Shown here: positions 1 to 52,273 of the stretch, one piece after another | How the letters are laid out: the number at the start of each line of letters is the position of its first letter | Position numbering within the stretch: the stretch's first letter is position 1 | Virus record (IMG/VR): IMGVR_UViG_3300025382_000011 | Span: 1 to 52,273 of that record | DNA: 52,273 nucleotides | Source of the DNA: a virus | Taxonomy: Duplodnaviria > Caudoviricetes | Reading direction: 5' to 3' (one strand) | Translations under genes and position numbers: made by a program | The notes under the pieces: model-generated | What the model saw: only the letters and a program-made list of their open reading frames with translations | What the model was told of the DNA's origin: nothing | Databases searched by the model: none

Positions 1-1387
1 GGTGAATACGGAAATGCTGCAGCGCCCTTCTCGCGTTCGCAACGTATTCGTCGTTGATCTCGAGGCCAAGAACGTGTTCGGCTCCGAGGGCTTCAGCTAC
101 GCGGAGGGCCGAGCCTCCACCACATGTTGGGTCTAACAGGCGAGTGTTAGAGTCCACAAACATTGACAAGAAATGTTTTAGCACTGGCTCTGGTTTGGTG
201 TGTGGATGATGCTCCTTATTTGTTGGGTGAGAAATGGCATTGCTGACGGGTTTAACCAGCAATCTGTCTTCCCGGCTGGCAATTAGTGCTGTTTCGTAGA
301 TGCGCCTCGGCTCCCTTTTGGGATCTGGGACAATTCCAACATTGTCACTCTTGACCCAGACAAGTGGGAAGTTGCAGAACGCCAGTTGAGGGGCAAGGTC
401 GGCAAACATCTGTAAAGTTTTAGCCTGTATCGTGATGTCCCCTGAGAGCCAAAACACCAGATGCCCGCTATGTGCCATGATGTTATCGAGGTTCTCGCAT
501 AAGCAATGGATGAGTTTTTCATAAATGTCTGCCGTGTCTTGATAGCCAGATGTCGTTTGTTTGCCTGACCACTTTCCTCCAAAAACATTCACGCCATAGG
601 GAAAGTCGCAGTGGATTATATTGAAGGGCTCGCCCTTGTAGGCTGGGGCCCAGTCGAGGAAGGACTGCTGGAGGATTGAATTTTCGACCGGCGCAATGGG
701 TGGGATATTTCGGGCGCTTTTTGCGGGCGCATTGGCGGGCTTTTCCGGGGCCGTGGGCGCGTTCAAAAGATCGTCTAAGGGATCAATACCCCCTTCCCCA
801 TCGAAGGCCTCATTAGCCGCTTTTGACGCCGATGACAGGATGTTACTAACAGCATCAGCCGCCACTCGCTCGTCTTCACGGGACAGGAAATTGTAGGCTC
901 GGGTCGCCGTGTCCATGGTTCGGACGTTATCGCGGTGGAGTTCCTTGGCGATCCGGCAGCATCTTTGAACCCATGCTTGGCCATAGCCTATGTTTTCGGC
1001 GGTTTTTGCGTAGGTCCAGTCGGACTCGGAATGTTGCTGGGAAAGGACATCATGGATTGTGGCAATGGCGATGCACTGGTCCTGCCACCCAAGGTCTTTG
1101 CGGCGCAAATTTTCTTCGAGTTCGACAATGCGTTGCTCGGTAGGGGAGAGGTCTGTCAAGAGCCTTGCAGGGATGTCGGGAAGGCCGAGCTTCCGGCTGG
1201 CCGTGTAACGCCGTTCACCTGCGATTAGTTTGTAGGGTTGCTGGGCGGGGCCTTCTTCCGCCACCACAATAATCGGGACCAGCACACCACGTCTGGGAAT
1301 GCTTTCGAGGAGATCATCAATCACAATCTCCTTGCGCTGGCGGGTGCCGCGATCAATCCAAATGTCTTTGAGAGCAATGCTGGTCAT
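1..1387 (-). CDS. ParB-like domain + HTH + beta-class DNA amino-methyltransferase fusion (3'-truncated at window edge)
   Basis: Not in the ORF track because it has no stop in the window. Manual translation from ATG 1387 gives MTSIALKDIWIDRGTRQRKE..VLVPIIV..KLIAGERRYTA..ELEENLRRKDL (ParB), WTYAKTAENIGYGQAWVQRC (HTH), IIHCDFPYG (motif IV-like), HPHTKPEPVL and LLDPTCGGGS (motif I). The frame is open to base 2. Confidence 0.85.
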   Translation of the reverse strand, partial: MTSIALKDIWIDRGTRQRKEIVIDDLLESIPRRGVLVPIIVVAEEGPAQQPYKLIAGERRYTASRKLGLPDIPARLLTDLSPTEQRIVELEENLRRKDLGWQDQCIAIATIHDVLSQQHSESDWTYAKTAENIGYGQAWVQRCCRIAKELHRDNVRTMDTATRAYNFLSREDERVAADAVSNILSSASKAANEAFDGEGGIDPLDDLLNAPTAPEKPANAPAKSARNIPPIAPVENSILQQSFLDWAPAYKGEPFNIIHCDFPYGVNVFGGKWSGKQTTSGYQDTADIYEKLIHCLCENLDNIMAHSGHLVFWLSGDITIQAKTLQMFADLAPQLAFCNFPLVWVKSDNVGIVPDPKREPRRIYETALIASREDRLLVKPVSNAISHPTNKEHHPHTKPEPVLKHFLSMFVDSNTRLLDPTCGGGSALRVAEALGAEHVLGLEINDEYVANARRALQHFRIH

Positions 1388-1409
1388 GTTGGCCTTCTGG
1401 GGTTTGAGT

Positions 1410-1439
1410 AGAGGGGGCAAATGGCTCCTCGCCCCCTCT
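1410..1439 (-). terminator. GC-rich hairpin (possible terminator or processing site)
   Basis: agagggggc...gccccctct 9-bp stem between the SSB-like gene and the ParB-MTase. No clear U-tract. Confidence 0.4.
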
Positions 1440-1459
1440 GTGATTAATAGGCGTAAGCC

Positions 1460-1897
1460 TTATGCCTCACCTTTTACCGACTTGATGTTGTTGCGTGGCG
1501 GATCGTCAGGGCGTTCTGGATTGAAACGCTGCGTGACATACGCGATCACGCTCTGACCAACTGCCTCTGGGATCAGTTCGTCGAACGAACCTCCGTCGGT
1601 TTTAAGGCCGAGAGAAACAAGGAACTCCTTGAGTCTCCAACGGGCGTCTGGTGTGAGGTAGAAGTCCGTGGAGAGCTTGCGAGATGCGAGGTCGATGTCT
1701 GCAAGGTCCTTTGGATCTACGTCGTCTGAGGTTGAGTGAAATTTAAGAGCAAAACGAACGTAAGGGGTCTTGTTTTTGTTGTTGTCTCCGTATTCGAAGG
1801 ATGAGATTGTTCCGTGGTAAGTTCCTTCTGGAAGGGCTGATGGTGCTTTTACGTCATCGAGTTTGGTTGATAAGAGGTCTTTGAAGTTTACAGACAT
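1460..1897 (-). CDS. DUF669-like putative single-stranded DNA-binding protein
   Basis: ALPEGTYHGTI..KTPYVRFALK..DFYLT..WRLKEFL pattern. It lies downstream of an AAA ATPase and an exonuclease, the usual Sak4-type module order. Confidence 0.65.
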   Translation of the reverse strand: MSVNFKDLLSTKLDDVKAPSALPEGTYHGTISSFEYGDNNKNKTPYVRFALKFHSTSDDVDPKDLADIDLASRKLSTDFYLTPDARWRLKEFLVSLGLKTDGGSFDELIPEAVGQSVIAYVTQRFNPERPDDPPRNNIKSVKGEA

Positions 1898-1952
1898 ACA
1901 TTTTCTCCATTAAAATAGACCCAGTGATGGGCCAACATTAACGCCACTGGCG

Positions 1953-2756
1953 TTAATTCCTTACCGCCTTGAAGTAATCGGCTAAGCCGGACTCAAGCGG
2001 ATAACTCTGCGCTACCTTCGAGGGCGCTGTATTTTTGCACTCAATAGTGCCTTGTGATGTCGTGAAGATCTGGCGTTTGAGATTTGCCCCACGACCAGAA
2101 CTTTGAGCAAGCAGAACCGTGTTGAAATAACGACCGACTTTTGGCGGGAGTGCTTTGCCTAAAGTGTTGGGATAGTAACGCTCCGGCCCTGAGTCGTCCC
2201 CCATCGGTTTGATATGGCAATTTATAATCACATTGCACTTGACTCCCTCGTCATAGAGCATTCGCAAAAGGTTTTCGACAAGTGCTTGCGCGAGTCCCCA
2301 ATCGGCTTGATGCGGGTGCTGGCCAAGGCGTCCGTTCATGGCGAGGATGTAGGATAAAGCGGCATCAGAAAGCATGGTCAGGGAGTCAATCACAAGGACT
2401 GTGTTGTCGTCCCATGTGGTGATGGAGCCAAGGCTGCGGTCCCCATCTTTCCAATCGCCTAGCATCCCGGCGACACGCTGCCAGACAGATGCCTTGGCGG
2501 GCACCAACTTGCCGCCTTGGTTCTTCATGGGCTCGGTAATGGTGACATACTCGACGTTCTCAATGGCGTCTTTTGAATATTTCCCGTTGGTCAGGAGGTC
2601 GCGTAGGACATCCACTCCATTGTCAAGGTCAAGAATGCGAACCTTAAAGCCAGCGGATGCAAGGCTGGCCAATGCGCCGGTCTTTCCCGCTCCGCTATCG
2701 CCAACGAAAAGCAGCTTTGTGGTTGTGGATGAATGATGTTGTGAAAGTGGAGGCAT
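1953..2756 (-). CDS. AAA_24/Sak4-like P-loop ATPase (recombination)
   Basis: Walker A GDSGAGKT, ILDLDNG, Walker B LVIDSLT. Start set at MPPLSQ (2756). Confidence 0.8.
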   Translation of the reverse strand: MPPLSQHHSSTTTKLLFVGDSGAGKTGALASLASAGFKVRILDLDNGVDVLRDLLTNGKYSKDAIENVEYVTITEPMKNQGGKLVPAKASVWQRVAGMLGDWKDGDRSLGSITTWDDNTVLVIDSLTMLSDAALSYILAMNGRLGQHPHQADWGLAQALVENLLRMLYDEGVKCNVIINCHIKPMGDDSGPERYYPNTLGKALPPKVGRYFNTVLLAQSSGRGANLKRQIFTTSQGTIECKNTAPSKVAQSYPLESGLADYFKAVRN

Positions 2757-2757
2757 G

Positions 2758-2832
2758 TTATTGGTTCCATAAAGCTGCGAGGGTGATGGTGATGACGAAA
2801 GTGCCAACAAGAACGATGATAAGATCGATCAA
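2758..2832 (-). CDS. possible 24-aa membrane peptide
   Basis: TTG start overlaps the upstream stop (TTGA). Translation (M)IDLIIVLVGTFVITITLAALWNQ fills the intergenic gap exactly. Confidence 0.4.
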   Translation of the reverse strand: MIDLIIVLVGTFVITITLAALWNQ

Positions 2833-3767
2833 ATGTCACCTCGGACTTGGAGAGGGTCCCAGATCCGTTGGGTGAAGTCGGCCTTGAGCCATTCCTTTCG
2901 GACAGAAGGTGGAAGGCTGCATATTTTGCGGAACGGACAACCGCCATACTGGCCACATGATTTGTCGTTCATCGGCCAGTAGCCATTGGCGGCATACAAC
3001 TCTGCGGTCGCAAGGTATTGGCCGAGATCGTAATACCATTCTTCTAGGACTGGTTCGGACCTTGGGACTGTGCCTCGCAAAAAGCGTGTGAATGATTGTG
3101 CGATCTGTGCGCCGTCAACAATGATCCCTTCGATCTGGATGTTGTAAACAACCTTCCCGGCGATAGCGTAAAGGGTCATCTGGTTGTCGGGGGAGAACTT
3201 GTCGAAGAAGGAAGAATTGATTGTGGATTTTGTGGTCTTGCGGTCAAGCACGAAGGCCTTGCCATTCAGCATTGCTAAACGGTCCAAATGCCCGCACAAA
3301 AGAATGCTCTCGCCGTGAGACGTTGTGTAACCACTGTCAAAGCGGAACGATAATTCAACCGCTGGTTTGCCGTTGGCAAGGCGAACTGTTTCGATAGGAT
3401 CGTCGGCGAATTGCAGCAAATACCACACAACCGAGCGCAAAAGTGTGAGCCTGTTTTTGTTTGGATCGTCTGAGATCCACGGACGATTTTTCTTCTCGTC
3501 CCATGTAATTGTCAACACATACTTCACGACTTCACGAAGTGCTTGGTCGTAATCCATGCCGCCAAAACGCAGATGGTCGTATTTCTCAAGGGCCGAATGG
3601 AAATGCAGCCCGAAGGTTAGGTGAACGCTGATCTCGCGTGGTTGCCAGCCCTCAAGTATCGAAAGCTGATACAAGCGTGGGCATGTCTTGAATGCCCCGA
3701 TGGATGTTGAGTCCCATGCGAATTGGAAGTTAGGGGATATTTTGGAGAGTGAATTGTTGGTGGTCAT
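2829..3767 (-). CDS. PD-(D/E)XK Cas4/AddB-like exonuclease with 4-Cys Fe-S staple
   Basis: N-terminal CPR, GHLDRL..VLDRKTT, QMTLY and C-terminal CGQYGGCPFRKIC. Confidence 0.85.
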   Translation of the reverse strand: MTTNNSLSKISPNFQFAWDSTSIGAFKTCPRLYQLSILEGWQPREISVHLTFGLHFHSALEKYDHLRFGGMDYDQALREVVKYVLTITWDEKKNRPWISDDPNKNRLTLLRSVVWYLLQFADDPIETVRLANGKPAVELSFRFDSGYTTSHGESILLCGHLDRLAMLNGKAFVLDRKTTKSTINSSFFDKFSPDNQMTLYAIAGKVVYNIQIEGIIVDGAQIAQSFTRFLRGTVPRSEPVLEEWYYDLGQYLATAELYAANGYWPMNDKSCGQYGGCPFRKICSLPPSVRKEWLKADFTQRIWDPLQVRGDI

Positions 3768-3781
3768 GGGGAGTCCCTGAC

Positions 3782-3985
3782 TTAGTTGGTGGAATGTTGG
3801 CCGCTGCCGGTCTGAATGAACCGATAGCCTTGCTTTAATTTTGCGTCGATAAGTGAGGACCGCTCGTGAATTTTTAGCGTGTATTGAATTAAACGCTCGA
3901 GTTGCTCACAGGCTTCGTCTCCCATCCACGTCCCTGCTTGATGACGCAGAGAGTCAATGAGTTCTTGTAGTTCTGAAGATGTCAT
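3782..3985 (-). CDS. hypothetical protein
   Basis: ORF with AAGGAG RBS, tiles the operon. Confidence 0.65.
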   Translation of the reverse strand: MTSSELQELIDSLRHQAGTWMGDEACEQLERLIQYTLKIHERSSLIDAKLKQGYRFIQTGSGQHSTN

Positions 3986-4006
3986 GCCAAGGGCTCCTTT
4001 GGCGGT

Positions 4007-4285
4007 TTAATCTAGGCCTGAGAGTAATTCATCAACGGATAGTTTTGGTTTCGGACCTTTTGCGGGAGCTTTCCGCTCCTTCTTGACTTTTGGCGTTGCT
4101 TCTTGCTGTGCGAACTTTTCGCGTTGGGCACGAAGGTATGAAATGATTTGATCTGCTTCTGCGTCGGAAATTTGCGGCGCACGGTTCATAAGTTCTTCGA
4201 GGGAGAATTCTGATGCCTCCTCGAGCGGGTCGATGTTAGGTGATAAGTTCTCCGACTGAGGGGTCGAATTTGACTGGTTTGGCAT
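4007..4285 (-). CDS. hypothetical protein (acidic C-terminal VDELL motif)
   Basis: ORF tiles the operon. The true start may be internal because it overlaps the upstream gene by 50 nt. Confidence 0.65.
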   Translation of the reverse strand: MPNQSNSTPQSENLSPNIDPLEEASEFSLEELMNRAPQISDAEADQIISYLRAQREKFAQQEATPKVKKERKAPAKGPKPKLSVDELLSGLD

Positions 4286-4457
4286 TTGACTTCTTCTCCA
4301 GATGGGAAAGGTAAGAATGGATGATTAGGCGTAGTGCTTTGGAGCGCCCGACCGTGCGGTGCCCCTGTCTGCAGAAAAGCGCGTCAATTCGTTCAAGATC
4401 CTTTGTAAAAATGTGGAAGTGAATTTTCGTGGTTTCGTCTTCGAGCCTCGCGCCCAT
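4236..4457 (-). CDS. small putative DNA-binding protein (ribbon-helix-helix-like)
   Basis: TTKIHFHIFTKDLERIDALF...RSKALRLIIHSYL has a strand-helix-helix pattern. Confidence 0.5.
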   Translation of the reverse strand: MGARLEDETTKIHFHIFTKDLERIDALFCRQGHRTVGRSKALRLIIHSYLSHLEKKSNAKPVKFDPSVGELIT

Positions 4458-4458
4458 T

Positions 4459-4749
4459 TCATTCGTCTCCGAGAAGGTCGGCTAGGGAGTAAAGAGGTCC
4501 GTCGCCTTGGGGGTTTTGTTTAATTGGCTGCGCCTGTGGCGCATTGGGATGGCGCAAAGTGTCGTTTTTAACTATCCAGATATGATTGTGGGATGAGGGA
4601 GATTTGAAGATTTGGATGATTTCGAGGTCAGGATCTTTACGTTTTGCTGCGTATAACCTTTGCAGAGATACTTGATAGTTTCCGAGAAGCTCGACTTCTA
4701 TCCCAAAGTCAGAATGGTAGGCTTCGTAGAGGAGTTCAGCTTCACGCAT
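4459..4749 (-). CDS. hypothetical protein
   Basis: ORF tiles the operon and ends SLADLLGDE. Confidence 0.65.
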   Translation of the reverse strand: MREAELLYEAYHSDFGIEVELLGNYQVSLQRLYAAKRKDPDLEIIQIFKSPSSHNHIWIVKNDTLRHPNAPQAQPIKQNPQGDGPLYSLADLLGDE

Positions 4750-4772
4750 TAAAAGGCCATTAGGTTAGTGTA

Positions 4773-4798
4773 AAAGGAGGGGAGCCCGAAAGCTCCCC
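4773..4798 (-). terminator. rho-independent terminator
   Basis: On the - strand ggggagc-tttcgg-gctcccc is followed by tcctttt. Confidence 0.6.
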
Positions 4799-4854
4799 CC
4801 AAGGGCAGGGGCGGGAGGTATATGCCCCTGTTTTCAAGGAGTCGAACCTTGAAA

Positions 4855-5328
4855 CTATGCCGCCTCGTCCAAGAGGTCGTCGAGAAGATCCCCGGCGATT
4901 TTACGGCTTGAGTCGATGCGTCTTGCAGCTTCTTCACGAATTTCCGGCTTATGCTCAAGAACTTTCGTAACGTATTCTGCGATTTGTTCTGCGCTGTAAT
5001 CTGCGGGATTACCGCCCTTCTTTCTGATCGCTGCGAACACTTGTTCCTTTGCGATTTTGTTCGCCTCTTTGGCGACGGGATCAGCAGCATTTTTAGGTGT
5101 GCGGATTGAGAAAGCGTAGTTGTCAGCGAACTGCTGGAACATTTTCTCAACTTTGGAGTGATCTTCTTTGTCATCGAGCTTTTTGAGCTTGGACATTAGA
5201 GATGTGCGGATGCTGTCGGCAAAGACTTGGTTGAGCTTTTCAGCTTCGGCTGCGGTCAGCACATAACCTTCTTCATAAGGCTGGGCGACGGTGACTGTGA
5301 TTTCATGGGGAAGATTAAGTGTGCGCAT
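4855..5328 (-). CDS. phage hypothetical protein
   Basis: Start MRTLNLP follows an AAAGGAG RBS and has its own sigma70-like promoter. Ends DLLDDLLDEAA. Confidence 0.75.
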   Translation of the reverse strand: MRTLNLPHEITVTVAQPYEEGYVLTAAEAEKLNQVFADSIRTSLMSKLKKLDDKEDHSKVEKMFQQFADNYAFSIRTPKNAADPVAKEANKIAKEQVFAAIRKKGGNPADYSAEQIAEYVTKVLEHKPEIREEAARRIDSSRKIAGDLLDDLLDEAA

Positions 5329-5358
5329 CAAAAAGGCTCCTTTGTTTGTGCGTTGTAT

Positions 5359-5387
5359 ATAGTGCCATAAAGTTAAACCCATTGCAA
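5359..5387 (-). promoter_or_regulatory. sigma70-type promoter with a TGGGTTTAAC half-site in the spacer
   Basis: - strand TTGCAA-N17-CACTAT. Confidence 0.6.
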
Positions 5388-5415
5388 GAAAATAATCGTG
5401 CGCTGGGGGAAAAAG

Positions 5416-5452
5416 TTAAACCCACTCGAGACTCAGTATAAGATGGGTCTAA
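5416..5452 (+). repeat. dispersed bipartite element, copy 1
   Basis: ttaaaccca-ctcgag-actcagtat-aaga-tgggtctaa; 31/37 identical to 48536-48572. Confidence 0.8.
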
Positions 5453-5835
5453 AGCCCATACCACTTACACATCATATAAACTCTCCCCGGCTTTTTCTTC
5501 TGCGCAGGGCGCTCACTCGGCGGGGCGATTTGATCGAGCTTTTTATCACCTTTGGGAATTTCCCTTTGGATTTGTGCTTGGGCTTTCCGGGCTTCTGCCT
5601 TTTCGTTTTTCTTCTTACGTCGATACGCAGCACGTCTGATCCTCTGGGCCTCTCGGTATTCTGGGTCATTCGCCATTCTCTTTCTGTGCGAGGCGTTTCG
5701 GCGTAAGCGACGGCCTTCCATTAGCGCCAACTTGCGCTCCGCTTCTTTTTGCTTTGCGGAGTCGGTGGAGTCGTCCGGCAACGGCGCATCTGGTGATGGA
5801 GAATTTGATGGCGATTTGGGTGTAGGAAAGTCCAT
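5449..5835 (-). CDS. basic helical protein, possibly the frameshifted C-terminal part of the GcrA-like gene
   Basis: Arg/Lys-rich helix. Overlaps 5666-5920 by 170 nt in the +1 frame. True start uncertain. Confidence 0.5.
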   Translation of the reverse strand: MDFPTPKSPSNSPSPDAPLPDDSTDSAKQKEAERKLALMEGRRLRRNASHRKRMANDPEYREAQRIRRAAYRRKKKNEKAEARKAQAQIQREIPKGDKKLDQIAPPSERPAQKKKPGRVYMMCKWYGL

Positions 5836-5920
5836 TGTTTAAGCTCCGCTCAAGCTCTGCGTCGAGTTCGGGGGTCCATTTGATGTTGACAGGAACACGG
5901 GTGATGTCTTCTGGGCTCAT
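5666..5920 (-). CDS. GcrA-like HTH regulator
   Basis: WTPELDAELERSLNNGLSYTQIAIKFSITRCAVAGRLHRL matches the GcrA N-terminal consensus (WT.E....L..L...G.S...IA..LG.TRNAVIGK.HRL). Confidence 0.75.
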   Translation of the reverse strand: MSPEDITRVPVNIKWTPELDAELERSLNNGLSYTQIAIKFSITRCAVAGRLHRLRKAKRSGAQVGANGRPSLTPKRLAQKENGE

Positions 5921-6120
5921 GTGTGGGCTCGACGGATTGCAGATGCGACGTTGTTTGAAGGGTCAAGTGCCTCGGCGTGTCTCGCGCATTCCTCACGGAT
6001 CTGGGGCTCGATGTAATCGAAGGCGATCTCGGCAAGGTCCTTCATGGTGAAATATGTTGGAGCGTCGTCGAAGAATGTAGCGAGACGCAGGATGAGTGCT
6101 TCTTTTTCACCTTTGGTCAT
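5917..6120 (-). CDS. hypothetical protein
   Basis: ATGA-coupled to its neighbours, GGAG RBS. Confidence 0.65.
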   Translation of the reverse strand: MTKGEKEALILRLATFFDDAPTYFTMKDLAEIAFDYIEPQIREECARHAEALDPSNNVASAIRRAHT

Positions 6121-6328
6121 TGCACCTCTCCATCGCGGCGAGTTTGAGCTTGTGGTTGATGATCGTGAATTTGTTCGAGATCGTGTTGATGCTGGCCTTG
6201 TAGTGCGCGGCGATTTGTTTGTGCGTTAGGCCGTCGCGTTTGAGATCGAGAAGGGCTTGCTCGTAGTCTGTAAGTTCGGCGGGGTCTTTGTAGAGCCGGG
6301 ACTGCGTGTCTGTTCGGACATTGTTCAT
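6107..6328 (-). CDS. LuxR/sigma region 4-like HTH protein
   Basis: LTDYEQALLDLKRDGLTHKQIAAHYKASINTISNKF. Confidence 0.65.
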   Translation of the reverse strand: MNNVRTDTQSRLYKDPAELTDYEQALLDLKRDGLTHKQIAAHYKASINTISNKFTIINHKLKLAAMERCNDQR

Positions 6329-6519
6329 TTGTGAAGCTCCTTGATGGCTGCGATAAGCGCCGCTTTGCGTTCCTCAATTTTCATCTTTCCGACAATATAC
6401 GGATCGTAGGGATCGAAGTCTGCGATGATCTTTGCAACTGCGTGTAACGCATCGTTGTAACCTGCCTCATAAAAGATTTTGAGAAGTGTGCCTTTTGATG
6501 TTGCGGAGTTTGACATCAA
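6325..6519 (-). CDS. hypothetical protein
   Basis: ORF overlapping start/stop with both neighbours. Confidence 0.6.
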   Translation of the reverse strand: MMSNSATSKGTLLKIFYEAGYNDALHAVAKIIADFDPYDPYIVGKMKIEERKAALIAAIKELHK

Positions 6520-6623
6520 TAATCTCCGCTCAAAAGCAGGTGAACAATGTATGCCACGCCTCCTGCAAAGAAGATGATCGCAGCATAAATGGCAATTTCG
6601 TTTAAGAGCGCGTCGTCGATCAT
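6516..6623 (-). CDS. small single-pass membrane protein
   Basis: ATGA-coupled start at 6623: MIDDALLNEIAIYAAIIFFAGGVAYIVHLLLSGDY. Confidence 0.55.
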   Translation of the reverse strand: MIDDALLNEIAIYAAIIFFAGGVAYIVHLLLSGDY

Positions 6624-7228
6624 GCGTTGTATCTCGAAACTGTCGCGTTCCACACAGGGGAAAGCGCGAGCTTTGTCGGGTCTTGTGCGTCTTGGGTTAT
6701 GAACTGCGTTGCGACAGGGCCGACGCCAAGCGCCATCCAATAGCGAGCCCCCGTAGCGGGTTTTCCGTTCCATGATTGGAGATAAGAGAACACAAGCACG
6801 TCTGAATAGTTTTGCGTTGACGCCATGTAGTTTGGAAGGTGTTGCTCAAAGCTCACAATTTGTTCGCCGTTGCTGAATGCTGGCGGGGAGCATTTTAGAA
6901 AGTCAAACTTTGGTTTGTTCTCATATGTTGAGGTTATGGCTTGGAATTCGCCCCATCCAATCGCAGGTGAGAGAACGACCTTTTTGTTGTTCGGGTAGTC
7001 ATCGCGCCATTCGGCAATCCCAAAGCCTGGGTTGTAACGGTAATACCAGCGGTTCAACCATGTGCCCACTGCGTCATAGTTATTGTAGAGCATTGAGTCA
7101 GAGCCGGTGTCGTAGGAGAAGACACTGGTAAAGTTTGGGGCACCTTCGGCCTTGTAATCGAAACGTCTAAGCTCATGCGTTTTGAAAAGCGGCCAGTAAG
7201 CCGGGACGAAAAGTGGACTATTCGCCAT
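6620..7228 (-). CDS. hypothetical protein (aromatic-rich)
   Basis: 202-aa ORF in the operon; no family recognised. Confidence 0.7.
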   Translation of the reverse strand: MANSPLFVPAYWPLFKTHELRRFDYKAEGAPNFTSVFSYDTGSDSMLYNNYDAVGTWLNRWYYRYNPGFGIAEWRDDYPNNKKVVLSPAIGWGEFQAITSTYENKPKFDFLKCSPPAFSNGEQIVSFEQHLPNYMASTQNYSDVLVFSYLQSWNGKPATGARYWMALGVGPVATQFITQDAQDPTKLALSPVWNATVSRYNA

Positions 7229-7478
7229 AATAATATCCCCCTGTCACTGGGCCGTAAGACGAGCCCTCATAAGCGCCGTTTGATCCGTAGTAATTTGTTG
7301 AGCCGGAATTGGAATAGGAGTTCCCTAAGTATGCACCATTCTGGCCGTAGTAATTTGTCGCTCCGTTGTTGGAATAGGCGCTCCCTTTGTATGCGCCATT
7401 TGGCCCGTAGAAGTTTGTTTCTTGCGCATTGGCGGAATTGCATAGCAGCACTACGCAAATTGTTAAAGTCCTAAACAT
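7218..7478 (-). CDS. secreted protein with three 20-aa repeats
   Basis: Signal peptide MFRTLTICVVLLCNSANA, then 3x TN(F/Y)YG.NGAY.G.(A/S)Y. Confidence 0.7.
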   Translation of the reverse strand: MFRTLTICVVLLCNSANAQETNFYGPNGAYKGSAYSNNGATNYYGQNGAYLGNSYSNSGSTNYYGSNGAYEGSSYGPVTGGYYYGE

Positions 7479-8018
7479 TTACGCTCCTTTTGTGCAACGT
7501 GATGGTTTGATTGCTTTTAAGCCGAAACCAAACATAACTTCTCCTAAAGAGCAATAAGTTATGTCGAAGTCTGCTTTGTAAATGTAGCGAAAGTCAGACA
7601 TCGGAGTGATCCCGACCTCTGCGTCGTATTTGGGTTGATGAAGAAAGCCCAGACTTTCTGGTTGGATCGTGCGGGTGTGAGACGGATCGCCCCAAGCCCA
7701 AACGCTTTGCCAGTTCGGCACGGTTGCGAAAAGTTGCCCGTCAGGTTTGAGGATGCGCCAGAGGTCTGAGAATTGCGCGAAGAAGAATTTGTAATCCCCT
7801 TGCGCTCCTGTGTGTTCAAGGACTTCGTAAGCATGGATCTCGTCGAAAGTGTCGTCAGGAAATGGGAGCGGGAGAGACATGAGGTCGTGTATAACATCGG
7901 GCGCGTGGTCTGGATTGATGTCAAGTGTGGTGAGGGCCGTGAAGGTTGGGGTTTCCGGCATGTGGATGAGTTTATCTCTACGTGATCCGCATCCGATTAA
8001 AAGCTCACGATAGCTCAT
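7479..8018 (-). CDS. class I SAM-dependent methyltransferase (Methyltransf_11-like)
   Basis: LLIGCG, TLDINPD, PLPFPDDTFDEIHAYEVLEH, WRILKPDG, WGDPSH. ATGA-coupled start at 8018. Confidence 0.8.
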   Translation of the reverse strand: MSYRELLIGCGSRRDKLIHMPETPTFTALTTLDINPDHAPDVIHDLMSLPLPFPDDTFDEIHAYEVLEHTGAQGDYKFFFAQFSDLWRILKPDGQLFATVPNWQSVWAWGDPSHTRTIQPESLGFLHQPKYDAEVGITPMSDFRYIYKADFDITYCSLGEVMFGFGLKAIKPSRCTKGA

Positions 8019-8383
8019 TCCAGCCCCTCCAAAAGATCGTCGAAGTCGAGCGAGACGCTTTGATTGCGTGTGTTTTGTGCTGGTGCGGTTGTGGGTTGCC
8101 AATTAAAAATCTTTTTCGCGGTTTCCTCTGGGTCAGAAAGCCATTGCTCCCAGAACTTTGGGAAAGAACTTTCGTGGATGGTTGCGACGAGTCGTGATGA
8201 TCTGTTCGCGCCGACAGAAAAGAAGGCTGAGATTTCCATCTGACTATCTTCTCTCGGTGCGATGTAAAGCGCGGGGATCACGGAGATCCCCACACCCTGT
8301 CCCGGTGCGAATGCTGGTAAGCCCGATATGCGCGGGCGTGATGGGTCGAAGAAGTGCATTGCGAAGGGCTCCTTATTGGTCAA
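8015..8383 (-). CDS. hypothetical protein
   Basis: ORF tiles the operon and ends LDFDDLLEGLE. Confidence 0.65.
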   Translation of the reverse strand: MTNKEPFAMHFFDPSRPRISGLPAFAPGQGVGISVIPALYIAPREDSQMEISAFFSVGANRSSRLVATIHESSFPKFWEQWLSDPEETAKKIFNWQPTTAPAQNTRNQSVSLDFDDLLEGLE

Positions 8384-9863
8384 AGTCGGAAAGGTTTGCG
8401 AGGATGAGGGTGTGTTTGGTTCGAGTCTCGAGGACGTAGCGAAGGTTTGCTTCTTGGCGCTGTTCGCTTTCGGTCTTTGCGTATTTGGATGGGATGCGCC
8501 AAGGATCGAGGTGAACTACGTTGTCCCATTCGAGCCCTTTCGCCTTGTGGCCTGTGGCCAAGATCACCTGCCCATTGTTTTTCGCAAATAACGAGTTAAG
8601 CTCCTCAATAAGCTCTGCAACAGTGCGGGGCTTTTTCGCGGAGATAACTGCGATGATGCTTTCGTATTTGTCAGTCGTGTTGGCAGCTTTGGTGCTATCG
8701 CCGTTGACCTCGGCCTTGGACTTTTCAGTTTCATGCCAGTTTGTGAGAAGCGGCAAGAACTGATCGACCTTGGTTGTTAAGTCTGGGCAGAGCTTTTTGA
8801 CGATTGTTGAAAGGCCACGTCCTATCTCGCGTCCTAACATATTCACGCCAATACCCTGACGGATCAGCTTGAAGGCCATAGAAATTAAAGGCGCGTTGTT
8901 GCGGCAAAGCACTGCGGTGTCGCCGGAAGGGATTGCTTCCCACGTCCACTTTTCACCAGACAGATCGTAGATCGCGCCTTGCGGGTTGGAAGGGGCGGCG
9001 CGATATTGAGGGGCGTGATTGTGCTGGCGTTCGACGACGCTTAACGGGCACCTGAATGTGGTGTTGAGGGGGAGTTCGATCCACTCGGATCGTAGTGCTT
9101 TGATGGTGTCCATGCTGGAACTGTCTGCGCCTCGAAAGGCATAGATTGCTTGTCGGGGGTCGCCCACGACGATGAGCCTGTTAGCGGCGCATTTACGAAG
9201 CATCTGGTGGTTGAGTGGGGAAAGGTCTTGGGCTTCATCGACAAGGACTGTGTTGAAGCGTGGGAAGTCTCCCGGGAAGACCACGGGGAGGTAGATCTGG
9301 TCATCATAGGTTATGACTCCTTTTAGGCCTTCTTCGATTGACTCGCAGAGGATGCGTCGGGACAATTTGCACTCGTCAGGGGTGAGCAAAAGGTCATAGT
9401 CAGAAGCAATGTTCTGCCATGTGTCTGGTGTGTCAGGCAAGAGCCCTTTGGCGTTTTGGAATTGGGTAGGAACTACGCCTCTCTGCATGGCGTAGACGAC
9501 GAGTTGTCGGATCTCGTTCCATGAGCCTTTGCTAGATGGGAAGGCCTTGAGAGCCTCGGTCGTGAGGCGTCCAAGTTTCTTGTCGTCGATGAGCATTCGT
9601 GGCTTGTTGATGGTTTTGCCCCATGCGCGATGGCCAAGGCCATTCATGGTCATGACTGTGAAGTTGGGCGGGAAACGCTTTTCGAGTTCCTCTTTGATCT
9701 TCTTGTTGAACGCGAGCGCAAGGATGGGTTCTTTCGGCAGGACGGACGCGAGCATCTGCAGGGTCGTGGTCTTGCCGGTGCCAGCGAGGGCATTAATCAT
9801 AATGGACGAAGGGCTTTTGGCCGCTGCGATGATGTATTGTTGTTCTGGGGTTGGAGATAACAT
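8373..9863 (-). CDS. UvrD/Rep-like superfamily 1 helicase
   Basis: ALAGTGKT, LAFNK, VDEAQD, VGDPRQAIYAFRGA, FRCP, TGHKAKGLEW, YVLETR. Confidence 0.92.
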   Translation of the reverse strand: MLSPTPEQQYIIAAAKSPSSIMINALAGTGKTTTLQMLASVLPKEPILALAFNKKIKEELEKRFPPNFTVMTMNGLGHRAWGKTINKPRMLIDDKKLGRLTTEALKAFPSSKGSWNEIRQLVVYAMQRGVVPTQFQNAKGLLPDTPDTWQNIASDYDLLLTPDECKLSRRILCESIEEGLKGVITYDDQIYLPVVFPGDFPRFNTVLVDEAQDLSPLNHQMLRKCAANRLIVVGDPRQAIYAFRGADSSSMDTIKALRSEWIELPLNTTFRCPLSVVERQHNHAPQYRAAPSNPQGAIYDLSGEKWTWEAIPSGDTAVLCRNNAPLISMAFKLIRQGIGVNMLGREIGRGLSTIVKKLCPDLTTKVDQFLPLLTNWHETEKSKAEVNGDSTKAANTTDKYESIIAVISAKKPRTVAELIEELNSLFAKNNGQVILATGHKAKGLEWDNVVHLDPWRIPSKYAKTESEQRQEANLRYVLETRTKHTLILANLSDFDQ

Positions 9864-9894
9864 GTGAATACCTTTCGAATACGGCGCACAGCGC

Positions 9895-10317
9895 CTACAG
9901 GAAGAATGAGATCTGGTATGTGCCGGATGGGGTGAAGGATAGTTTTGCTGCGATCCCGTCTACGAAGGGGCCTTGGCCGGAGATCATGGAGTCAACTTTG
10001 AGGGACTCCAGCAAATGCCCGATAGAGTTCTGGTAATGCGCGGCATGATCTTTGGCCATATAACCAACGTGAAAGTCACGTTGCTCGTCCATCGACTCAA
10101 GGTCAAAGCCAGTGCCTTCGAGGGTTTCGACCAGTTCCTCACGGGCCTCGGATGGCAAGGTCTTGGTGTCAAGCCAGACCGCGATGGCGTTGGGATCATA
10201 CGGATTGTCAGGCTCAGGCCGGAGTTCGAGAGGATGTCCGGCGGGCAAGGATGCGAGGAGTGCTTTTGCGGGTGGGCGGAAGTGTGCGCCTACAAGGGGG
10301 GCGTGGTGTATAGGCAT
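9895..10317 (-). CDS. HIRAN domain protein
   Basis: LVGAHFR..LELRPEPDNPYDPNAIAV..HVGY. Confidence 0.75.
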   Translation of the reverse strand: MPIHHAPLVGAHFRPPAKALLASLPAGHPLELRPEPDNPYDPNAIAVWLDTKTLPSEAREELVETLEGTGFDLESMDEQRDFHVGYMAKDHAAHYQNSIGHLLESLKVDSMISGQGPFVDGIAAKLSFTPSGTYQISFFL

Positions 10318-10355
10318 AGTAGAGGACTCCGTGGTTTGAAGGGGCAAAGCCCCGC

Positions 10356-10670
10356 TTAGTGTGGTTTGGTGTTCGGATAGGTGTTGGCGAAGATCTCGGC
10401 GGCTTCAAGGGCCGCTTCGATGTTGGGGCCTCCTTTCTTGAGAACCTCCGTGACCATGGCGAGCGTAATGTCCACGGGGTGTTTGTGTTTTGTGGCAGCA
10501 TAAGACGCGATGCAAAGCATCAAAAATCCAGCTTGGATTGTGTTGATGGACGCGACCGCGAGAACGTCTGCGTTGTAATCGTGGAGATCGAACTGATCTC
10601 TTAGAAACGACTCGGTTTTTTGGTAGGCAAAGACTCCAACGTCTTTAAGGATGTGGTCAGGAGTGCTCAT
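10356..10670 (-). CDS. hypothetical protein
   Basis: Start MSTPDH follows AAGGA. Confidence 0.6.
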   Translation of the reverse strand: MSTPDHILKDVGVFAYQKTESFLRDQFDLHDYNADVLAVASINTIQAGFLMLCIASYAATKHKHPVDITLAMVTEVLKKGGPNIEAALEAAEIFANTYPNTKPH

Positions 10671-10914
10671 TGTCTTGTCCTTTGAGGTCTGCCCGTAGGG
10701 CACGGATGCGCTCCATCATCTCGTCGATGATTTCCGCGATCTCGAGTTTAGAAAAGCGCCCAGCTTTCCCACGTTTTTCAACGTCGTTGAGAGAGCGAGT
10801 CCATTGGGCGATGAGGCGGCGGTAGAGCGCGAGCTTTGCGTCAGGGCTGGAGTTGGTGGGGTGGACGCATAGAGCGTCCACGGCTGCGAGGTATTGAGAG
10901 ACGAGATGTGACAT
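10657..10914 (-). CDS. hypothetical protein
   Basis: ORF tiles the operon. Confidence 0.6.
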   Translation of the reverse strand: MSHLVSQYLAAVDALCVHPTNSSPDAKLALYRRLIAQWTRSLNDVEKRGKAGRFSKLEIAEIIDEMMERIRALRADLKGQDNEHS

Positions 10915-10923
10915 GACGGGCCC

Positions 10924-11220
10924 TTAGAAGGTGATCTCGCGTTCCGGGGTTGCGGTGGCGTCGATGGAGAGCAGAGGGATCTCGAAGCCTTTGGAGAAGG
11001 TGAGGGTGTTGACGATGGCCTCGACCTTGCCCCATGCGGCCTGTAGTGCGTCCTCAACGTCCCCTCCTGTCCCGCGAGCTTTAAGCTGCAGGTCTTTGGC
11101 TTCGTGTTTGATCTCGATGGCTGCAGTCCAGCGATCATCTGAATACTGGTATGAAGAACGGAAAAGAGAGATCTCTGCGTTCATGGACTCGAGACGAGCG
11201 ATGATCTGGGCAAATGACAT
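10924..11220 (-). CDS. hypothetical protein
   Basis: Start MSFAQ follows AAGGAG. Confidence 0.65.
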   Translation of the reverse strand: MSFAQIIARLESMNAEISLFRSSYQYSDDRWTAAIEIKHEAKDLQLKARGTGGDVEDALQAAWGKVEAIVNTLTFSKGFEIPLLSIDATATPEREITF

Positions 11221-11236
11221 GATAGGCTCCTTTAGG

Positions 11237-11273
11237 TTAGACACATTAGATACTGAGTAGAAGGTGGGACTAA
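11237..11273 (-). repeat. dispersed bipartite element, copy 2 (inverted)
   Basis: - strand ttagtccca-ccttct-actcagtat-ctaa-tgtgtctaa. Confidence 0.75.
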
Positions 11274-11629
11274 AAGGTGAGGTCTAAGAGTGCATCTAAT
11301 TCATCGAGTTGCTCCTGTTTGCTTTTGTGCTTGAAGCGCTCGGCATCGGCGCGTTGCTTTGCGCGTTCGAGTTTGGTGGCGGCGTCGGGGGTGGATTTCT
11401 GCCAAGCGTCCACGACATATTGGATTGGCATGGACGGCTGCGCGATGGCGACTGGGTGGGTGTAGGAGTAGACCTCGCGCTGGCGAAGAACACGCAAGAG
11501 AGACTCAGCGCCTTCGACTGACAGGGGGAACGTAAGTTCCGAGGTGTAGCCCTTGGGGGCAGGGAGATGGAGATGGATTTTGTCGCCGGAGGTGTAGACT
11601 GTGGAGGCGTGATCTGGAATACGTGGCAT
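11270..11629 (-). CDS. hypothetical protein
   Basis: AGGAG RBS and its own promoter. Ends LDELDALLDLTF. Confidence 0.7.
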   Translation of the reverse strand: MPRIPDHASTVYTSGDKIHLHLPAPKGYTSELTFPLSVEGAESLLRVLRQREVYSYTHPVAIAQPSMPIQYVVDAWQKSTPDAATKLERAKQRADAERFKHKSKQEQLDELDALLDLTF

Positions 11630-11654
11630 GAGGTAAGCTCCTGATTAATAAGGT

Positions 11655-11683
11655 ATATTAGCATATCGGTGGGTCTAAGTCAA
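11655..11683 (-). promoter_or_regulatory. sigma70-type promoter with a TTAGACCCA half-site adjoining the -35
   Basis: - strand TTGACT-N17-TAATAT. Confidence 0.7.
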
Positions 11684-11695
11684 CCACAAAATCTC

Positions 11696-11878
11696 CTACT
11701 GGTTCAGGAAGATTGCTGAAAGCAATCCGTTGGGGCAGGTGGCTTTGCGCATGTGTTCGTCCCAGATGAATAGGTATGAGAAGATTAGAGTTCCGCTGAA
11801 CGCGACATAGATTAGGATTGAGACGAAAGCCCAGCCTACTGCGAAGGCGATGAGACAGACGATGCCGAGAGCAAGCAT
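11696..11878 (-). CDS. small membrane protein
   Basis: Hydrophobic N-terminal ~38 aa; GGAGG RBS. Confidence 0.55.
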   Translation of the reverse strand: MLALGIVCLIAFAVGWAFVSILIYVAFSGTLIFSYLFIWDEHMRKATCPNGLLSAIFLNQ

Positions 11879-11881
11879 GAA

Positions 11882-12265
11882 TTAGTCCTCCCAGCAGGCG
11901 TCATGTGCGCGCTGGCGCATCTCGTCGCGTTCACGGTAGTCCTCGCGGGAGTAAGCGATGTCGTCCCACTCGTCTTCATGTTGCTCTTCAAGTTCAACGA
12001 TGTGGTCGAGGATTGCGTCGTCTACGGAACGGAGAGATGAGAGGGTGTAGAAAAGTTCGCCGGTTGCCTCGAACGCAGGGCCGAGTCCATCAAGACGCAG
12101 GACAAGAGTTACAATGTCGAAGTCAGGCTCGGAGCCGGGGTCGTAGTTCTCAGGTGGCCCGTTGAACTGACCGGACGGGGCGGTGCCGAAAGAGCGAACT
12201 TGGATTTCAATTTCGAGTTCGAAGTCAAAGCCCATGAGGGAGATGTTGGCGTGTGTAGTGGACAT
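11882..12265 (-). CDS. acidic hypothetical protein
   Basis: AGGAG RBS, 127 aa. Confidence 0.7.
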   Translation of the reverse strand: MSTTHANISLMGFDFELEIEIQVRSFGTAPSGQFNGPPENYDPGSEPDFDIVTLVLRLDGLGPAFEATGELFYTLSSLRSVDDAILDHIVELEEQHEDEWDDIAYSREDYRERDEMRQRAHDACWED

Positions 12266-12304
12266 ATTTGGCTCCTATGTAGTGCGAAGGTGACAGTTGG
12301 AAGG

Positions 12305-12736
12305 TTAAGCGTTGCCTTGTGGGAGAGGCCAGAAGTAGGGAAGGTCATCACGCTCTGTCCAATTGAATTGAGCGTAGTGGCCTCGATCTTTCCGCAACAA
12401 ATTGCTTCTGTGAGAAGCGTGGACTGCATCAAGGCCAAGCCAGTAAGGCTTTGTGGGGTTGGAGTCATCGGCGTTGTAGAAGGCTGCGATCTTTGGGCCG
12501 GTGTTGTCGTCGTAGCCCCGACGGAGCCACTCGCGGCACATTTCGATCCCGTAGGTGCAGAGGAGCTGTGTGTGCCCGCGCCACATGTTGACGGCGGGAT
12601 GTGACTGCCAGCCATAACGGGGGTTGGTGAGGGCGTTGAGGATTTGAAGGGTTTCGACGCGCTGCTTGCCGAGGCGTTGGCGGTCGAGACATCGGGCGGA
12701 TGCAGCGAAGTCTGCGTAGGGTAAGAAGGTTTGCAT
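12305..12736 (-). CDS. pyrimidine-dimer DNA glycosylase/DenV-related protein (MSMEG_6728-like family)
   Basis: MQTFLPYADF..LDRQRLGKQRVETLQIL..HPAVNMWRG..SHRSNLLRKD..Y. Confidence 0.85.
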   Translation of the reverse strand: MQTFLPYADFAASARCLDRQRLGKQRVETLQILNALTNPRYGWQSHPAVNMWRGHTQLLCTYGIEMCREWLRRGYDDNTGPKIAAFYNADDSNPTKPYWLGLDAVHASHRSNLLRKDRGHYAQFNWTERDDLPYFWPLPQGNA

Positions 12737-12744
12737 TGTGGCTC

Positions 12745-12921
12745 CTAGTATGTTGTGCGCAGGATGTATTGACGCTCGGCATAATCGTCGAGCGCAGATT
12801 GGAATTCGGACAGCGCTTCTTTGAGAAGGGCTGCGTCGAGTTGGTGACAGTCTTCCATGTAGAAGCCCATGAGTCTGCAGACCTCCTGTAAGGCGTGAGG
12901 GTCGATCTCGAGTTCGATCAT
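12745..12921 (-). CDS. hypothetical protein (58 aa)
   Basis: Manual translation MIELEIDPHALQEVCRLMGFYMEDCHQLDAALLKEALSEFQSALDDYAERQYILRTTY; GAGG upstream. Confidence 0.55.
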   Translation of the reverse strand: MIELEIDPHALQEVCRLMGFYMEDCHQLDAALLKEALSEFQSALDDYAERQYILRTTY

Positions 12922-13012
12922 ACCTCTGACTCCTCGAAGATTGGCAGGGCTGATTTCATGGTTTCAATCCAGATGTGGAGGTCGCGGAGCGCTGAAAGCG
13001 CAAGGCCGTTTT

Positions 13013-13080
13013 TGGGCCTTATGGTTTTGTCGCATATAATGGGCCTAACGTCAAGGGGTTTAACCTTACGCTGGGCCCAT
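13013..13080 (-). promoter_or_regulatory. cluster of half-sites around a TTGACG -35
   Basis: tgggcctta (13013), tgggcctaac (13040), ggggtttaacc (13055) and tgggcccat (13072). The -10 is weak. Confidence 0.5.
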
Positions 13081-13112
13081 TATTTTACATGCTGAAAGGT
13101 GCGCCTTTGGCG

Positions 13113-13718
13113 CTAGAATAGTTCGTCATCAGATAGAACTGGTATGCCTAGAGCCCGGCAGTCGTCGTCGCGGAGGGGGATGCTGCCGTCGTAGACGTCT
13201 GGGTATGGCTCGGGCATGTTGGCCGCTCGATGGGTTTCGTTGATTTTGATTTTATGCTGGATGAGATCGTCGTCTGGAGTCCAGTTGGTTGGGGGTGTTT
13301 GGTTTGGATGGGCTGGATGGGGGCGCACGATTTCCTGTAAGCTGGCGTATTTGAACCTGTCGAGTGTTTTGGGTGCTGTGGGGGATTTGAGGCCAGATAG
13401 TTCGGGAGTGTCTGAGAGTTCGCTGTTGGGAACTCCCCGCTTGCGCTTTGCATATGCCGCCGCCCGCTTGTTCTTTGATGCCATGAGTCGAAAATGCTCC
13501 TCCTCTCTCGCAAGGATTTCCGCAGCCTCCATCGGGATAGAGTTGGTCAGGGCGAGCGTCTGGATTGCGCGGAGCGTCACCATTACGTCAGCGAGTTCTG
13601 GGTTTGCGGGGAGATTTTTGATCTCGGTTGAGATGAAGCGCTGGTAGGTTAGGGCGCAGTCTTTGCACTGCCTTGCCGCCGTGATGAGTGCGATCATGCG
13701 CTCTTGAGTTATTGCCAT
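13113..13718 (-). CDS. hypothetical protein
   Basis: AGGAG RBS, 201 aa. Confidence 0.75.
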   Translation of the reverse strand: MAITQERMIALITAARQCKDCALTYQRFISTEIKNLPANPELADVMVTLRAIQTLALTNSIPMEAAEILAREEEHFRLMASKNKRAAAYAKRKRGVPNSELSDTPELSGLKSPTAPKTLDRFKYASLQEIVRPHPAHPNQTPPTNWTPDDDLIQHKIKINETHRAANMPEPYPDVYDGSIPLRDDDCRALGIPVLSDDELF

Positions 13719-13761
13719 TTGGGATCTCCTGTTGAGGTTGAGGGGCTTGCCGCCGCCAGTA

Positions 13762-13792
13762 GAAAACGCCCCAGCGAGTTGGCCGGGGCGTT
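13762..13792 (-). terminator. probable rho-independent terminator
   Basis: aacgcccc/ggggcgtt stem followed by T residues on the - strand. Confidence 0.5.
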
Positions 13793-13798
13793 GGATTG

Positions 13799-13978
13799 TT
13801 ATCTGTAATCAATTGCTGTGGTTGAGCCGTCATTGAACTGGAAGGATAATGTGTCGCCGCCGCCAGCCGCCAGCGTGACGGAAAGATCGAGTTCTTGTGC
13901 GAGGCGGATGATTTCCCAGAATGCTGGCTTGCCGGGATAGGTTATTATGAATGTCTCTAATTGTTGAGCGTGTCGCAT
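13799..13978 (-). CDS. hypothetical protein (59 aa)
   Basis: Manual translation MRHAQQLETFIITYPGKPAFWEIIRLAQELDLSVTLAAGGGDTLSFQFNDGSTTAIDYR; GGAG RBS. Confidence 0.6.
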   Translation of the reverse strand: MRHAQQLETFIITYPGKPAFWEIIRLAQELDLSVTLAAGGGDTLSFQFNDGSTTAIDYR

Positions 13979-14000
13979 GGTTGGCTCCGTTTTTGAGGGG

Positions 14001-14027
14001 AAAGGAAAGGGGGCTCGAAAGCCCCCT
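14001..14027 (-). terminator. rho-independent terminator
   Basis: agggggc-tttcga-gccccct followed by ttcctttc on the - strand. Confidence 0.6.
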
Positions 14028-14034
14028 CTGGTTG

Positions 14035-14595
14035 TTAGTCTAAAAGATCGTCGAGAGAATCGACTCCTTTTGTCGCTTTGCGGCGCGTGAACTCCTTCTC
14101 GACGGCTGCTGCGAATTTTGGCTTTTCGAGCGCCTTGGCGAGATAGGCGTTAAACGCCTCTTTTTCGTCCGGCTTGCTGCGCTTTGGAAGAGCGCGACCT
14201 TGCTGGCGAGCCCATGCCTCGAGCATCTCGACCGCGACCGTCCGGCGCAGTTTGTCATCGTCCGATAGACGCGGCGCGCTTGACGCTCGTTGCGGCGCGA
14301 TACCAGTCAAAATGCTGTTGAACATCTCCTTCTGGTAAAGATCACAAATGGCTTGCGCTGTGTGATCGTCTGCGCCCCATGTAGATAGACCGGCACGAAT
14401 TGCTTCGCGTTCGATCTGATCGTGCGACCATGGCGTTGCCCCTGTGCCGAGCACTCCGGCCCTAACGCCCGCTATTGCGTTTTTGATCTTTGTAGAAAAG
14501 CCCAATTGCAATAGCGCGTCGATGGATTGTTGTGGCAATTCATCGGCATTAACGGCGAAGGATTGGAATTGAAGGCGCGTTGATAGATTAGTCAT
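14035..14595 (-). CDS. hypothetical protein, first early gene
   Basis: AGGAG RBS. Ends SLDDLLD. Confidence 0.8.
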   Translation of the reverse strand: MTNLSTRLQFQSFAVNADELPQQSIDALLQLGFSTKIKNAIAGVRAGVLGTGATPWSHDQIEREAIRAGLSTWGADDHTAQAICDLYQKEMFNSILTGIAPQRASSAPRLSDDDKLRRTVAVEMLEAWARQQGRALPKRSKPDEKEAFNAYLAKALEKPKFAAAVEKEFTRRKATKGVDSLDDLLD

Positions 14596-14684
14596 TTTTC
14601 GACTCCTAGGTTATTGATTAGATTGTCAAACAGCGAGGCCCGGATGGGCCTAACAAAAACGACTCGCTCGTTTCTGATGGGTCT

Positions 14685-14712
14685 ATTATGCACGTTTTGG
14701 GGATAGGGTCAA
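14685..14712 (-). promoter_or_regulatory. leftward early sigma70-type promoter
   Basis: - strand TTGACC-N16-CATAAT immediately followed by AGACCCA (half-site). Confidence 0.55.
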
Positions 14713-14751
14713 TATAGGTTGGGCATAATTGTGCATTATGTTGGGGCCTTT

Positions 14752-14965
14752 TGTTCATGGGTATTATTTTTAGTCGCTATATGCTCTTTGGGGTTGTAAT
14801 GGGTTTAACCTTGTGCTAGGGCCTCTGGATGTATCCTAGTTTGAAAAAAAAATATAGAGAAGAGAGAAGGTTAAACCCACTATATACTCAATATATAATA
14901 GGGCTAAGGTTAGGCCCATTATGGACAGAAAAGCGCAAGGCCTATAAAAATGATACCCATGAGCA
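14752..14965 (+). repeat. long imperfect inverted repeat around an A/purine tract in the divergent intergenic region
   Basis: 14752-14772 vs 14945-14965 match 19/21; 14797-14812 vs 14906-14921 match 14/16. A9 tract at about 14844. Confidence 0.75.
14871..14907 (+). repeat. dispersed bipartite element, copy 3
   Basis: ttaaaccca-ctatat-actcaatat-ataa-tagggctaa. Confidence 0.65.
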
Positions 14966-15004
14966 TGAGGGGTGAATATTGGTGATAATTATCACCCACC
15001 CCTA

Positions 15005-15033
15005 TTGACATGCCCGCCACGGCATGGCATAAG
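15005..15033 (+). promoter_or_regulatory. rightward sigma70-type promoter
   Basis: TTGACA-N17-CATAAG. Confidence 0.6.
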
Positions 15034-15072
15034 GATTATGTTGTTTGAAATCGCTAACAAATGGAGCCACCC

Positions 15073-15243
15073 ATGACAAATGTTGTCACGGATTCAACGC
15101 ATATGACGGTTAAGACGCTTATTGAAATGCTGCAAGACCTCAACCCTAACATGGCAGTTTACGTCAACGATATTGACGGCGAGAGGGGTGAAATAAAAGC
15201 GCCCAGTTTTAACTTCATAGACGGGTTTGTAATTGTAGAATAA
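15073..15243 (+). CDS. small hypothetical protein
   Basis: GGAG RBS before MTNVV; MTVKTLIEMLQDLNPNMAVYV is a common small phage protein pattern. Confidence 0.6.
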   Translation: MTNVVTDSTHMTVKTLIEMLQDLNPNMAVYVNDIDGERGEIKAPSFNFIDGFVIVE

Positions 15244-15264
15244 AAGAGACGCTGGGCTAACAAC

Positions 15265-15302
15265 CCAGCGTTCCCTCCTCCAGCGTTTTCAATCCCAGCG
15301 TT
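15265..15302 (+). repeat. three CCAGCGTT direct repeats with exact 15-bp period
   Basis: Copies at 15265, 15280 and 15295; inverted cgctggg at 15250. Confidence 0.7.
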
Positions 15303-15400
15303 TACCCCCCAGGGACTGGCCTTTGAAGGGATTGTTGTAATGCTTAGCCCCACCCAAAATGATAGGAGTCGAGAAAAAGGTGATGGACCTATTACACTCC

Positions 15401-15429
15401 TTGCATAACACCTAGAGCCACATTATACT
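15401..15429 (+). promoter_or_regulatory. sigma70-type promoter for the late/packaging operon
   Basis: TTGCAT-N17-TATACT. Confidence 0.65.
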
Positions 15430-15448
15430 CAATCTCCAGTGGGCCTAT
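15412..15448 (+). repeat. dispersed bipartite element, copy 4 (degenerate, overlaps the promoter)
   Basis: ctagagcca-cattat-actcaatct-ccag-tgggcctat. Confidence 0.55.
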
Positions 15449-15469
15449 CGGCCTTTTGGAGCCCCGTTC

Positions 15470-16279
15470 ATGCAAGTCATCGTTCCCCCCGGCAGAGGCC
15501 GACGCCCCGCCCCGATCCTTTACAACGTAACCAGACATCTCGCGGAAACCGACATCGCTTCTTTATGGGAGGGGCGGAAGGACGGGGTGACGCCGAAGCT
15601 CCAAACGCTGCGCTACAACCACCATCTTCTGGCAAAGGCCGTGGCCTCGGGGAAATCGCTCATCGAATGCTCAAATCTGACGGGCCTGTCGGGGCCCCGC
15701 ATCTCAGACCTCAAAAACGACCCAGCGTTTCAGGAATTGGTGTCCTATTACGCAGAGGAATTGAATGAGGTTTATATCGACGTTCATCAGCGCATGGCGG
15801 CGTTGGGCACTTCTGTCCTTGAGGAACTAACTGAACGCTTTGAGTCGGACCCGGAGAAATTCACCAAACGCGAACTCATGGATCTCTTTACAACCATGGC
15901 CGACAGATCAATCGCCACGGCGAAAGGTGGGCCGACCCCGCAACAGGCTTTACAGGTAGCGGGCCCCGGCGGGGCAGGCCTTGCACTCCAGATCAACTTT
16001 GTGTCCCCGCAAGGCGAGGCCCCGCAAACCATCGAGGCGCAAAGTGTGAATGTGCTTCCCCCCGCCGAAGGCGTTAGAGGCACAAAGGGTGAGTTTGAGG
16101 GCCCTGCTCTTGACGGGGAAATCGATCCACCCCGCGAGCCCACATATTATCCATCTCCTTCGGAAATTGTAGAAGCCAAGGGCGAACTTGTGGATAGGCA
16201 AATCGCACAAAGAGATGCGGATGCTGCGGAACGTGATAGGATATATAAAGAACACATGGAAAAACGGAGAGGTTTGTGA
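15470..16279 (+). CDS. HTH + helical protein, putative terminase small subunit
   Basis: GKSLIECSNLTGLSGPRISDLKNDPAFQEL (HTH), a helical core, LQINF strand and a disordered tail. First gene of the late arm. Confidence 0.5.
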   Translation: MQVIVPPGRGRRPAPILYNVTRHLAETDIASLWEGRKDGVTPKLQTLRYNHHLLAKAVASGKSLIECSNLTGLSGPRISDLKNDPAFQELVSYYAEELNEVYIDVHQRMAALGTSVLEELTERFESDPEKFTKRELMDLFTTMADRSIATAKGGPTPQQALQVAGPGGAGLALQINFVSPQGEAPQTIEAQSVNVLPPAEGVRGTKGEFEGPALDGEIDPPREPTYYPSPSEIVEAKGELVDRQIAQRDADAAERDRIYKEHMEKRRGL

Positions 16280-16542
16280 TGGCGAAGACCCCGGCATGGA
16301 CGCGAAAAGAAGGGAAGAACCCGAAAGGGGGCTTGAACGCGAAAGGTCGCGCAAGCGCAAAGGCGGAAGGGCACAATCTTAAACCGCCCGCCCCGCACCC
16401 GAAAACCGAAAAAGACGCTGGACGGCGGAAGTCGTTTTGCGCCCGGATGGAAGGGATGAAGGAAAAGCTCACGGGGGAAAAAGCAAAGCGCGACCCCAAC
16501 AGCCGCATCAACAAATCACTCCGAGCGTGGAACTGCAAATGA
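16279..16542 (+). CDS. small basic phage protein (DUF6321-like)
   Basis: MAKTPAWTRKEGKNPKGGLNAKGRAS..RRKSFCARM..SRINKSLRAWNC. Confidence 0.75.
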   Translation: MAKTPAWTRKEGKNPKGGLNAKGRASAKAEGHNLKPPAPHPKTEKDAGRRKSFCARMEGMKEKLTGEKAKRDPNSRINKSLRAWNCK

Positions 16543-16733
16543 AAAAAGGCAAATGTTCTGAATGTGGGGGCAAGGATAAGCCCGTCTGGGAAAAGCCAAG
16601 GCCGAAAGACTTGCCAAAGCCCAAGGCACTAAGCCCCGCGAAAAAGGCCTCTGCGAAAGCTGCGGCGAAAGCTGCCGGACGGCCATACCCGAACCTTGTC
16701 GATAATATGAGAGCTGCAAAGAAGAAGAAATGA
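16539..16733 (+). CDS. small Lys/Ala-rich protein
   Basis: ATGA-coupled start at 16539; KPVWEKPRPK..AGRPYPNLVDNMRAAKKKK. Confidence 0.7.
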   Translation: MKKGKCSECGGKDKPVWEKPRPKDLPKPKALSPAKKASAKAAAKAAGRPYPNLVDNMRAAKKKK

Positions 16734-17089
16734 CAAGAGCGATTTACTGGTTTGATGAGCCGGAAGAACACAACTATCCGGCGGGCGCGGAATATTTGTC
16801 CTTGCTGATCACTCCCGCTGCGGCAAAGGTGATGATAGACCGCTTGCGGTCTGCGCCGCTTTCGCACTTCAAAGCGAAGGATATTCTAAGAGCTTCGGGG
16901 CTTTCGCCGCTAGGCATTTCGAACGATCAAGTCGAACACACGCTTGACAAGATCAGACATGATAAAAAGCTCTCGCCCCTTTTACTGGTGCGCTCTTCGA
17001 ATGCTTTAATCATCGCTGACGGGTATCACAGACTTTGTGCGGTCTATGAACATGATGAAGATATGAAAATCCCGTGTAAGATAATTTAA
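16730..17089 (+). CDS. ParB/sulfiredoxin-like domain protein
   Basis: LSPLLLVR..LIIADGYHRLCAV. Confidence 0.65.
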   Translation: MTRAIYWFDEPEEHNYPAGAEYLSLLITPAAAKVMIDRLRSAPLSHFKAKDILRASGLSPLGISNDQVEHTLDKIRHDKKLSPLLLVRSSNALIIADGYHRLCAVYEHDEDMKIPCKII

Positions 17090-17165
17090 GAGTTATTACA
17101 TATAAAATTGACTTGACAGGAGTTTTGTGTGTAAATACAGGACCTTGTGAGAAAGGACTGTCACA

Positions 17166-17330
17166 ATGCCGTCAAAAAGCAAAGCTCAGCATAATCTCAT
17201 GGCAATGGTCGCCCATGACCCAAAGGCTGCTAAGAGATTGAAAATTCCCCAAAAGGTTGGGAAAGAATTCGAAGCCGCCGATAAAGGCCGCACTAAAAAA
17301 CTTCCAGAAAAGGTGAAGAAAAAGAAGTGA
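17166..17330 (+). CDS. small basic protein (54 aa)
   Basis: Manual translation MPSKSKAQHNLMAMVAHDPKAAKRLKIPQKVGKEFEAADKGRTKKLPEKVKKKK; AAGGA RBS. Confidence 0.7.
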   Translation: MPSKSKAQHNLMAMVAHDPKAAKRLKIPQKVGKEFEAADKGRTKKLPEKVKKKK

Positions 17331-17363
17331 CGCTCAAACCGCCCGGAAGGGTTGGAGGTTATT

Positions 17364-18458
17364 GTGGCACAAAAAACAATATCAGAAGCGGAGCAACAAA
17401 AAACATTAGAAGCGATGAGGAAGTATAAGAAGGCTGACGGGACCTACGACTTCTATAAAATCGCAGATGCACTTGGAATTCATAAAGTAACAGCGCATAG
17501 ACGGGTGCATTTTCTTACGAATAAAACGAAAGATCGGGAAAGTTTAAGACGATTTAGCGCCCCGTCGCTCCCGCATAGATCCAGACAGATTGATGAATTA
17601 ATTCAAGATCGATTGGTGGAAAGCCAAAGGGTTATTGAGGCAGATGAGGCGCGGGAACTTATCGATATTAAAGTGAATATTGACGGGCCTTACGGATTGC
17701 TGATCTTTGGCGACCCGCATATTGATGACCCCGGCTGCGCGTTTCACCTTTTGAAATCTCATATCGAACTTGCCCAGCAACACCCCCACATTTTGGCCTG
17801 TAATATCGGGGACCTTGCGAACAACTGGGTCGGGCGGCTTGCGCGGCTCTACGCAGATCAATCGGTCACAGCCCGCGAAAGCTGGACACTTGTGGAATGG
17901 ATGGTCAAAAGTGTGAATTGGTTGTTTATTATTGCTGGAAATCATGACCTCTGGGCGGGCTCGGGCGATCCCGTGGTGTGGTTCACAAAACAAGTGGGGT
18001 CGCTTTACGAAGATCATGGAGTCAGGCTGGCCTTGCGGCAACCGTGTGGTGTTGTGACTCGTATTCATGCTCGCCATGACTTTCCGGGGCACAGCATTTG
18101 GAACTCCATGCACGGTCCCAAAAGGGAACTCATCACAGGCTTCCGCGATCACATTCTTGTCGCAGGACACAGGCATATTGGTGGAGATGAAGGCACAATC
18201 AGCCCGGATGGAATATGTGCCCAGTTGGTGCGGGTAAGTGGTTATAAGTTGGCAGACACCTATGCCCGAACTTTGGGGCTTAAAAAGATGCCGATACACC
18301 CAGCCGCACTTGTCATTGTGGACCCCCGCGAACCAGAAAATTCAAGGGGTAGAGCGTGGTGCGCGCCGACAGTTGAAATTGGCGTGAAGATGCTGGATGC
18401 TATTCGGGCCGATTACGATCAAAAGGTTTCGACCGGAGGTCGAAGGGGGCGGAAATGA
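17364..18458 (+). CDS. calcineurin-like metallophosphoesterase with N-terminal HTH
   Basis: GDPH, GDLANN, AGNHD, HARH and GHRH motifs; FYKIADALGIHKVTAHRRV (HTH). GTG start follows GGAGG. Confidence 0.85.
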   Translation: MAQKTISEAEQQKTLEAMRKYKKADGTYDFYKIADALGIHKVTAHRRVHFLTNKTKDRESLRRFSAPSLPHRSRQIDELIQDRLVESQRVIEADEARELIDIKVNIDGPYGLLIFGDPHIDDPGCAFHLLKSHIELAQQHPHILACNIGDLANNWVGRLARLYADQSVTARESWTLVEWMVKSVNWLFIIAGNHDLWAGSGDPVVWFTKQVGSLYEDHGVRLALRQPCGVVTRIHARHDFPGHSIWNSMHGPKRELITGFRDHILVAGHRHIGGDEGTISPDGICAQLVRVSGYKLADTYARTLGLKKMPIHPAALVIVDPREPENSRGRAWCAPTVEIGVKMLDAIRADYDQKVSTGGRRGRK

Positions 18459-18679
18459 GTGATGTTGAAATGATCCCGGAGACTGAAATCATTTACGCAG
18501 ACGGTTATGCACAAAGATGTGAAGTTATCCGTCAACTCATCTTGACTTATGAAGAAATGCAGTCAGAAGAAGGAAAGGCGGCTTTGCTTCGTGCCGTGGA
18601 CAGATTGATGTGTTCTATCCCGGTCGTTGAACCGAAAAGTGCGTCAGTTAGCAAACTCAAAGACAAGACTTCTCTCTGA
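18455..18679 (+). CDS. hypothetical protein
   Basis: ATGA-coupled ORF. Confidence 0.65.
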   Translation: MSDVEMIPETEIIYADGYAQRCEVIRQLILTYEEMQSEEGKAALLRAVDRLMCSIPVVEPKSASVSKLKDKTSL

Positions 18680-18693
18680 AAGGGGCTTCGCCC

Positions 18694-19164
18694 GTGACCT
18701 TTCGCCATATCGTGGGGCTTCATTATGCAGCAATGTGCTTGCGCCCCGCGAATTTACCAAAGTCCCGACCGAAAGGGGCGAAGGCTGCAGGGTTGAGGTA
18801 TGAAAAAGCCCTTGCAGCGGCGATCCCAAGGGCAGAACACGGGCAGTGGTTTGAATTTACCGACATGAACGGGCCCGGACATTGCCAGATGGACTTGTTG
18901 ATTGTCGGAAATAAGAGAGTTGTGATTATTGAGTGTAAGCTGACGGATGTGCAGGCAGGCAGAGCGCAAATTGAAGACTTATATTTCCCGATTGCCCGCA
19001 AAGTGTGGCCTGATAAAAAGCCTTTAGGTATTGTGGCAGCTCGGCATTTGTCGAAGGAAAACCAGTTAGAACTCGTTGAAGACACTTTGAAGGGCGCGAT
19101 TTTGAGGGCTGAGACACAAAACGTGATCCCGACGCTGCATTGGATTGAAAGAGGGCCGATTTGA
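18694..19164 (+). CDS. PD-(D/E)XK endonuclease-like protein
   Basis: GLRYE..QMDLLIV..IIECKL..AQIEDLY. Confidence 0.65.
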   Translation: MTFRHIVGLHYAAMCLRPANLPKSRPKGAKAAGLRYEKALAAAIPRAEHGQWFEFTDMNGPGHCQMDLLIVGNKRVVIIECKLTDVQAGRAQIEDLYFPIARKVWPDKKPLGIVAARHLSKENQLELVEDTLKGAILRAETQNVIPTLHWIERGPI

Positions 19165-19256
19165 GGGCAAAAACTTGCAGATTTGCGCCTTGCTGGGTTG
19201 ACTAAATGGGCGAAAATGTTGAATATTGTGCGCTGTATGCGAAAGGGGCGAGGCCC

Positions 19257-19526
19257 ATGGCAAAAGGTAATGATAGCGCGAAGATTTTGGCTGCAAGGCC
19301 AGTTCGAGGTTCGCGGGCAGGCACAATTCACCACTCATTTAACTATGAATTGAGTGAAAATGGGGCTTTCGAAAGAGTTGCTCGGAAGGGCAACGCAGTT
19401 TATGAGTCTGAAAATCGGACTCCTTCGGAAAATCCCGATTACCAATCTGGCGTCACACAGAATGTTGGAACTCCCGCGCAAGGTGACGGTTTGCGCAACG
19501 CGATCTCGCACATAAGAGGCAAATGA
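19257..19526 (+). CDS. hypothetical protein
   Basis: Start MAKGND; ATGA-coupled to the next gene. Confidence 0.6.
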   Translation: MAKGNDSAKILAARPVRGSRAGTIHHSFNYELSENGAFERVARKGNAVYESENRTPSENPDYQSGVTQNVGTPAQGDGLRNAISHIRGK

Positions 19527-20008
19527 TGAAGAAAGTTGCTCTTTATGGCAGTTTGCTTGCGCTTTTCGGCGCAACAGCTGCTTTTGGCGCTGGCCAGTTT
19601 CCTGGCTATCCGCTTGCTACCTCCTCCCCGATTGCAGGTAATGCTACGACCCTACCACTGACGGGTAATGAAACGATCCCAGCTGACACCAACCTGACGC
19701 AGAGCTATAATGGTCTGACGGTCGGCAGCATTCAGCCACAGACGGAATTGATCCAGACCTCGCAGCTTCGTGCTTACATCCTGTCTGGTTCGAGCGTTGC
19801 TACGTATGTGTTGCCTTTGATTTCGACGATTGCTACGCTTCCTTCTTGCACGGCTGCTTTGCAGGGCGCAGTTGCTACGGTTAGCAATGGCACGGCTTAT
19901 GCCACGGGCACGTATGGTTCGGCTGTAAGTGCTACGGGTGCAGTTACTCGCGTTGTGGTCTGCACGAACACGGGCGGCGCTACGACCTATGCTTGGGCAT
20001 ACAATTAA
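19523..20008 (+). CDS. virion-module protein with predicted signal peptide
   Basis: MKKVALYGSLLALFGATAAFG-A, then a T/A/G-rich body with IATLPSC...VVC..W (fibre/decoration-like). Confidence 0.7.
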   Translation: MMKKVALYGSLLALFGATAAFGAGQFPGYPLATSSPIAGNATTLPLTGNETIPADTNLTQSYNGLTVGSIQPQTELIQTSQLRAYILSGSSVATYVLPLISTIATLPSCTAALQGAVATVSNGTAYATGTYGSAVSATGAVTRVVVCTNTGGATTYAWAYN

Positions 20009-20019
20009 GTTCGCCTGCA

Positions 20020-20048
20020 TGAAGGGGGCCTAGCCCCCTTCACCTTTT
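20020..20048 (+). terminator. rho-independent terminator
   Basis: tgaagggggc-cta-gcccccttca then cctttt. Confidence 0.7.
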
Positions 20049-20060
20049 AGGAAATTTTCA

Positions 20061-20333
20061 ATGGCTTATCCTACAGCAGATGCGAAGTTTAACGACTATC
20101 TCCATGGTGTTGATAGCAAACTTGTGCCTTTGCGGGATGGGACTTATGCGAATGCGGTGCTGGCATTTCAGCCCCTCGCGCCTTCAAATTACGATTACAT
20201 TGCTTTAGGTTACACTGGGTCGAATTTGACGACTGTTCGATATTATCAAGGCGGGGCTAGCGGAACTTTGATGGTTACGCTTACCCTTGCGTATGATGGC
20301 TCAAATAATCTGATTTCAGTAACGCGGAGTTAA
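20061..20333 (+). CDS. small virion-associated protein
   Basis: [37 protein letters not shown]; lies just before the fibre gene. Confidence 0.65.
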
Positions 20334-20334
20334 G

Positions 20335-23781
<3,447 letters not shown>

Positions 23782-23791
23782 GGGGCGAGAT

Positions 23792-24127
23792 ATGGCGAAT
23801 ACTTATTCTTGGTTAATTTCTGGTGTTGAGACAAATCCGGCTGTTGGGGACTTGACGGATGTAGTTCGTCTAGTGCATTGGAGACGGCAAGTTACGGATG
23901 GAACGAATACAACAGATATTTATGGGGCAGAAAATATCGAATTAAATCTTTCCGAAAAATTTACATCTTTTTCTGACTTAACTCCTGCAATTATTGAGGG
24001 ATGGTTAGAGGAGGCGTTAGGTGCGGATAAGATTTCTGCACTTAATTCCACGCTTGACCAAAAACTTGCAGATGTTGTCAACCCTCCTGTAGTAAACAAA
24101 CCTTTACCATGGGAGTTAGTAATTTAA
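23792..24127 (+). CDS. fibre-associated/assembly protein
   Basis: TYSW..LTDVVRLVHWR..FSDLT..GW..LPW pattern typical of genes following phage fibres. Confidence 0.65.
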   Translation: MANTYSWLISGVETNPAVGDLTDVVRLVHWRRQVTDGTNTTDIYGAENIELNLSEKFTSFSDLTPAIIEGWLEEALGADKISALNSTLDQKLADVVNPPVVNKPLPWELVI

Positions 24128-24139
24128 TAGGAGCCGAAA

Positions 24140-24322
24140 ATGGAGCATGTAAAAGTTAGCATTGAGTTGACTGTAGCTCAATGGAATGTGGTTATGCAGG
24201 GGGTTGGTAATTTACCTTTTGCGCAGGTATCTGAAATTGTGCCTTTGATGAGGATGCAGGCTGAACGCCAACTTTCGGCAATGCAAGAACCGCAGATGGC
24301 ATCAGAAATTCAGCCTTCGTAA
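24140..24322 (+). CDS. small fibre-module protein
   Basis: AGGAG RBS; ELTVAQWNVVMQGVGNLPFAQV. Confidence 0.65.
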   Translation: MEHVKVSIELTVAQWNVVMQGVGNLPFAQVSEIVPLMRMQAERQLSAMQEPQMASEIQPS

Positions 24323-24351
24323 TAAAATCCTGGCATAGAGAGGGGCAATCT

Positions 24352-25452
24352 ATGGCAAGGTCATTGAAAATCTGCGTTTACGCGATCAGCAAAAATGAAG
24401 AACAATTTATGGAGCGGTTTTGCCGATCTGCAGAGGATGCGGATTTAGTTTTAATCGCTGATACAGGATCGACGGACGAAACTGTCGCTTTGGCTCAAAA
24501 GGCTGGAGCGGTGGTTTATAACATTTGTATATCTCCTTGGCGTTTTGACCATGCGAGGAATGCAGCGCTGGCGCTTGTTCCGGGGGATTTTGATGTTTGT
24601 ATAAGTTTGGACTTAGATGAAGTGCTGGAACCCGGATGGAGAGAGGAAGTTGAAAGAGTTTGGGAACCAGATGCGACAAGAATGCGGTATCTGTTTGATT
24701 GGGGAAGCGGCTTAGTTTTTAATGCGGAAAAAATTCATTCAAGAAAAGGATATTTCTGGCACCACCCGTGCCATGAATACCCAAGGCTTGATGCGAGAGT
24801 GTCAGAAAAATACGTTAATTCTGACAAATTACTCGTCAGCCATTACGCAGATAATTCAAAAAGTAGAGGACATTATTTTGATCTTTTAGCCCTTTCGGTA
24901 AAAGAAGACCCTTATTGTGCGAGAAATGCGTTTTATTACGCGAGGGAGTTGTATTTTTACGGACGTTTTGATGAAAGTATTGTGGAGCTTCAAAGATATT
25001 TGGAGATGCCGAATGCTGTTTGGCACCATGAACGCTGCTATGCTTTGCGGGTGATGGGAAAATGTTATGAGGCAAAGGGGCTGATAGAGGTGGCAGAGGG
25101 GGCGTATCATCGGGCGGCTGCGGAAGCGCCGTTTACCCGGGAACCTTGGATGGCGCTGGCAAATATGTTCCATGCTCAAGGGCGCTGGGCGGATTGTTAT
25201 GCCGCAGCCCTTCGTGCGCTTCAAATTACCCAAAGAGAACACGTTTATACCTGTGAACCGGAAAGCTGGGGAGCTTTACCGCATGATTTAGCGAGTATCG
25301 GGGCGTGGCATTTGGGATTGAAGCGGGAAGCTCTGCATCATGTCCAAGAAGCCCTTGTTTTTGCACCTGACAATTTGCGCTTGCAAGGAAATGCTAAATT
25401 GTTTGAGGACTCAATTAGCCCCATTAAAGAGGCAGAAAGTGTTGTGGAATAG
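24352..25452 (+). CDS. family 2 glycosyltransferase with C-terminal TPR repeats
   Basis: ICVYAISKNEE, ADTGSTD, FDHARNAAL, SLDLDE (DxD), HE, FYYARE, then TPR helices. Confidence 0.9.
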   Translation: MARSLKICVYAISKNEEQFMERFCRSAEDADLVLIADTGSTDETVALAQKAGAVVYNICISPWRFDHARNAALALVPGDFDVCISLDLDEVLEPGWREEVERVWEPDATRMRYLFDWGSGLVFNAEKIHSRKGYFWHHPCHEYPRLDARVSEKYVNSDKLLVSHYADNSKSRGHYFDLLALSVKEDPYCARNAFYYARELYFYGRFDESIVELQRYLEMPNAVWHHERCYALRVMGKCYEAKGLIEVAEGAYHRAAAEAPFTREPWMALANMFHAQGRWADCYAAALRALQITQREHVYTCEPESWGALPHDLASIGAWHLGLKREALHHVQEALVFAPDNLRLQGNAKLFEDSISPIKEAESVVE

Positions 25453-25505
25453 GTGTCAAGCCGAAAATAATGTGGTAGGCTTTGCGCGATTAAAAGGATT
25501 GTAGA

Positions 25506-26882
25506 ATGACAACTCCAGATCCGTTTGCCCCCGGCTATCGTTTAACCGATGGCAATCAATTAAACAATAGAATTGCGAACCCGCAGTGGTCTACGTCAGT
25601 TGCGGTTTCAGCAACTCCCGGTGGCACGGCTCTTAATTCTGTTAAAGTAACGAATGCTATTACTAATGTTGCTTACGCATCTGTGTCGGGGGCTGGACTA
25701 GTTCTTCCTCAAGCTATTCCGGGCACAGTTTTAGTCGTTGTTAATAATTCTGCGTATGACATAAGAGTTTTTGCAGATGGTGGTTCGACGGTTAATGGGT
25801 TGCCGGGGGTAATTGGCATTTTACAGCCAACTTTAATAACCAGTTTTTATGTGGCAGTTGCAACTAATGTTTGGCAGCAAGCTATCAACACGAATAATTT
25901 TGGATCATTTACTCAAGGATCTGTAATTTTTGCTGGAGCAGGATCTTTAGCGCAAGATAATGCAAATTTTTATTGGGATGATACGAACAATCGACTTGGA
26001 ATTGGCACATCTGGCCCGTCTTTTCAGTTAGATGTCCAAAGTAATTCTTCGACTATTGGCTCAGTAATTCGTGCTTATAACGCAAATTCTTCCTCTACAT
26101 CTTATGCGGGGCTGATTGCGGGTAATGCTCATGGAGAAACTGGTGCGTTTTACGCATATCAAGGAGGACTGTGGCTCGGTTCGACTTCAAATAATCCGCT
26201 TATCTTCCTTGGCAATAATACGGAAGCATTTAGATTAAATCCTACTGGTGAAATTCAGTTTACGAATGCCGTAGGAACTGCTGCATTTCCAAATAAAATT
26301 CAGTTTTATAGTCTAGGTGGAGTTATTTATGGCGTTGGTGTTGCTACTGGTGAACTCCTTTACAACGCTGGTGATGGACATCATGCGTTTTATACTGGAG
26401 GATCAACGCCTGTAAAAGCTGCACAGATTGCTTCTACAGGGTTGACACTTTACGGAACTTCAAGTGGAGGGGTGTCGATTAACCCTGCGGCGGCTGCGGG
26501 AACGTATAACTTTAATCTTCCTACAACGGCAGGCTCGGCGGGATATGTGCTGACAAGTCAGGGCGGCGGTAGTAACGCTATGACTTGGACGCAGCTTCTA
26601 AACAATACCTCGCCAATTACAACAATCACAACTGGCACTACGCTTACAAGTGCAAATGGGACGGTGCTTTGTAATGCGGCTGGAGGGGCGATCACTGTGA
26701 CGTTGCCAACTGCATCCGGGAATACGGGTTTAATTTTGCCGATTAAAAAGATTGATGCAACTGCAAATGCCGTAACGATTTCAAGTGCAAGTTTGATCGA
26801 CGGACAGACGGCGCAAATGATATTTATTCAGTATCAGTCGCTTACGGTTCAATCTGACGGCACAACTTGGTGGGTGATCTAA
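25506..26882 (+). CDS. fibre protein whose N-terminal domain is paralogous to 39712-40110
   Basis: NFYWDDTNNRLGIGT fibre motif; the N-terminal ~125 aa align with the 132-aa protein. Confidence 0.8.
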   Translation: MTTPDPFAPGYRLTDGNQLNNRIANPQWSTSVAVSATPGGTALNSVKVTNAITNVAYASVSGAGLVLPQAIPGTVLVVVNNSAYDIRVFADGGSTVNGLPGVIGILQPTLITSFYVAVATNVWQQAINTNNFGSFTQGSVIFAGAGSLAQDNANFYWDDTNNRLGIGTSGPSFQLDVQSNSSTIGSVIRAYNANSSSTSYAGLIAGNAHGETGAFYAYQGGLWLGSTSNNPLIFLGNNTEAFRLNPTGEIQFTNAVGTAAFPNKIQFYSLGGVIYGVGVATGELLYNAGDGHHAFYTGGSTPVKAAQIASTGLTLYGTSSGGVSINPAAAAGTYNFNLPTTAGSAGYVLTSQGGGSNAMTWTQLLNNTSPITTITTGTTLTSANGTVLCNAAGGAITVTLPTASGNTGLILPIKKIDATANAVTISSASLIDGQTAQMIFIQYQSLTVQSDGTTWWVI

Positions 26883-28243
26883 TGACTTATACGCCTCCGT
26901 TTATTCGTTCGCAGAATTTCTTGCCAAATTGTCAATGGCAGCTTGCGTCGAATATGCCGTATCTGACAAATCCCCTTCCAACTAAGATGAAGGAAAATGG
27001 GACAGGCCCGCAGACAGCTGTAACCGCTACACTTTCAAGTTCATATGTAAATAATAATCAGCCACGATTGTCTACGACGAATACACAGGAGATGCGAGTA
27101 GGTGATATAGTTTTTTGTGATAATCTTTCATTTTGGGGATATTCTGGTCGAGGGCGTCCTACAACTACTGCATTTTTATGCACAAACCGTGTGCCGTATC
27201 TCGTTGCAAATACGGAATTTGATGTAGTTGGGCATTTTGGCAGCGTTTGCCCTTCCTCGGCAGGAACTTTCACAATTACGCCGATTGGAACTGTGCTTCC
27301 TTCGGGGTCAGGACAGTGTTTTGATGGATGGAAACGCTCGCCTACTCTGACAAATTGGGCTGATGATTGGCCATCGAATAATTGCCCCGGAACAATTCGA
27401 ACACTCGGTTCACGTAAAGGCTCGGCTTCAGCGGAGGTGGTGTATTGGACTTGCCCTCCGGGGCGAATTGGTCGGTATCAAGGGCGTTTAATTACGTTTG
27501 GTGCATTGATTAAGCAAAGAGTGCAGAGTGGAGCTGGAACTGCCCGCCTTTTTATCAATGACGGTGTAAGTGGAATTGTTTATTCAAACTCAACCGTTGG
27601 AGCTGCGTATTCTGATCCAGTTTATGGTGGGTTTGAATTTGTAACGGTTACAGCGCGGGTATCTACATCTTCAACATTACTTCAAATTGGTTTGGAGATG
27701 GATGGTGCGTTAAATGACGTTTATTACATGGGCACACCTACAGCGATTTTTGGCTCAGGTTTGACGGTGGACGATCTTGGTCAACCTTCAACTGAAATCA
27801 TTCGTCCAGTTGGTCACTGGAACCCGCCTCTGTTGACTCCTTATTGCATCAATTTTCCATCAACAGGTTTTGCTACGGGACTCTACGGATATAATGAGCA
27901 GGACTTTGAGGCGATCTCGAATGGCGTTTGCCATAAAACTGTCCCGATGGCGAAGTGCAAATATGAATGGGACACGGGAACTGCTGGTGCGCAATTATTT
28001 ATCGCATCAGACTTTTTATATTTGAACTTCGGACCTCACGCTATTCAGCAAGTTGTAGGTGGAACTGCCCCGGACTACATCCGAGATGTCGCCCAAACAT
28101 GGCATGTTTTCTCGGAAACAGGAAAGTTCTGCGTGTTCACCAATATCGGAGGATTTGATCCAACGGCAGGTGGGCATAGTGGCGCGACTTGCGATTACGA
28201 TGTCGTTGTGTTGGCGATGCAGGAAGGCTCAGTGCTTTACTAA
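26882..28243 (+). CDS. putative receptor-binding/carbohydrate-binding virion protein
   Basis: Start MTYTPP overlaps the upstream TAA. Beta-rich, QNFLPNCQWQ..DGW..YQGRLITFGA pattern. Confidence 0.55.
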   Translation: MTYTPPFIRSQNFLPNCQWQLASNMPYLTNPLPTKMKENGTGPQTAVTATLSSSYVNNNQPRLSTTNTQEMRVGDIVFCDNLSFWGYSGRGRPTTTAFLCTNRVPYLVANTEFDVVGHFGSVCPSSAGTFTITPIGTVLPSGSGQCFDGWKRSPTLTNWADDWPSNNCPGTIRTLGSRKGSASAEVVYWTCPPGRIGRYQGRLITFGALIKQRVQSGAGTARLFINDGVSGIVYSNSTVGAAYSDPVYGGFEFVTVTARVSTSSTLLQIGLEMDGALNDVYYMGTPTAIFGSGLTVDDLGQPSTEIIRPVGHWNPPLLTPYCINFPSTGFATGLYGYNEQDFEAISNGVCHKTVPMAKCKYEWDTGTAGAQLFIASDFLYLNFGPHAIQQVVGGTAPDYIRDVAQTWHVFSETGKFCVFTNIGGFDPTAGGHSGATCDYDVVVLAMQEGSVLY

Positions 28244-28254
28244 AAGGTAAGTAA

Positions 28255-28782
28255 ATGAATAGAGCGTATTTCTTCGACAGAATTAGACATGCGGTGTTTG
28301 GGGGGAAACTCTCAACATCGCAGGTTGAAGGAATTACGAAGATTTTAGACTATCGAGATAGTAATTATAAAGGCGTGACGGACGATCAGTTGGCGTATAT
28401 TTTGGCGACCATTGTTCGGGAAACAGGTTTTAAGATGCAGCCTGTGAGGGAGATGGGAAGCGCAAAATACTTACAATCAAAACCTTACTGGCCATGGGTG
28501 GGTGAAGGCTTGGTCCAAGTGACGTGGAAAGTAAACGCAATGAAATTTGGGGCGAAAAAGCCCGGAGATTTGATGACATGGCCGATAGCCCTGCAAGCTG
28601 CTTTTCAAGGGATGGTGAAAGGCATGTTTACAGGAAAAAAGCTCTCTGATTACATTTTTGACGGGAAATGTGATTATGTGGGCGCAAGAAGAATTATAAA
28701 TGGACAGGACAAAGCGAAATTAATCGCGGGATATGCTCGGGCTTTTCAATATGCTCTGAAAAGAGCAAATGAGGTTAAGTGA
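28255..28782 (+). CDS. endolysin, glycoside hydrolase family 19-like
   Basis: LAYILATIVRETG..PVRE, GEGLVQVTW..N, GMFTGKKLSDY, ARRIING.DKA. Confidence 0.85.
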   Translation: MNRAYFFDRIRHAVFGGKLSTSQVEGITKILDYRDSNYKGVTDDQLAYILATIVRETGFKMQPVREMGSAKYLQSKPYWPWVGEGLVQVTWKVNAMKFGAKKPGDLMTWPIALQAAFQGMVKGMFTGKKLSDYIFDGKCDYVGARRIINGQDKAKLIAGYARAFQYALKRANEVK

Positions 28783-28970
28783 TGGAGAGAGATCTGCGCT
28801 TATACACATTTGCAGCGACGAGTTGGATAGTGCTTTTATGTGCGACATTGGGTTTTTTGACAGGGTGTTCGCAGATAGAAGGAGATGGTTTCACGAATAA
28901 CGGTGAAGCCAAAAAGCAAGTGCTTTGTAAGAAAATTACAAGCACATTTACACGGTGTTACAACAAATAG
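28779..28970 (+). CDS. small lipoprotein
   Basis: Hydrophobic stretch followed by the lipobox LTGC. Confidence 0.55.
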   Translation: MMERDLRLYTFAATSWIVLLCATLGFLTGCSQIEGDGFTNNGEAKKQVLCKKITSTFTRCYNK

Positions 28971-28979
28971 GAGACATAG

Positions 28980-29192
28980 ATGAGCACGTTTATTCAAAAC
29001 TACTTTGTAAATAACTGGCGCACAACGGCTTCTGGTGTGTTGCTGGCGATCCTTGTTGGCTTGCATTACGCTGGGATTAATGTTCCGGGTCTTGCAATCC
29101 CTTCAGATAGCGGTTCGCAGATTGCGATGATCCTTTCAGCGCTGGGCTTGATTGCTGCGAAAGATGGCGGCACGACAGGCGTGGCGAAATGA
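28980..29192 (+). CDS. holin
   Basis: NWRTTASG, two TM segments, GLIAAKD; lies in the lysis cassette. Confidence 0.7.
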   Translation: MSTFIQNYFVNNWRTTASGVLLAILVGLHYAGINVPGLAIPSDSGSQIAMILSALGLIAAKDGGTTGVAK

Positions 29193-29437
29193 GCGCAACG
29201 CTTATTTCAGCACTCATTTCCTTTTTAAGTGGATTAATGAGTGCTGCGGTAAGTGCTTTTAATTGGCTGCACGATCAACAACTTGTGCAGTCAGGTAAGG
29301 CACAGCAGCAATTGGATGATTTGAAAGGGCAAATCCATGATGTTCAAATTGCGATTGCTGCACGGGAGGCTGTTCGGGCTGATGTTGCTAAGCACCCTGA
29401 CAGCCTGCCAGTCAACGACCCTTTCATCCGAGACTGA
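29189..29437 (+). CDS. i-spanin (Rz-like)
   Basis: N-terminal TM segment plus coiled coil; overlapped by a lipoprotein gene. Confidence 0.7.
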   Translation: MSATLISALISFLSGLMSAAVSAFNWLHDQQLVQSGKAQQQLDDLKGQIHDVQIAIAAREAVRADVAKHPDSLPVNDPFIRD

Positions 29438-29564
29438 CAAAGCGTCTTTTTGTCAGGCTGCGAGAGCTATTTACTATTCAAGACATGATACTGCGCCTAC
29501 AATCGCGCAGATTAGGGAACACAATGCGGTCGGCGTGGCCTTGAAATGCGGATGGATAAAATGA
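29337..29564 (+). CDS. o-spanin (Rz1-like lipoprotein)
   Basis: Overlaps the i-spanin in a shifted frame; lipobox LTAC; FC..I..SRHDT..T..QIREHNA..CGW. Confidence 0.75.
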   Translation: MMFKLRLLHGRLFGLMLLSTLTACQSTTLSSETDKASFCQAARAIYYSRHDTAPTIAQIREHNAVGVALKCGWIK

Positions 29565-29782
29565 CACTACACGACTCTTTCCATGAATTTTTGAACATCC
29601 TCTTTTCAACACCAAGCGAAAAAGCAGGGGCGTTAGTAGCGGCAAGCATGATTTCATCACCTCTGTGGTTACAATCAATTCAACCGGTGTCGGACGTGGC
29701 GGCGGTTTTCGCACCAATTCTCGGCTGCACATACCTGTCCATGCAGATCGGGTTTAAGGTTTGGGACAGGTTTATAAAGTGA
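29561..29782 (+). CDS. small membrane protein (holin/antiholin-like)
   Basis: ATGA-coupled start at 29561; hydrophobic segments. Confidence 0.5.
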   Translation: MTLHDSFHEFLNILFSTPSEKAGALVAASMISSPLWLQSIQPVSDVAAVFAPILGCTYLSMQIGFKVWDRFIK

Positions 29783-29792
29783 GGACTGAAAA

Positions 29793-30047
29793 ATGGACAA
29801 TATGTCAGGCACAGGCGGCGCTGCTTACTTCAAATCTCAGCATGAAGGCGAAGGTTGCCATCGTATGGGCGATCACCACGATATGAAGAAACTTACGAAG
29901 TCTTCAGCTATGAACAAGGCTGAGATGAAGACGGCCAAGCGTTCCGAAGCCAAAGAAATGGCGACGAAAGACAAGCAGCTTGCCTCTGACAAAAAAGAGT
30001 CAGCAATGTATGGCATGAAAACCTCTAAAAAACTGGGTGGAAAGTAA
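29793..30047 (+). CDS. small Lys/Met-rich protein
   Basis: GAGGA RBS. Confidence 0.65.
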   Translation: MDNMSGTGGAAYFKSQHEGEGCHRMGDHHDMKKLTKSSAMNKAEMKTAKRSEAKEMATKDKQLASDKKESAMYGMKTSKKLGGK

Positions 30048-30214
30048 TGGCAAAGGCTCCTTCAAAAAAGATGTCCATGAAAGAGTGGGAGAAATCCCCT
30101 ATGGACAAGAAAATGGACAAGAAACTCGCCACAAAAGGCGTGAAAGAAGGCTCGAAAAAAGACATGGCGATGGATAAAAAAGCCCTCGCCGCGTATAACA
30201 AGAAAAAGAAATAG
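30047..30214 (+). CDS. small Lys/Met-rich protein (55 aa)
   Basis: Manual translation MAKAPSKKMSMKEWEKSPMDKKMDKKLATKGVKEGSKKDMAMDKKALAAYNKKKK; TAATG coupling. Confidence 0.7.
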   Translation: MAKAPSKKMSMKEWEKSPMDKKMDKKLATKGVKEGSKKDMAMDKKALAAYNKKKK

Positions 30215-30251
30215 TTAGCCCCATTTTGGATTGAATATAGAATGGACCTAA
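30215..30251 (-). repeat. dispersed bipartite element, copy 5 (inverted, spans the terL start)
   Basis: - strand ttaggtcca-ttctat-attcaatcc-aaaa-tggggctaa. Confidence 0.6.
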
Positions 30252-31609
30252 CCACACAAAATGCCTCGCAGGCGAAGATTGTTGAATGGCCAGAGAAACT
30301 GCAATGTCTCTTCTGGCCAAAGGTCAATGATTTGCCTGTGAGGTATCGGGTTTTGTATGGTGGGAGAGGAGGGTCGAAGTCTTGGGGTATGGCGAGGGCG
30401 CTGGTAGTGCTGGCCGCAAAGCGGGAACTTAGAATATTGTGTGCCCGTGAATTGCAGAACTCCATTCGGGACTCTGTGCATAAAATTCTGAGCGATCAGA
30501 TCGAGTCTCTTGGGCTTTTGCCATATTACCAAATTGAACAAGCGAGAATTTTCTGCCCATCGACAGGGAGCGAGTTTTCTTTCGAAGGAATTCGCAACAA
30601 TGTCACGAAGATTAAGTCATATGAAGGTGTGGACATATGCTGGGTTGAGGAGGCGAATAAGGTCACGAAGAACTCGTGGGAAGTCCTCATACCGACGATA
30701 CGTAAGGAGGGCTCTGAAATCTGGGTTTCGTTTAACCCTGAGCTTGAGTCCGATGATACTTACCAGCGTTTTGTTCTATCTCCTCCTAAAAATGCGATAG
30801 TGCAGAAGATTTCTTGGCGAGATAATCCTTGGTTTCCCCAAGTGCTAAAGCAAGAGATGCTCGATCTTAAAGCCAAAGACCGTGATGCTTATCTGCATGT
30901 TTGGGAAGGGGAATGCCGGAAATCATTGGAAGGGGCAGTTTATGCCGAAGAACTCCGAGATTGTGCAGAAGAAGGTCGGATCACGCATGTTCCACATCAT
31001 TCTTCTTCTACTGTCAATTTGTATTGGGACTTGGGCCGGAGTGACCATACAGCTATCATTTTTGAACAATATGTAGGAATGCAGAGACGGGTCGTGGATT
31101 ATTATCAGAACCGTCTGAAAGGCCTTGACCATTACATTCATGTCCTACGGACGCGCAGAAGCGGGAACGGCGAGCTTTATGAATACGGCACTTGTTGGTT
31201 GCCCCACGATGCGAGAGCTAAAACGCTCGGATCAAAAAAGTCCATCGAAGAACAAATGCGAGATGCGGGTTTTAGGGTCAGGATTGTCCCGCGCCTTTCT
31301 AAGTTCGACGGCATTGTCGCTGCAAGGAGCATATTCCCCACTTGCTGGTTTGATGCCGCAAGATGTGAGAAAGAACTTCTTCATGCTCTTCGCCATTATC
31401 ACTATGAAGAAAACCCAGTGACAGAAGTTTTGTCGTCAGAACCTGTGCATGATTGGTCATCACATGCCGCTGATGCTTTTCGATATATGGCTATTGCCTC
31501 GCAGGGTGGAGAAGTGTCAAAACATAAACACGTAGCGAGCGCGCTTAAAAAGCACGGACTTATGGGTAGGGTGCAGGAATTTGGCGAAAGCCTTGGCTGG
31601 TTGGGGTAA
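30242..31609 (+). CDS. terL: terminase large subunit (PBSX/Terminase_3 type)
   Basis: YGGRGGSKS, CARELQNSIRDSV, IKSYEG.D..WVEEA, SFNP, WDLG, HDWSSHAADAFRY. Confidence 0.95.
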   Translation: MDLTTQNASQAKIVEWPEKLQCLFWPKVNDLPVRYRVLYGGRGGSKSWGMARALVVLAAKRELRILCARELQNSIRDSVHKILSDQIESLGLLPYYQIEQARIFCPSTGSEFSFEGIRNNVTKIKSYEGVDICWVEEANKVTKNSWEVLIPTIRKEGSEIWVSFNPELESDDTYQRFVLSPPKNAIVQKISWRDNPWFPQVLKQEMLDLKAKDRDAYLHVWEGECRKSLEGAVYAEELRDCAEEGRITHVPHHSSSTVNLYWDLGRSDHTAIIFEQYVGMQRRVVDYYQNRLKGLDHYIHVLRTRRSGNGELYEYGTCWLPHDARAKTLGSKKSIEEQMRDAGFRVRIVPRLSKFDGIVAARSIFPTCWFDAARCEKELLHALRHYHYEENPVTEVLSSEPVHDWSSHAADAFRYMAIASQGGEVSKHKHVASALKKHGLMGRVQEFGESLGWLG

Positions 31610-31612
31610 GAA

Positions 31613-33844
31613 ATGTCAGAACCTACAAATGAAAACCTCGAAAAGTTCCAGAAAATCTTTCGCAGAGCGCAGGACCGCTTTCGCCGCTGTGAGGATTGGG
31701 AAAGTTATGCAAGGCGTTTGTTTTTGGATGATTTGAAGTTTGCGAATGCTGATGCAGACAACAAATACCAATGGCCGACACGCATGTGGAACGATAGGCA
31801 GAGGGATGAAAGGCCAGCCCTGACCATCAATAAGACTCGGCAGCATAATCTCAACATCATAAACGATGCTAAGATGAATAAGCCGGGGATTAAGTATAGA
31901 GCGGCGGGAAATGGCGCGACGGCTGAAGCGGCAAGAATTTGGGACGGTATTGCACGGCATATTGAATATCAAAGCAATGCTGCGGCGCATTACGATGTAG
32001 CCACGACTTTCCAAGTCACGTCAGGCATTGGGTATCTGCGAGTCATCACAGACTATGTGTCAGAGGACTCCTTTGACCAAGACATTTACATCACGTCGAT
32101 CCCAGATCCTATGACGGTCTACATTGATCCAGATGCCAGGGCCCCGGCCAAAGAGGACATGCGCTTCGCATTCATCTTTGAAGACATGCCGAAAGATGTT
32201 TTTGAGAAGAAATATCCTCAATACGTCAAATATATGGGAACCGAAGGTCTTGTTGGTGATCGTGGCTGGCGAGATGACGACCATGTGCGGGTGGCGGAAT
32301 ATTTTGAGGCGGAAGATGTCAATGATGAATTGCTGATGTTTGACGGGCCGGATGGTCAGCCTGTTACAATTATGGCTTCAGATTTAAGAAAGTTCGATAA
32401 GAATAGTAAATATTTCGACGATCCGTTGACAAGAAAGCGTTCGGTTCAACGTCGAGTCATCCATTACCATTTCATCATCGGGACGCATATTGTTGAGAGT
32501 GAAGAAAAGGACTGGATCGGCAATACCATTCCGATCATTCCAGTGATCGGTGAGGAAGTCATTATTGAAGGAAGAATGGATCGTAAAGGCCATACACGGG
32601 CCATGAAAGATCCACAGAGGATGTATAACTACTGGGCCTCATCTGCAGTTGAGTATGGTGCCTTGCAAAGCAAGACCCCATGGATTGTGGGTGTTGAAAC
32701 GGTAGAAGGCTTTGAAGAATACTGGGCAACGGCGAACCGCCAAAACCATGCCTATCTGCCGTATAAATCTGTGGGTGATGATGGCAAACCTTTGCCCCCT
32801 CCTGCCCGTGTTGAGCCTCCTGTTCCTTCGCCTGTTGCCTTGAAGGGAATGGAAGTCGCTGCGATGGAAATGCAGATGGTTTCCGGGCAATACGAAAACC
32901 AGATGGGGCAACAAGGGAATGAACGCACTGGAAAGGCGATTGCTGAACGCCAGCGTCAAGGTGATCGTGCTACTTACCATTTCATTGATAACCTTGCGAT
33001 TGCGATTAGGCAGGTGGGCAAGATCGTTCTGGACCTTGTGCCGAAATTGTATGACACGAATAGAATTGTGATGATCTTGGCAGAGAATGGGGAAAGTTTA
33101 GAGGTCAAACTCGATCCACAACTCCAACAGGCGCACATGCTTGAACTCAATGAGAACAATGAAGTGATTGCTAGATTGTTGAACCCTGCGATTGGCAAGT
33201 ATGAAGTTCAAGCTGACGTTGGCCCCGGGTATGCCACAAGACGTGAGGAGGCGTTTAATGCCCTCACGCTTATCCTCACGCAAGCCCCTGCTCTCACCAA
33301 TATCATTGGTGACATCATGTTCCGTGCTGGCGACTTCCCGATGGCAGAGGAAGCAGCCGAGAGGCTGAAGCGTATGGTTCCGCCACAAGCCTTGGGTCAG
33401 GGACCAACACAAAACGAGCAAATGTTGGCTCAACAAGTGCAGCAATTGCAAACCGCACTCAAAGCCACGATGGACGAGTTGGCGAAGGAAAAAGGCAAGA
33501 CCCAAGCGCGGCTCGAAAAACGCGAAGTCGATGTCTACGACGCGATCACAAAACGTATCGACGTGGTTGGCAAACAAGGGCTTTCTGCGTTACAATTGGC
33601 CAAATTGCAAGACGATGTTGTTCGGGAAAGCGAAGACGTTCCGATCAGCGATACATACGAAGGTCACAAGGAGCAAGGGTCAACTCCGGGGGCGGAATAC
33701 GCCGAGGAGCGTCAGGAGCAAATGTCCTTACCCCTTGAAGACCATGAAATGCCGGAAGGGGCTTTTAGGGGCCCAGATGGCCACGTTTACGGACCGCACC
33801 CGGAAATGCCGGGGACGATGGCAAGAATTACACGGAGAGTCTAA
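31613..33844 (+). CDS. portal protein (P22-like)
   Basis: RPALTINK, IPIIPVIG, KDPQRMYNYW, TGKAI..RQ.QG, VGPGYATRREEA; follows terL. Confidence 0.93.
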   Translation: MSEPTNENLEKFQKIFRRAQDRFRRCEDWESYARRLFLDDLKFANADADNKYQWPTRMWNDRQRDERPALTINKTRQHNLNIINDAKMNKPGIKYRAAGNGATAEAARIWDGIARHIEYQSNAAAHYDVATTFQVTSGIGYLRVITDYVSEDSFDQDIYITSIPDPMTVYIDPDARAPAKEDMRFAFIFEDMPKDVFEKKYPQYVKYMGTEGLVGDRGWRDDDHVRVAEYFEAEDVNDELLMFDGPDGQPVTIMASDLRKFDKNSKYFDDPLTRKRSVQRRVIHYHFIIGTHIVESEEKDWIGNTIPIIPVIGEEVIIEGRMDRKGHTRAMKDPQRMYNYWASSAVEYGALQSKTPWIVGVETVEGFEEYWATANRQNHAYLPYKSVGDDGKPLPPPARVEPPVPSPVALKGMEVAAMEMQMVSGQYENQMGQQGNERTGKAIAERQRQGDRATYHFIDNLAIAIRQVGKIVLDLVPKLYDTNRIVMILAENGESLEVKLDPQLQQAHMLELNENNEVIARLLNPAIGKYEVQADVGPGYATRREEAFNALTLILTQAPALTNIIGDIMFRAGDFPMAEEAAERLKRMVPPQALGQGPTQNEQMLAQQVQQLQTALKATMDELAKEKGKTQARLEKREVDVYDAITKRIDVVGKQGLSALQLAKLQDDVVRESEDVPISDTYEGHKEQGSTPGAEYAEERQEQMSLPLEDHEMPEGAFRGPDGHVYGPHPEMPGTMARITRRV

Positions 33845-33988
33845 ATGGCATTCAAGCGCACAAAAAAGATGCTGCAGCGTTTTAAGCAACGTGTTCCAGC
33901 ATCTGTGCGCTTGGAAAAGCTCAAAGAAATCAAGAAAGAACATTTGATTGTGCTTGTTCTTTCGTGCATTGTTACAATTGTGGTTTAA
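33845..33988 (+). CDS. small basic tail-anchored membrane protein (47 aa)
   Basis: Manual translation MAFKRTKKMLQRFKQRVPASVRLEKLKEIKKEHLIVLVLSCIVTIVV; GGAG RBS. Confidence 0.5.
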   Translation: MAFKRTKKMLQRFKQRVPASVRLEKLKEIKKEHLIVLVLSCIVTIVV

Positions 33989-33999
33989 GGGGATTTGAG

Positions 34000-35598
34000 A
34001 TGGCGAAGCGCACTTCACAAGAGGAAGCCTTTTTAGCTGGGCAGGAAAATCCTTATCTTGGCGACATCGGTCCGTTACAGCGGATCTATGGCACGTTGGG
34101 CGCTATTGGCGAGGAATTGAGCGGCGCAGACATGGGCACTCCTGTCGGCACAAAGTTCAAGGCAAAACAAGCACAAACAAAGGCTGAAATCAAACGTCTT
34201 CAAGAACTCCGCGCAAAACATCCAGAAGAATTTGGTCGTGGGCAAGTTACAGCGCAAGAACAAGAAGATCCTTACATGCTGGGTCTTGGTCTTGGCGCAG
34301 CTGGAGGTATGGCTCCTTATGGACGAACTGCAATGTCTCCTCTTTCGCGGCCCCGTGGTGCGATGGAAATGGCCGGGGGTGGTGAGACGCCGGAAGGGAT
34401 TTTTAGAAGTCCAGAATTAAGTTTTACGCCGAAGGCTTCAAGAGGGCGTGGTCCGGGCGCTGAAGGGCCAACGATTAATGCTGGTTTTGACGTGCCAAGA
34501 GGCATGAACAGATTTGAGGCAAACCAGTATTATTTCACTCATGGTATTCCGGGTGAAGACATTTACCGTAGGTCGAATTATGGCGGGGAGTTAGGCTTTA
34601 CACCAAGAGGTCGAGCCCCTTCGCCTCCGGGTGGGCCGATTGAAATGGGCGCTCCTTATTGGCCGAATGCTGTGCCGAGGGACATGAATAGATTTCAGTC
34701 CAACACGTATGGCATGACATATGGTAGGCCCGGAAATGAAATGTATCGGTATTCCAACATGGACTTTGTGCCAGAAGGAATTCCGGGTGAGCCGCCTCGT
34801 TTCGGCACGTTAGCCCCAAGGGGTTCGACGATGCCTGTTATGACACAGACAGAAACTGCCGGAATTCCACCCGGAGGTCTTCCAGCTCGCCAAGGGGGCC
34901 AAGTTCCTTCCTACCGCTATGTTGGCTCAGAGGCAGATCGTTTTCCTCGCGGCGAATACCAAGCACCAAATGGAGCGTATGGTGAGTTTAGAGATGTGAC
35001 CGGGAATGTGCTGAGGGGTCCTGCGGGGCGTGGAAGCCTTGAATACACGCCTGTGTATGAAGGTGCGCCGCCAGTTGAAGGGGAATTCCGTCCGGGCTAT
35101 GGCGGGGCTGATCGTTCAATGCTCAGTCGGGCCGCTGGGGCCGCAATTCCCGGAGCTGGTATGGGCACATTAGGAATGATGCCTATACTTTCTGAGGATT
35201 GGCGACAAAGAGAACCAAATCGCTACACCCTTCCAGATATGAATGTCGGAAATGTTGACATGCGTGGATTTGGGCGTGGTATTCCGCAAGGTATGGGACA
35301 AGGCTCGTTTGCAAGTCAATATCCTCTCGCACCGATGGCTCCGGGAGCGGAAAGAACTGGACAATTTACAGAACCAAAACGCACAGAAAGTTCTAGCAAG
35401 GTGCGTCCAAAACAAACTGCGCAACGAAAAGGTGGACAAAAAGCCGCTACTCCACAGCAAACTGCCTCAACCCAAGGCGATCAATGGGAAGGCAACTTAA
35501 ACTATTACGTCACAAGAGCAATTGACGCGCTTTTGGGACAGAATGAAGCCGAGCGTGGCCGCAGGACGCAGCAATATTACGAGAAATACGGGCGATAA
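34000..35598 (+). CDS. Gly/Pro/Arg/Met-rich low-complexity protein with an internal ~60-aa duplication
   Basis: Start MAKRTSQ; VPRGMNRFEAN..SN vs VPRDMNRFQSN..SN. Confidence 0.75.
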   Translation: MAKRTSQEEAFLAGQENPYLGDIGPLQRIYGTLGAIGEELSGADMGTPVGTKFKAKQAQTKAEIKRLQELRAKHPEEFGRGQVTAQEQEDPYMLGLGLGAAGGMAPYGRTAMSPLSRPRGAMEMAGGGETPEGIFRSPELSFTPKASRGRGPGAEGPTINAGFDVPRGMNRFEANQYYFTHGIPGEDIYRRSNYGGELGFTPRGRAPSPPGGPIEMGAPYWPNAVPRDMNRFQSNTYGMTYGRPGNEMYRYSNMDFVPEGIPGEPPRFGTLAPRGSTMPVMTQTETAGIPPGGLPARQGGQVPSYRYVGSEADRFPRGEYQAPNGAYGEFRDVTGNVLRGPAGRGSLEYTPVYEGAPPVEGEFRPGYGGADRSMLSRAAGAAIPGAGMGTLGMMPILSEDWRQREPNRYTLPDMNVGNVDMRGFGRGIPQGMGQGSFASQYPLAPMAPGAERTGQFTEPKRTESSSKVRPKQTAQRKGGQKAATPQQTASTQGDQWEGNLNYYVTRAIDALLGQNEAERGRRTQQYYEKYGR

Positions 35599-35599
35599 G

Positions 35600-36094
35600 A
35601 TGGATCAGTTTAGCCTTGAGTTTATGCCGTCAATTGGAGATCCAGAGGCGAATGCTCTGTATCAAACGCAGACGCCGGAAGAAAGCATGTTGAATGCTTT
35701 ATATCCGGTAAATTTGCGTCAGTTGGTGGCATCAACTCTTGGTCAAAACTACGACATCACAAACCAAAGATTTACACCCGAAGACTTGGCGTATATGCGC
35801 CACGGTTATGAAATGCAGAAAAAGGAATACCAAGAGCATCCGTTGTCTGGGCAATCGTTTGAAGATTATCGACAACAAAATGCTTTGCGCCCGCCAAACC
35901 AAGAATGGCCAGCTTGGTATGACATGCCTAAATTTATCTGGAATTCTTACACAGATCCGCAAACACGCCTTGGGCCGTTTATGCAGGGCGCTTATTATGA
36001 CTATATGCCGGAGGGGGTTCGGCTAAGAAATGAGTATGTTTATAGCGGAAATGATGATGTATCTCGAGACGTGAATGTGTTATTGCCGTATTAA
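35600..36094 (+). CDS. hypothetical protein
   Basis: Start MDQFSLEF just after the upstream stop. Confidence 0.7.
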   Translation: MDQFSLEFMPSIGDPEANALYQTQTPEESMLNALYPVNLRQLVASTLGQNYDITNQRFTPEDLAYMRHGYEMQKKEYQEHPLSGQSFEDYRQQNALRPPNQEWPAWYDMPKFIWNSYTDPQTRLGPFMQGAYYDYMPEGVRLRNEYVYSGNDDVSRDVNVLLPY

Positions 36095-36103
36095 GGAGCC
36101 AAG

Positions 36104-36433
36104 ATGAGAGAGCCACTTGTAAAACTCCCCGGTAAAGGGGCACATGCGCATAAAATGGTTGCGGAAACTGCCAAGAAAATGGCAGAGGAGGTTTACGAAA
36201 GCTGGGCCTCACGAAGCAACGAATTTTACGAAGAGCATCGGGATCTTAAAGCCTACGTGTCGTCTTGCTGGCCACTTTATCTTGATGCCGCAAGAGCCAC
36301 ACTTGCACAATTATTAACTACAAATATGGATGATGTGTTAAAAGATGAGATACATGATGCTTTAATCAAGGATGCGACGTTACGTCGAGGGCGTGAGGGC
36401 GTCTTACAAATGAAGAAAGGTAAAGGAGCCTAA
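36104..36433 (+). CDS. hypothetical protein
   Basis: AAGGAG RBS. Confidence 0.75.
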   Translation: MREPLVKLPGKGAHAHKMVAETAKKMAEEVYESWASRSNEFYEEHRDLKAYVSSCWPLYLDAARATLAQLLTTNMDDVLKDEIHDALIKDATLRRGREGVLQMKKGKGA

Positions 36434-36434
36434 C

Positions 36435-37190
36435 ATGAAAACATTTTACAACACCATAAACCGTCAGGCCGAAGGCGAGGCGGGGGCGGCACCTATCGAG
36501 GCCCCGGTAGCTGCTCCAGTTGAAGCGCCCGTTGAGGCCCCAGTTGCCGAGGCCCCGCAAGAGGCTCCTGTCACACTTGAAACTGAAAACAAGCCGCCGC
36601 AGGGACTTTTAGACCGCATTGGGCAGTTGACCCGCCAAAAGCGTGAGCTTGAAGAACGTCTTGCGTCGATGGAGACTCCGCAATATGCGCCGCAGCAATA
36701 TGACACACCTTCCGGGGCGATTGACCCGAAAGCAGTCCAGATGGAAATTTACCGTCAGGCTCAAGAACTGGCGAAGCAAAATGAATGGAAGTCTACAACT
36801 GATAAAATCTGGAATGAGGGGCTTGCGAAGTATGGCGATTGGGCTCCACAGCTTAACAATATGGCTCAAATCCTTGGTGGCATTCCGACTTCGCTTACAG
36901 AAGCCGCGATTGAAACCGGAAACCCACACGAAGTCCTCTACCATCTGGCTAAAAATCCTGACGAAGCTGCCCGAATTGCACTCCTGCCAACCGCCAGACA
37001 GGCTGTGGCAGTTGCTAAGCTCGCATCAGCAGTCACGGCACCCAAAAGAGTAACATCGGCTCCACCCCCGATTTCTCCGAAGGTTCAAGGGATTGGAAGT
37101 GCCCCGGCAACACTTGACGACCCGAACATTTCAATGGAAGAATGGGTAAGACTTCGCAATGAGCAAGCTATAGCTCGTCGCAAAAGGTAG
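36435..37190 (+). CDS. scaffolding protein
   Basis: Acidic/Pro N-terminus, RIGQLTRQKRE coiled coil, YHLAKNPDEAARI, SAPPPI.P, SMEEW..R; precedes the coat gene. Confidence 0.85.
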   Translation: MKTFYNTINRQAEGEAGAAPIEAPVAAPVEAPVEAPVAEAPQEAPVTLETENKPPQGLLDRIGQLTRQKRELEERLASMETPQYAPQQYDTPSGAIDPKAVQMEIYRQAQELAKQNEWKSTTDKIWNEGLAKYGDWAPQLNNMAQILGGIPTSLTEAAIETGNPHEVLYHLAKNPDEAARIALLPTARQAVAVAKLASAVTAPKRVTSAPPPISPKVQGIGSAPATLDDPNISMEEWVRLRNEQAIARRKR

Positions 37191-37192
37191 GC

Positions 37193-37344
37193 GAGGACAC
37201 CTTAAACGTCCTCCCCTTGCTGATCGCAGGGTAAGCGATCTGGGTTGCCTGTCAAGAGACGGTCGCAGGCTCCGTCAGATGAACAAAGGACTCCCTTTGT
37301 ATTTTGACAATACAACTGCGCCGTGAGCGCGTAACCCAGAGGAC
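37193..37344 (+). ncRNA. putative structured cis-regulatory RNA leader of the coat gene
   Basis: Seven stems can be drawn: gaggac/gtcctc, gatcgc/gcgatc, tgggttgc/gtaaccca, tgtcaaga/ttttgaca, gacgg/ccgtc, acaaagg/cctttgt, gcgc/gcgc. Confidence 0.55.
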
Positions 37345-37350
37345 TTAGAG

Positions 37351-38565
37351 ATGTCAAATACAATTTTAACAATTAACATGATTACCCATGAGGCCGTGCG
37401 CCTCTGGGTAAACACCAACTCCTTCCTGCAGCACATCGATACGCAGTATGATGACCAGTTTGCTGTGACCGGCGCGAAAATCGGTCAGAGCCTCCGCATC
37501 CGTCTGCCTAACGATTACACGGTTCGTTCGGGCCCTGTAGCGCAGATCCAAGATACGGCGGAAACCAGCACCACGCTGACCCTCGCCACCCAAAAAGGCG
37601 TTGACGTATCGTTTAACAGCGTTGAACGCACGATGAGCTTGGACGACTATTCTAAGCGAATTCTTGCGCCAGCTGTAAACAACCTCGTCGGCGCTGTCGC
37701 TGCAGACGTGATGTCAGGTGTTGAAGGCGGCGTGTCCAACCTCGTCGGCAACTTCGACTCCGCTGGTAACTTGCTGAAGCCTACGCTGGAAACATTCTTG
37801 AATGCGAAAGCACTGTTGAGCTTGCGCTCGGCTCCAACTGACTCCCGCAAGTTCATTCTTGATCCTGTCACCATGGCCCGCACGGTCCAGAACCTTTCTG
37901 GCCTGTTGAACCCTGCGACAGAGATCTCTGAGCAGTATCGCAAGGGTGAAGTTTATAACGCGATTGGCTTCGACTGGTTCGAAGACCAGACGGTTATCAA
38001 GCACACGACCGGCGCATACACTGGCACGTTGACGGTTTCTGGCGGCGGTCAGACCGGCACGACGATCACGACAAACGCTCTTGGTGGCCCGCTTGCACAA
38101 GGCGACATCATCACGTTTGCTGGCGTAAACGCAGTCAACCGCATCACCAAAGTGTCAACGGGTCAGTTACAGCAGTTCGTTGTAACGGCAGCCGCCGCTG
38201 CGGGCGCAACATCAATCTCTATTTATCCTGCAATCGTTCCACCATCTGGTGGTTCAACGGTTCAGTATCAGACGGTTGATGCTTCTCCTGCAAACGGCGC
38301 AGCGATCATCCCACTGACGCTTGCTTCCAGCGTTTACCGTAAGAACCTTGCGTTTGTTCCAGATGCAGTCACGATGGCAACTGCCGATCTTGAGCTGCCA
38401 AAGAACATGCAGGAAACTGCAAGAGAGCGTATGGACGGCGTTTCGATGCGTATGGTGACAGGTTTTGACATTAAGTCGGATCAGTTCATCACCCGTCTGG
38501 ACGTTCTTTACGGTTACGTTTGGGTTCGTCCTGAGTGGGCCGTTGTTGTCGCAGACATCATCTAA
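37351..38565 (+). CDS. major capsid protein (P22 coat family)
   Basis: KIGQSLRIRLP, SLDDYSKRILAPA, GFDWFEDQ, RLDVLYG..VRPEWA. Confidence 0.95.
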   Translation: MSNTILTINMITHEAVRLWVNTNSFLQHIDTQYDDQFAVTGAKIGQSLRIRLPNDYTVRSGPVAQIQDTAETSTTLTLATQKGVDVSFNSVERTMSLDDYSKRILAPAVNNLVGAVAADVMSGVEGGVSNLVGNFDSAGNLLKPTLETFLNAKALLSLRSAPTDSRKFILDPVTMARTVQNLSGLLNPATEISEQYRKGEVYNAIGFDWFEDQTVIKHTTGAYTGTLTVSGGGQTGTTITTNALGGPLAQGDIITFAGVNAVNRITKVSTGQLQQFVVTAAAAAGATSISIYPAIVPPSGGSTVQYQTVDASPANGAAIIPLTLASSVYRKNLAFVPDAVTMATADLELPKNMQETARERMDGVSMRMVTGFDIKSDQFITRLDVLYGYVWVRPEWAVVVADII

Positions 38566-38573
38566 TCACCAAA

Positions 38574-38601
38574 AGGAGAGGGCACTTTGCCCTCTCCCTT
38601 C
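38574..38601 (+). terminator. terminator after the coat gene
   Basis: ggagagggca-ctt-tgccctctcc hairpin. Confidence 0.7.
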
Positions 38602-38620
38602 ACTCGTAAGGAGCAAGTAA

Positions 38621-38980
38621 ATGGCTAAAGTTCGCCCATATCTCGGTGTTTATGAAACTATGGAATTTCCAGAATATAAATTTCAAGAATATCCGAAAGT
38701 TGTCGGGTATAAGGATGAGAAAAAGGAGTTCCCGATTATTGTTGGGGACGCGAAAGAAGAAATTGATTTCATCACAAAAGGTGAGCCAGGGTCATTCAAG
38801 ACTCGTGAAGACGAATTGCAAGCTGAACTTGACCGGAAAGCTGTAGAGCTAGAACTGGCCAAGACGCAGTTAGCTGAACTAAAGGCACAGAAGGAACTTG
38901 CTGAAACTGCAAAGCCGAAACCTTCATCAAATACTTCTGTGTCTTCTAACAAACCTGCCCTTAACGTCAAGGACATCTAA
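38621..38980 (+). CDS. hypothetical virion-module protein
   Basis: AAGGAG RBS; YKFQEYPK..V...EE plus a coiled coil. Confidence 0.7.
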   Translation: MAKVRPYLGVYETMEFPEYKFQEYPKVVGYKDEKKEFPIIVGDAKEEIDFITKGEPGSFKTREDELQAELDRKAVELELAKTQLAELKAQKELAETAKPKPSSNTSVSSNKPALNVKDI

Positions 38981-39706
38981 ATGACCACGGCGCTCGACAT
39001 TATCACGCTTGCTTATAAAGACGCTGGTGTGTTGGGCGTTGGTCAGACCCTTTTGTCTGAAGACGTGAATGACGCGCTTATACGTTTGAACATGATGATC
39101 GCCCAGTGGCGCGTGAAACGCTGGATGGTCTGGCATTTGATCGATAAAAGCGTGGTGTCAACTGGTGCGATTAAATACAGTGTTGGCCCGGGCGGGGATA
39201 TTGACGTTCCTGTCCGGCCTGACAAACTGGAAAGCGCGTATTTTAGAATGCTGCCGAATGCGAACGGCACACAAGCGGTAGATTATCCTCTCCAATTGCT
39301 TTTCTCCCGCGAGGATTACGCAAGAATTACGTTGAAGCAATTGGTGTCGTTCTCGCAGTGCATTTTTTACGACTCCGATTGGCCAATGGGTTACATTTAT
39401 CCATGGCCGCTTCCGCAAGCGAGCCTTTACGAAGTTCATATCTTATTAAAGGAAACGCTCTCAGAATTTAATGACCTCACATCGACATTTAACTTTCCTC
39501 CCGAATACCTCGCGGCGCTGCATTATAATCTTGTGATAAGAACTCGCGCTGCGTATAGGCTTCCGCCAGATCCAACTTATGAAGGGTTGGCGAAAGACTC
39601 GATGGAGACGGTGCGCTCCGCGAATACCCAAATACCTTCTCTTGTGATGCCGGATAATCTGGTCCGACCGAGCGTCTACAACATTTACAGCGACCAAACG
39701 AGGTAA
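38981..39706 (+). CDS. head-to-tail adaptor (P22 gp4-like)
   Basis: TTALDIITLAYKDAGVLGVGQ..DALIRLNMMIAQW..PPEYLAALHYNL; synteny. Confidence 0.75.
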   Translation: MTTALDIITLAYKDAGVLGVGQTLLSEDVNDALIRLNMMIAQWRVKRWMVWHLIDKSVVSTGAIKYSVGPGGDIDVPVRPDKLESAYFRMLPNANGTQAVDYPLQLLFSREDYARITLKQLVSFSQCIFYDSDWPMGYIYPWPLPQASLYEVHILLKETLSEFNDLTSTFNFPPEYLAALHYNLVIRTRAAYRLPPDPTYEGLAKDSMETVRSANTQIPSLVMPDNLVRPSVYNIYSDQTR

Positions 39707-39711
39707 ATCAA

Positions 39712-40110
39712 ATGGCAATACCTGATCGTCTCCCAAACGGTTATGCGCTTCAAGATGGCGCTGTGCTTGAAAACTTGCTTGCTACTCCGCAGTGGCAGAC
39801 AAACTATGGCATTACGGCTGTCGGCACATCCCGTGCTTCAACAACTCCTTCGCTTACCCTCGGCTCCAATGTTGTGACGGTTTCGACTTCCAGCAACTAT
39901 GGTGTTGTGTTGCCATCCGCTGTGGCTGGTAGCGTTGTGTATTTTTACAATGCAGATAGTGCAGATGCTGTCACGGTATTTGCTCTTGCTTCTGACACGA
40001 TCAACGGCACGGCTGGCGCTACCGGTGTTTCGTATGCTGCAGCTAAAAGAGTGCTTTTCATCGCTGTAACGAACGGCGTTTGGGTTGCTAACGTAATGTC
40101 TGCTACGTAA
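39712..40110 (+). CDS. small virion protein (decoration-like)
   Basis: GVVLPSAVAG..V.VF....DTING beta-sandwich pattern; lies in the structural operon. Confidence 0.6.
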   Translation: MAIPDRLPNGYALQDGAVLENLLATPQWQTNYGITAVGTSRASTTPSLTLGSNVVTVSTSSNYGVVLPSAVAGSVVYFYNADSADAVTVFALASDTINGTAGATGVSYAAAKRVLFIAVTNGVWVANVMSAT

Positions 40111-40124
40111 TAGGTGATAGGAAC

Positions 40125-41540
40125 GTGCCTCAGATCCAACTTGTTCAAGGTGCTTATGAAGCGAGGAGCGTTATCGCAAACGCCCAGCGCTGCATAAATT
40201 TATATCCAGAGCAAAATACCAAGGATGCTGAAGTTCCTTACACTCATTACTGCACTCCGGGGCTGACGCCTTTAGCGCAAGGAATTATTGCTGAAGTGCG
40301 TCAGCTTTACACGGCAAGCAATGGGCTGCTTTTTGCCGTCATCGGGAACACTGTTTATTACGTGCCAGATAACTTTGCCTTACAGGCTTTAGGCACAATC
40401 ACATCACAGTCTGGGCTTGTGTCTATGTATGATAATAAGTTCACGCTTATTATTTTAGATGGATCGACACAGGGCTGGAGTGTTGATTTAACATCATTAC
40501 AATTTGACGTGTTTATTCCAGAAAACTTTTTGGGTGGAAATCAAATTCGTTACATTGACACATTCTTGGTTTCATCAACCCAAAACGCAAATCTTCAATC
40601 TAGTGACTCCAATGCCACAACCTATCCCGCTCTTGGTGTGGCAACTATCTCTGGAGATGCAGATCAACTCCAAATCATTGACACGGTTCATAGAGAAATC
40701 TGGGCTTTCGGAAGACGCACAACAGAAGTCTGGACTGATGTTGGTTCTTACCCATTTCCTTTTCAAGAGATCCCCGGAGTGTTTATTCAACATGGGATCG
40801 CGGCTTTAAGGTCTTTGGCGAAATGGGGCTTGAATATTTTCTGGCTTTCAGAAGATAACAACGGCCAAGCATTGGTTATGATGGGCACGGCTTATAAAGC
40901 TGACGTTATTTCCACCCCAGCTATTGCCGACGCCCTTGGAAAATACGACATAATTTCTGACGCAATTGGATTTTGTTATCAGCAAGGTTCACACATTTTC
41001 TATTTCCTGTCCTTTCCATCTGCAAATGCCACATGGTGTTATGATCTTTCAACTCAACTCTGGCATGAGCGTGGGTATCTGGACGAAAATGGAAATTTGG
41101 TAAGACATCGAGCAAATTGCGCTGCACATGCTTACAACAAAACGATTGTAGGCGATTGGCAAAACGGTAAACTCTACGCTTTTGATCTAAACAATTACAC
41201 AGACAATGGGGACGCAATTTTACGTCTTCGCTCCTTTCCGCATCTTGTTATGGATGGAGATCGTGTAAGTTATTCAAGTTTCATGGCTGACATTGAAGTC
41301 GGCACAGACATTGATCCAAATGATGACCCTCAAATCACCCTTCGCTGGAGTGATGATCGTGGTGTGAGTTTTGGCAATGGGTTGCAACAATCGCTCGGCA
41401 CGTCTGGTCAATACCGTGCAGTTCCTTCTTGGAATAGACTTGGTTTTGCAAGAGATCGTGTTTTTGAACTTTCATGGACTGCGCCTTGTGCGGCAGCATT
41501 AAACGGCGCGTGGATACAAGTCGAGAAGATGGAGACTTGA
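40125..41540 (+). CDS. tail hub / DNA stabilization protein (P22 gp10-like)
   Basis: QRCINLYPE..TPGL, FG..TTEVW, TWCYDLSTQLWHER, LRWSDDRG..F, WNRLG..RDRVFE. Confidence 0.88.
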   Translation: MPQIQLVQGAYEARSVIANAQRCINLYPEQNTKDAEVPYTHYCTPGLTPLAQGIIAEVRQLYTASNGLLFAVIGNTVYYVPDNFALQALGTITSQSGLVSMYDNKFTLIILDGSTQGWSVDLTSLQFDVFIPENFLGGNQIRYIDTFLVSSTQNANLQSSDSNATTYPALGVATISGDADQLQIIDTVHREIWAFGRRTTEVWTDVGSYPFPFQEIPGVFIQHGIAALRSLAKWGLNIFWLSEDNNGQALVMMGTAYKADVISTPAIADALGKYDIISDAIGFCYQQGSHIFYFLSFPSANATWCYDLSTQLWHERGYLDENGNLVRHRANCAAHAYNKTIVGDWQNGKLYAFDLNNYTDNGDAILRLRSFPHLVMDGDRVSYSSFMADIEVGTDIDPNDDPQITLRWSDDRGVSFGNGLQQSLGTSGQYRAVPSWNRLGFARDRVFELSWTAPCAAALNGAWIQVEKMET

Positions 41541-41541
41541 C

Positions 41542-42366
41542 GTGTCAGTCTTAAAAAGCGTCCCAAACTCCACAACACCAATGGTTGATGCGAATGGATT
41601 GCCGACAAGGCAGACCCAATTATTATTAACTGCTTTAACTCAACCCGGAAACATTACTTCTTATGATCTTGCTGACGGCGCGGTTCTTACAACAAAACTC
41701 GCCAATGGATCGGTTTCAACCGACAAACTTCCAGATAGTGTAATCACTGAAACTAAAATTGCTGACAATTCAATCACAACTTCTAAAATTGTAGCGAATG
41801 CGATCACATCGAACTTAATAGCTGCAGGCGCGATTGTTGCTGACAAGATTTTTGCAAAGTCGATTGTAACGGAAAAGATTGATATTGGGGCAGTTACAAC
41901 TGATACCATTGGTTACAATGCGGTATCTAGAGTTGCTGCACAATCGAGTAATACAGGAACTGCTTCGGTCACTTTAACAACTGTTCCGGGCAGCTCGCTT
42001 TGTATTCTTGGTTTGTTTAATGGTGTTTTGAATACAAGTTCATCTTCTGGAACTTTGAATATAAACGTCAATGGAACTGTGGTTGATAGTGTGCCGATCT
42101 TTGCAGACTCCTCTGCATCACCAATAGCGCAGTATCCAAGTCAACCCGGATTTAGTTTGTATGCTTCTCCGTCTTATAATTCTGGGGGTTTTAGTTCGAC
42201 TACATATGCTTTTGTCCCGTGGGTTTTTAACGGCAATAGAAATCTTTATCCAAGAAGCATTCAGTTTAACTATTATGTTCCTGCAAATGTTACAACCGCT
42301 CAGGTTCAAGTAATCGCGTCTGTCGCATCGGACGTAAGTGTTTTGGTATGGGGGCTTCAGAGATGA
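41542..42366 (+). CDS. tail protein with 10-aa repeats (tail-needle position)
   Basis: About 8 repeats of the type DNSITTSKIV/ANAITSNLIA; follows the gp10-like gene. Confidence 0.65.
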   Translation: MSVLKSVPNSTTPMVDANGLPTRQTQLLLTALTQPGNITSYDLADGAVLTTKLANGSVSTDKLPDSVITETKIADNSITTSKIVANAITSNLIAAGAIVADKIFAKSIVTEKIDIGAVTTDTIGYNAVSRVAAQSSNTGTASVTLTTVPGSSLCILGLFNGVLNTSSSSGTLNINVNGTVVDSVPIFADSSASPIAQYPSQPGFSLYASPSYNSGGFSSTTYAFVPWVFNGNRNLYPRSIQFNYYVPANVTTAQVQVIASVASDVSVLVWGLQR

Positions 42367-42647
42367 CGATAAAAATATTTCTAACATACACCCCAGAAGG
42401 CAAAATCACTGCTCAGACTTTTGAAGAAGAAATTTATTTTGAGCAGCGCAAGGCTAATGGTGAACTTGTCTTGGAAATTCCGAGTCAAATCCATTATAAA
42501 ATTCACAAAATAGATATGACAACATTACAAGTAGTTCAAAAAAGCCCGGAAGAAATTGATGCAGAGGCCCCTAAACCGCTTGAACCTCCAGTAATCGTCT
42601 TGCCGCCCACAATAACTCCTACAACCCCTTTGCCTATCGGCAGTTAA
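42363..42647 (+). CDS. hypothetical protein
   Basis: ATGA-coupled start MTIKIF. Confidence 0.6.
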   Translation: MTIKIFLTYTPEGKITAQTFEEEIYFEQRKANGELVLEIPSQIHYKIHKIDMTTLQVVQKSPEEIDAEAPKPLEPPVIVLPPTITPTTPLPIGS

Positions 42648-42683
42648 GTATTATGATAACTACTTCAAATTTAGGAGATTAAG

Positions 42684-43589
42684 ATGGACCCCGTAACTTT
42701 AGCCATGGCAGGGGCTGCTGCTGGAAGCCTTTTCAAAGGTATTGGGGGAATGATCGGTGCCGGGCAAACGGCTGCAGGTGCGTTACAGGGTGGCCAAACG
42801 GCAAGTTTATTTGACCTTCTTGGCATTCAACAAGCCCAACAAGCTGCACAAAATTGGTATAATACGGCTGCACAAGCGGTATCTCCTTATACAACGGCAG
42901 GCTCTCAATCTATTCAACAATTGATGAGTGCCCTAACAGGCACAGGGGCTAGAGATGCTGGTATCGGCGGGGGTGGCGCGAATTTACTTTCGACTTTTCA
43001 GCCTACTCAAGCCCAGCTCGAACAAACCCCCGGTTATCAATGGGCCAAGCAGCAAACGCTTGGTGCTATGACTAATGCTGGCGCGGCAAAAGGTATTGGA
43101 TCATCTGGTAATTTGGTGCAGCAAGTTGGCCAAACTGCCACAGGCCTTGCGTCCCAAACATATCAGCAACAAGTTCAAAATTACTTAGCTCAAAATCTCC
43201 AAGCCTACAACATGCTGATGGGCCCAACTACATTAGGCCAGTCATCTGCTAATCTACTTGCAGGTGGCGCGACATCTCTTGGTGGAGATTTATCAAGAAT
43301 TAATGCTGCAGGCTTTAATGCTGCAGGGACGGCACTTGGCGGAAGCCAGATGAGTGCAGCTAATGCTCAAGCAACAGGAACAAATGCGCTGTTTGGTGGC
43401 GCAGGGCAAGCTACTGGATATGCAGCATCTTCTCCTCTTGCGAATATTTATGCACAAAGTTCGGCTGGGGCAACACCTCAAGCCACATTAGCTGCATTAC
43501 AAGGTAATATATTCGGAAGCGCACCATCTTACGGAACAAATTCACCAGCATTTGCTCCGGTTAATCCTCAAGCGACAGCATTTAGTTGA
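42684..43589 (+). CDS. DNA ejection protein (P22 gp7-like)
   Basis: G/A/Q-rich; SPYTTAG, LEQTPGYQW, AAKG..SSG, GLASQTYQ. Confidence 0.75.
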   Translation: MDPVTLAMAGAAAGSLFKGIGGMIGAGQTAAGALQGGQTASLFDLLGIQQAQQAAQNWYNTAAQAVSPYTTAGSQSIQQLMSALTGTGARDAGIGGGGANLLSTFQPTQAQLEQTPGYQWAKQQTLGAMTNAGAAKGIGSSGNLVQQVGQTATGLASQTYQQQVQNYLAQNLQAYNMLMGPTTLGQSSANLLAGGATSLGGDLSRINAAGFNAAGTALGGSQMSAANAQATGTNALFGGAGQATGYAASSPLANIYAQSSAGATPQATLAALQGNIFGSAPSYGTNSPAFAPVNPQATAFS

Positions 43590-43604
43590 TAAAGGGCAAG
43601 AATT

Positions 43605-45023
43605 ATGGATCAGCTTCCTAGCGTTGCACCACCAGCTGCACAAAACTTTGACATCCCAAATCCGCTGCAGACTATGCAGCAGATGCAAGGAATTGCTTTG
43701 CAAGGAATTGAAGCGCAAAAACAAAAACAAGCTACAGATTTACAAGCTGCGCAGATCAAAGCAAATCAATCGTTTGGGCAGATTTTACAGAGCCATATCG
43801 ATCCAGAAACTGGAATGCCGAATGTCGAACAATCTTTAGCCATTGCTGCACAACATCCAGAAACTGCTCCATTTTACAAAGATTTTCTAAATTTTACACA
43901 AAGTTATGGAAAGTTGGATGCGGAAAAACACGCAAAGCAGCTAGAAAATAATCTTAGTTCTTTACGGTTGGCGAAGGAAACATTTATTCCACTGGCAACA
44001 AGATTAAATGATGCTACTCAGCCATTAAAAACCTCCGACGTGATGGGCGCATTTGCTTCCATGCGGAATTATTTGCCTGACTCCGAAGTTGATAAGATGA
44101 TGGGGGATTATCTTTCTAAAGAGCAAAAGGGATTAACAACCCCGACAGCCTATGTAAAAGGATCTTTGCTTGGAACCGAACAAGGCATTAAAGCTCTTGA
44201 AAACGCACAAGGCACTTATAAAGAACAAAATGAGCTTGTTCCAGTTAATACACCTAATGGTGTTGTGCCTATGCCTCGGTGGCAAGCAATACAATTAACC
44301 CAGAATGCTGCGCAGGGCAGGTCGGCTCCTCCTGCCGCTGTGCCGCAACGGGGGGAGGGACAACCCTCTGTTTCTCCCCCCACCTCGGCACCATACACTT
44401 ATGCTAGTGAAGCTCAACAAGAAGCGTCAAAAGAACAAGCAAAACAATTCAATACTTTCATGGATAAAAATGCTGAAGGTGCGCGTGATGCTCAACTTGG
44501 GCAAACTCAAATTACTCAACTTCGGCAGACCTTACCAAAAATCGAGCCTTATTTGGGACTGCTTGGCTCAGAAAAAATGAATTTTGCAAAATTAGGTCAG
44601 GCACTTGATGCAAATGATGAGCTGGGAGAGGTTAGGGCACTTTTAGGTGTCGATACTGTAAAAGAAGCAAGAGATGTTATTGCAAACCTTGAAGCATTTG
44701 ACAAAAATACTCTTCTTCAAAATGTTGAGGCAGCAAAAACATCAATTGGTCCGGGCAATCGGATGACAAATGCTGAATTTAATCGCTTCAACAAAGCACT
44801 TTTGTCCATGCGTATGACAGCAAGTGGTGTGAAAAAAGTCCTTGGTTACATGGAAAAACTAAATCAACTCGCTCTTGATCGAAATGAATTTATGACGGAT
44901 TTCCAAAGAAGAGAAGCTGGAAAAGGCCATCAATTTAACGTCAATGTTGCAGAAGATGCTTGGACTCGCTGGCTAACAAAACATCCAGATTCTTTCAAGT
45001 TCGAAGGTCTAGGGGAGGATTAA
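43605..45023 (+). CDS. DNA ejection/internal virion protein
   Basis: Helical Q-rich protein between the gp7-like and lysozyme-domain proteins. Confidence 0.65.
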   Translation: MDQLPSVAPPAAQNFDIPNPLQTMQQMQGIALQGIEAQKQKQATDLQAAQIKANQSFGQILQSHIDPETGMPNVEQSLAIAAQHPETAPFYKDFLNFTQSYGKLDAEKHAKQLENNLSSLRLAKETFIPLATRLNDATQPLKTSDVMGAFASMRNYLPDSEVDKMMGDYLSKEQKGLTTPTAYVKGSLLGTEQGIKALENAQGTYKEQNELVPVNTPNGVVPMPRWQAIQLTQNAAQGRSAPPAAVPQRGEGQPSVSPPTSAPYTYASEAQQEASKEQAKQFNTFMDKNAEGARDAQLGQTQITQLRQTLPKIEPYLGLLGSEKMNFAKLGQALDANDELGEVRALLGVDTVKEARDVIANLEAFDKNTLLQNVEAAKTSIGPGNRMTNAEFNRFNKALLSMRMTASGVKKVLGYMEKLNQLALDRNEFMTDFQRREAGKGHQFNVNVAEDAWTRWLTKHPDSFKFEGLGED

Positions 45024-45024
45024 A

Positions 45025-47421
45025 ATGGCTTATGGCAATCCTTTAGCAGAACTTCCCCGCCTCCGCGCTGGTATTGGCAAAATGGAAAGCGGGAATGATT
45101 ATTCAGCCCTTGGTCCTGTAATTAAACGCAAGCAAGGGACAGATCGGGCTTATGGAAAATACGGCGTGATGGGAGAAAATATCCCATCTTGGACCGAAAA
45201 AGCTCTTGGTCGTCCTTTAACTGCATTTGAATTTTTACACAGCCCAGAAGCTCAAGAAAAAGTTTTTGAAAATCAAATGTCCAGCAATCTTTTGAAGTAT
45301 GGATCTGCAAAAGATGCTGCATCTATTTGGTTTTCGGGGCGACCTTATGCGGAAGCTGCACGGGCTGGTGCGCGTGACATAAACATGCCTGTTTCCCAAT
45401 ACGTGAACTCCGTTATGGGCGGTGGCCCGGAAGTTCGTGGTGAACAATATGCTGAAAATCAACCAGCTGAATGGGCGAGTGATTGGACACCTTCTCGTCT
45501 TGCTCCACAAAATGCCCCAAGACCCGCAGTTGAATGGGCGGAAGAATGGACCCCTTCACGTCTTGAAACTGCACCCACTGAAGCTGCGCCTACAACTGGT
45601 GGGGTGGAATTTTTAGAAGACAGCAAAATTCAACCAGATGAACTTGCAGCAAAAGGTCAACCTCTCCCAGCACAGGCGGGCCAGCCTGTTCCCGTCAAAC
45701 CAATTCCCGCTCCTGTTGTAACAAAACCTGCTCCTTGGGGAATGGCGGAAGAAGCAGCAAATGCTTTACTTGCAGGATATTTACCAGAAGCAATGGCTCC
45801 GTTTACAGGACGAACTGCCGAAGAATATCAAAAAGGCAAACAAATTTATGAAAGAGAATATCCACTTAGAAGCGGGCTTGCAGAGGTTGGTGGTGGAGTT
45901 GCACAAGGCTTGGCTCTTGGTCTAACAGGAATGGGCGCTGTCGGTGCAGTTGCCCCACGAATTGCTCAAGCAGTGCCTCGACTTCGTCCTGCAATTCAAA
46001 CAGCACAAAGATGGATGGCTGGGCAAGCTGGACGCACAGCACCATTTCCAAGTGGCGGAACCTTACGTCAACCCGGAATGGTTGCAGCTGCGGAGAGAGT
46101 TGCAGCTCCAATCGTCGGGGGCGGTTTGGCTGGAGGTATGAACGCTTTCATCAACCAAAGGCTTCGCCCAGATGTTCCTGTCGGAGAACAAGTAGCAGAA
46201 GGTGCGCTTTTTGGATCATTTGCACAACCTTTAACTCATTTAGCGTTTGGGCGCCCGGGCCCTACGTTTGCTCCACACATTGAAGAAAGTGCAAGACAGA
46301 ATGCAATTCTTGCAAGGAATAAATATAATATTCCGATCACTCCTTGGCAGGTTTCTCCTCTCGAAGAAGAACAACAAATCGCAAGACAGGCTGTGTCAAG
46401 TGAACAAGGCTTAGAACAAGTTAAAAAGATCGGTGAAGAAGTTGGAAAGACTTTTAACCATTCCGGTCCTTTTACAGAGACAGAAGTTGGAAAATCTGTT
46501 GATGCTATCGGTAATGTGATGGAGACTGCCGCAAACGGTATTCGTCTGCCTTCCGTCAATCGTGGCACAACTGCATTAGCGCATGATATTATTAATCTTG
46601 CAAATGAAATTACAAATGATGTTGTGGATGATGCTGAAAGAAATAAATTACTTAGAATGGTGCAAAAGTTTAGCGATAGATTATTGCTGACACCTGTGTC
46701 CGGCAGTGTTATTCAAAATTTAACTCAGAAAAATGGTTACATTGACAAGAACTTAAATCCTGCTTCAAATTCGCTCAATAAATATTTTAACGCAAGAATG
46801 AAGGATCTTGTTTATGATTATTTTTATCGAGCAGATCCTGCTCACGCAATGTTATGGGAAGAACTGCGTAACGCTTACAAGAATTCACTTTTAGGTCTTA
46901 AGATTGCGACTCCGTCTGGAGTTCCAGATGTTTCAAAATTACAAGAAGCCGCAAAGAAAGTTCGGGCAAGAGGAAATATGGCAGAACTTGCTGAAATTTC
47001 TTCCCTCATTCCAAAAGTTGTGAATAAAGGAACGGGAGCTGTAGAACGTATTGGCAAGGAAGCGCCTCGAAGAGAAGGCGGTCATTACGGCATTTTTGGA
47101 ACGGCAGCAGCTGGCGGTTTAACTGGTAGTGCAATTGAGCGTCTTTATCCAGAAATATCAAAACAAATTTTTGAAGGAAGCGAAATGCCATTAATGCCTG
47201 CGTTGTTTGCCGCAGGATCTGGCGCAGCATTGTATGGTGGTAAAAAAGCATATGAGGCAGCTAGGGATAGATTTTTACAAAGTCCTATAATTCAAAATCA
47301 AATTTTGGCAGGACGAGGGCCCGCTATGCAGCAAGCAGCATTTGTTAATCCTTTAACGTCTGGGGCTGTGTCTGGTAGACTGACTTATCAAGAAAGACGC
47401 AAAAAGAGGGAAAAGAAATGA
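45025..47421 (+). CDS. internal virion protein with N-terminal lysozyme-like/transglycosylase domain
   Basis: IGKMESGNDYSALGP..AYGKYGVM..NIPSWT..FL.SPEAQE..AASIWFSG. Confidence 0.75.
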   Translation: MAYGNPLAELPRLRAGIGKMESGNDYSALGPVIKRKQGTDRAYGKYGVMGENIPSWTEKALGRPLTAFEFLHSPEAQEKVFENQMSSNLLKYGSAKDAASIWFSGRPYAEAARAGARDINMPVSQYVNSVMGGGPEVRGEQYAENQPAEWASDWTPSRLAPQNAPRPAVEWAEEWTPSRLETAPTEAAPTTGGVEFLEDSKIQPDELAAKGQPLPAQAGQPVPVKPIPAPVVTKPAPWGMAEEAANALLAGYLPEAMAPFTGRTAEEYQKGKQIYEREYPLRSGLAEVGGGVAQGLALGLTGMGAVGAVAPRIAQAVPRLRPAIQTAQRWMAGQAGRTAPFPSGGTLRQPGMVAAAERVAAPIVGGGLAGGMNAFINQRLRPDVPVGEQVAEGALFGSFAQPLTHLAFGRPGPTFAPHIEESARQNAILARNKYNIPITPWQVSPLEEEQQIARQAVSSEQGLEQVKKIGEEVGKTFNHSGPFTETEVGKSVDAIGNVMETAANGIRLPSVNRGTTALAHDIINLANEITNDVVDDAERNKLLRMVQKFSDRLLLTPVSGSVIQNLTQKNGYIDKNLNPASNSLNKYFNARMKDLVYDYFYRADPAHAMLWEELRNAYKNSLLGLKIATPSGVPDVSKLQEAAKKVRARGNMAELAEISSLIPKVVNKGTGAVERIGKEAPRREGGHYGIFGTAAAGGLTGSAIERLYPEISKQIFEGSEMPLMPALFAAGSGAALYGGKKAYEAARDRFLQSPIIQNQILAGRGPAMQQAAFVNPLTSGAVSGRLTYQERRKKREKK

Positions 47422-48539
47422 AAAAGGTTACAGCGGGTCTAACGGCCCTTTTACTATCAAGCACAAGTTTGAATGCAGCTACACTTCTGCCAAACGGTCA
47501 GCAGCAATTCATCGACGGCAACGGTAAGCCTTATGCGAGCGGCAAAGTATATTTTTACTCCAACTTTCCTGCTTGCACGGTTTTGAAAAATACATGGAGT
47601 GACTCAGGACAAACAGTTCTCAACACAAATCCTGTCGTGCTTGATGCTGCCGGTCGTGCAACAATTTTTGGCTCCGGCACGTATTGCCAGAAATTAACAG
47701 ACTCAAACAACAATGTGATCTGGACAACGCAAACCGGTGACACGTCAAGCACATCGACGCTTGGCTGGGGTTCAACTTCTGGCGGCACGGCAAATGCGCA
47801 GACCGTAACGGTGTCAGGCTTTTCCTCAACAAACGGTCAAACATTTTACTTTGTTGCTGGATCGACAAACACAGGAGCGCTCACGCTTTCTGTCAACGGT
47901 GGTGCGCCGATCTCTGTCGTCAAACCAACTACATCCGGCACATCTATTCTTATCGGAAATGAAGTTGCTGCAGGAACTGTAAATGGTGTTACTTATTATT
48001 CTACAACCGGACAATTTCAGCTTATCACCAACAACATAAATGTTGCTACACCTCCCGGGCAGCTGGCGACCTATGCTATGACAAGTTGTCCTGCTGGCTG
48101 GTTGAGTGCAAATGGTGCTGCGGTGTCACGTTCCATTTATTCCATTTTGTTTTCTAATATCGGAACAACGTGGGGATCTGGTGACGGAGCTACCACATTT
48201 AACGTGCCAGATTTACGCGGTATGTTTGTTCGCGGCACAGGCACAAACACTGCTTATCCAGCAGCTGTCGGTCAAGCTGTCGGCACATACGCCGCTGATA
48301 CATACTTAAATCATAACCACACAGCTACTTCTAGTGATGCTGGACATACCCATTCTTATACTGGAGCAAATGGTGGTGGTGCCGCAGCTCCCGGTGTTGG
48401 TGGACAAGGTGTCAACAATGTTGCTGCAACCACAGGAACTGGTTATGCCTCAATCACCACAACTGTTGCGAACTCAACAACGGGCGGCACGGAAACAAAA
48501 CCTAAAAACTACGGGGTTTTGTATTGCATTAAATATTAA
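47418..48539 (+). CDS. tail fibre (podovirus tail-binding N-domain + tail-collar domain) with predicted signal peptide
   Basis: QQFIDGNGKPYASGKVYFY..NTNPVVLDAAGRA; CPAGWLSANGAAVSR..LFSNIGTTWGSGDGATTFNVPDLRG; ETKPKN....YCIKY. Confidence 0.88.
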   Translation: MKKVTAGLTALLLSSTSLNAATLLPNGQQQFIDGNGKPYASGKVYFYSNFPACTVLKNTWSDSGQTVLNTNPVVLDAAGRATIFGSGTYCQKLTDSNNNVIWTTQTGDTSSTSTLGWGSTSGGTANAQTVTVSGFSSTNGQTFYFVAGSTNTGALTLSVNGGAPISVVKPTTSGTSILIGNEVAAGTVNGVTYYSTTGQFQLITNNINVATPPGQLATYAMTSCPAGWLSANGAAVSRSIYSILFSNIGTTWGSGDGATTFNVPDLRGMFVRGTGTNTAYPAAVGQAVGTYAADTYLNHNHTATSSDAGHTHSYTGANGGGAAAPGVGGQGVNNVAATTGTGYASITTTVANSTTGGTETKPKNYGVLYCIKY

Positions 48540-48572
48540 GCCCATTCGAGACTCAGTATAGAGTGGGTTTAA
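48536..48572 (+). repeat. dispersed bipartite element, copy 6 (fills the convergent junction)
   Basis: ttaagccca-ttcgag-actcagtat-agag-tgggtttaa; both flanking TAA stops lie in its arms. Confidence 0.8.
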
Positions 48573-49756
48573 GCTAGACCGTGCATATTGCGGGCGCGAG
48601 GGATGTATGTCTCCGTGCCTGCTACACGCTCGAAGATCCCTGACTTTTCCATCAAAGACAAAATGCGTTCGGCCTTTTCGGCTGGAGTGCGTTGGGCCAA
48701 AAAGCGCAGGATCTGGGCCGACGCAAGCGGCGTTCTGTGCTTTAAGTATATCTCGAAAGAATACTGGAAGACTTCTTCGATGACTTGATCGTCGGAGCGC
48801 ATAATCATGTCGCGGAAAATGCAAGGCATAAGGCTTTCGATTTCCAAAAGCCAACCTCTTGCCCTCTCGACATCCTGTAACCTAATGGCAAGCGTCTCCC
48901 CTCTTGACATTGCAGCGATCATTGCAAGTTTGACCATGAAGATCGTTCCACGTCTCGGAAGATAATTTGCGAGCTTTGGGTGGTCAGGGACAGGTGCCCA
49001 TTTGTCTTTGCGCCAGCGTTCCATCTCCGCAATCGCGGATTGATCCCATTTCATCTCACCATAATAATCTGCGACTTCGTCGAGCTTCTTTACAAGTCCC
49101 GACATGATCTTGTCTTGGTTTTTGTATTCGCCAAAAAGCGGAACATCGGGGGCGGTGGACGAGTAGACCATGAGCATTCGTGAGGTCCAACCCATCGTCC
49201 ATGCAGCGTCGGGCAAAAGGGTGGCAAGAAATCCCGGCTGTGATCCAACAAGGAGTGTGGTCATGGGACGTGGGATCTCGATGGGTTCTTTGAGCGAATG
49301 TCTTCGTTCTTCTCGGTAGGAGTCTTTGTGGTCGAACAGTTCGTTGATGATGGAAAGAAAGTTTAGATCGTGAGTGTTTAAGAACACCCCGAGTTCCGCA
49401 GCAAACACAAAGATGTGATGGTATTGTAGAATTTTGTTGTCGGGGAGAAGCACGGTCCTGTGCGCCTTTACGAGCGCGTCGATGAAACTTGCAGCTGTGA
49501 CGCTGTTTGGTGCGATGTGATATTTCTTTGTTGCTTTTAACAACTGCTCTGCAGGATTGATTGCCTGTGATTTGCCGACTCCGGGCGGGGCAACGAGCAT
49601 CACGTAGAGATTTGCAAACTGAGGTCCTGCTTTGGTCATCGTCCAGACGCGCTTTTCGAGCGCGCCGGAGAGAGTTGTGATAGCTGCCCATTTGCGGAAA
49701 ATTTCCGGGGATGGGCGTTCTTCAGTAAACTTTACAAATTGATCTACAAAATCCAC
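48569..49756 (-). CDS. DUF3987-like P-loop replicative helicase/ATPase
   Basis: PSPEIFRKWAAI..NLYVMLVAPPGVGKS..AAELGVFL..LFD..GWTSR; follows polA. Confidence 0.75.
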   Translation of the reverse strand: MDFVDQFVKFTEERPSPEIFRKWAAITTLSGALEKRVWTMTKAGPQFANLYVMLVAPPGVGKSQAINPAEQLLKATKKYHIAPNSVTAASFIDALVKAHRTVLLPDNKILQYHHIFVFAAELGVFLNTHDLNFLSIINELFDHKDSYREERRHSLKEPIEIPRPMTTLLVGSQPGFLATLLPDAAWTMGWTSRMLMVYSSTAPDVPLFGEYKNQDKIMSGLVKKLDEVADYYGEMKWDQSAIAEMERWRKDKWAPVPDHPKLANYLPRRGTIFMVKLAMIAAMSRGETLAIRLQDVERARGWLLEIESLMPCIFRDMIMRSDDQVIEEVFQYSFEIYLKHRTPLASAQILRFLAQRTPAEKAERILSLMEKSGIFERVAGTETYIPRARNMHGLA

Positions 49757-49777
49757 GACCGGCCCCAGTTCTGAAAA

Positions 49778-51259
49778 TCAAAGTCTTTGTGAAAGGATAG
49801 GCGTTCGCTTTCGCTCGTCCTTTTTGTTTTTGAATTTTGCCAAGCCGTCAGGATTGATTTTGGGATCAAAATTTCCCCAATTCCATCCGACCTTGGCTTC
49901 TCCGGGGACGACCAACTTATGCCCGGAGTGTTCAAAGGCTATGTCGAAAAGTGACAGGGCCTTTTGAATGATCTCAACTTCATCAGCACTTTCACGATAT
50001 TGGAAGTAAAGAGCGTCGTGGACTTGAGCGATGAGCTGCACCTCTGGCATGTGATACCAAACCCTCCAGAGGACCAAGTTCAACCGATCCGCCGTCGCGC
50101 TCTGCGGTGAGAACGCAATCGCTTCCCGGAGCGTCGTGTCGTCGTTCGCACGACCGAAGAAGGTTCGCTGGCGCCCGAGGGGCGTGGTGATGCTGTGGGT
50201 TGTTTGGAGTTGTTGAGCAACCCATCGGTGCCACTTTGGTATTCCCGCAAATCGCTCGAAATAGGCTCGTTGGAACTGCTCGGCGGTGGCGGTAGGGATT
50301 TTTGCGTGTCGAGCCATGGTCGGGGGAAGGCCTCGGTAATTGCTTCCATGGCCGAGCTTTTTTGCCATATCCCGGTAGGTGAGGTTTCGGTAGAACGGTG
50401 TGTCAGCGATTTGGCGATTGCGTTTCGGATCAGAGCCCCATCCGAGGGAAGGCCAAGCTGTTTGTGCAACAAGGGTATGGAGATCACCACTATAACAGGC
50501 GTCAAGGTAAGACCAGTCATTGCAAATGACGCCAGAAAGCCATCCAACTTCACGGCTTTCAGCTTGTTCCAGATCGATCCCGCAAATCTTCCAGCCGGGA
50601 TCTGCGATGAACATTGTGCGGAGAGACGCGGTGATGTTTTGTAGGTTTGTGCCAGTGCCAAAAGCGTTTGTTGAACTGCTAAAGCGCCCCGTCTCTGTGC
50701 CCGCAACATTGTATGAAGTGCGCATTCTACCATCTGTATCGACCTCGGTGCGAAGAACTGAAAGTTGTTTAACGGCGTCTCTTATGGCCAGAATAGTCGC
50801 AACAATTGGCCTTGCATGATAATAGTTGTCGAGCTTTTCGAGTGCCTCTCGGTCCATTGATAGTTTTCGTTCACCCTTTTTTGAGGTCCAGATTTCTGGA
50901 ATTCGCATATGGGTGAAGAAGAATTCTTGGAGCATCTTTGGCGAGTTTGCTTTAAGGGGCTTGTCCCAAACAGCATCTGCAAGACGGTCCAGAAGGCGTG
51001 TAAGGCGCTCGATCTCGCGCTCGAGTGTTTCGATGCCTTTGGATCTTTCATATCCATCGATCTTAAATCCTCTCTGCATCATGTCGAGAACAGGGGCCTG
51101 GAGCGCCCTTGCGAAGTTGTAGATTTTTGGAGCATCGCCAAGGCCACGTATGGCCTCAAGCACTTCGTGGGTAATACAACAGTCGAGCCCGTTATAGATT
51201 TGTTCGTTTTCTGGAAGGGTCACGCCTTCCTGCAGCATGGAGGTTTCGATGATGGGCAT
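49778..51259 (-). CDS. polA: family A DNA polymerase, polymerase subunit (carries only ExoIII)
   Basis: YNGLDC, TETGRFSS, NLQN, motif A DLEQAESR, motif B RDMAKKLGHGSNY, PQS..AD, motif C QVHDAL. Confidence 0.93.
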   Translation of the reverse strand: MPIIETSMLQEGVTLPENEQIYNGLDCCITHEVLEAIRGLGDAPKIYNFARALQAPVLDMMQRGFKIDGYERSKGIETLEREIERLTRLLDRLADAVWDKPLKANSPKMLQEFFFTHMRIPEIWTSKKGERKLSMDREALEKLDNYYHARPIVATILAIRDAVKQLSVLRTEVDTDGRMRTSYNVAGTETGRFSSSTNAFGTGTNLQNITASLRTMFIADPGWKICGIDLEQAESREVGWLSGVICNDWSYLDACYSGDLHTLVAQTAWPSLGWGSDPKRNRQIADTPFYRNLTYRDMAKKLGHGSNYRGLPPTMARHAKIPTATAEQFQRAYFERFAGIPKWHRWVAQQLQTTHSITTPLGRQRTFFGRANDDTTLREAIAFSPQSATADRLNLVLWRVWYHMPEVQLIAQVHDALYFQYRESADEVEIIQKALSLFDIAFEHSGHKLVVPGEAKVGWNWGNFDPKINPDGLAKFKNKKDERKRTPILSQRL

Positions 51260-51261
51260 GA

Positions 51262-51378
51262 TTATACAAACATTAAAATGATGCAGAGGAGAGCAAGCCA
51301 GCCCATGAACGCGCCTTCATATCCTGTCAGGATGTAATAAATGAATGACCCAGCGGCCATTGTCGCAATAACAAACAT
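51262..51378 (-). CDS. small membrane peptide (38 aa)
   Basis: Manual translation MFVIATMAAGSFIYYILTGYEGAFMGWLALLCIILMFV; AAGGAG RBS. Confidence 0.6.
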   Translation of the reverse strand: MFVIATMAAGSFIYYILTGYEGAFMGWLALLCIILMFV

Positions 51379-51599
51379 CACAGAACTCCTTTTGTATGGA
51401 GGTGATTGAAAATCCTTCGGCAGATGTAACTTCGGATTATGCTAATGATCGTGAAGATTGTGGTGATGTAAAAGTTTGCTGCGAAGGATGGGTGGAGGTC
51501 GAAAACGGGAAATAAGAACTCTGTAACTACAAGGGAAATTACGAAACCAGAGGCCGTGTTGATGACGGCTTCGAAAAGAGAATGTCTGCGGCTTTGCAT
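51378..51599 (-). CDS. small two-TM phage membrane protein
   Basis: MQSRRHSLFEAVINTASGF..FTIISIIRSY..RRIFN, a widespread phage family pattern. Confidence 0.8.
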   Translation of the reverse strand: MQSRRHSLFEAVINTASGFVISLVVTEFLFPVFDLHPSFAANFYITTIFTIISIIRSYICRRIFNHLHTKGVL

Positions 51600-52273
51600 T
51601 TAATCATCCTTCTTCATCTCCGTTATTTTCTTGCCCCGCATGGTTTTCCATGCTGGTTCTGACGTGTAGATCGAGCCTAGAAAACCTAGACCTTTCTGCA
51701 TTTCCGGGTAGAGGGCGTGGTGATAAAGCATTGTGTCTTCACGACAGCCTCTTGGCCTATAACCCTCTTTGATTAAATACTGCAAGTCATAAAGGCCGTT
51801 TTGGAAAATTTTTGTTACGGACGGATTTTCCAAAAGGCGCTTGACTACCTTCCGTGCATCACCTTCTACGTTCGCTGATGGCCAGTAGTTTCCGCCCTTG
51901 TTCTTGTCCCAGAATGGGACAACCATGGCGTCGGTCGGGCTGGCGCTAAAGCCAACCATCTCGATCATTCCGAACTTTGTCTCAATGTCGCAAGCACATT
52001 CGGAGCGCACATGGCGGTCGATCCATTCATGGCATTCAGCAATTGTGGGGTTGACAAGAATTCGCCGGGATGGGCGTTTGATTTCTGGGTATTCGCTTTC
52101 GCGCTTGGCCTTGATTAAATCGGCAATTGCGATAGGTCGCCATGCCCAATTCCGTAAAACTCCGGCAGGGTGGTAAGTTGGGAGGACCTTATGCGGAACG
52201 AGAGTTGACGTTGCAACTGTTCCTCGTAAAGCGCCAATCCCATTAGTAGAAAGCAAAGCCCAACAAGCAGTGC
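51600..52273 (-). CDS. uracil-DNA-glycosylase-like domain + DnaQ-like 3'-5' exonuclease (ExoI/II), 5'-truncated
   Basis: The frame is open to the window edge (TACWALL..IGALRG..PTYHPAGVLR is the UDG family 4-like C-half), then CDIET, FQNGLYDLQYL and DTMLYHHAL..KGLGFLGSIYT. Confidence 0.85.
   Translation of the reverse strand, partial: TACWALLSTNGIGALRGTVATSTLVPHKVLPTYHPAGVLRNWAWRPIAIADLIKAKRESEYPEIKRPSRRILVNPTIAECHEWIDRHVRSECACDIETKFGMIEMVGFSASPTDAMVVPFWDKNKGGNYWPSANVEGDARKVVKRLLENPSVTKIFQNGLYDLQYLIKEGYRPRGCREDTMLYHHALYPEMQKGLGFLGSIYTSEPAWKTMRGKKITEMKKDD

Follow-up and report, generated by a model that had tools for sequence, protein, structure and literature searches.

What purpose would be served by one 37-bp inverted sequence recurring at six gene-module borders of a phage genome? 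The question is raised by an uncultured freshwater phage (IMG/VR record IMGVR_UViG_3300025382_000011), whose 52,273-nucleotide stretch of DNA is referred to as the window. A preliminary description had seen in the six copies a genome-organising cis system, and had offered parS-like loading sites, priming hairpins, packaging or ejection signals, and recombination sites as its possible roles. The reading favoured here, to which an even chance is given, is that the elements are dispersed operator or roadblock sites for a putative regulator of phage transcription.

Geometry and statistical standing of the element

All six copies consist of two mirror-image 9-bp arms with a gap of exactly 19 bp, a geometry that had been described before and was confirmed by inspection of each. 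A search with the consensus, allowing up to three mismatches, recovered five of the six places (5416, 11237, 14871, 15412, and 48536), two of them matching on both strands, against no match in 100 dinucleotide shuffles. The remaining copy, at 30215 on the minus strand, departs from the consensus by more than three mismatches and scores 42.7 bits by a matrix derived from all six, a scoring that is circular for those six themselves. With this matrix the six places lay at 38.8-47.1 bits, the next best place at 17.5, and the top scores in each of 20 shuffles at 8.3-16.0. The six copies originally listed thus stand far above chance, and the identity of 31/37 claimed for copies 1 and 6 was reproduced, six of their 37 positions being different.

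The off-centre, directional core formerly ascribed to the element survives in part. The element is not simply off-centre, being as a whole a three-part near-palindrome around position 19 in which 20-28 of the 37 positions are self-complementary; the left half of the core, positions 13-18 (TATACT), is nevertheless better conserved than its mirror half, and the core therefore does have a direction. This direction is fixed for each position across genomes and is sense at only two positions, being antisense or ambiguous elsewhere, in keeping with the claim that orientation is independent of local transcription, a point that counts against the operator reading. The -10-like hexamer TATACT occurs inside the gap at four of the six positions. 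GACTC is indeed found in copies 1 and 6, and only there; since GANTC is seen in just 5 of 35 copies across relatives, it is not a conserved feature.

Conservation among related phages

Four related genomes (G001-G004) carry exactly six copies each, at the same six syntenic gene borders. When a symmetrised matrix with a threshold of 14 bits was applied to G000-G004 and to the outgroup G005, exactly six places exceeded the threshold in each of the former and none in the outgroup, the maxima of ten shuffles being at most 14.9. Inverted arm pairs across six genomes numbered 26 at a gap of exactly 19 bp and zero at 17, 18, 20, and 21 bp. In G002-G004, copies 1 and 6 retain arms and gap although their cores decay, and in a fifth, incomplete relative (G006) the arms and the 19-bp gap are kept around unrelated cores. 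Searching all of IMG/VR with the arms-only pattern returned 52 matching stretches, of which 30 fall within this phage family. The six syntenic copies in four relatives and the near-restriction to the phage family in IMG/VR strongly support, from sequence comparison, the earlier proposal of a functional, genome-wide cis system, one that is nearly confined to this family.

The six-copy set is real as a dispersed system but incomplete, with about 15 further single arms per genome beyond the six elements. The unit is a 10-bp half-site, TTAGGCCCAY, present 21-24 times per genome as against 4-16 times in shuffles and four times in the outgroup. Single arms lie overwhelmingly at gene edges or between mapped genes (43 of 47), with a weak orientation bias (31 sense, 16 antisense), and an arm-34-arm-19-arm layout recurs across relatives (gap-62 pairs five times; direct gap 34 four times).

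Placement of copies and single arms

Copy 1 (5416..5452, no strand assigned) lies between genes 5449-5835(-) and 4855-5382(-) and is syntenic in G001-G004 and G006; an extra single arm 34 bp to its left (5373..5382, plus strand) holds the ATG of gene 4855-5382(-). Copy 2 (11237..11273, minus strand) precedes the ATG of gene 10924-11220(-) by 16 nt. Two single arms on the same strand are found directly upstream of gene 11296-11664(-) (TTAGACCCAC, 11669..11678) and between genes 13113-13718(-) and 12745-12921(-) (TTAGGCCCAT, 13039..13048).

Half-sites cluster in the divergent early control region (14595-15470), within which copies 3 and 4 lie, as had been reported. On its minus strand, single arms occupy 14644..14653, some 50 nt ahead of the ATG that starts gene 14035-14595(-), 14676..14686 (ATAGACCCATC), and 14799..14808 (TTAAACCCAT). 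Copy 3 (14871..14907, plus strand) has the AT-rich core TATATACTCAATATATAAT, and a pyrimidine/T-rich run then follows on the minus strand; an A-run is also present nearby. A third arm (14910..14919, plus strand) begins 2 bp past this copy, and the resulting arm-19-arm-2-arm arrangement is kept in all five genomes (direct gap 30, five times). Upstream of copy 4, a conserved non-coding block includes a single arm on the plus strand (TTAGCCCCAC, 15344..15353). Copy 4 itself (15412..15448, plus strand), the one with the most degenerate arms, ends 21 nt short of the ATG of gene 15470-16279(+), the 22nd base being its A.

Further along, a single plus-strand arm (TTAGCCCCAT, 25415..25424) is situated at the end of a glycosyltransferase gene, 80 nt before gene 25506-26882. 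Copy 5 (30215..30251, minus strand) was correctly placed at the terL start, its right-hand arm on the plus strand, ATGGACCTAA, holding the start codon at 30242; it is present in every relative with a TerL identity of at least 80%. Copy 6 (48536..48572, plus strand) fills, as described, a convergent junction, taking up the 29 bp between two stop codons; it is flanked by the last tail-fibre gene, 47418-48539(+), and a primase-like gene, 48569-49756(-).

Hairpin or double-stranded DNA

That the elements act as nucleic-acid hairpins, be it as terminators of the intrinsic or bidirectional kind, as sites of RNase processing, as priming hairpins, or as cruciforms for a nicking enzyme, is considered very improbable. 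In all five genomes the transcribed minus strand does have T-rich runs after copies 1 and 3, some copies fold at -10 to -15 kcal/mol, a long GC-rich hairpin precedes terL in the outgroup at the place held by copy 5 in this family, and the core TACTC may resemble the nick-site consensus of some Pseudomonas phages. The arms, however, show no covariation: Watson-Crick fractions at every variable arm pair equal the expectation from independent columns, pairing reaches 67.1% as against 66.1% in shuffles (114 of 500 as high), the covariation score is 0.172 as against 0.157 (87 of 500), no compensatory changes between arms were found, and about one third of the cells are unpaired. RNA folding is moreover weak on the transcribed strands (only -0.1 to -2.8 kcal/mol for copy 2 in sense and -3 to -7 for copy 4), the 19-nt interior is variable, and Rfam gave no match to the element. 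The priming hairpins suggested earlier fare no better, the phage said to have no visible primase encoding a primase-like protein at 48569-49756 (PHROG DNA primase, E 4e-37; Pfam DUF3987). The terminator reading was likewise not supported, with no covariation and none of the six elements called by a terminator scan.

The lack of arm covariation, together with the weak RNA folds, points to an element read as double-stranded DNA by a symmetric putative protein and not as a hairpin. The 37-bp elements would then be paired sites for a sequence-specific symmetric dimer or higher oligomer, most likely phage-encoded, with 5'-TTAGGCCCAY-3' as its recognition unit, and the approximately 20 half-sites per genome would make up a small regulon. 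A centre-to-centre distance of 28 bp, which is long for a simple dimer, counts against the operator reading.

Overlap with predicted promoters

A promoter or operator function had been set aside in the preliminary description given the copy at the convergent junction; yet three predicted sigma-70 promoters share sequence with half-sites whose positions are conserved, and a protein bound at an operon end can act as a roadblock. The promoters named P_L and P_R are consensus readings only, the hexamers of the former having been read by eye. P_L (14685..14712, minus strand, leftward) reads TTGACC-16-CATAAT, and the first bases of the arm at 14676..14686 overlap its -10, likewise in G001-G004; across all five genomes it takes the form TTGnnn-16/17-TAnnnT, about 90-98 nt from the ATG, with the arm beginning in the last one or two bases of the -10. 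P_R (15401..15429, plus strand) reads TTGCAT-17-TATACT, its -10 being the left half of the copy 4 core; a TTGCnn -35, a spacing of 16-17 bp, and the TATACT -10 are found in all five genomes, with TGn preceding the latter in four (G001-G004). Half-sites flank this -10, and if the copy 4 hexamer serves as such, the arms would lie at about -24..-16 and +5..+13. In four of five genomes an arm also falls within the spacer that follows a TTGACA hexamer, the full TTGACA-17-CATTAT being flagged only in G001.

The elements might instead be promoters in themselves, used by the RNA polymerase of the host, alone or with a host factor, and in need of no dedicated phage binder. Such promoters could be bidirectional, each arm (TTARRC) then serving as a weak -35 and the -10 lying at positions 24-29 or 14-9, or could use the TATACT core as the -10. 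The fit of copy 4 to a sigma-70 promoter in five of five genomes, the TTAAAC-17-TATAAT of copy 3 in G000 and G001, and the Shine-Dalgarno sequence and ATG at 16-22 nt after copies 2 and 4 are consistent with this proposal. It is nonetheless judged decidedly unlikely: copy 6 has no gene to drive either way, copy 5 contains the terL ATG, it is the cores that decay or, in G006, all differ while arms and gap are kept, the placement of single arms varies with respect to independent -35/-10 pairs, and none of the six elements was flagged by a generic promoter scan. The same scan result counts against the operator reading too, as do two further findings: promoter-like sites in the window are not enriched over shuffles, and copies 1, 2, 3, 5, and 6 show no obvious -35 at the right distance.

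As operators or roadblocks, single half-sites would cover the -10 and start at the leftward early promoter and fall within further promoters in the divergent region, the TATACT of copy 4 would be the -10 of the rightward promoter, and the six inverted pairs with their rigid 19-bp gap would be placed at gene-module borders. The protein, once made, would occupy these sites, whereupon early promoters would be shut off or tuned; at the border sites it would block or gate RNA polymerase moving between modules, the two converging operon ends included. Its effect may be repression, activation, or roadblock.

Candidate binders and other possible DNA transactions

No regulator was recognised when about 60 proteins of the window were scanned against PHROG and Pfam, a result that counts against the operator reading. 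The 186-aa product of 14035-14595(-), the gene that opens the leftward early unit, is confined to this phage family and has a confident fold prediction (pLDDT 84.9) with no match in the PDB at E <= 0.001; it is a candidate regulator without a known fold. The product of 15470-16279(+), beside copy 4 (269 aa), is the only recognisable helix-turn-helix protein among those searched. Its best structural neighbours are small terminases (BFVD, E 2.9e-3, prob 0.92; PaP3 and NV1 in the PDB, E 0.2-0.5), none of them reaching E 0.001, and this small-terminase-like protein is put forward as a weak candidate binder.

The same gene bears on a reading regarded as rather unlikely, namely that the half-sites serve another DNA transaction and that the six border pairs are secondary sites. 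The half-sites could be boxes of the small-terminase-like protein in a pac-type region ahead of the gene that encodes it, or iterons of a replication initiator such as a primase/helicase-like protein. Half-sites are densest, with 8-9 arms within about 800 bp, immediately upstream of gene 15470-16279, whose product has the structural neighbours given above, and AT-rich DNA lies close to this cluster, so that its sites could also serve packaging or the initiation of replication; the AT-rich core of copy 3 with the A-run nearby, and the adjacency of copy 6 to the primase-like gene, agree with this. Packaging and origin sites, however, normally form one cluster per genome, as against six dispersed sites conserved at module borders; the arms are fixed relative to the -10 hexamers of three promoters; terminase-like (38-39%) and primase-like (37-39%) homologues occur in G005 and G008, both devoid of the element; and the small-terminase matches are below significance. 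The packaging or ejection role proposed earlier would leave the six conserved border sites unexplained, and may apply solely to the half-site cluster beside the small-terminase-like gene.

Two ParB_N-like proteins are encoded, a ParB-MTase fusion with ParB_N and N6_N4 methylase domains by Pfam and a small protein at 16730-17089 with a DGYHR motif read from its sequence, and either might load at parS- or KorB-operator-like sites and spread or slide to organise or silence the genome. Dispersed palindromic sites of this kind recall the KorB operators of plasmid RK2 and the centromere repeats of phage N15. The proposal is held to be most improbable, and with it the parS function first suggested for the fusion: Pfam recognised no DNA-reading helix-turn-helix in the fusion, whose homologues (40-49% identity) occur in two relatives without the element, no counterpart of the small protein was found in G002 despite its full set of six copies, and a half-site pair with a 19-bp gap is unlike parS, a 16-bp palindrome. 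The suggested recombination sites found no backing either, with no recombinase among the proteins searched and no strand-changing joints in the contigs compared, the latter counting only as a null; the 19-bp gap is, to our knowledge, unlike known recombination core sites.

Comparison with known systems

The closest likenesses to dispersed operators are the stoperators of mycobacteriophage L5 gp71 and the C1 operators of phage P1. These belong to temperate phages whose repressor is known and are asymmetric and single; most are intergenic, some at promoters and others within transcription units, where the bound protein could stop elongation. The present sites share with them a short conserved sequence in many copies scattered over a phage genome, mostly intergenic, partly on promoters, and elsewhere inside transcription units, but differ in the six inverted pairs with a rigid gap, the weak orientation bias of single arms, and a virulent-looking genome with no recognisable repressor or integrase.

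Protein p4 of phi29, a virulent phage using the host polymerase, binds inverted repeats with a long spacer, represses early promoters, and activates a late promoter lacking a -35. Long-spaced inverted repeats in a divergent control region are common to both phages; the p4 sites, however, are few and clustered with spacers of about 15 bp, in contrast to six dispersed border sites, and there is neither sequence similarity nor a p4-like protein among those searched. The KorB operators of RK2 and the SopB/ParB centromere repeats of N15, compact 13-16-bp palindromes with a ParB-family helix-turn-helix reader, resemble the element in having some 4-12 palindromic sites over the replicon, at and far from promoters, and serving there one global protein; in the present phage 28 bp separate the centres of the two arms, and no helix-turn-helix is seen in the ParB-like proteins, whose distribution does not track the element. 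In lambda cosB, R sites for gpNu1 flank an IHF site, and SPP1 has pac boxes, in either case as a single cluster per genome, adjacent to where the DNA is cut. Boxes for a small-terminase helix-turn-helix protein clustered upstream of or inside terS, with an inverted pair around a central element, are reminiscent of the region around copy 4, whereas the five further pairs in the present phage are conserved at other module borders.

Architecture of the Paired Site

The dispersed element constitutes a real, conserved, and family-specific cis-regulatory system. In its architecture, a 10-bp half-site combined with six inverted pairs of fixed spacing at syntenic borders between modules, it is unlike the phage operator systems described so far. 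The systems considered for comparison were the L5 stoperators, the P1 C1 operators, phi29 p4, RK2 KorB, the N15 centromere repeats, and lambda cosB. The consensus of the preliminary description matched five of the six places in the window at up to three mismatches and found no match in 100 shuffled sequences, while the sixth copy (30215), more diverged, was yet unmistakable with a position matrix. When the window was scanned with this weight matrix, all six places scored 38.8–47.1 bits, compared with maxima of 8.3–16.0 in 20 shuffles; the next place, at 17.5 bits, adjoins copy 3 and is a degenerate second copy. The arms, the 19-bp gap, the agreement of copies 1 and 6 at 31 of 37 positions, and the coordinates (5416, 14871, 15412, and 48536 on the plus strand for copies 1, 3, 4, and 6; 11237 and 30215 on the minus strand for copies 2 and 5) were all confirmed.

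The off-centre directional core originally proposed is better described as a three-part near-palindrome centred on position 19, with the structure TTARRCCCA, 3 bp, TATACTCAGTATA, 3 bp, TGGGYYTAA. What stands of the earlier claim is the lopsided conservation, positions 13–18 (T18/30, A25, T25, A30, C24, T24) being better conserved than their mirror positions. The GANTC methylation site was dropped as a feature because it occurs in only five of the 35 copies, and resemblances to the DnaA box, the IHF site, and the CtrA box were rejected because the invariant consensus positions fail to match. A literature search with the motif strings returned only unrelated primer-type matches among those listed.

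Gene Layout and Conservation among Relatives

The window is a single IMG/VR virus record of 52,273 bases, classed as linear and 94% complete, and contains two gene arms. The minus-strand gene arm runs from ~14,595 down to 1 and then from 52,273 down to 48,569, and carries replication and recombination genes, all on the minus strand: a UvrD-like helicase (8373–9863), an exonuclease (2829–3767), a Sak4-like annealing protein (1953–2810), an SSB-like protein (1460–1897), a ParB_N-methyltransferase fusion (ParB-MTase, 2–1420), a DNA polymerase in two pieces (51600–52271 and 49778–51259), and a primase-like protein (48569–49756). The plus-strand gene arm (15,061–48,539) encodes a collagen-like fibre, a glycosyltransferase, an endolysin, the large terminase (terL, 30242–31609), the portal, a P22-type capsid protein (37351–38565), and tail proteins. 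No tRNA was found in a tRNA scan. A 93-base terminal overlap in the relative G001 points to a circular assembly of that genome; the window is not circularly complete, with ~0.86 kb absent between its two ends by comparison with G001 (L107, 7145–8007). The missing stretch comprises the C-terminal end of the ParB-MTase, an ORF of at most 181 amino acids, and the initial ~129 residues of the exonuclease part of the polymerase. The DNA polymerase is split into this exonuclease ORF, which is cut by the window end, and a separate polymerase ORF, with two small membrane-like ORFs between them (51378–51599 and 51262–51381, both minus strand). The split and the 73-aa ORF are kept in G001–G004 and G006.

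Megablast of 20 kb of the window against GenBank phages found no close relative. By capsid protein, the nearest isolate is the temperate Pseudomonas phage PAE2 (55% identity), which has only the structural module in common with the window and is therefore of no help on regulation. A search of IMG/VR with the capsid protein yielded 145 related stretches, from which 80 loci were kept and scanned for the element. Wherever the flank was long enough and the capsid identity was at least 84%, copies were found both before terL and where the late operon ends. Four long relatives (G001, 97% capsid identity; G002–G004, ~85%) were then compared by mapping the window proteins, and each contained exactly six above-threshold places at the same six borders, in agreement with the module boundaries to which the copies had initially been assigned. 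In all five genomes, copy 1 lies upstream of the 4855–5382 homologue, copy 2 upstream of the 10924–11220 homologue, copy 4 ~22 nt upstream of the 15470–16279 homologue, copy 5 across the terL ATG, and copy 6 at the junction of the last tail-fibre gene with the primase-like gene. Copy 3 is next to the 14035–14595 homologue, upstream of it in the window and G001 and downstream in G002–G004. A mobile palindrome of the REP/MITE type was rejected, since such elements are non-syntenic and variable in copy number, whereas exactly six copies occupy the same borders in the five genomes.

Every relative with a TerL identity of at least 80% has the terL copy, which is absent at 51%. No element was found in the outgroup G005 (60% capsid identity), where an inverted-repeat scan also revealed no recurrent motif, and the element is lost from the clades with 60–67% capsid identity. 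At the place occupied by copy 5 in the relatives with the element, just upstream of terL, G005 has a long, GC-rich perfect hairpin with a stem of ~28 bp (L120, ~26120–26200 in record coordinates). A further relative, G006 (81% complete), contains five pairs of inverted arms, likewise separated by 19 bp, with interiors that are mostly unrelated to those of the other genomes and GC-richer; one of these pairs is at a new position inside the structural module. Across the whole of IMG/VR, the arms-only pattern matched 52 stretches, of which 30 encode homologues of window proteins, and the other 22 look like chance palindromes. As 30 of the 52 matches belong to this phage family, the element is a practical marker for it.

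Symmetry of Sequence or of Pairing

The inverted arms could in principle reflect a hairpin in single-stranded nucleic acid or a protein site in double-stranded DNA. At the variable pairs (4-34, 5-33, 6-32, and 10-28 to 13-25), the observed Watson–Crick fraction equals the expectation for independent columns. In an alignment of 35 copies, the share of pairing cells is 67.1%, compared with 66.1% after shuffling (as high in 114 of 500 shuffles), and the covariation score is 0.172 against 0.157 (87 of 500 as high). Differences between the arms are therefore uncompensated, and the symmetry is one of sequence rather than of pairing, as is characteristic of double-stranded DNA sites read by a symmetric protein. 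RNA folding of the sense strand was weak, at −0.1 to −2.8 kcal/mol for copy 2 and −3 to −7 kcal/mol for copy 4, and an Rfam scan matched no family. Hairpin functions for the elements are accordingly rated as highly improbable. The earlier suggestion of a priming hairpin fails on the stem without covariation and on a loop sequence that G006 does not share. A rolling-circle (HUH Rep) origin fails on the same counts, and no HUH protein was detected. An intrinsic (Rho-independent) terminator was also rejected, given the lack of covariation, the 19-nt interior, and T-runs after copies 1 and 3 only, and a terminator scan called none of the six elements. Since these T-rich runs are found in all five genomes, on the minus strand, which is the transcribed one there, both copies may also help termination.

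The spacing is strictly fixed. With a half-site matrix trained on these elements, those of G006 excluded, 26 inverted pairs with a 19-bp gap were found in six genomes and none with a gap of 17, 18, 20, or 21 bp. The recombination sites put forward previously are not borne out, the gap being 19 bp in 26 of 26 pairs as against the crossover spacer of 2–8 bp expected of a recombination core site; no recombinase was found among the window proteins searched. All 24 metagenome runs listed for the window were of freshwater DNA. Contigs from four runs, aligned to window positions 1–20000, revealed strain variants, such as forms skipping 15012–15281, and neither strand-changing joints nor molecule ends at the copies, the latter being a null result only, since contigs are unable to reveal such ends.

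Half-Sites and the Proposed Regulon

The arm matrix defines a half-site with the consensus TTAGGCCCATT, matched 21–24 times per genome in the window and its four long relatives, 4–16 times in shuffles, and four times in G005. Half-site variants include GGCCC, GGTCC, and GACCC. Single arms outside the six pairs are located in the window at 5373, 11669, 13039, 14644, 14676, 14799, 14910, 15344, and 25415, and across six genomes 43 of 47 such arms are at gene edges or between mapped genes, the sites being many and mostly intergenic as dispersed operators would be. An arm-34-arm-19-arm layout recurs at copy 1 in the window and G001–G004, with the extra arm holding the ATG of gene 4855–5382, as does an arm-19-arm-2-arm layout at copy 3. 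The paired sites occur in both orientations; 31 of the single arms are sense and 16 antisense, counts in which arms are not independent across relatives.

We see about an even chance that these are dispersed putative protein-binding sites controlling transcription, the half-sites serving as operators at early promoters and the paired sites at module borders gating or blocking polymerase. The 800-bp divergent region contains 8–9 arms, and this cluster beside a terminase-like gene and AT-rich DNA favours the main rival, in which the half-sites serve packaging or replication, a role that we deem unlikely. To our knowledge, almost nothing is known about the timing of gene expression in uncultured freshwater phages without their own RNA polymerase. 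The element provides a concrete, testable regulon: the half-site is defined (10 bp), its paired form has a constant length of 37 bp, six positions are conserved, and the conserved early proteins to consider as candidate binders are few. If one protein were to control the early promoters and block read-through at the borders, the stoperator idea would be extended to a virulent podophage-like lineage; stoperators are known from temperate mycobacteriophages, and the site architecture is different here.

Predicted Promoters in the Divergent Region

At copy 4, the core TATACT lies 16–17 bp downstream of TTGCnn in five of five genomes, four of which also have TGn before it; a conventional sigma-70 promoter (P_R) for the plus-strand gene arm is thus predicted from sequence. 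The arms of copy 4 would then be at about −24 to −16 and +5 to +13. The predicted leftward promoter (P_L), TTGnnn-16/17-TAnnnT, is found ~90–98 nt upstream of the ATG of 14035–14595 in all five genomes, with an arm that starts within the final 1–2 bases of the −10 in each; the window version, TTGACC-16-CATAAT, was also flagged by a generic promoter scan. A third promoter-like site, before the small cassette between copies 3 and 4, has an arm after a TTGACA hexamer in four of five genomes, the full TTGACA-17-CATTAT being flagged in G001 only. Sites therefore overlap core early-promoter elements, as dispersed operators would, by consensus prediction only.

That the elements are pure promoters, as the core of copy 4 might suggest, is distinctly unlikely. 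Copies 1, 2, 3, 5, and 6 have no convincing −35; the sigma-70 −35/−10 spacing of 16–18 bp does not fit copies 1, 2, 5, and 6, and fits copy 3 in the window and G001 only. In G002–G004, copies 1 and 6 keep their arms, whereas their cores decay. The generic scan flagged none of the six elements and detected no overall enrichment of promoter-like sites.

Upstream of the rightward promoter, a non-coding block of ~100 nt within 15236–15411 is highly conserved in five genomes, with the core GGCAAAGCATTACAACAATCCC (minus strand), a half-site at its start, and a minus-strand terminator-like hairpin at 15249–15271 as its boundary. Folding revealed no conserved RNA structure in this block, possibly a small RNA or else regulatory DNA. 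In contigs of two runs (X1 and X2), the cassette 15061–15243 is skipped or replaced right after the TTGACA hexamer (window 15012–15281), and relatives have different small genes at this place, indicating a swappable cassette behind a conserved promoter.

Candidate Binding Proteins

PHROG and Pfam scans of ~60 window proteins identified no regulator domain, and PDB sequence searches with four early proteins and one profile returned nothing below E 0.07. Genomes with the element have, among others, 14035–14595, 13113–13718, 10924–11220, 4007–4285, and 3782–3985, all of which are absent from the outgroups G005 and G008. Homologues of the ParB-MTase, primase-like, and terminase-like proteins are encoded in both of these genomes, which are without the element. 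The parS-like loading sites of the preliminary description, or sites of the KorB type, do not fit: the ParB-MTase consists of ParB_N and a methylase with no HTH, ParB-like genes do not track the element, and in place of a compact parS palindrome the arms are 19 bp apart. Loading of a ParB-type protein is scarcely probable.

The product of 14035–14595, the first leftward gene, has a confidently predicted fold (mean pLDDT 84.9), for which a PDB search gave no match at E ≤ 0.001; an atlas search likewise had no usable result. Its homologues occur only in this phage family, and the model may represent a new fold. The gene right after copy 4, 15470–16279, encodes a protein with a strongly conserved N-terminal half, in which a helix-turn-helix is predicted to precede a long helix (mean pLDDT 61). 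In structure searches this protein most resembles small terminases (E 0.2–0.5 in PDB and 2.9e-3 in BFVD), with no match reaching E 0.001. This small-terminase-like HTH gene stands at the head of the plus-strand gene arm, 14 kb ahead of terL, and none of the three small ORFs immediately before terL carries a terminase signature.

A fuller proposal, unlikely as a whole, is that of a virulent phage timing its modules through one candidate protein of unrecognised fold (the 14035–14595 product, or the terminase-like HTH protein in a second role) on half-sites 28 bp apart centre to centre, in which the element would act as promoter operator, two-way roadblock at converging operon ends, and gate over the terL start. 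If true, such single-protein module timing would amount to an insulator-like boundary system not described for phages.

Five early minus-strand proteins without known function, 14035–14595, 4855–5382, 4459–4749, 4007–4285, and 13113–13718, end in acidic C-terminal tails (DSLDDLLD, DLLDDLLDEAA, LADLLGDE, VDELLSGLD, and LSDDELF, respectively), the similarity of which suggests a shared docking partner. Three further small proteins bear nuclease or DNA-related signatures: a NERD/PD-(D/E)xK-like nuclease (18694–19164, plus strand), which matches Pfam NERD at E 3e-4, short of the cut-off of that family; a ParB-like protein containing a DGYHR motif (16730–17089, plus strand); and a HIRAN-domain protein (9895–10347, minus strand; E 1e-5).

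Follow-up and report, generated by a model that had tools for sequence, protein, structure and literature searches.

Secretion-type leaders on a P22-tailspike-like tail fibre and a small modular protein of a P22-like viral contig

The window, that is, the whole stretch of DNA analysed here, is a 52-kb viral contig (52,273 nucleotides) that is approximately 94% complete and carries P22-like structural genes (Table 1). A P22-like portal family and a major head protein were matched in the structural module, of which the tail fibre gene is the last member. No close relative of this phage was found among GenBank phages. The hypervariable module shows 53-75% identity to a complete relative (G001), whereas the core genes show 87-99%. 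In addition to the collagen-like fibre, it encodes a 90-aa protein, a DUF7936 protein, a glycosyltransferase and two fibre-like proteins (25506 and 26867). The endolysin is of the cytoplasmic type; its N-terminus, inspected by eye, has neither a leader nor a hydrophobic segment. The spanin-type lysis cassette, as read from the sequence, suggests that the host is a diderm and so has a periplasm.

Table 1. Features of the window that bear on the leader-bearing proteins.
Feature	Position	Strand	Remarks
P0002 (protein 19523), 161 aa	19523..20008	+	modular: leader, conserved N-domain, swappable C-terminal domain
P0002 leader, residues 1-22	19523..19588	+	MMKK...AAFG; predicted cut before AGQF
P0002 C-terminal domain, residues 96-161	19808..20005	+	C109/C147 pair
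Hypervariable fibre/accessory module	20061..28243	+	adjoins P0002
Collagen-like fibre	20335-23781	+	in hypervariable module
Lysis cassette	28255..29564	+	
Endolysin	28255-28782	+	phrog_181
Lipobox protein	28779-28970	+	putative, by eye from translation
Holin-like protein, 70 aa	28980-29192	+	putative, by eye from translation
i-spanin-like protein	29189-29437	+	putative, by eye from translation
o-spanin-like protein with lipobox	29337-29564	+	putative, by eye; embedded in i-spanin-like ORF
Tail hub genes, whole block	38981..41540	+	
gp4-like adaptor gene	38981-39706	+	PHROGs 637/12985; leader check negative
132-aa protein gene, tail hub group	39712-40110	+	leader check negative
gp10-like head-closure protein gene	40125-41540	+	PHROG 578; leader check negative
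Internal or ejection-type protein, 798 aa	45025..47421	+	stop codon overlaps fibre start
Tail fibre gene, 373 aa	47418..48539	+	Collar PF07484; PHROG tail-fibre families
Fibre leader, residues 1-20	47418..47477	+	MKK n-region, uncharged h-region, SLNA c-region
Fibre N-terminal domain, residues ~21-110	47478..47747	+	P22 tailspike head-binding-domain-like; C53/C90
Phage tail collar domain, residues 214-271	48057..48230	+	within C-terminal receptor-binding part

The fibre protein begins with MKKVTAGLTALLLSSTSLNA-ATLLPNG. The first-pass annotation had placed a leader directly before ATLLPNG, in a gene coupled to its upstream neighbour through ATGA and free of any other in-frame ATG ahead of the tail-binding domain. 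The translation bears this out: the start codon at 47418 (ATG) shares bases with the TGA stop of the 798-aa gene, and the next in-frame Met is residue 221. The SPase I cut is predicted before A21; in the alignment with the leaderless homologue P0005, this residue is matched by A2. In the AlphaFold2 model, the leader is a low-confidence helix (residues 2-16). It should be mentioned that, apart from this ATG, the only candidate start in frame is a TTG at codon 18; if translation began downstream, the leader would be an annotation artefact. This seems highly improbable. A Shine-Dalgarno-like run (GAGGG) lies upstream of the ATG, which also has the ATGA coupling, and no such run was seen before the TTG. 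Among relatives, the alternative starts fall at differing codons and no internal start is conserved, whereas in most of 12 loci inspected the annotated ATG has a Shine-Dalgarno-like run ahead of it. Moreover, although its sequence turns over heavily, the leader remains open and retains its properties in 118 of the 120 homologue clusters listed.

P0002 begins with MMKKVALYGSLLALFGATAAFG-AGQF, with A-F-G preceding the cut. A leader before AGQF, as claimed earlier for 19523, is present, but its sequence needed correction: the ORF starts with ATGATG and has one Met more than had been written. This ORF is also ATGA-coupled to the ORF upstream. The leader was kept in all 16 complete P0002-type ORFs from viral loci, and in 3/3 relatives at least 90% complete.

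The two leaders exceed what chance would give. Both were positive in a rule-based n-h-c test with a mean-hydrophobicity threshold; the 17 further window proteins examined (late, structural or fibre-like, among them the collagen-like protein and the fibre-like proteins 25506 and 26867) were all negative. The same test flagged 35/1200 shuffled N-termini and 5/77 crude ORFs of the window, two of the latter being antisense to neighbours. This strict test flagged 91 of 120 fibre homologues, and also four of the 40 proteins from the leaderless sister clade. Of the 29 homologues missed, 27 have a short h-region of only moderate hydrophobicity; the GALAAFLYSTSAL-type subgroup lies slightly below the hydrophobicity threshold.

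The first-pass annotation had proposed a survey of homologues for the leader. The search gave 201 matches; 118 of the 120 clusters listed bear the leader. Many members are closely related, so that the family counts do not represent independent events. Leader features were counted in the 117 sequences that carry an ATLLPNG-type motif and whose leader is 17 aa or longer. Lys or Arg occurs within the first seven residues in all 117, an uncharged stretch of at least ten residues in 115, Gly, Ser or Ala at position -1 in 116, and Leu, Ala or Ile at position -3 in all 117. There are 97 distinct leader sequences among the homologues. The pairwise identity is 41% in the leader versus 66% in the first 80 mature residues, and the residues past the predicted cut (ATLLPNG...) are nearly invariant. 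These comparisons support the view that the fibre leader evolves like a signal peptide: its sequence turns over, while the n-h-c features and the mature N-terminus are kept.

The leaderless relatives start where the cut is predicted. The homologue P0122 starts with M-ATLLPNG, the fibre of a Beijerinckiaceae MAG locus (L109) with M-ATLLPRG, and the leaderless sister clade (clade B) with M-AVVTPTAKAQF. In P0102, the h-region of the leader is deleted. Since P0102 and P0122 have no working leader, export is not indispensable for the fibre fold. On the tree, the leader was gained once at the base of the clade and lost twice (three changes in total); the split of the leaderless clade has an SH-aLRT value of 100. 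In 115 of 118 leader-bearing fibres, there is no Lys or Arg in the first 16 mature residues. A Lys lies 8-9 residues after the start Met in every clade-B N-terminus inspected, and the L109 fibre has R6 and K8 near its N-terminus.

These data also bear on the possibility that the hydrophobic N-terminus works in the cytoplasm, as an aid to folding or trimerisation, a handle for chaperones, or a tether to the membrane by which attachment is timed. The N-terminus would then be retained, or cut off by another protease. Fibres need help in trimerisation, natural variants without the leader exist, the modelled leader is a helix, and a large subgroup has a short, moderately hydrophobic h-region; all of these are compatible with such a role. 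We nevertheless regard it as unlikely. A partner-binding peptide should keep specific residues, whereas conservation among the 97 leaders is limited to charge, hydrophobicity and the small residues at -1 and -3. Leaders of this kind occur on three unrelated mature N-domains, and the avoidance of Lys and Arg early in the mature part, together with the even Cys counts described below, fits export. In addition, up to 18 exposed hydrophobic helices per tail, a figure that assumes the six trimeric spikes of P22, would be odd for a soluble virion.

Directly after the leader, the fibre model has a domain that Foldseek matched to 1lkt, 2vnl, 8tvr, 8eb7, 7sg7, 7eeq and 9vyg with probabilities of 0.97-1.0; the TM-score on the target was approximately 0.5 for the first five. 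The matches comprise the head-binding domains of P22 gp9 and Sf6 gp14 and the fibre N-termini of the cyanopodophages Pam1 and Pan3. The match to the P22 gp9 head-binding domain agrees with the earlier assignment of a podovirus tail-binding domain. phrog_26190 matches residues 29-109. In blocks of 10 residues, the pLDDT of the model lies at 76-92 for most of residues 21-110 and falls to 64 at residues 61-70. In the C-terminal part, Pfam Collar PF07484 scored 71.5 bits against a cut-off of 24, and the PDB matches are 8kec and 1ocy; the C-terminal part matches T4 gp12, and the collar domain is T4 gp12-like. The tail hub with its gp4- and gp10-like proteins is expected to be the docking site of the N-domain.

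The Cys pairs reported by the first-pass annotation were located at C53/C90 in the fibre and C109/C147 in P0002. C53 and C90 covary: both are present in 106 sequences, both are absent in 15, and no discordant sequence occurs. The fibre has two further cysteines, C224 and C370, and at least 90% of sequences retain either one. Of 120 leader-bearing fibres, 115 have an even, non-zero number of mature Cys, whereas a single Cys is present in 22 of the 40 leaderless fibres of clade B. As the mature part of two leader-bearing fibres is free of Cys, disulfides cannot be the sole reason for the leader.

The C-terminal domain of P0002 forms the trimer interface in the model, with an ipSAE of 0.81 versus 0.00 for the best control. 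The same domain recurs C-terminally on leader-bearing spikes of 368-1135 aa; the long relatives carry pectate-lyase-like beta-helices. Such spikes sit inside the structural modules of other P22-like contigs; in one locus (L103), a leader-bearing pectate-lyase-like spike is encoded between capsid and hub genes. The leader check is passed by 48/57 full-length members of this spike family, 45 of which have an even number of Cys. The claim that 19523 is a virion fibre is too strong: the protein is modular, hypervariable and trimer-modelled like a receptor-binding protein, but no observation ties it to the virion, and P0002 could equally well be an accessory or exclusion protein that is exported. 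That P0002 or the fibre blocks receptors from inside, as was also suggested, is speculation.

A type IX secretion C-terminal sorting domain was considered for the shared C-domain and dropped, as P0002 has no Pfam sorting-domain match. A receptor-blocking lipoprotein of the Llp/Cor type was also considered for P0002 and rejected: its leader ends in AAFG-AGQF, with no lipobox Cys at +1. Inspection of the fibre leader likewise gave no lipobox Cys at +1, and neither leader has a twin arginine.

The leaders might drive export of proteins that act on the envelope or the surroundings and not in virions. Possible roles are masking or destruction of receptors, depolymerisation of capsule or O-antigen, superinfection exclusion, and preventing progeny from adhering to debris. 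In that case, the virions would rely on other fibres, for which the leaderless collagen-like, 25506 and 26867 proteins could serve, or on a cytoplasmic fraction escaping export, as the moderately hydrophobic h-regions could mean partial export. The beta-helices of the long relatives are typical of depolymerases. P0002 has fibre genes as its neighbours in a hypervariable module; T5 Llp and Cor, leader-bearing lipoproteins among tail-fibre genes, likewise adjoin receptor-binding genes. Lambda Lom is also described as a leader-bearing protein among tail-fibre genes (PMC12309495). However, Lom, Llp and Cor are beta-barrel proteins or lipoproteins without fibre domains, whereas P0002 has no lipobox and has a C-domain in common with spikes. 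No beta-barrel signature was found in P0002 or the fibre, and the Pfam search of P0002 gave no family at E up to 0.01. For the fibre, the P22-type head-binding domain directly after the leader, a genome with no second copy of this domain, and the translational coupling to the virion ejection-protein genes all argue against a purely non-virion role. A periplasmic protein would also need a further secretion step to reach the outer face of the cell. Such a role seems rather unlikely, though less so than a purely cytoplasmic one.

The reading that we prefer, to which we give nearly an even chance, is that these are genuine Sec/SPase I leaders, and that the fibres fold and oxidise in the periplasm and join fibre-less particles at holin-triggered lysis. 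Architecture, conservation, Cys covariation, fold likeness and the diderm-type lysis cassette were shown by the analysis, and export, cleavage, oxidation, attachment timing and virion residence of 19523 are what we infer. The 373-aa fibre would be a tail fibre of the P22-tailspike type, made late alongside the ejection proteins. It would most likely be threaded unfolded through SecYEG and cut before ATLLPNG; the SPase I cut would restore the same N-terminus as that of leaderless relatives once their Met is removed. The mature fibre might then fold, trimerise and form the C53-C90 and C224-C370 disulfides in the periplasm, while DNA-filled particles would remain in the cytoplasm without fibres. 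Once the holin has breached the inner membrane and lysis has been completed by the endolysin and spanins, the compartments would mix and the freed fibres could dock on the gp4/gp10-like hub. P0002 may take the same route as a small trimeric receptor-binding-type module.

The P22 tailspike is the last part added to the particle and can be added in vitro. Against the preferred reading, if fibres attach only during or after lysis, this step would need to be efficient, and we know of no tailed phage that mounts fibres at that stage. A literature search found no report of tailed-phage fibres with export leaders. We tentatively extend the scheme, with somewhat less assurance, to a freshwater-type P22-like podophage lineage in which the fibre, the trimeric module and the beta-helix spikes would be Sec-routed, cut, oxidised and trimerised in the periplasm and mounted when the holin breaches the membrane. 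If true, this would mean that the morphogenesis of a tailed phage is split over two cellular compartments.

Parts of this route have counterparts in known systems. Endolysins of the fOg44 Lys44 and P1 Lyz type are sent through Sec before lysis and wait outside the cytoplasm for the holin (PMC6116005). The proposed fibre route is alike, but Sec-exported and SAR endolysins are lysis enzymes and not virion parts. The g3p and g8p of filamentous phages are virion proteins that are made with a Sec-type leader, and the oxidation of g3p takes place in the periplasm. Filamentous virions are, however, assembled at the membrane and extruded, whereas the phage of the window is of the tailed, lytic, cytoplasm-assembling type. 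The MAT fibres of Bdellovibrio, which are chimeric, tail-fibre-like adhesins, are described as having a signal peptide, a conserved N-terminal domain, a trimeric fibre and swappable tips (PMC10769870). Judged from that description, this architecture is that of P0002 and the long leader-bearing spikes; MATs are bacterial surface proteins and not phage-encoded.

The N-domain of the window fibre belongs to the same fold class as those of P22 gp9, Sf6 gp14, Pam1 and Pan3, and the P22-like module of the window also includes the gp4- and gp10-like hub genes. The window fibre differs from the P22 type in its 20-residue secretion-type leader and in the covarying Cys pair inside the N-domain; to our knowledge, P22 gp9 itself has no leader. 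As in P22-type fibres, one N-domain is combined with a swappable receptor-binding C-terminal part (215-638 aa among the listed clusters).

The tail fibre of 373 amino acids begins with MKKVTAGLTALLLSSTSLNA-ATLLPNG. Its ATG overlaps the stop codon of the upstream 798-aa gene (ATGA) and is preceded by a GAGGG run, and the next Met is residue 221. This confirms the leader in front of ATLLPNG, the ATGA coupling and the lack of an in-frame alternative ATG before the tail-binding domain, all of which the first-pass annotation had claimed. The sole in-frame alternative start is the TTG at codon 18, but no Shine-Dalgarno-like run was seen before it, and the alternative starts in the fibre relatives lie at differing codons; a wrong start codon is therefore highly improbable. 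The second protein in question, P0002 (161 aa), was said to start with a leader followed by AGQF. Its N-terminus is MMKKVALYGSLLALFGATAAFG-AGQF and its gene is also ATGA-coupled; leader and AGQF are as described, and the first Met had been missed. The Cys pairs claimed for both proteins are present. In a rule-based leader check of the n-, h- and c-regions, the fibre and P0002 were flagged; 17 further window proteins, all late, structural or fibre-like, came out negative. The negative outcome for the other fibre-like proteins was counted against the export reading. Of 1200 shuffled N-termini, the same check flagged 35. In crude ORF sets it flagged 5 of the 77 window ORFs, of which two lie antisense to their neighbours, and 3 of the 79 ORFs from G001, a complete relative genome. 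A lipoprotein or Tat leader was dropped after the sequences had been inspected by eye.

The protein behind this leader is a virion-type fibre, encoded in single copy. Residues 214-271 are a phage tail collar domain (Pfam; 71.5 bits, cut-off 24). In the PDB, the sequence matched the fibre of cyanophage A-1(L) and the short tail fibre of T4. In the AlphaFold2 model (82 sequences, mean pLDDT 75.9), the N-domain is confident and the leader is a low-confidence helix at residues 2-16. By Foldseek, the N-domain matched the P22 tailspike head-binding domain (1lkt, 2vnl, 2vky, 8tvr, 8eb7, 8u10), Sf6 gp14N (7sg7) and the fibre N-termini of cyanopodophages Pam1 and Pan3, with probabilities of 0.97-1.0. 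This match agrees with the earlier assignment of a podovirus tail-binding domain directly after the leader.

A homologue search with fibre residues 1-120 gave 201 matches, and the leader statistics were taken from the 120 listed clusters. In this survey, which the first-pass annotation had proposed as a check, the leader was present in 118 of the 120. P0122 starts with M-ATLLPNG, and P0102 has the h-region deleted. These natural variants without a working leader were counted against the export reading and suggest that the leader may be beneficial rather than essential. The ATLLPNG-type motif was matched in 119 clusters, the remaining one (P0040) having a leader with the motif unmatched, and the leader is at least 17 residues long in 117 of the 119. 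All of these 117 leaders have K/R within the first seven residues (two or more in 114); an uncharged run of 10 or more residues occurs in 115 of them, and any D/E in only 4. Position -1 is occupied by G (50), S (36), A (30) or P (1), and position -3 by L (85), A (31) or I (1). There are 97 distinct leaders among the 119 motif-bearing sequences, and the mean pairwise identity is 41% in the leader versus 66% in the first 80 mature residues (6786 pairs). Dissimilar leaders such as MKKVLLALWLLLVASAANA, MRKFAVATALWLLPCIANA and MKRIVALLALLVGSAEA share a like ending before the invariant mature start. It is known that signal peptides keep their physical properties and not their sequence; at the sequence level, the pattern of the fibre leaders matches this behaviour. 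It should be mentioned that the strict hydrophobicity rule was passed by 91 of the 120 family members and also by 4 of 40 leaderless controls, which was counted against export.

The mature part of the fibres was compared in the same manner. C53 and C90 occur together in 106 sequences and are jointly missing from 15, with no discordant case. Of 82 aligned fibres, at least 90% keep C224, and the same holds for C370. Among the 120 proteins of the leader-bearing group (clade A), the mature Cys count is four in 96, two in 15, six in 3, 14 in 1, odd in 3 and zero in 2; among 40 distinct proteins of the leaderless sister group (clade B), it is one in 22, two in 13, three in 4 and four in 1. The first 16 mature residues lack K/R in 115 of 118 leader-bearing fibres, every clade-B N-terminus shown has a Lys 8-9 residues past the start Met, and the leaderless fibre L109 has R6 and K8; the Cys and K/R counts overstate the number of independent events because many of the fibre proteins are close kin. 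Exported proteins favour even numbers of Cys, and basic residues after the cut hinder export. The even Cys counts and the K/R-poor mature start thus fit Sec substrates. The two leader-bearing members with zero mature Cys were counted against the export reading. Set beside the even counts and the K/R-poor start, the rival explanation of a hydrophobic peptide acting in the cytoplasm seems improbable.

Clade-B fibres on viral contigs are 37-41% identical, start with M-AVVTPTAKAQF and have no upstream room for a leader. The nearest GenBank record, MW202483, is of this leaderless type; in the alignment, residue 21 of the window's fibre lies opposite its residue 2. A tree was calculated by a quick method from 95 columns and 52 chosen rows (every fourth listed cluster, 18 picked variants, nine clade-B loci, the fibre of contig L103, and L109; L110 omitted). 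The leaderless clade splits off with an SH-aLRT of 100. L109, a fibre from a Beijerinckiaceae MAG, is sister to all leader-bearing rows (support 87), and P0122 and P0102 are nested within these rows. On this tree, the history of the leader would most simply consist of three changes, one gain and two losses. In a scan of genome contigs, relatives of the fibre N-domain turned up in bacterial genomes only at two Alphaproteobacteria MAG loci, one with a leaderless fibre and the other with a leader-like N-terminus and an insertion. The latter (L110 7512-9302, Xanthobacteraceae MAG) has an N-terminus ending in AHA-AATLLPPG, followed by an insertion of about 100 residues, after which the conserved N-domain resumes. 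In several clade-B contigs (L041-L046, L053, L066, L070), an ORF of about 200 aa directly precedes the leaderless fibre gene. The protein encoded by this ORF is similar to the central non-collagen segment of the collagen-like fibre in the window, with common motifs such as GSFYDTT...TAAAxNT, which suggests fibre modules common to clade-B phages and the window's phage group.

The leaders on the fibre and P0002 are real, conserved and wider in occurrence than first reported, and their sequences make export a plausible interpretation. The fibre leader probably drives export of some kind. Virions of tailed phages are taken to assemble wholly in the cytoplasm. The P22 tailspike is added last, and heads without it can be completed in vitro; the fibre would therefore be the only structural protein whose route could be changed with assembly left intact. 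In the proposed route, which takes the leaders most simply as working Sec/SPase I leaders, the fibre would leave the cytoplasm in an unfolded state, and cleavage before ATLLPNG would yield an N-terminus equal to that of the leaderless relatives. It would then fold, trimerise and become oxidised in the periplasm, and breaching of the inner membrane by the holin would let it meet fibre-less particles. That the predicted Sec/SPase I leaders work in this complete manner, with joining at lysis, is rated somewhat short of an even chance. Export might instead serve an envelope-directed, non-virion role; as a general reading this is doubtful, and for P0002 and the beta-helix spikes described below it is the more likely rival.

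If the export leader does act on the last-added part, the periplasm would be a second assembly compartment. Periplasmic disulfide chemistry would be open to the virus for tougher receptor-binding proteins, and fibre attachment would be delayed until lysis by design. Export with late mounting, if shown, would be a categorically new assembly route; even if the exported proteins stayed out of the virion, export of a fibre whose hub-binding domain is intact would represent a novel type of phage function directed at the envelope. Such export would also bear on the annotation of phage secretomes, on fibre expression (with the leader or in an oxidising compartment) and on host factors such as SecA, LepB and DsbA as limits to phage yield. 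No description of a Sec-type leader on a tailed-phage fibre was found in the full-text literature, a limited negative as it was judged by titles and abstract openings, with subscription journals and supplements outside its coverage. Near precedents, going by parts of the respective papers, are the Sec-exported and SAR endolysins (PMC6116005) and the Bdellovibrio MAT fibres, with a conserved domain of about 130 aa after the signal peptide (PMC10769870).

No Pfam or PHROG family was matched by P0002. Neither P0002 nor the L103 spike (see below) gave a tblastn match among GenBank phages, and the P0002 family profile had no match among PDB sequences. The ESM Atlas look-up gave scores of at most 0.89, which are leads only, and the AlphaFold2 model was poor (pLDDT 61.9). 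An exhaustive search gave 67 representative proteins. The N-terminal half (leader and GQFPGYP...LTGNETIPADT...PQTELIQT) also occurs in proteins of 126-437 aa with other C-terminal ends, and the last 60 or so residues (TIAxLPxC...VSNGTAY...CTNT...YAWAYN) at the C-termini of proteins of 368-1135 aa, of shorter proteins and of fragments. Pectate-lyase-like beta-helices were found in four of six scanned long members of the latter group; a type IX sorting domain in the shared C-domain was dropped, there being no Pfam match. The leader check was passed by 48 of 57 full-length family matches, 45 of the 48 having an even number of mature Cys. Five of the nine misses have an obvious hydrophobic leader without K/R, their starts probably having been called too short. 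Loci searches gave 23 viral-contig loci with the C-domain alignment and four with P0132 as the query. Three of the 23 ORFs lack the 5' end, and all 20 complete ones have a leader (16 of P0002 type, 4 of spike type). One spike of 703 aa (L103:4072-6183) is encoded on another P22-like contig, with the capsid gene on one side and the adaptor and gp10-like genes on the other; the hub-docking fibre of this contig is leaderless.

Orthologues of P0002 are present in all three relatives that are at least 90% complete. Identity to G001 is 87-99% for core genes, 75% for P0002, 66% for its 90-aa neighbour, 65% for the tail fibre and 53% for the collagen-like fibre; the divergence of these four is of the kind seen in host-range genes. 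A three-copy model of P0002 residues 23-161 gave an ipSAE of 0.81 versus 0.00 for the best control, with interface residues 94-161, partner pLDDT of at least 58 and runs agreeing in at least 32% of contacts. Among the calibration proteins, 20 of 30 known as one-chain pairs and 1 of 23 known as single chains reached the mark, a calibration that holds only roughly here since three copies and an own alignment were used. From the trimer model, the modular ends and the host-range-like divergence, P0002 looks like a small trimeric module of receptor-binding type, which may act in the virion or outside it.

With its 52,273 bases, the window makes up an entire IMG/VR virus record (class linear, about 94% complete). 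Its P22-like late region occupies about 15.5 to 48.5 kb of the plus strand (Pfam, PHROGs), and the minus-strand genes include DNA polymerase, primase, helicase, recombination proteins and a ParB-methyltransferase. The last joins a ParB-like nuclease or partition domain to a DNA methyltransferase domain, and its ORF extends past the window end. None of the GenBank phages is close: the late region had no megablast match among them, and the best match of the portal is 45.6% identical. G001 (56,088 bases, direct terminal repeats) is colinear with the window. The 43 window proteins scanned against Pfam or PHROGs include no integrase, which makes a virulent phage probable; expression from a lysogen was dropped on this ground and because polymerase, primase and helicase are encoded by the phage itself.

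Positions of the features in the window
Feature	Position	Strand	Remark
ParB-methyltransferase	2-1420	-	
86-aa ORF	7218-7478	-	early region
P0002	19523-20008	+	
Collagen-like fibre	20335-23781	+	1148 aa
Fibre-like protein	25506-26882	+	458 aa
Cys-rich protein	26867-28243	+	458 aa
Lipobox protein (LTGC)	28779-28970	+	after endolysin
70-aa protein, two hydrophobic stretches		+	after endolysin
i-spanin-like 82-aa ORF	29189-29437	+	read by eye
75-aa lipobox protein (LTAC)	29337-29564	+	embedded out of frame in 82-aa ORF
Large terminase	30242	+	late region, first of listed order
Portal	31613	+	after terminase
Scaffold	36435	+	after portal
Major head protein	37351	+	after scaffold
gp4-like adaptor	38981	+	after major head protein
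132-aa protein	39712-40110	+	between adaptor and gp10-like genes
gp10-like head-closure protein	40125	+	after adaptor
Fibre- or needle-like protein	41542	+	after gp10-like gene
Three internal or ejection-type proteins	42684, 43605, 45025	+	before fibre gene
Fibre gene	47418-48539	+	last in late-region order

The collagen-like fibre has long GPT/GAT triplet runs (Pfam Collagen) and no leader; a DUF7936 protein and a beta-1,4-glycosyltransferase are encoded downstream of it. The first 124 residues of the 458-aa fibre-like protein are 34% identical to the 132-aa protein (E 2e-16), and it may be a fibre that shares a docking domain with this structural protein. The Cys-rich protein, encoded between the fibre-like gene and the endolysin gene, has 12 cysteines and neither a leader nor a family match. 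Ten further window proteins have no Pfam family.

The endolysin (phrog_181) is followed by four ORFs. Read by eye, these would include a holin (70 aa), an i-spanin (82 aa) and an o-spanin (75 aa), which points to a diderm host and canonical holin-triggered lysis; the LTGC protein may be an extra lipoprotein. In the early region, the 86-aa ORF, with no Pfam or PHROG family, has a clear secretion-type leader (MFRTLTICVVLLCNSANA-QE), and its product may be a small exported early protein, for example an exclusion factor.
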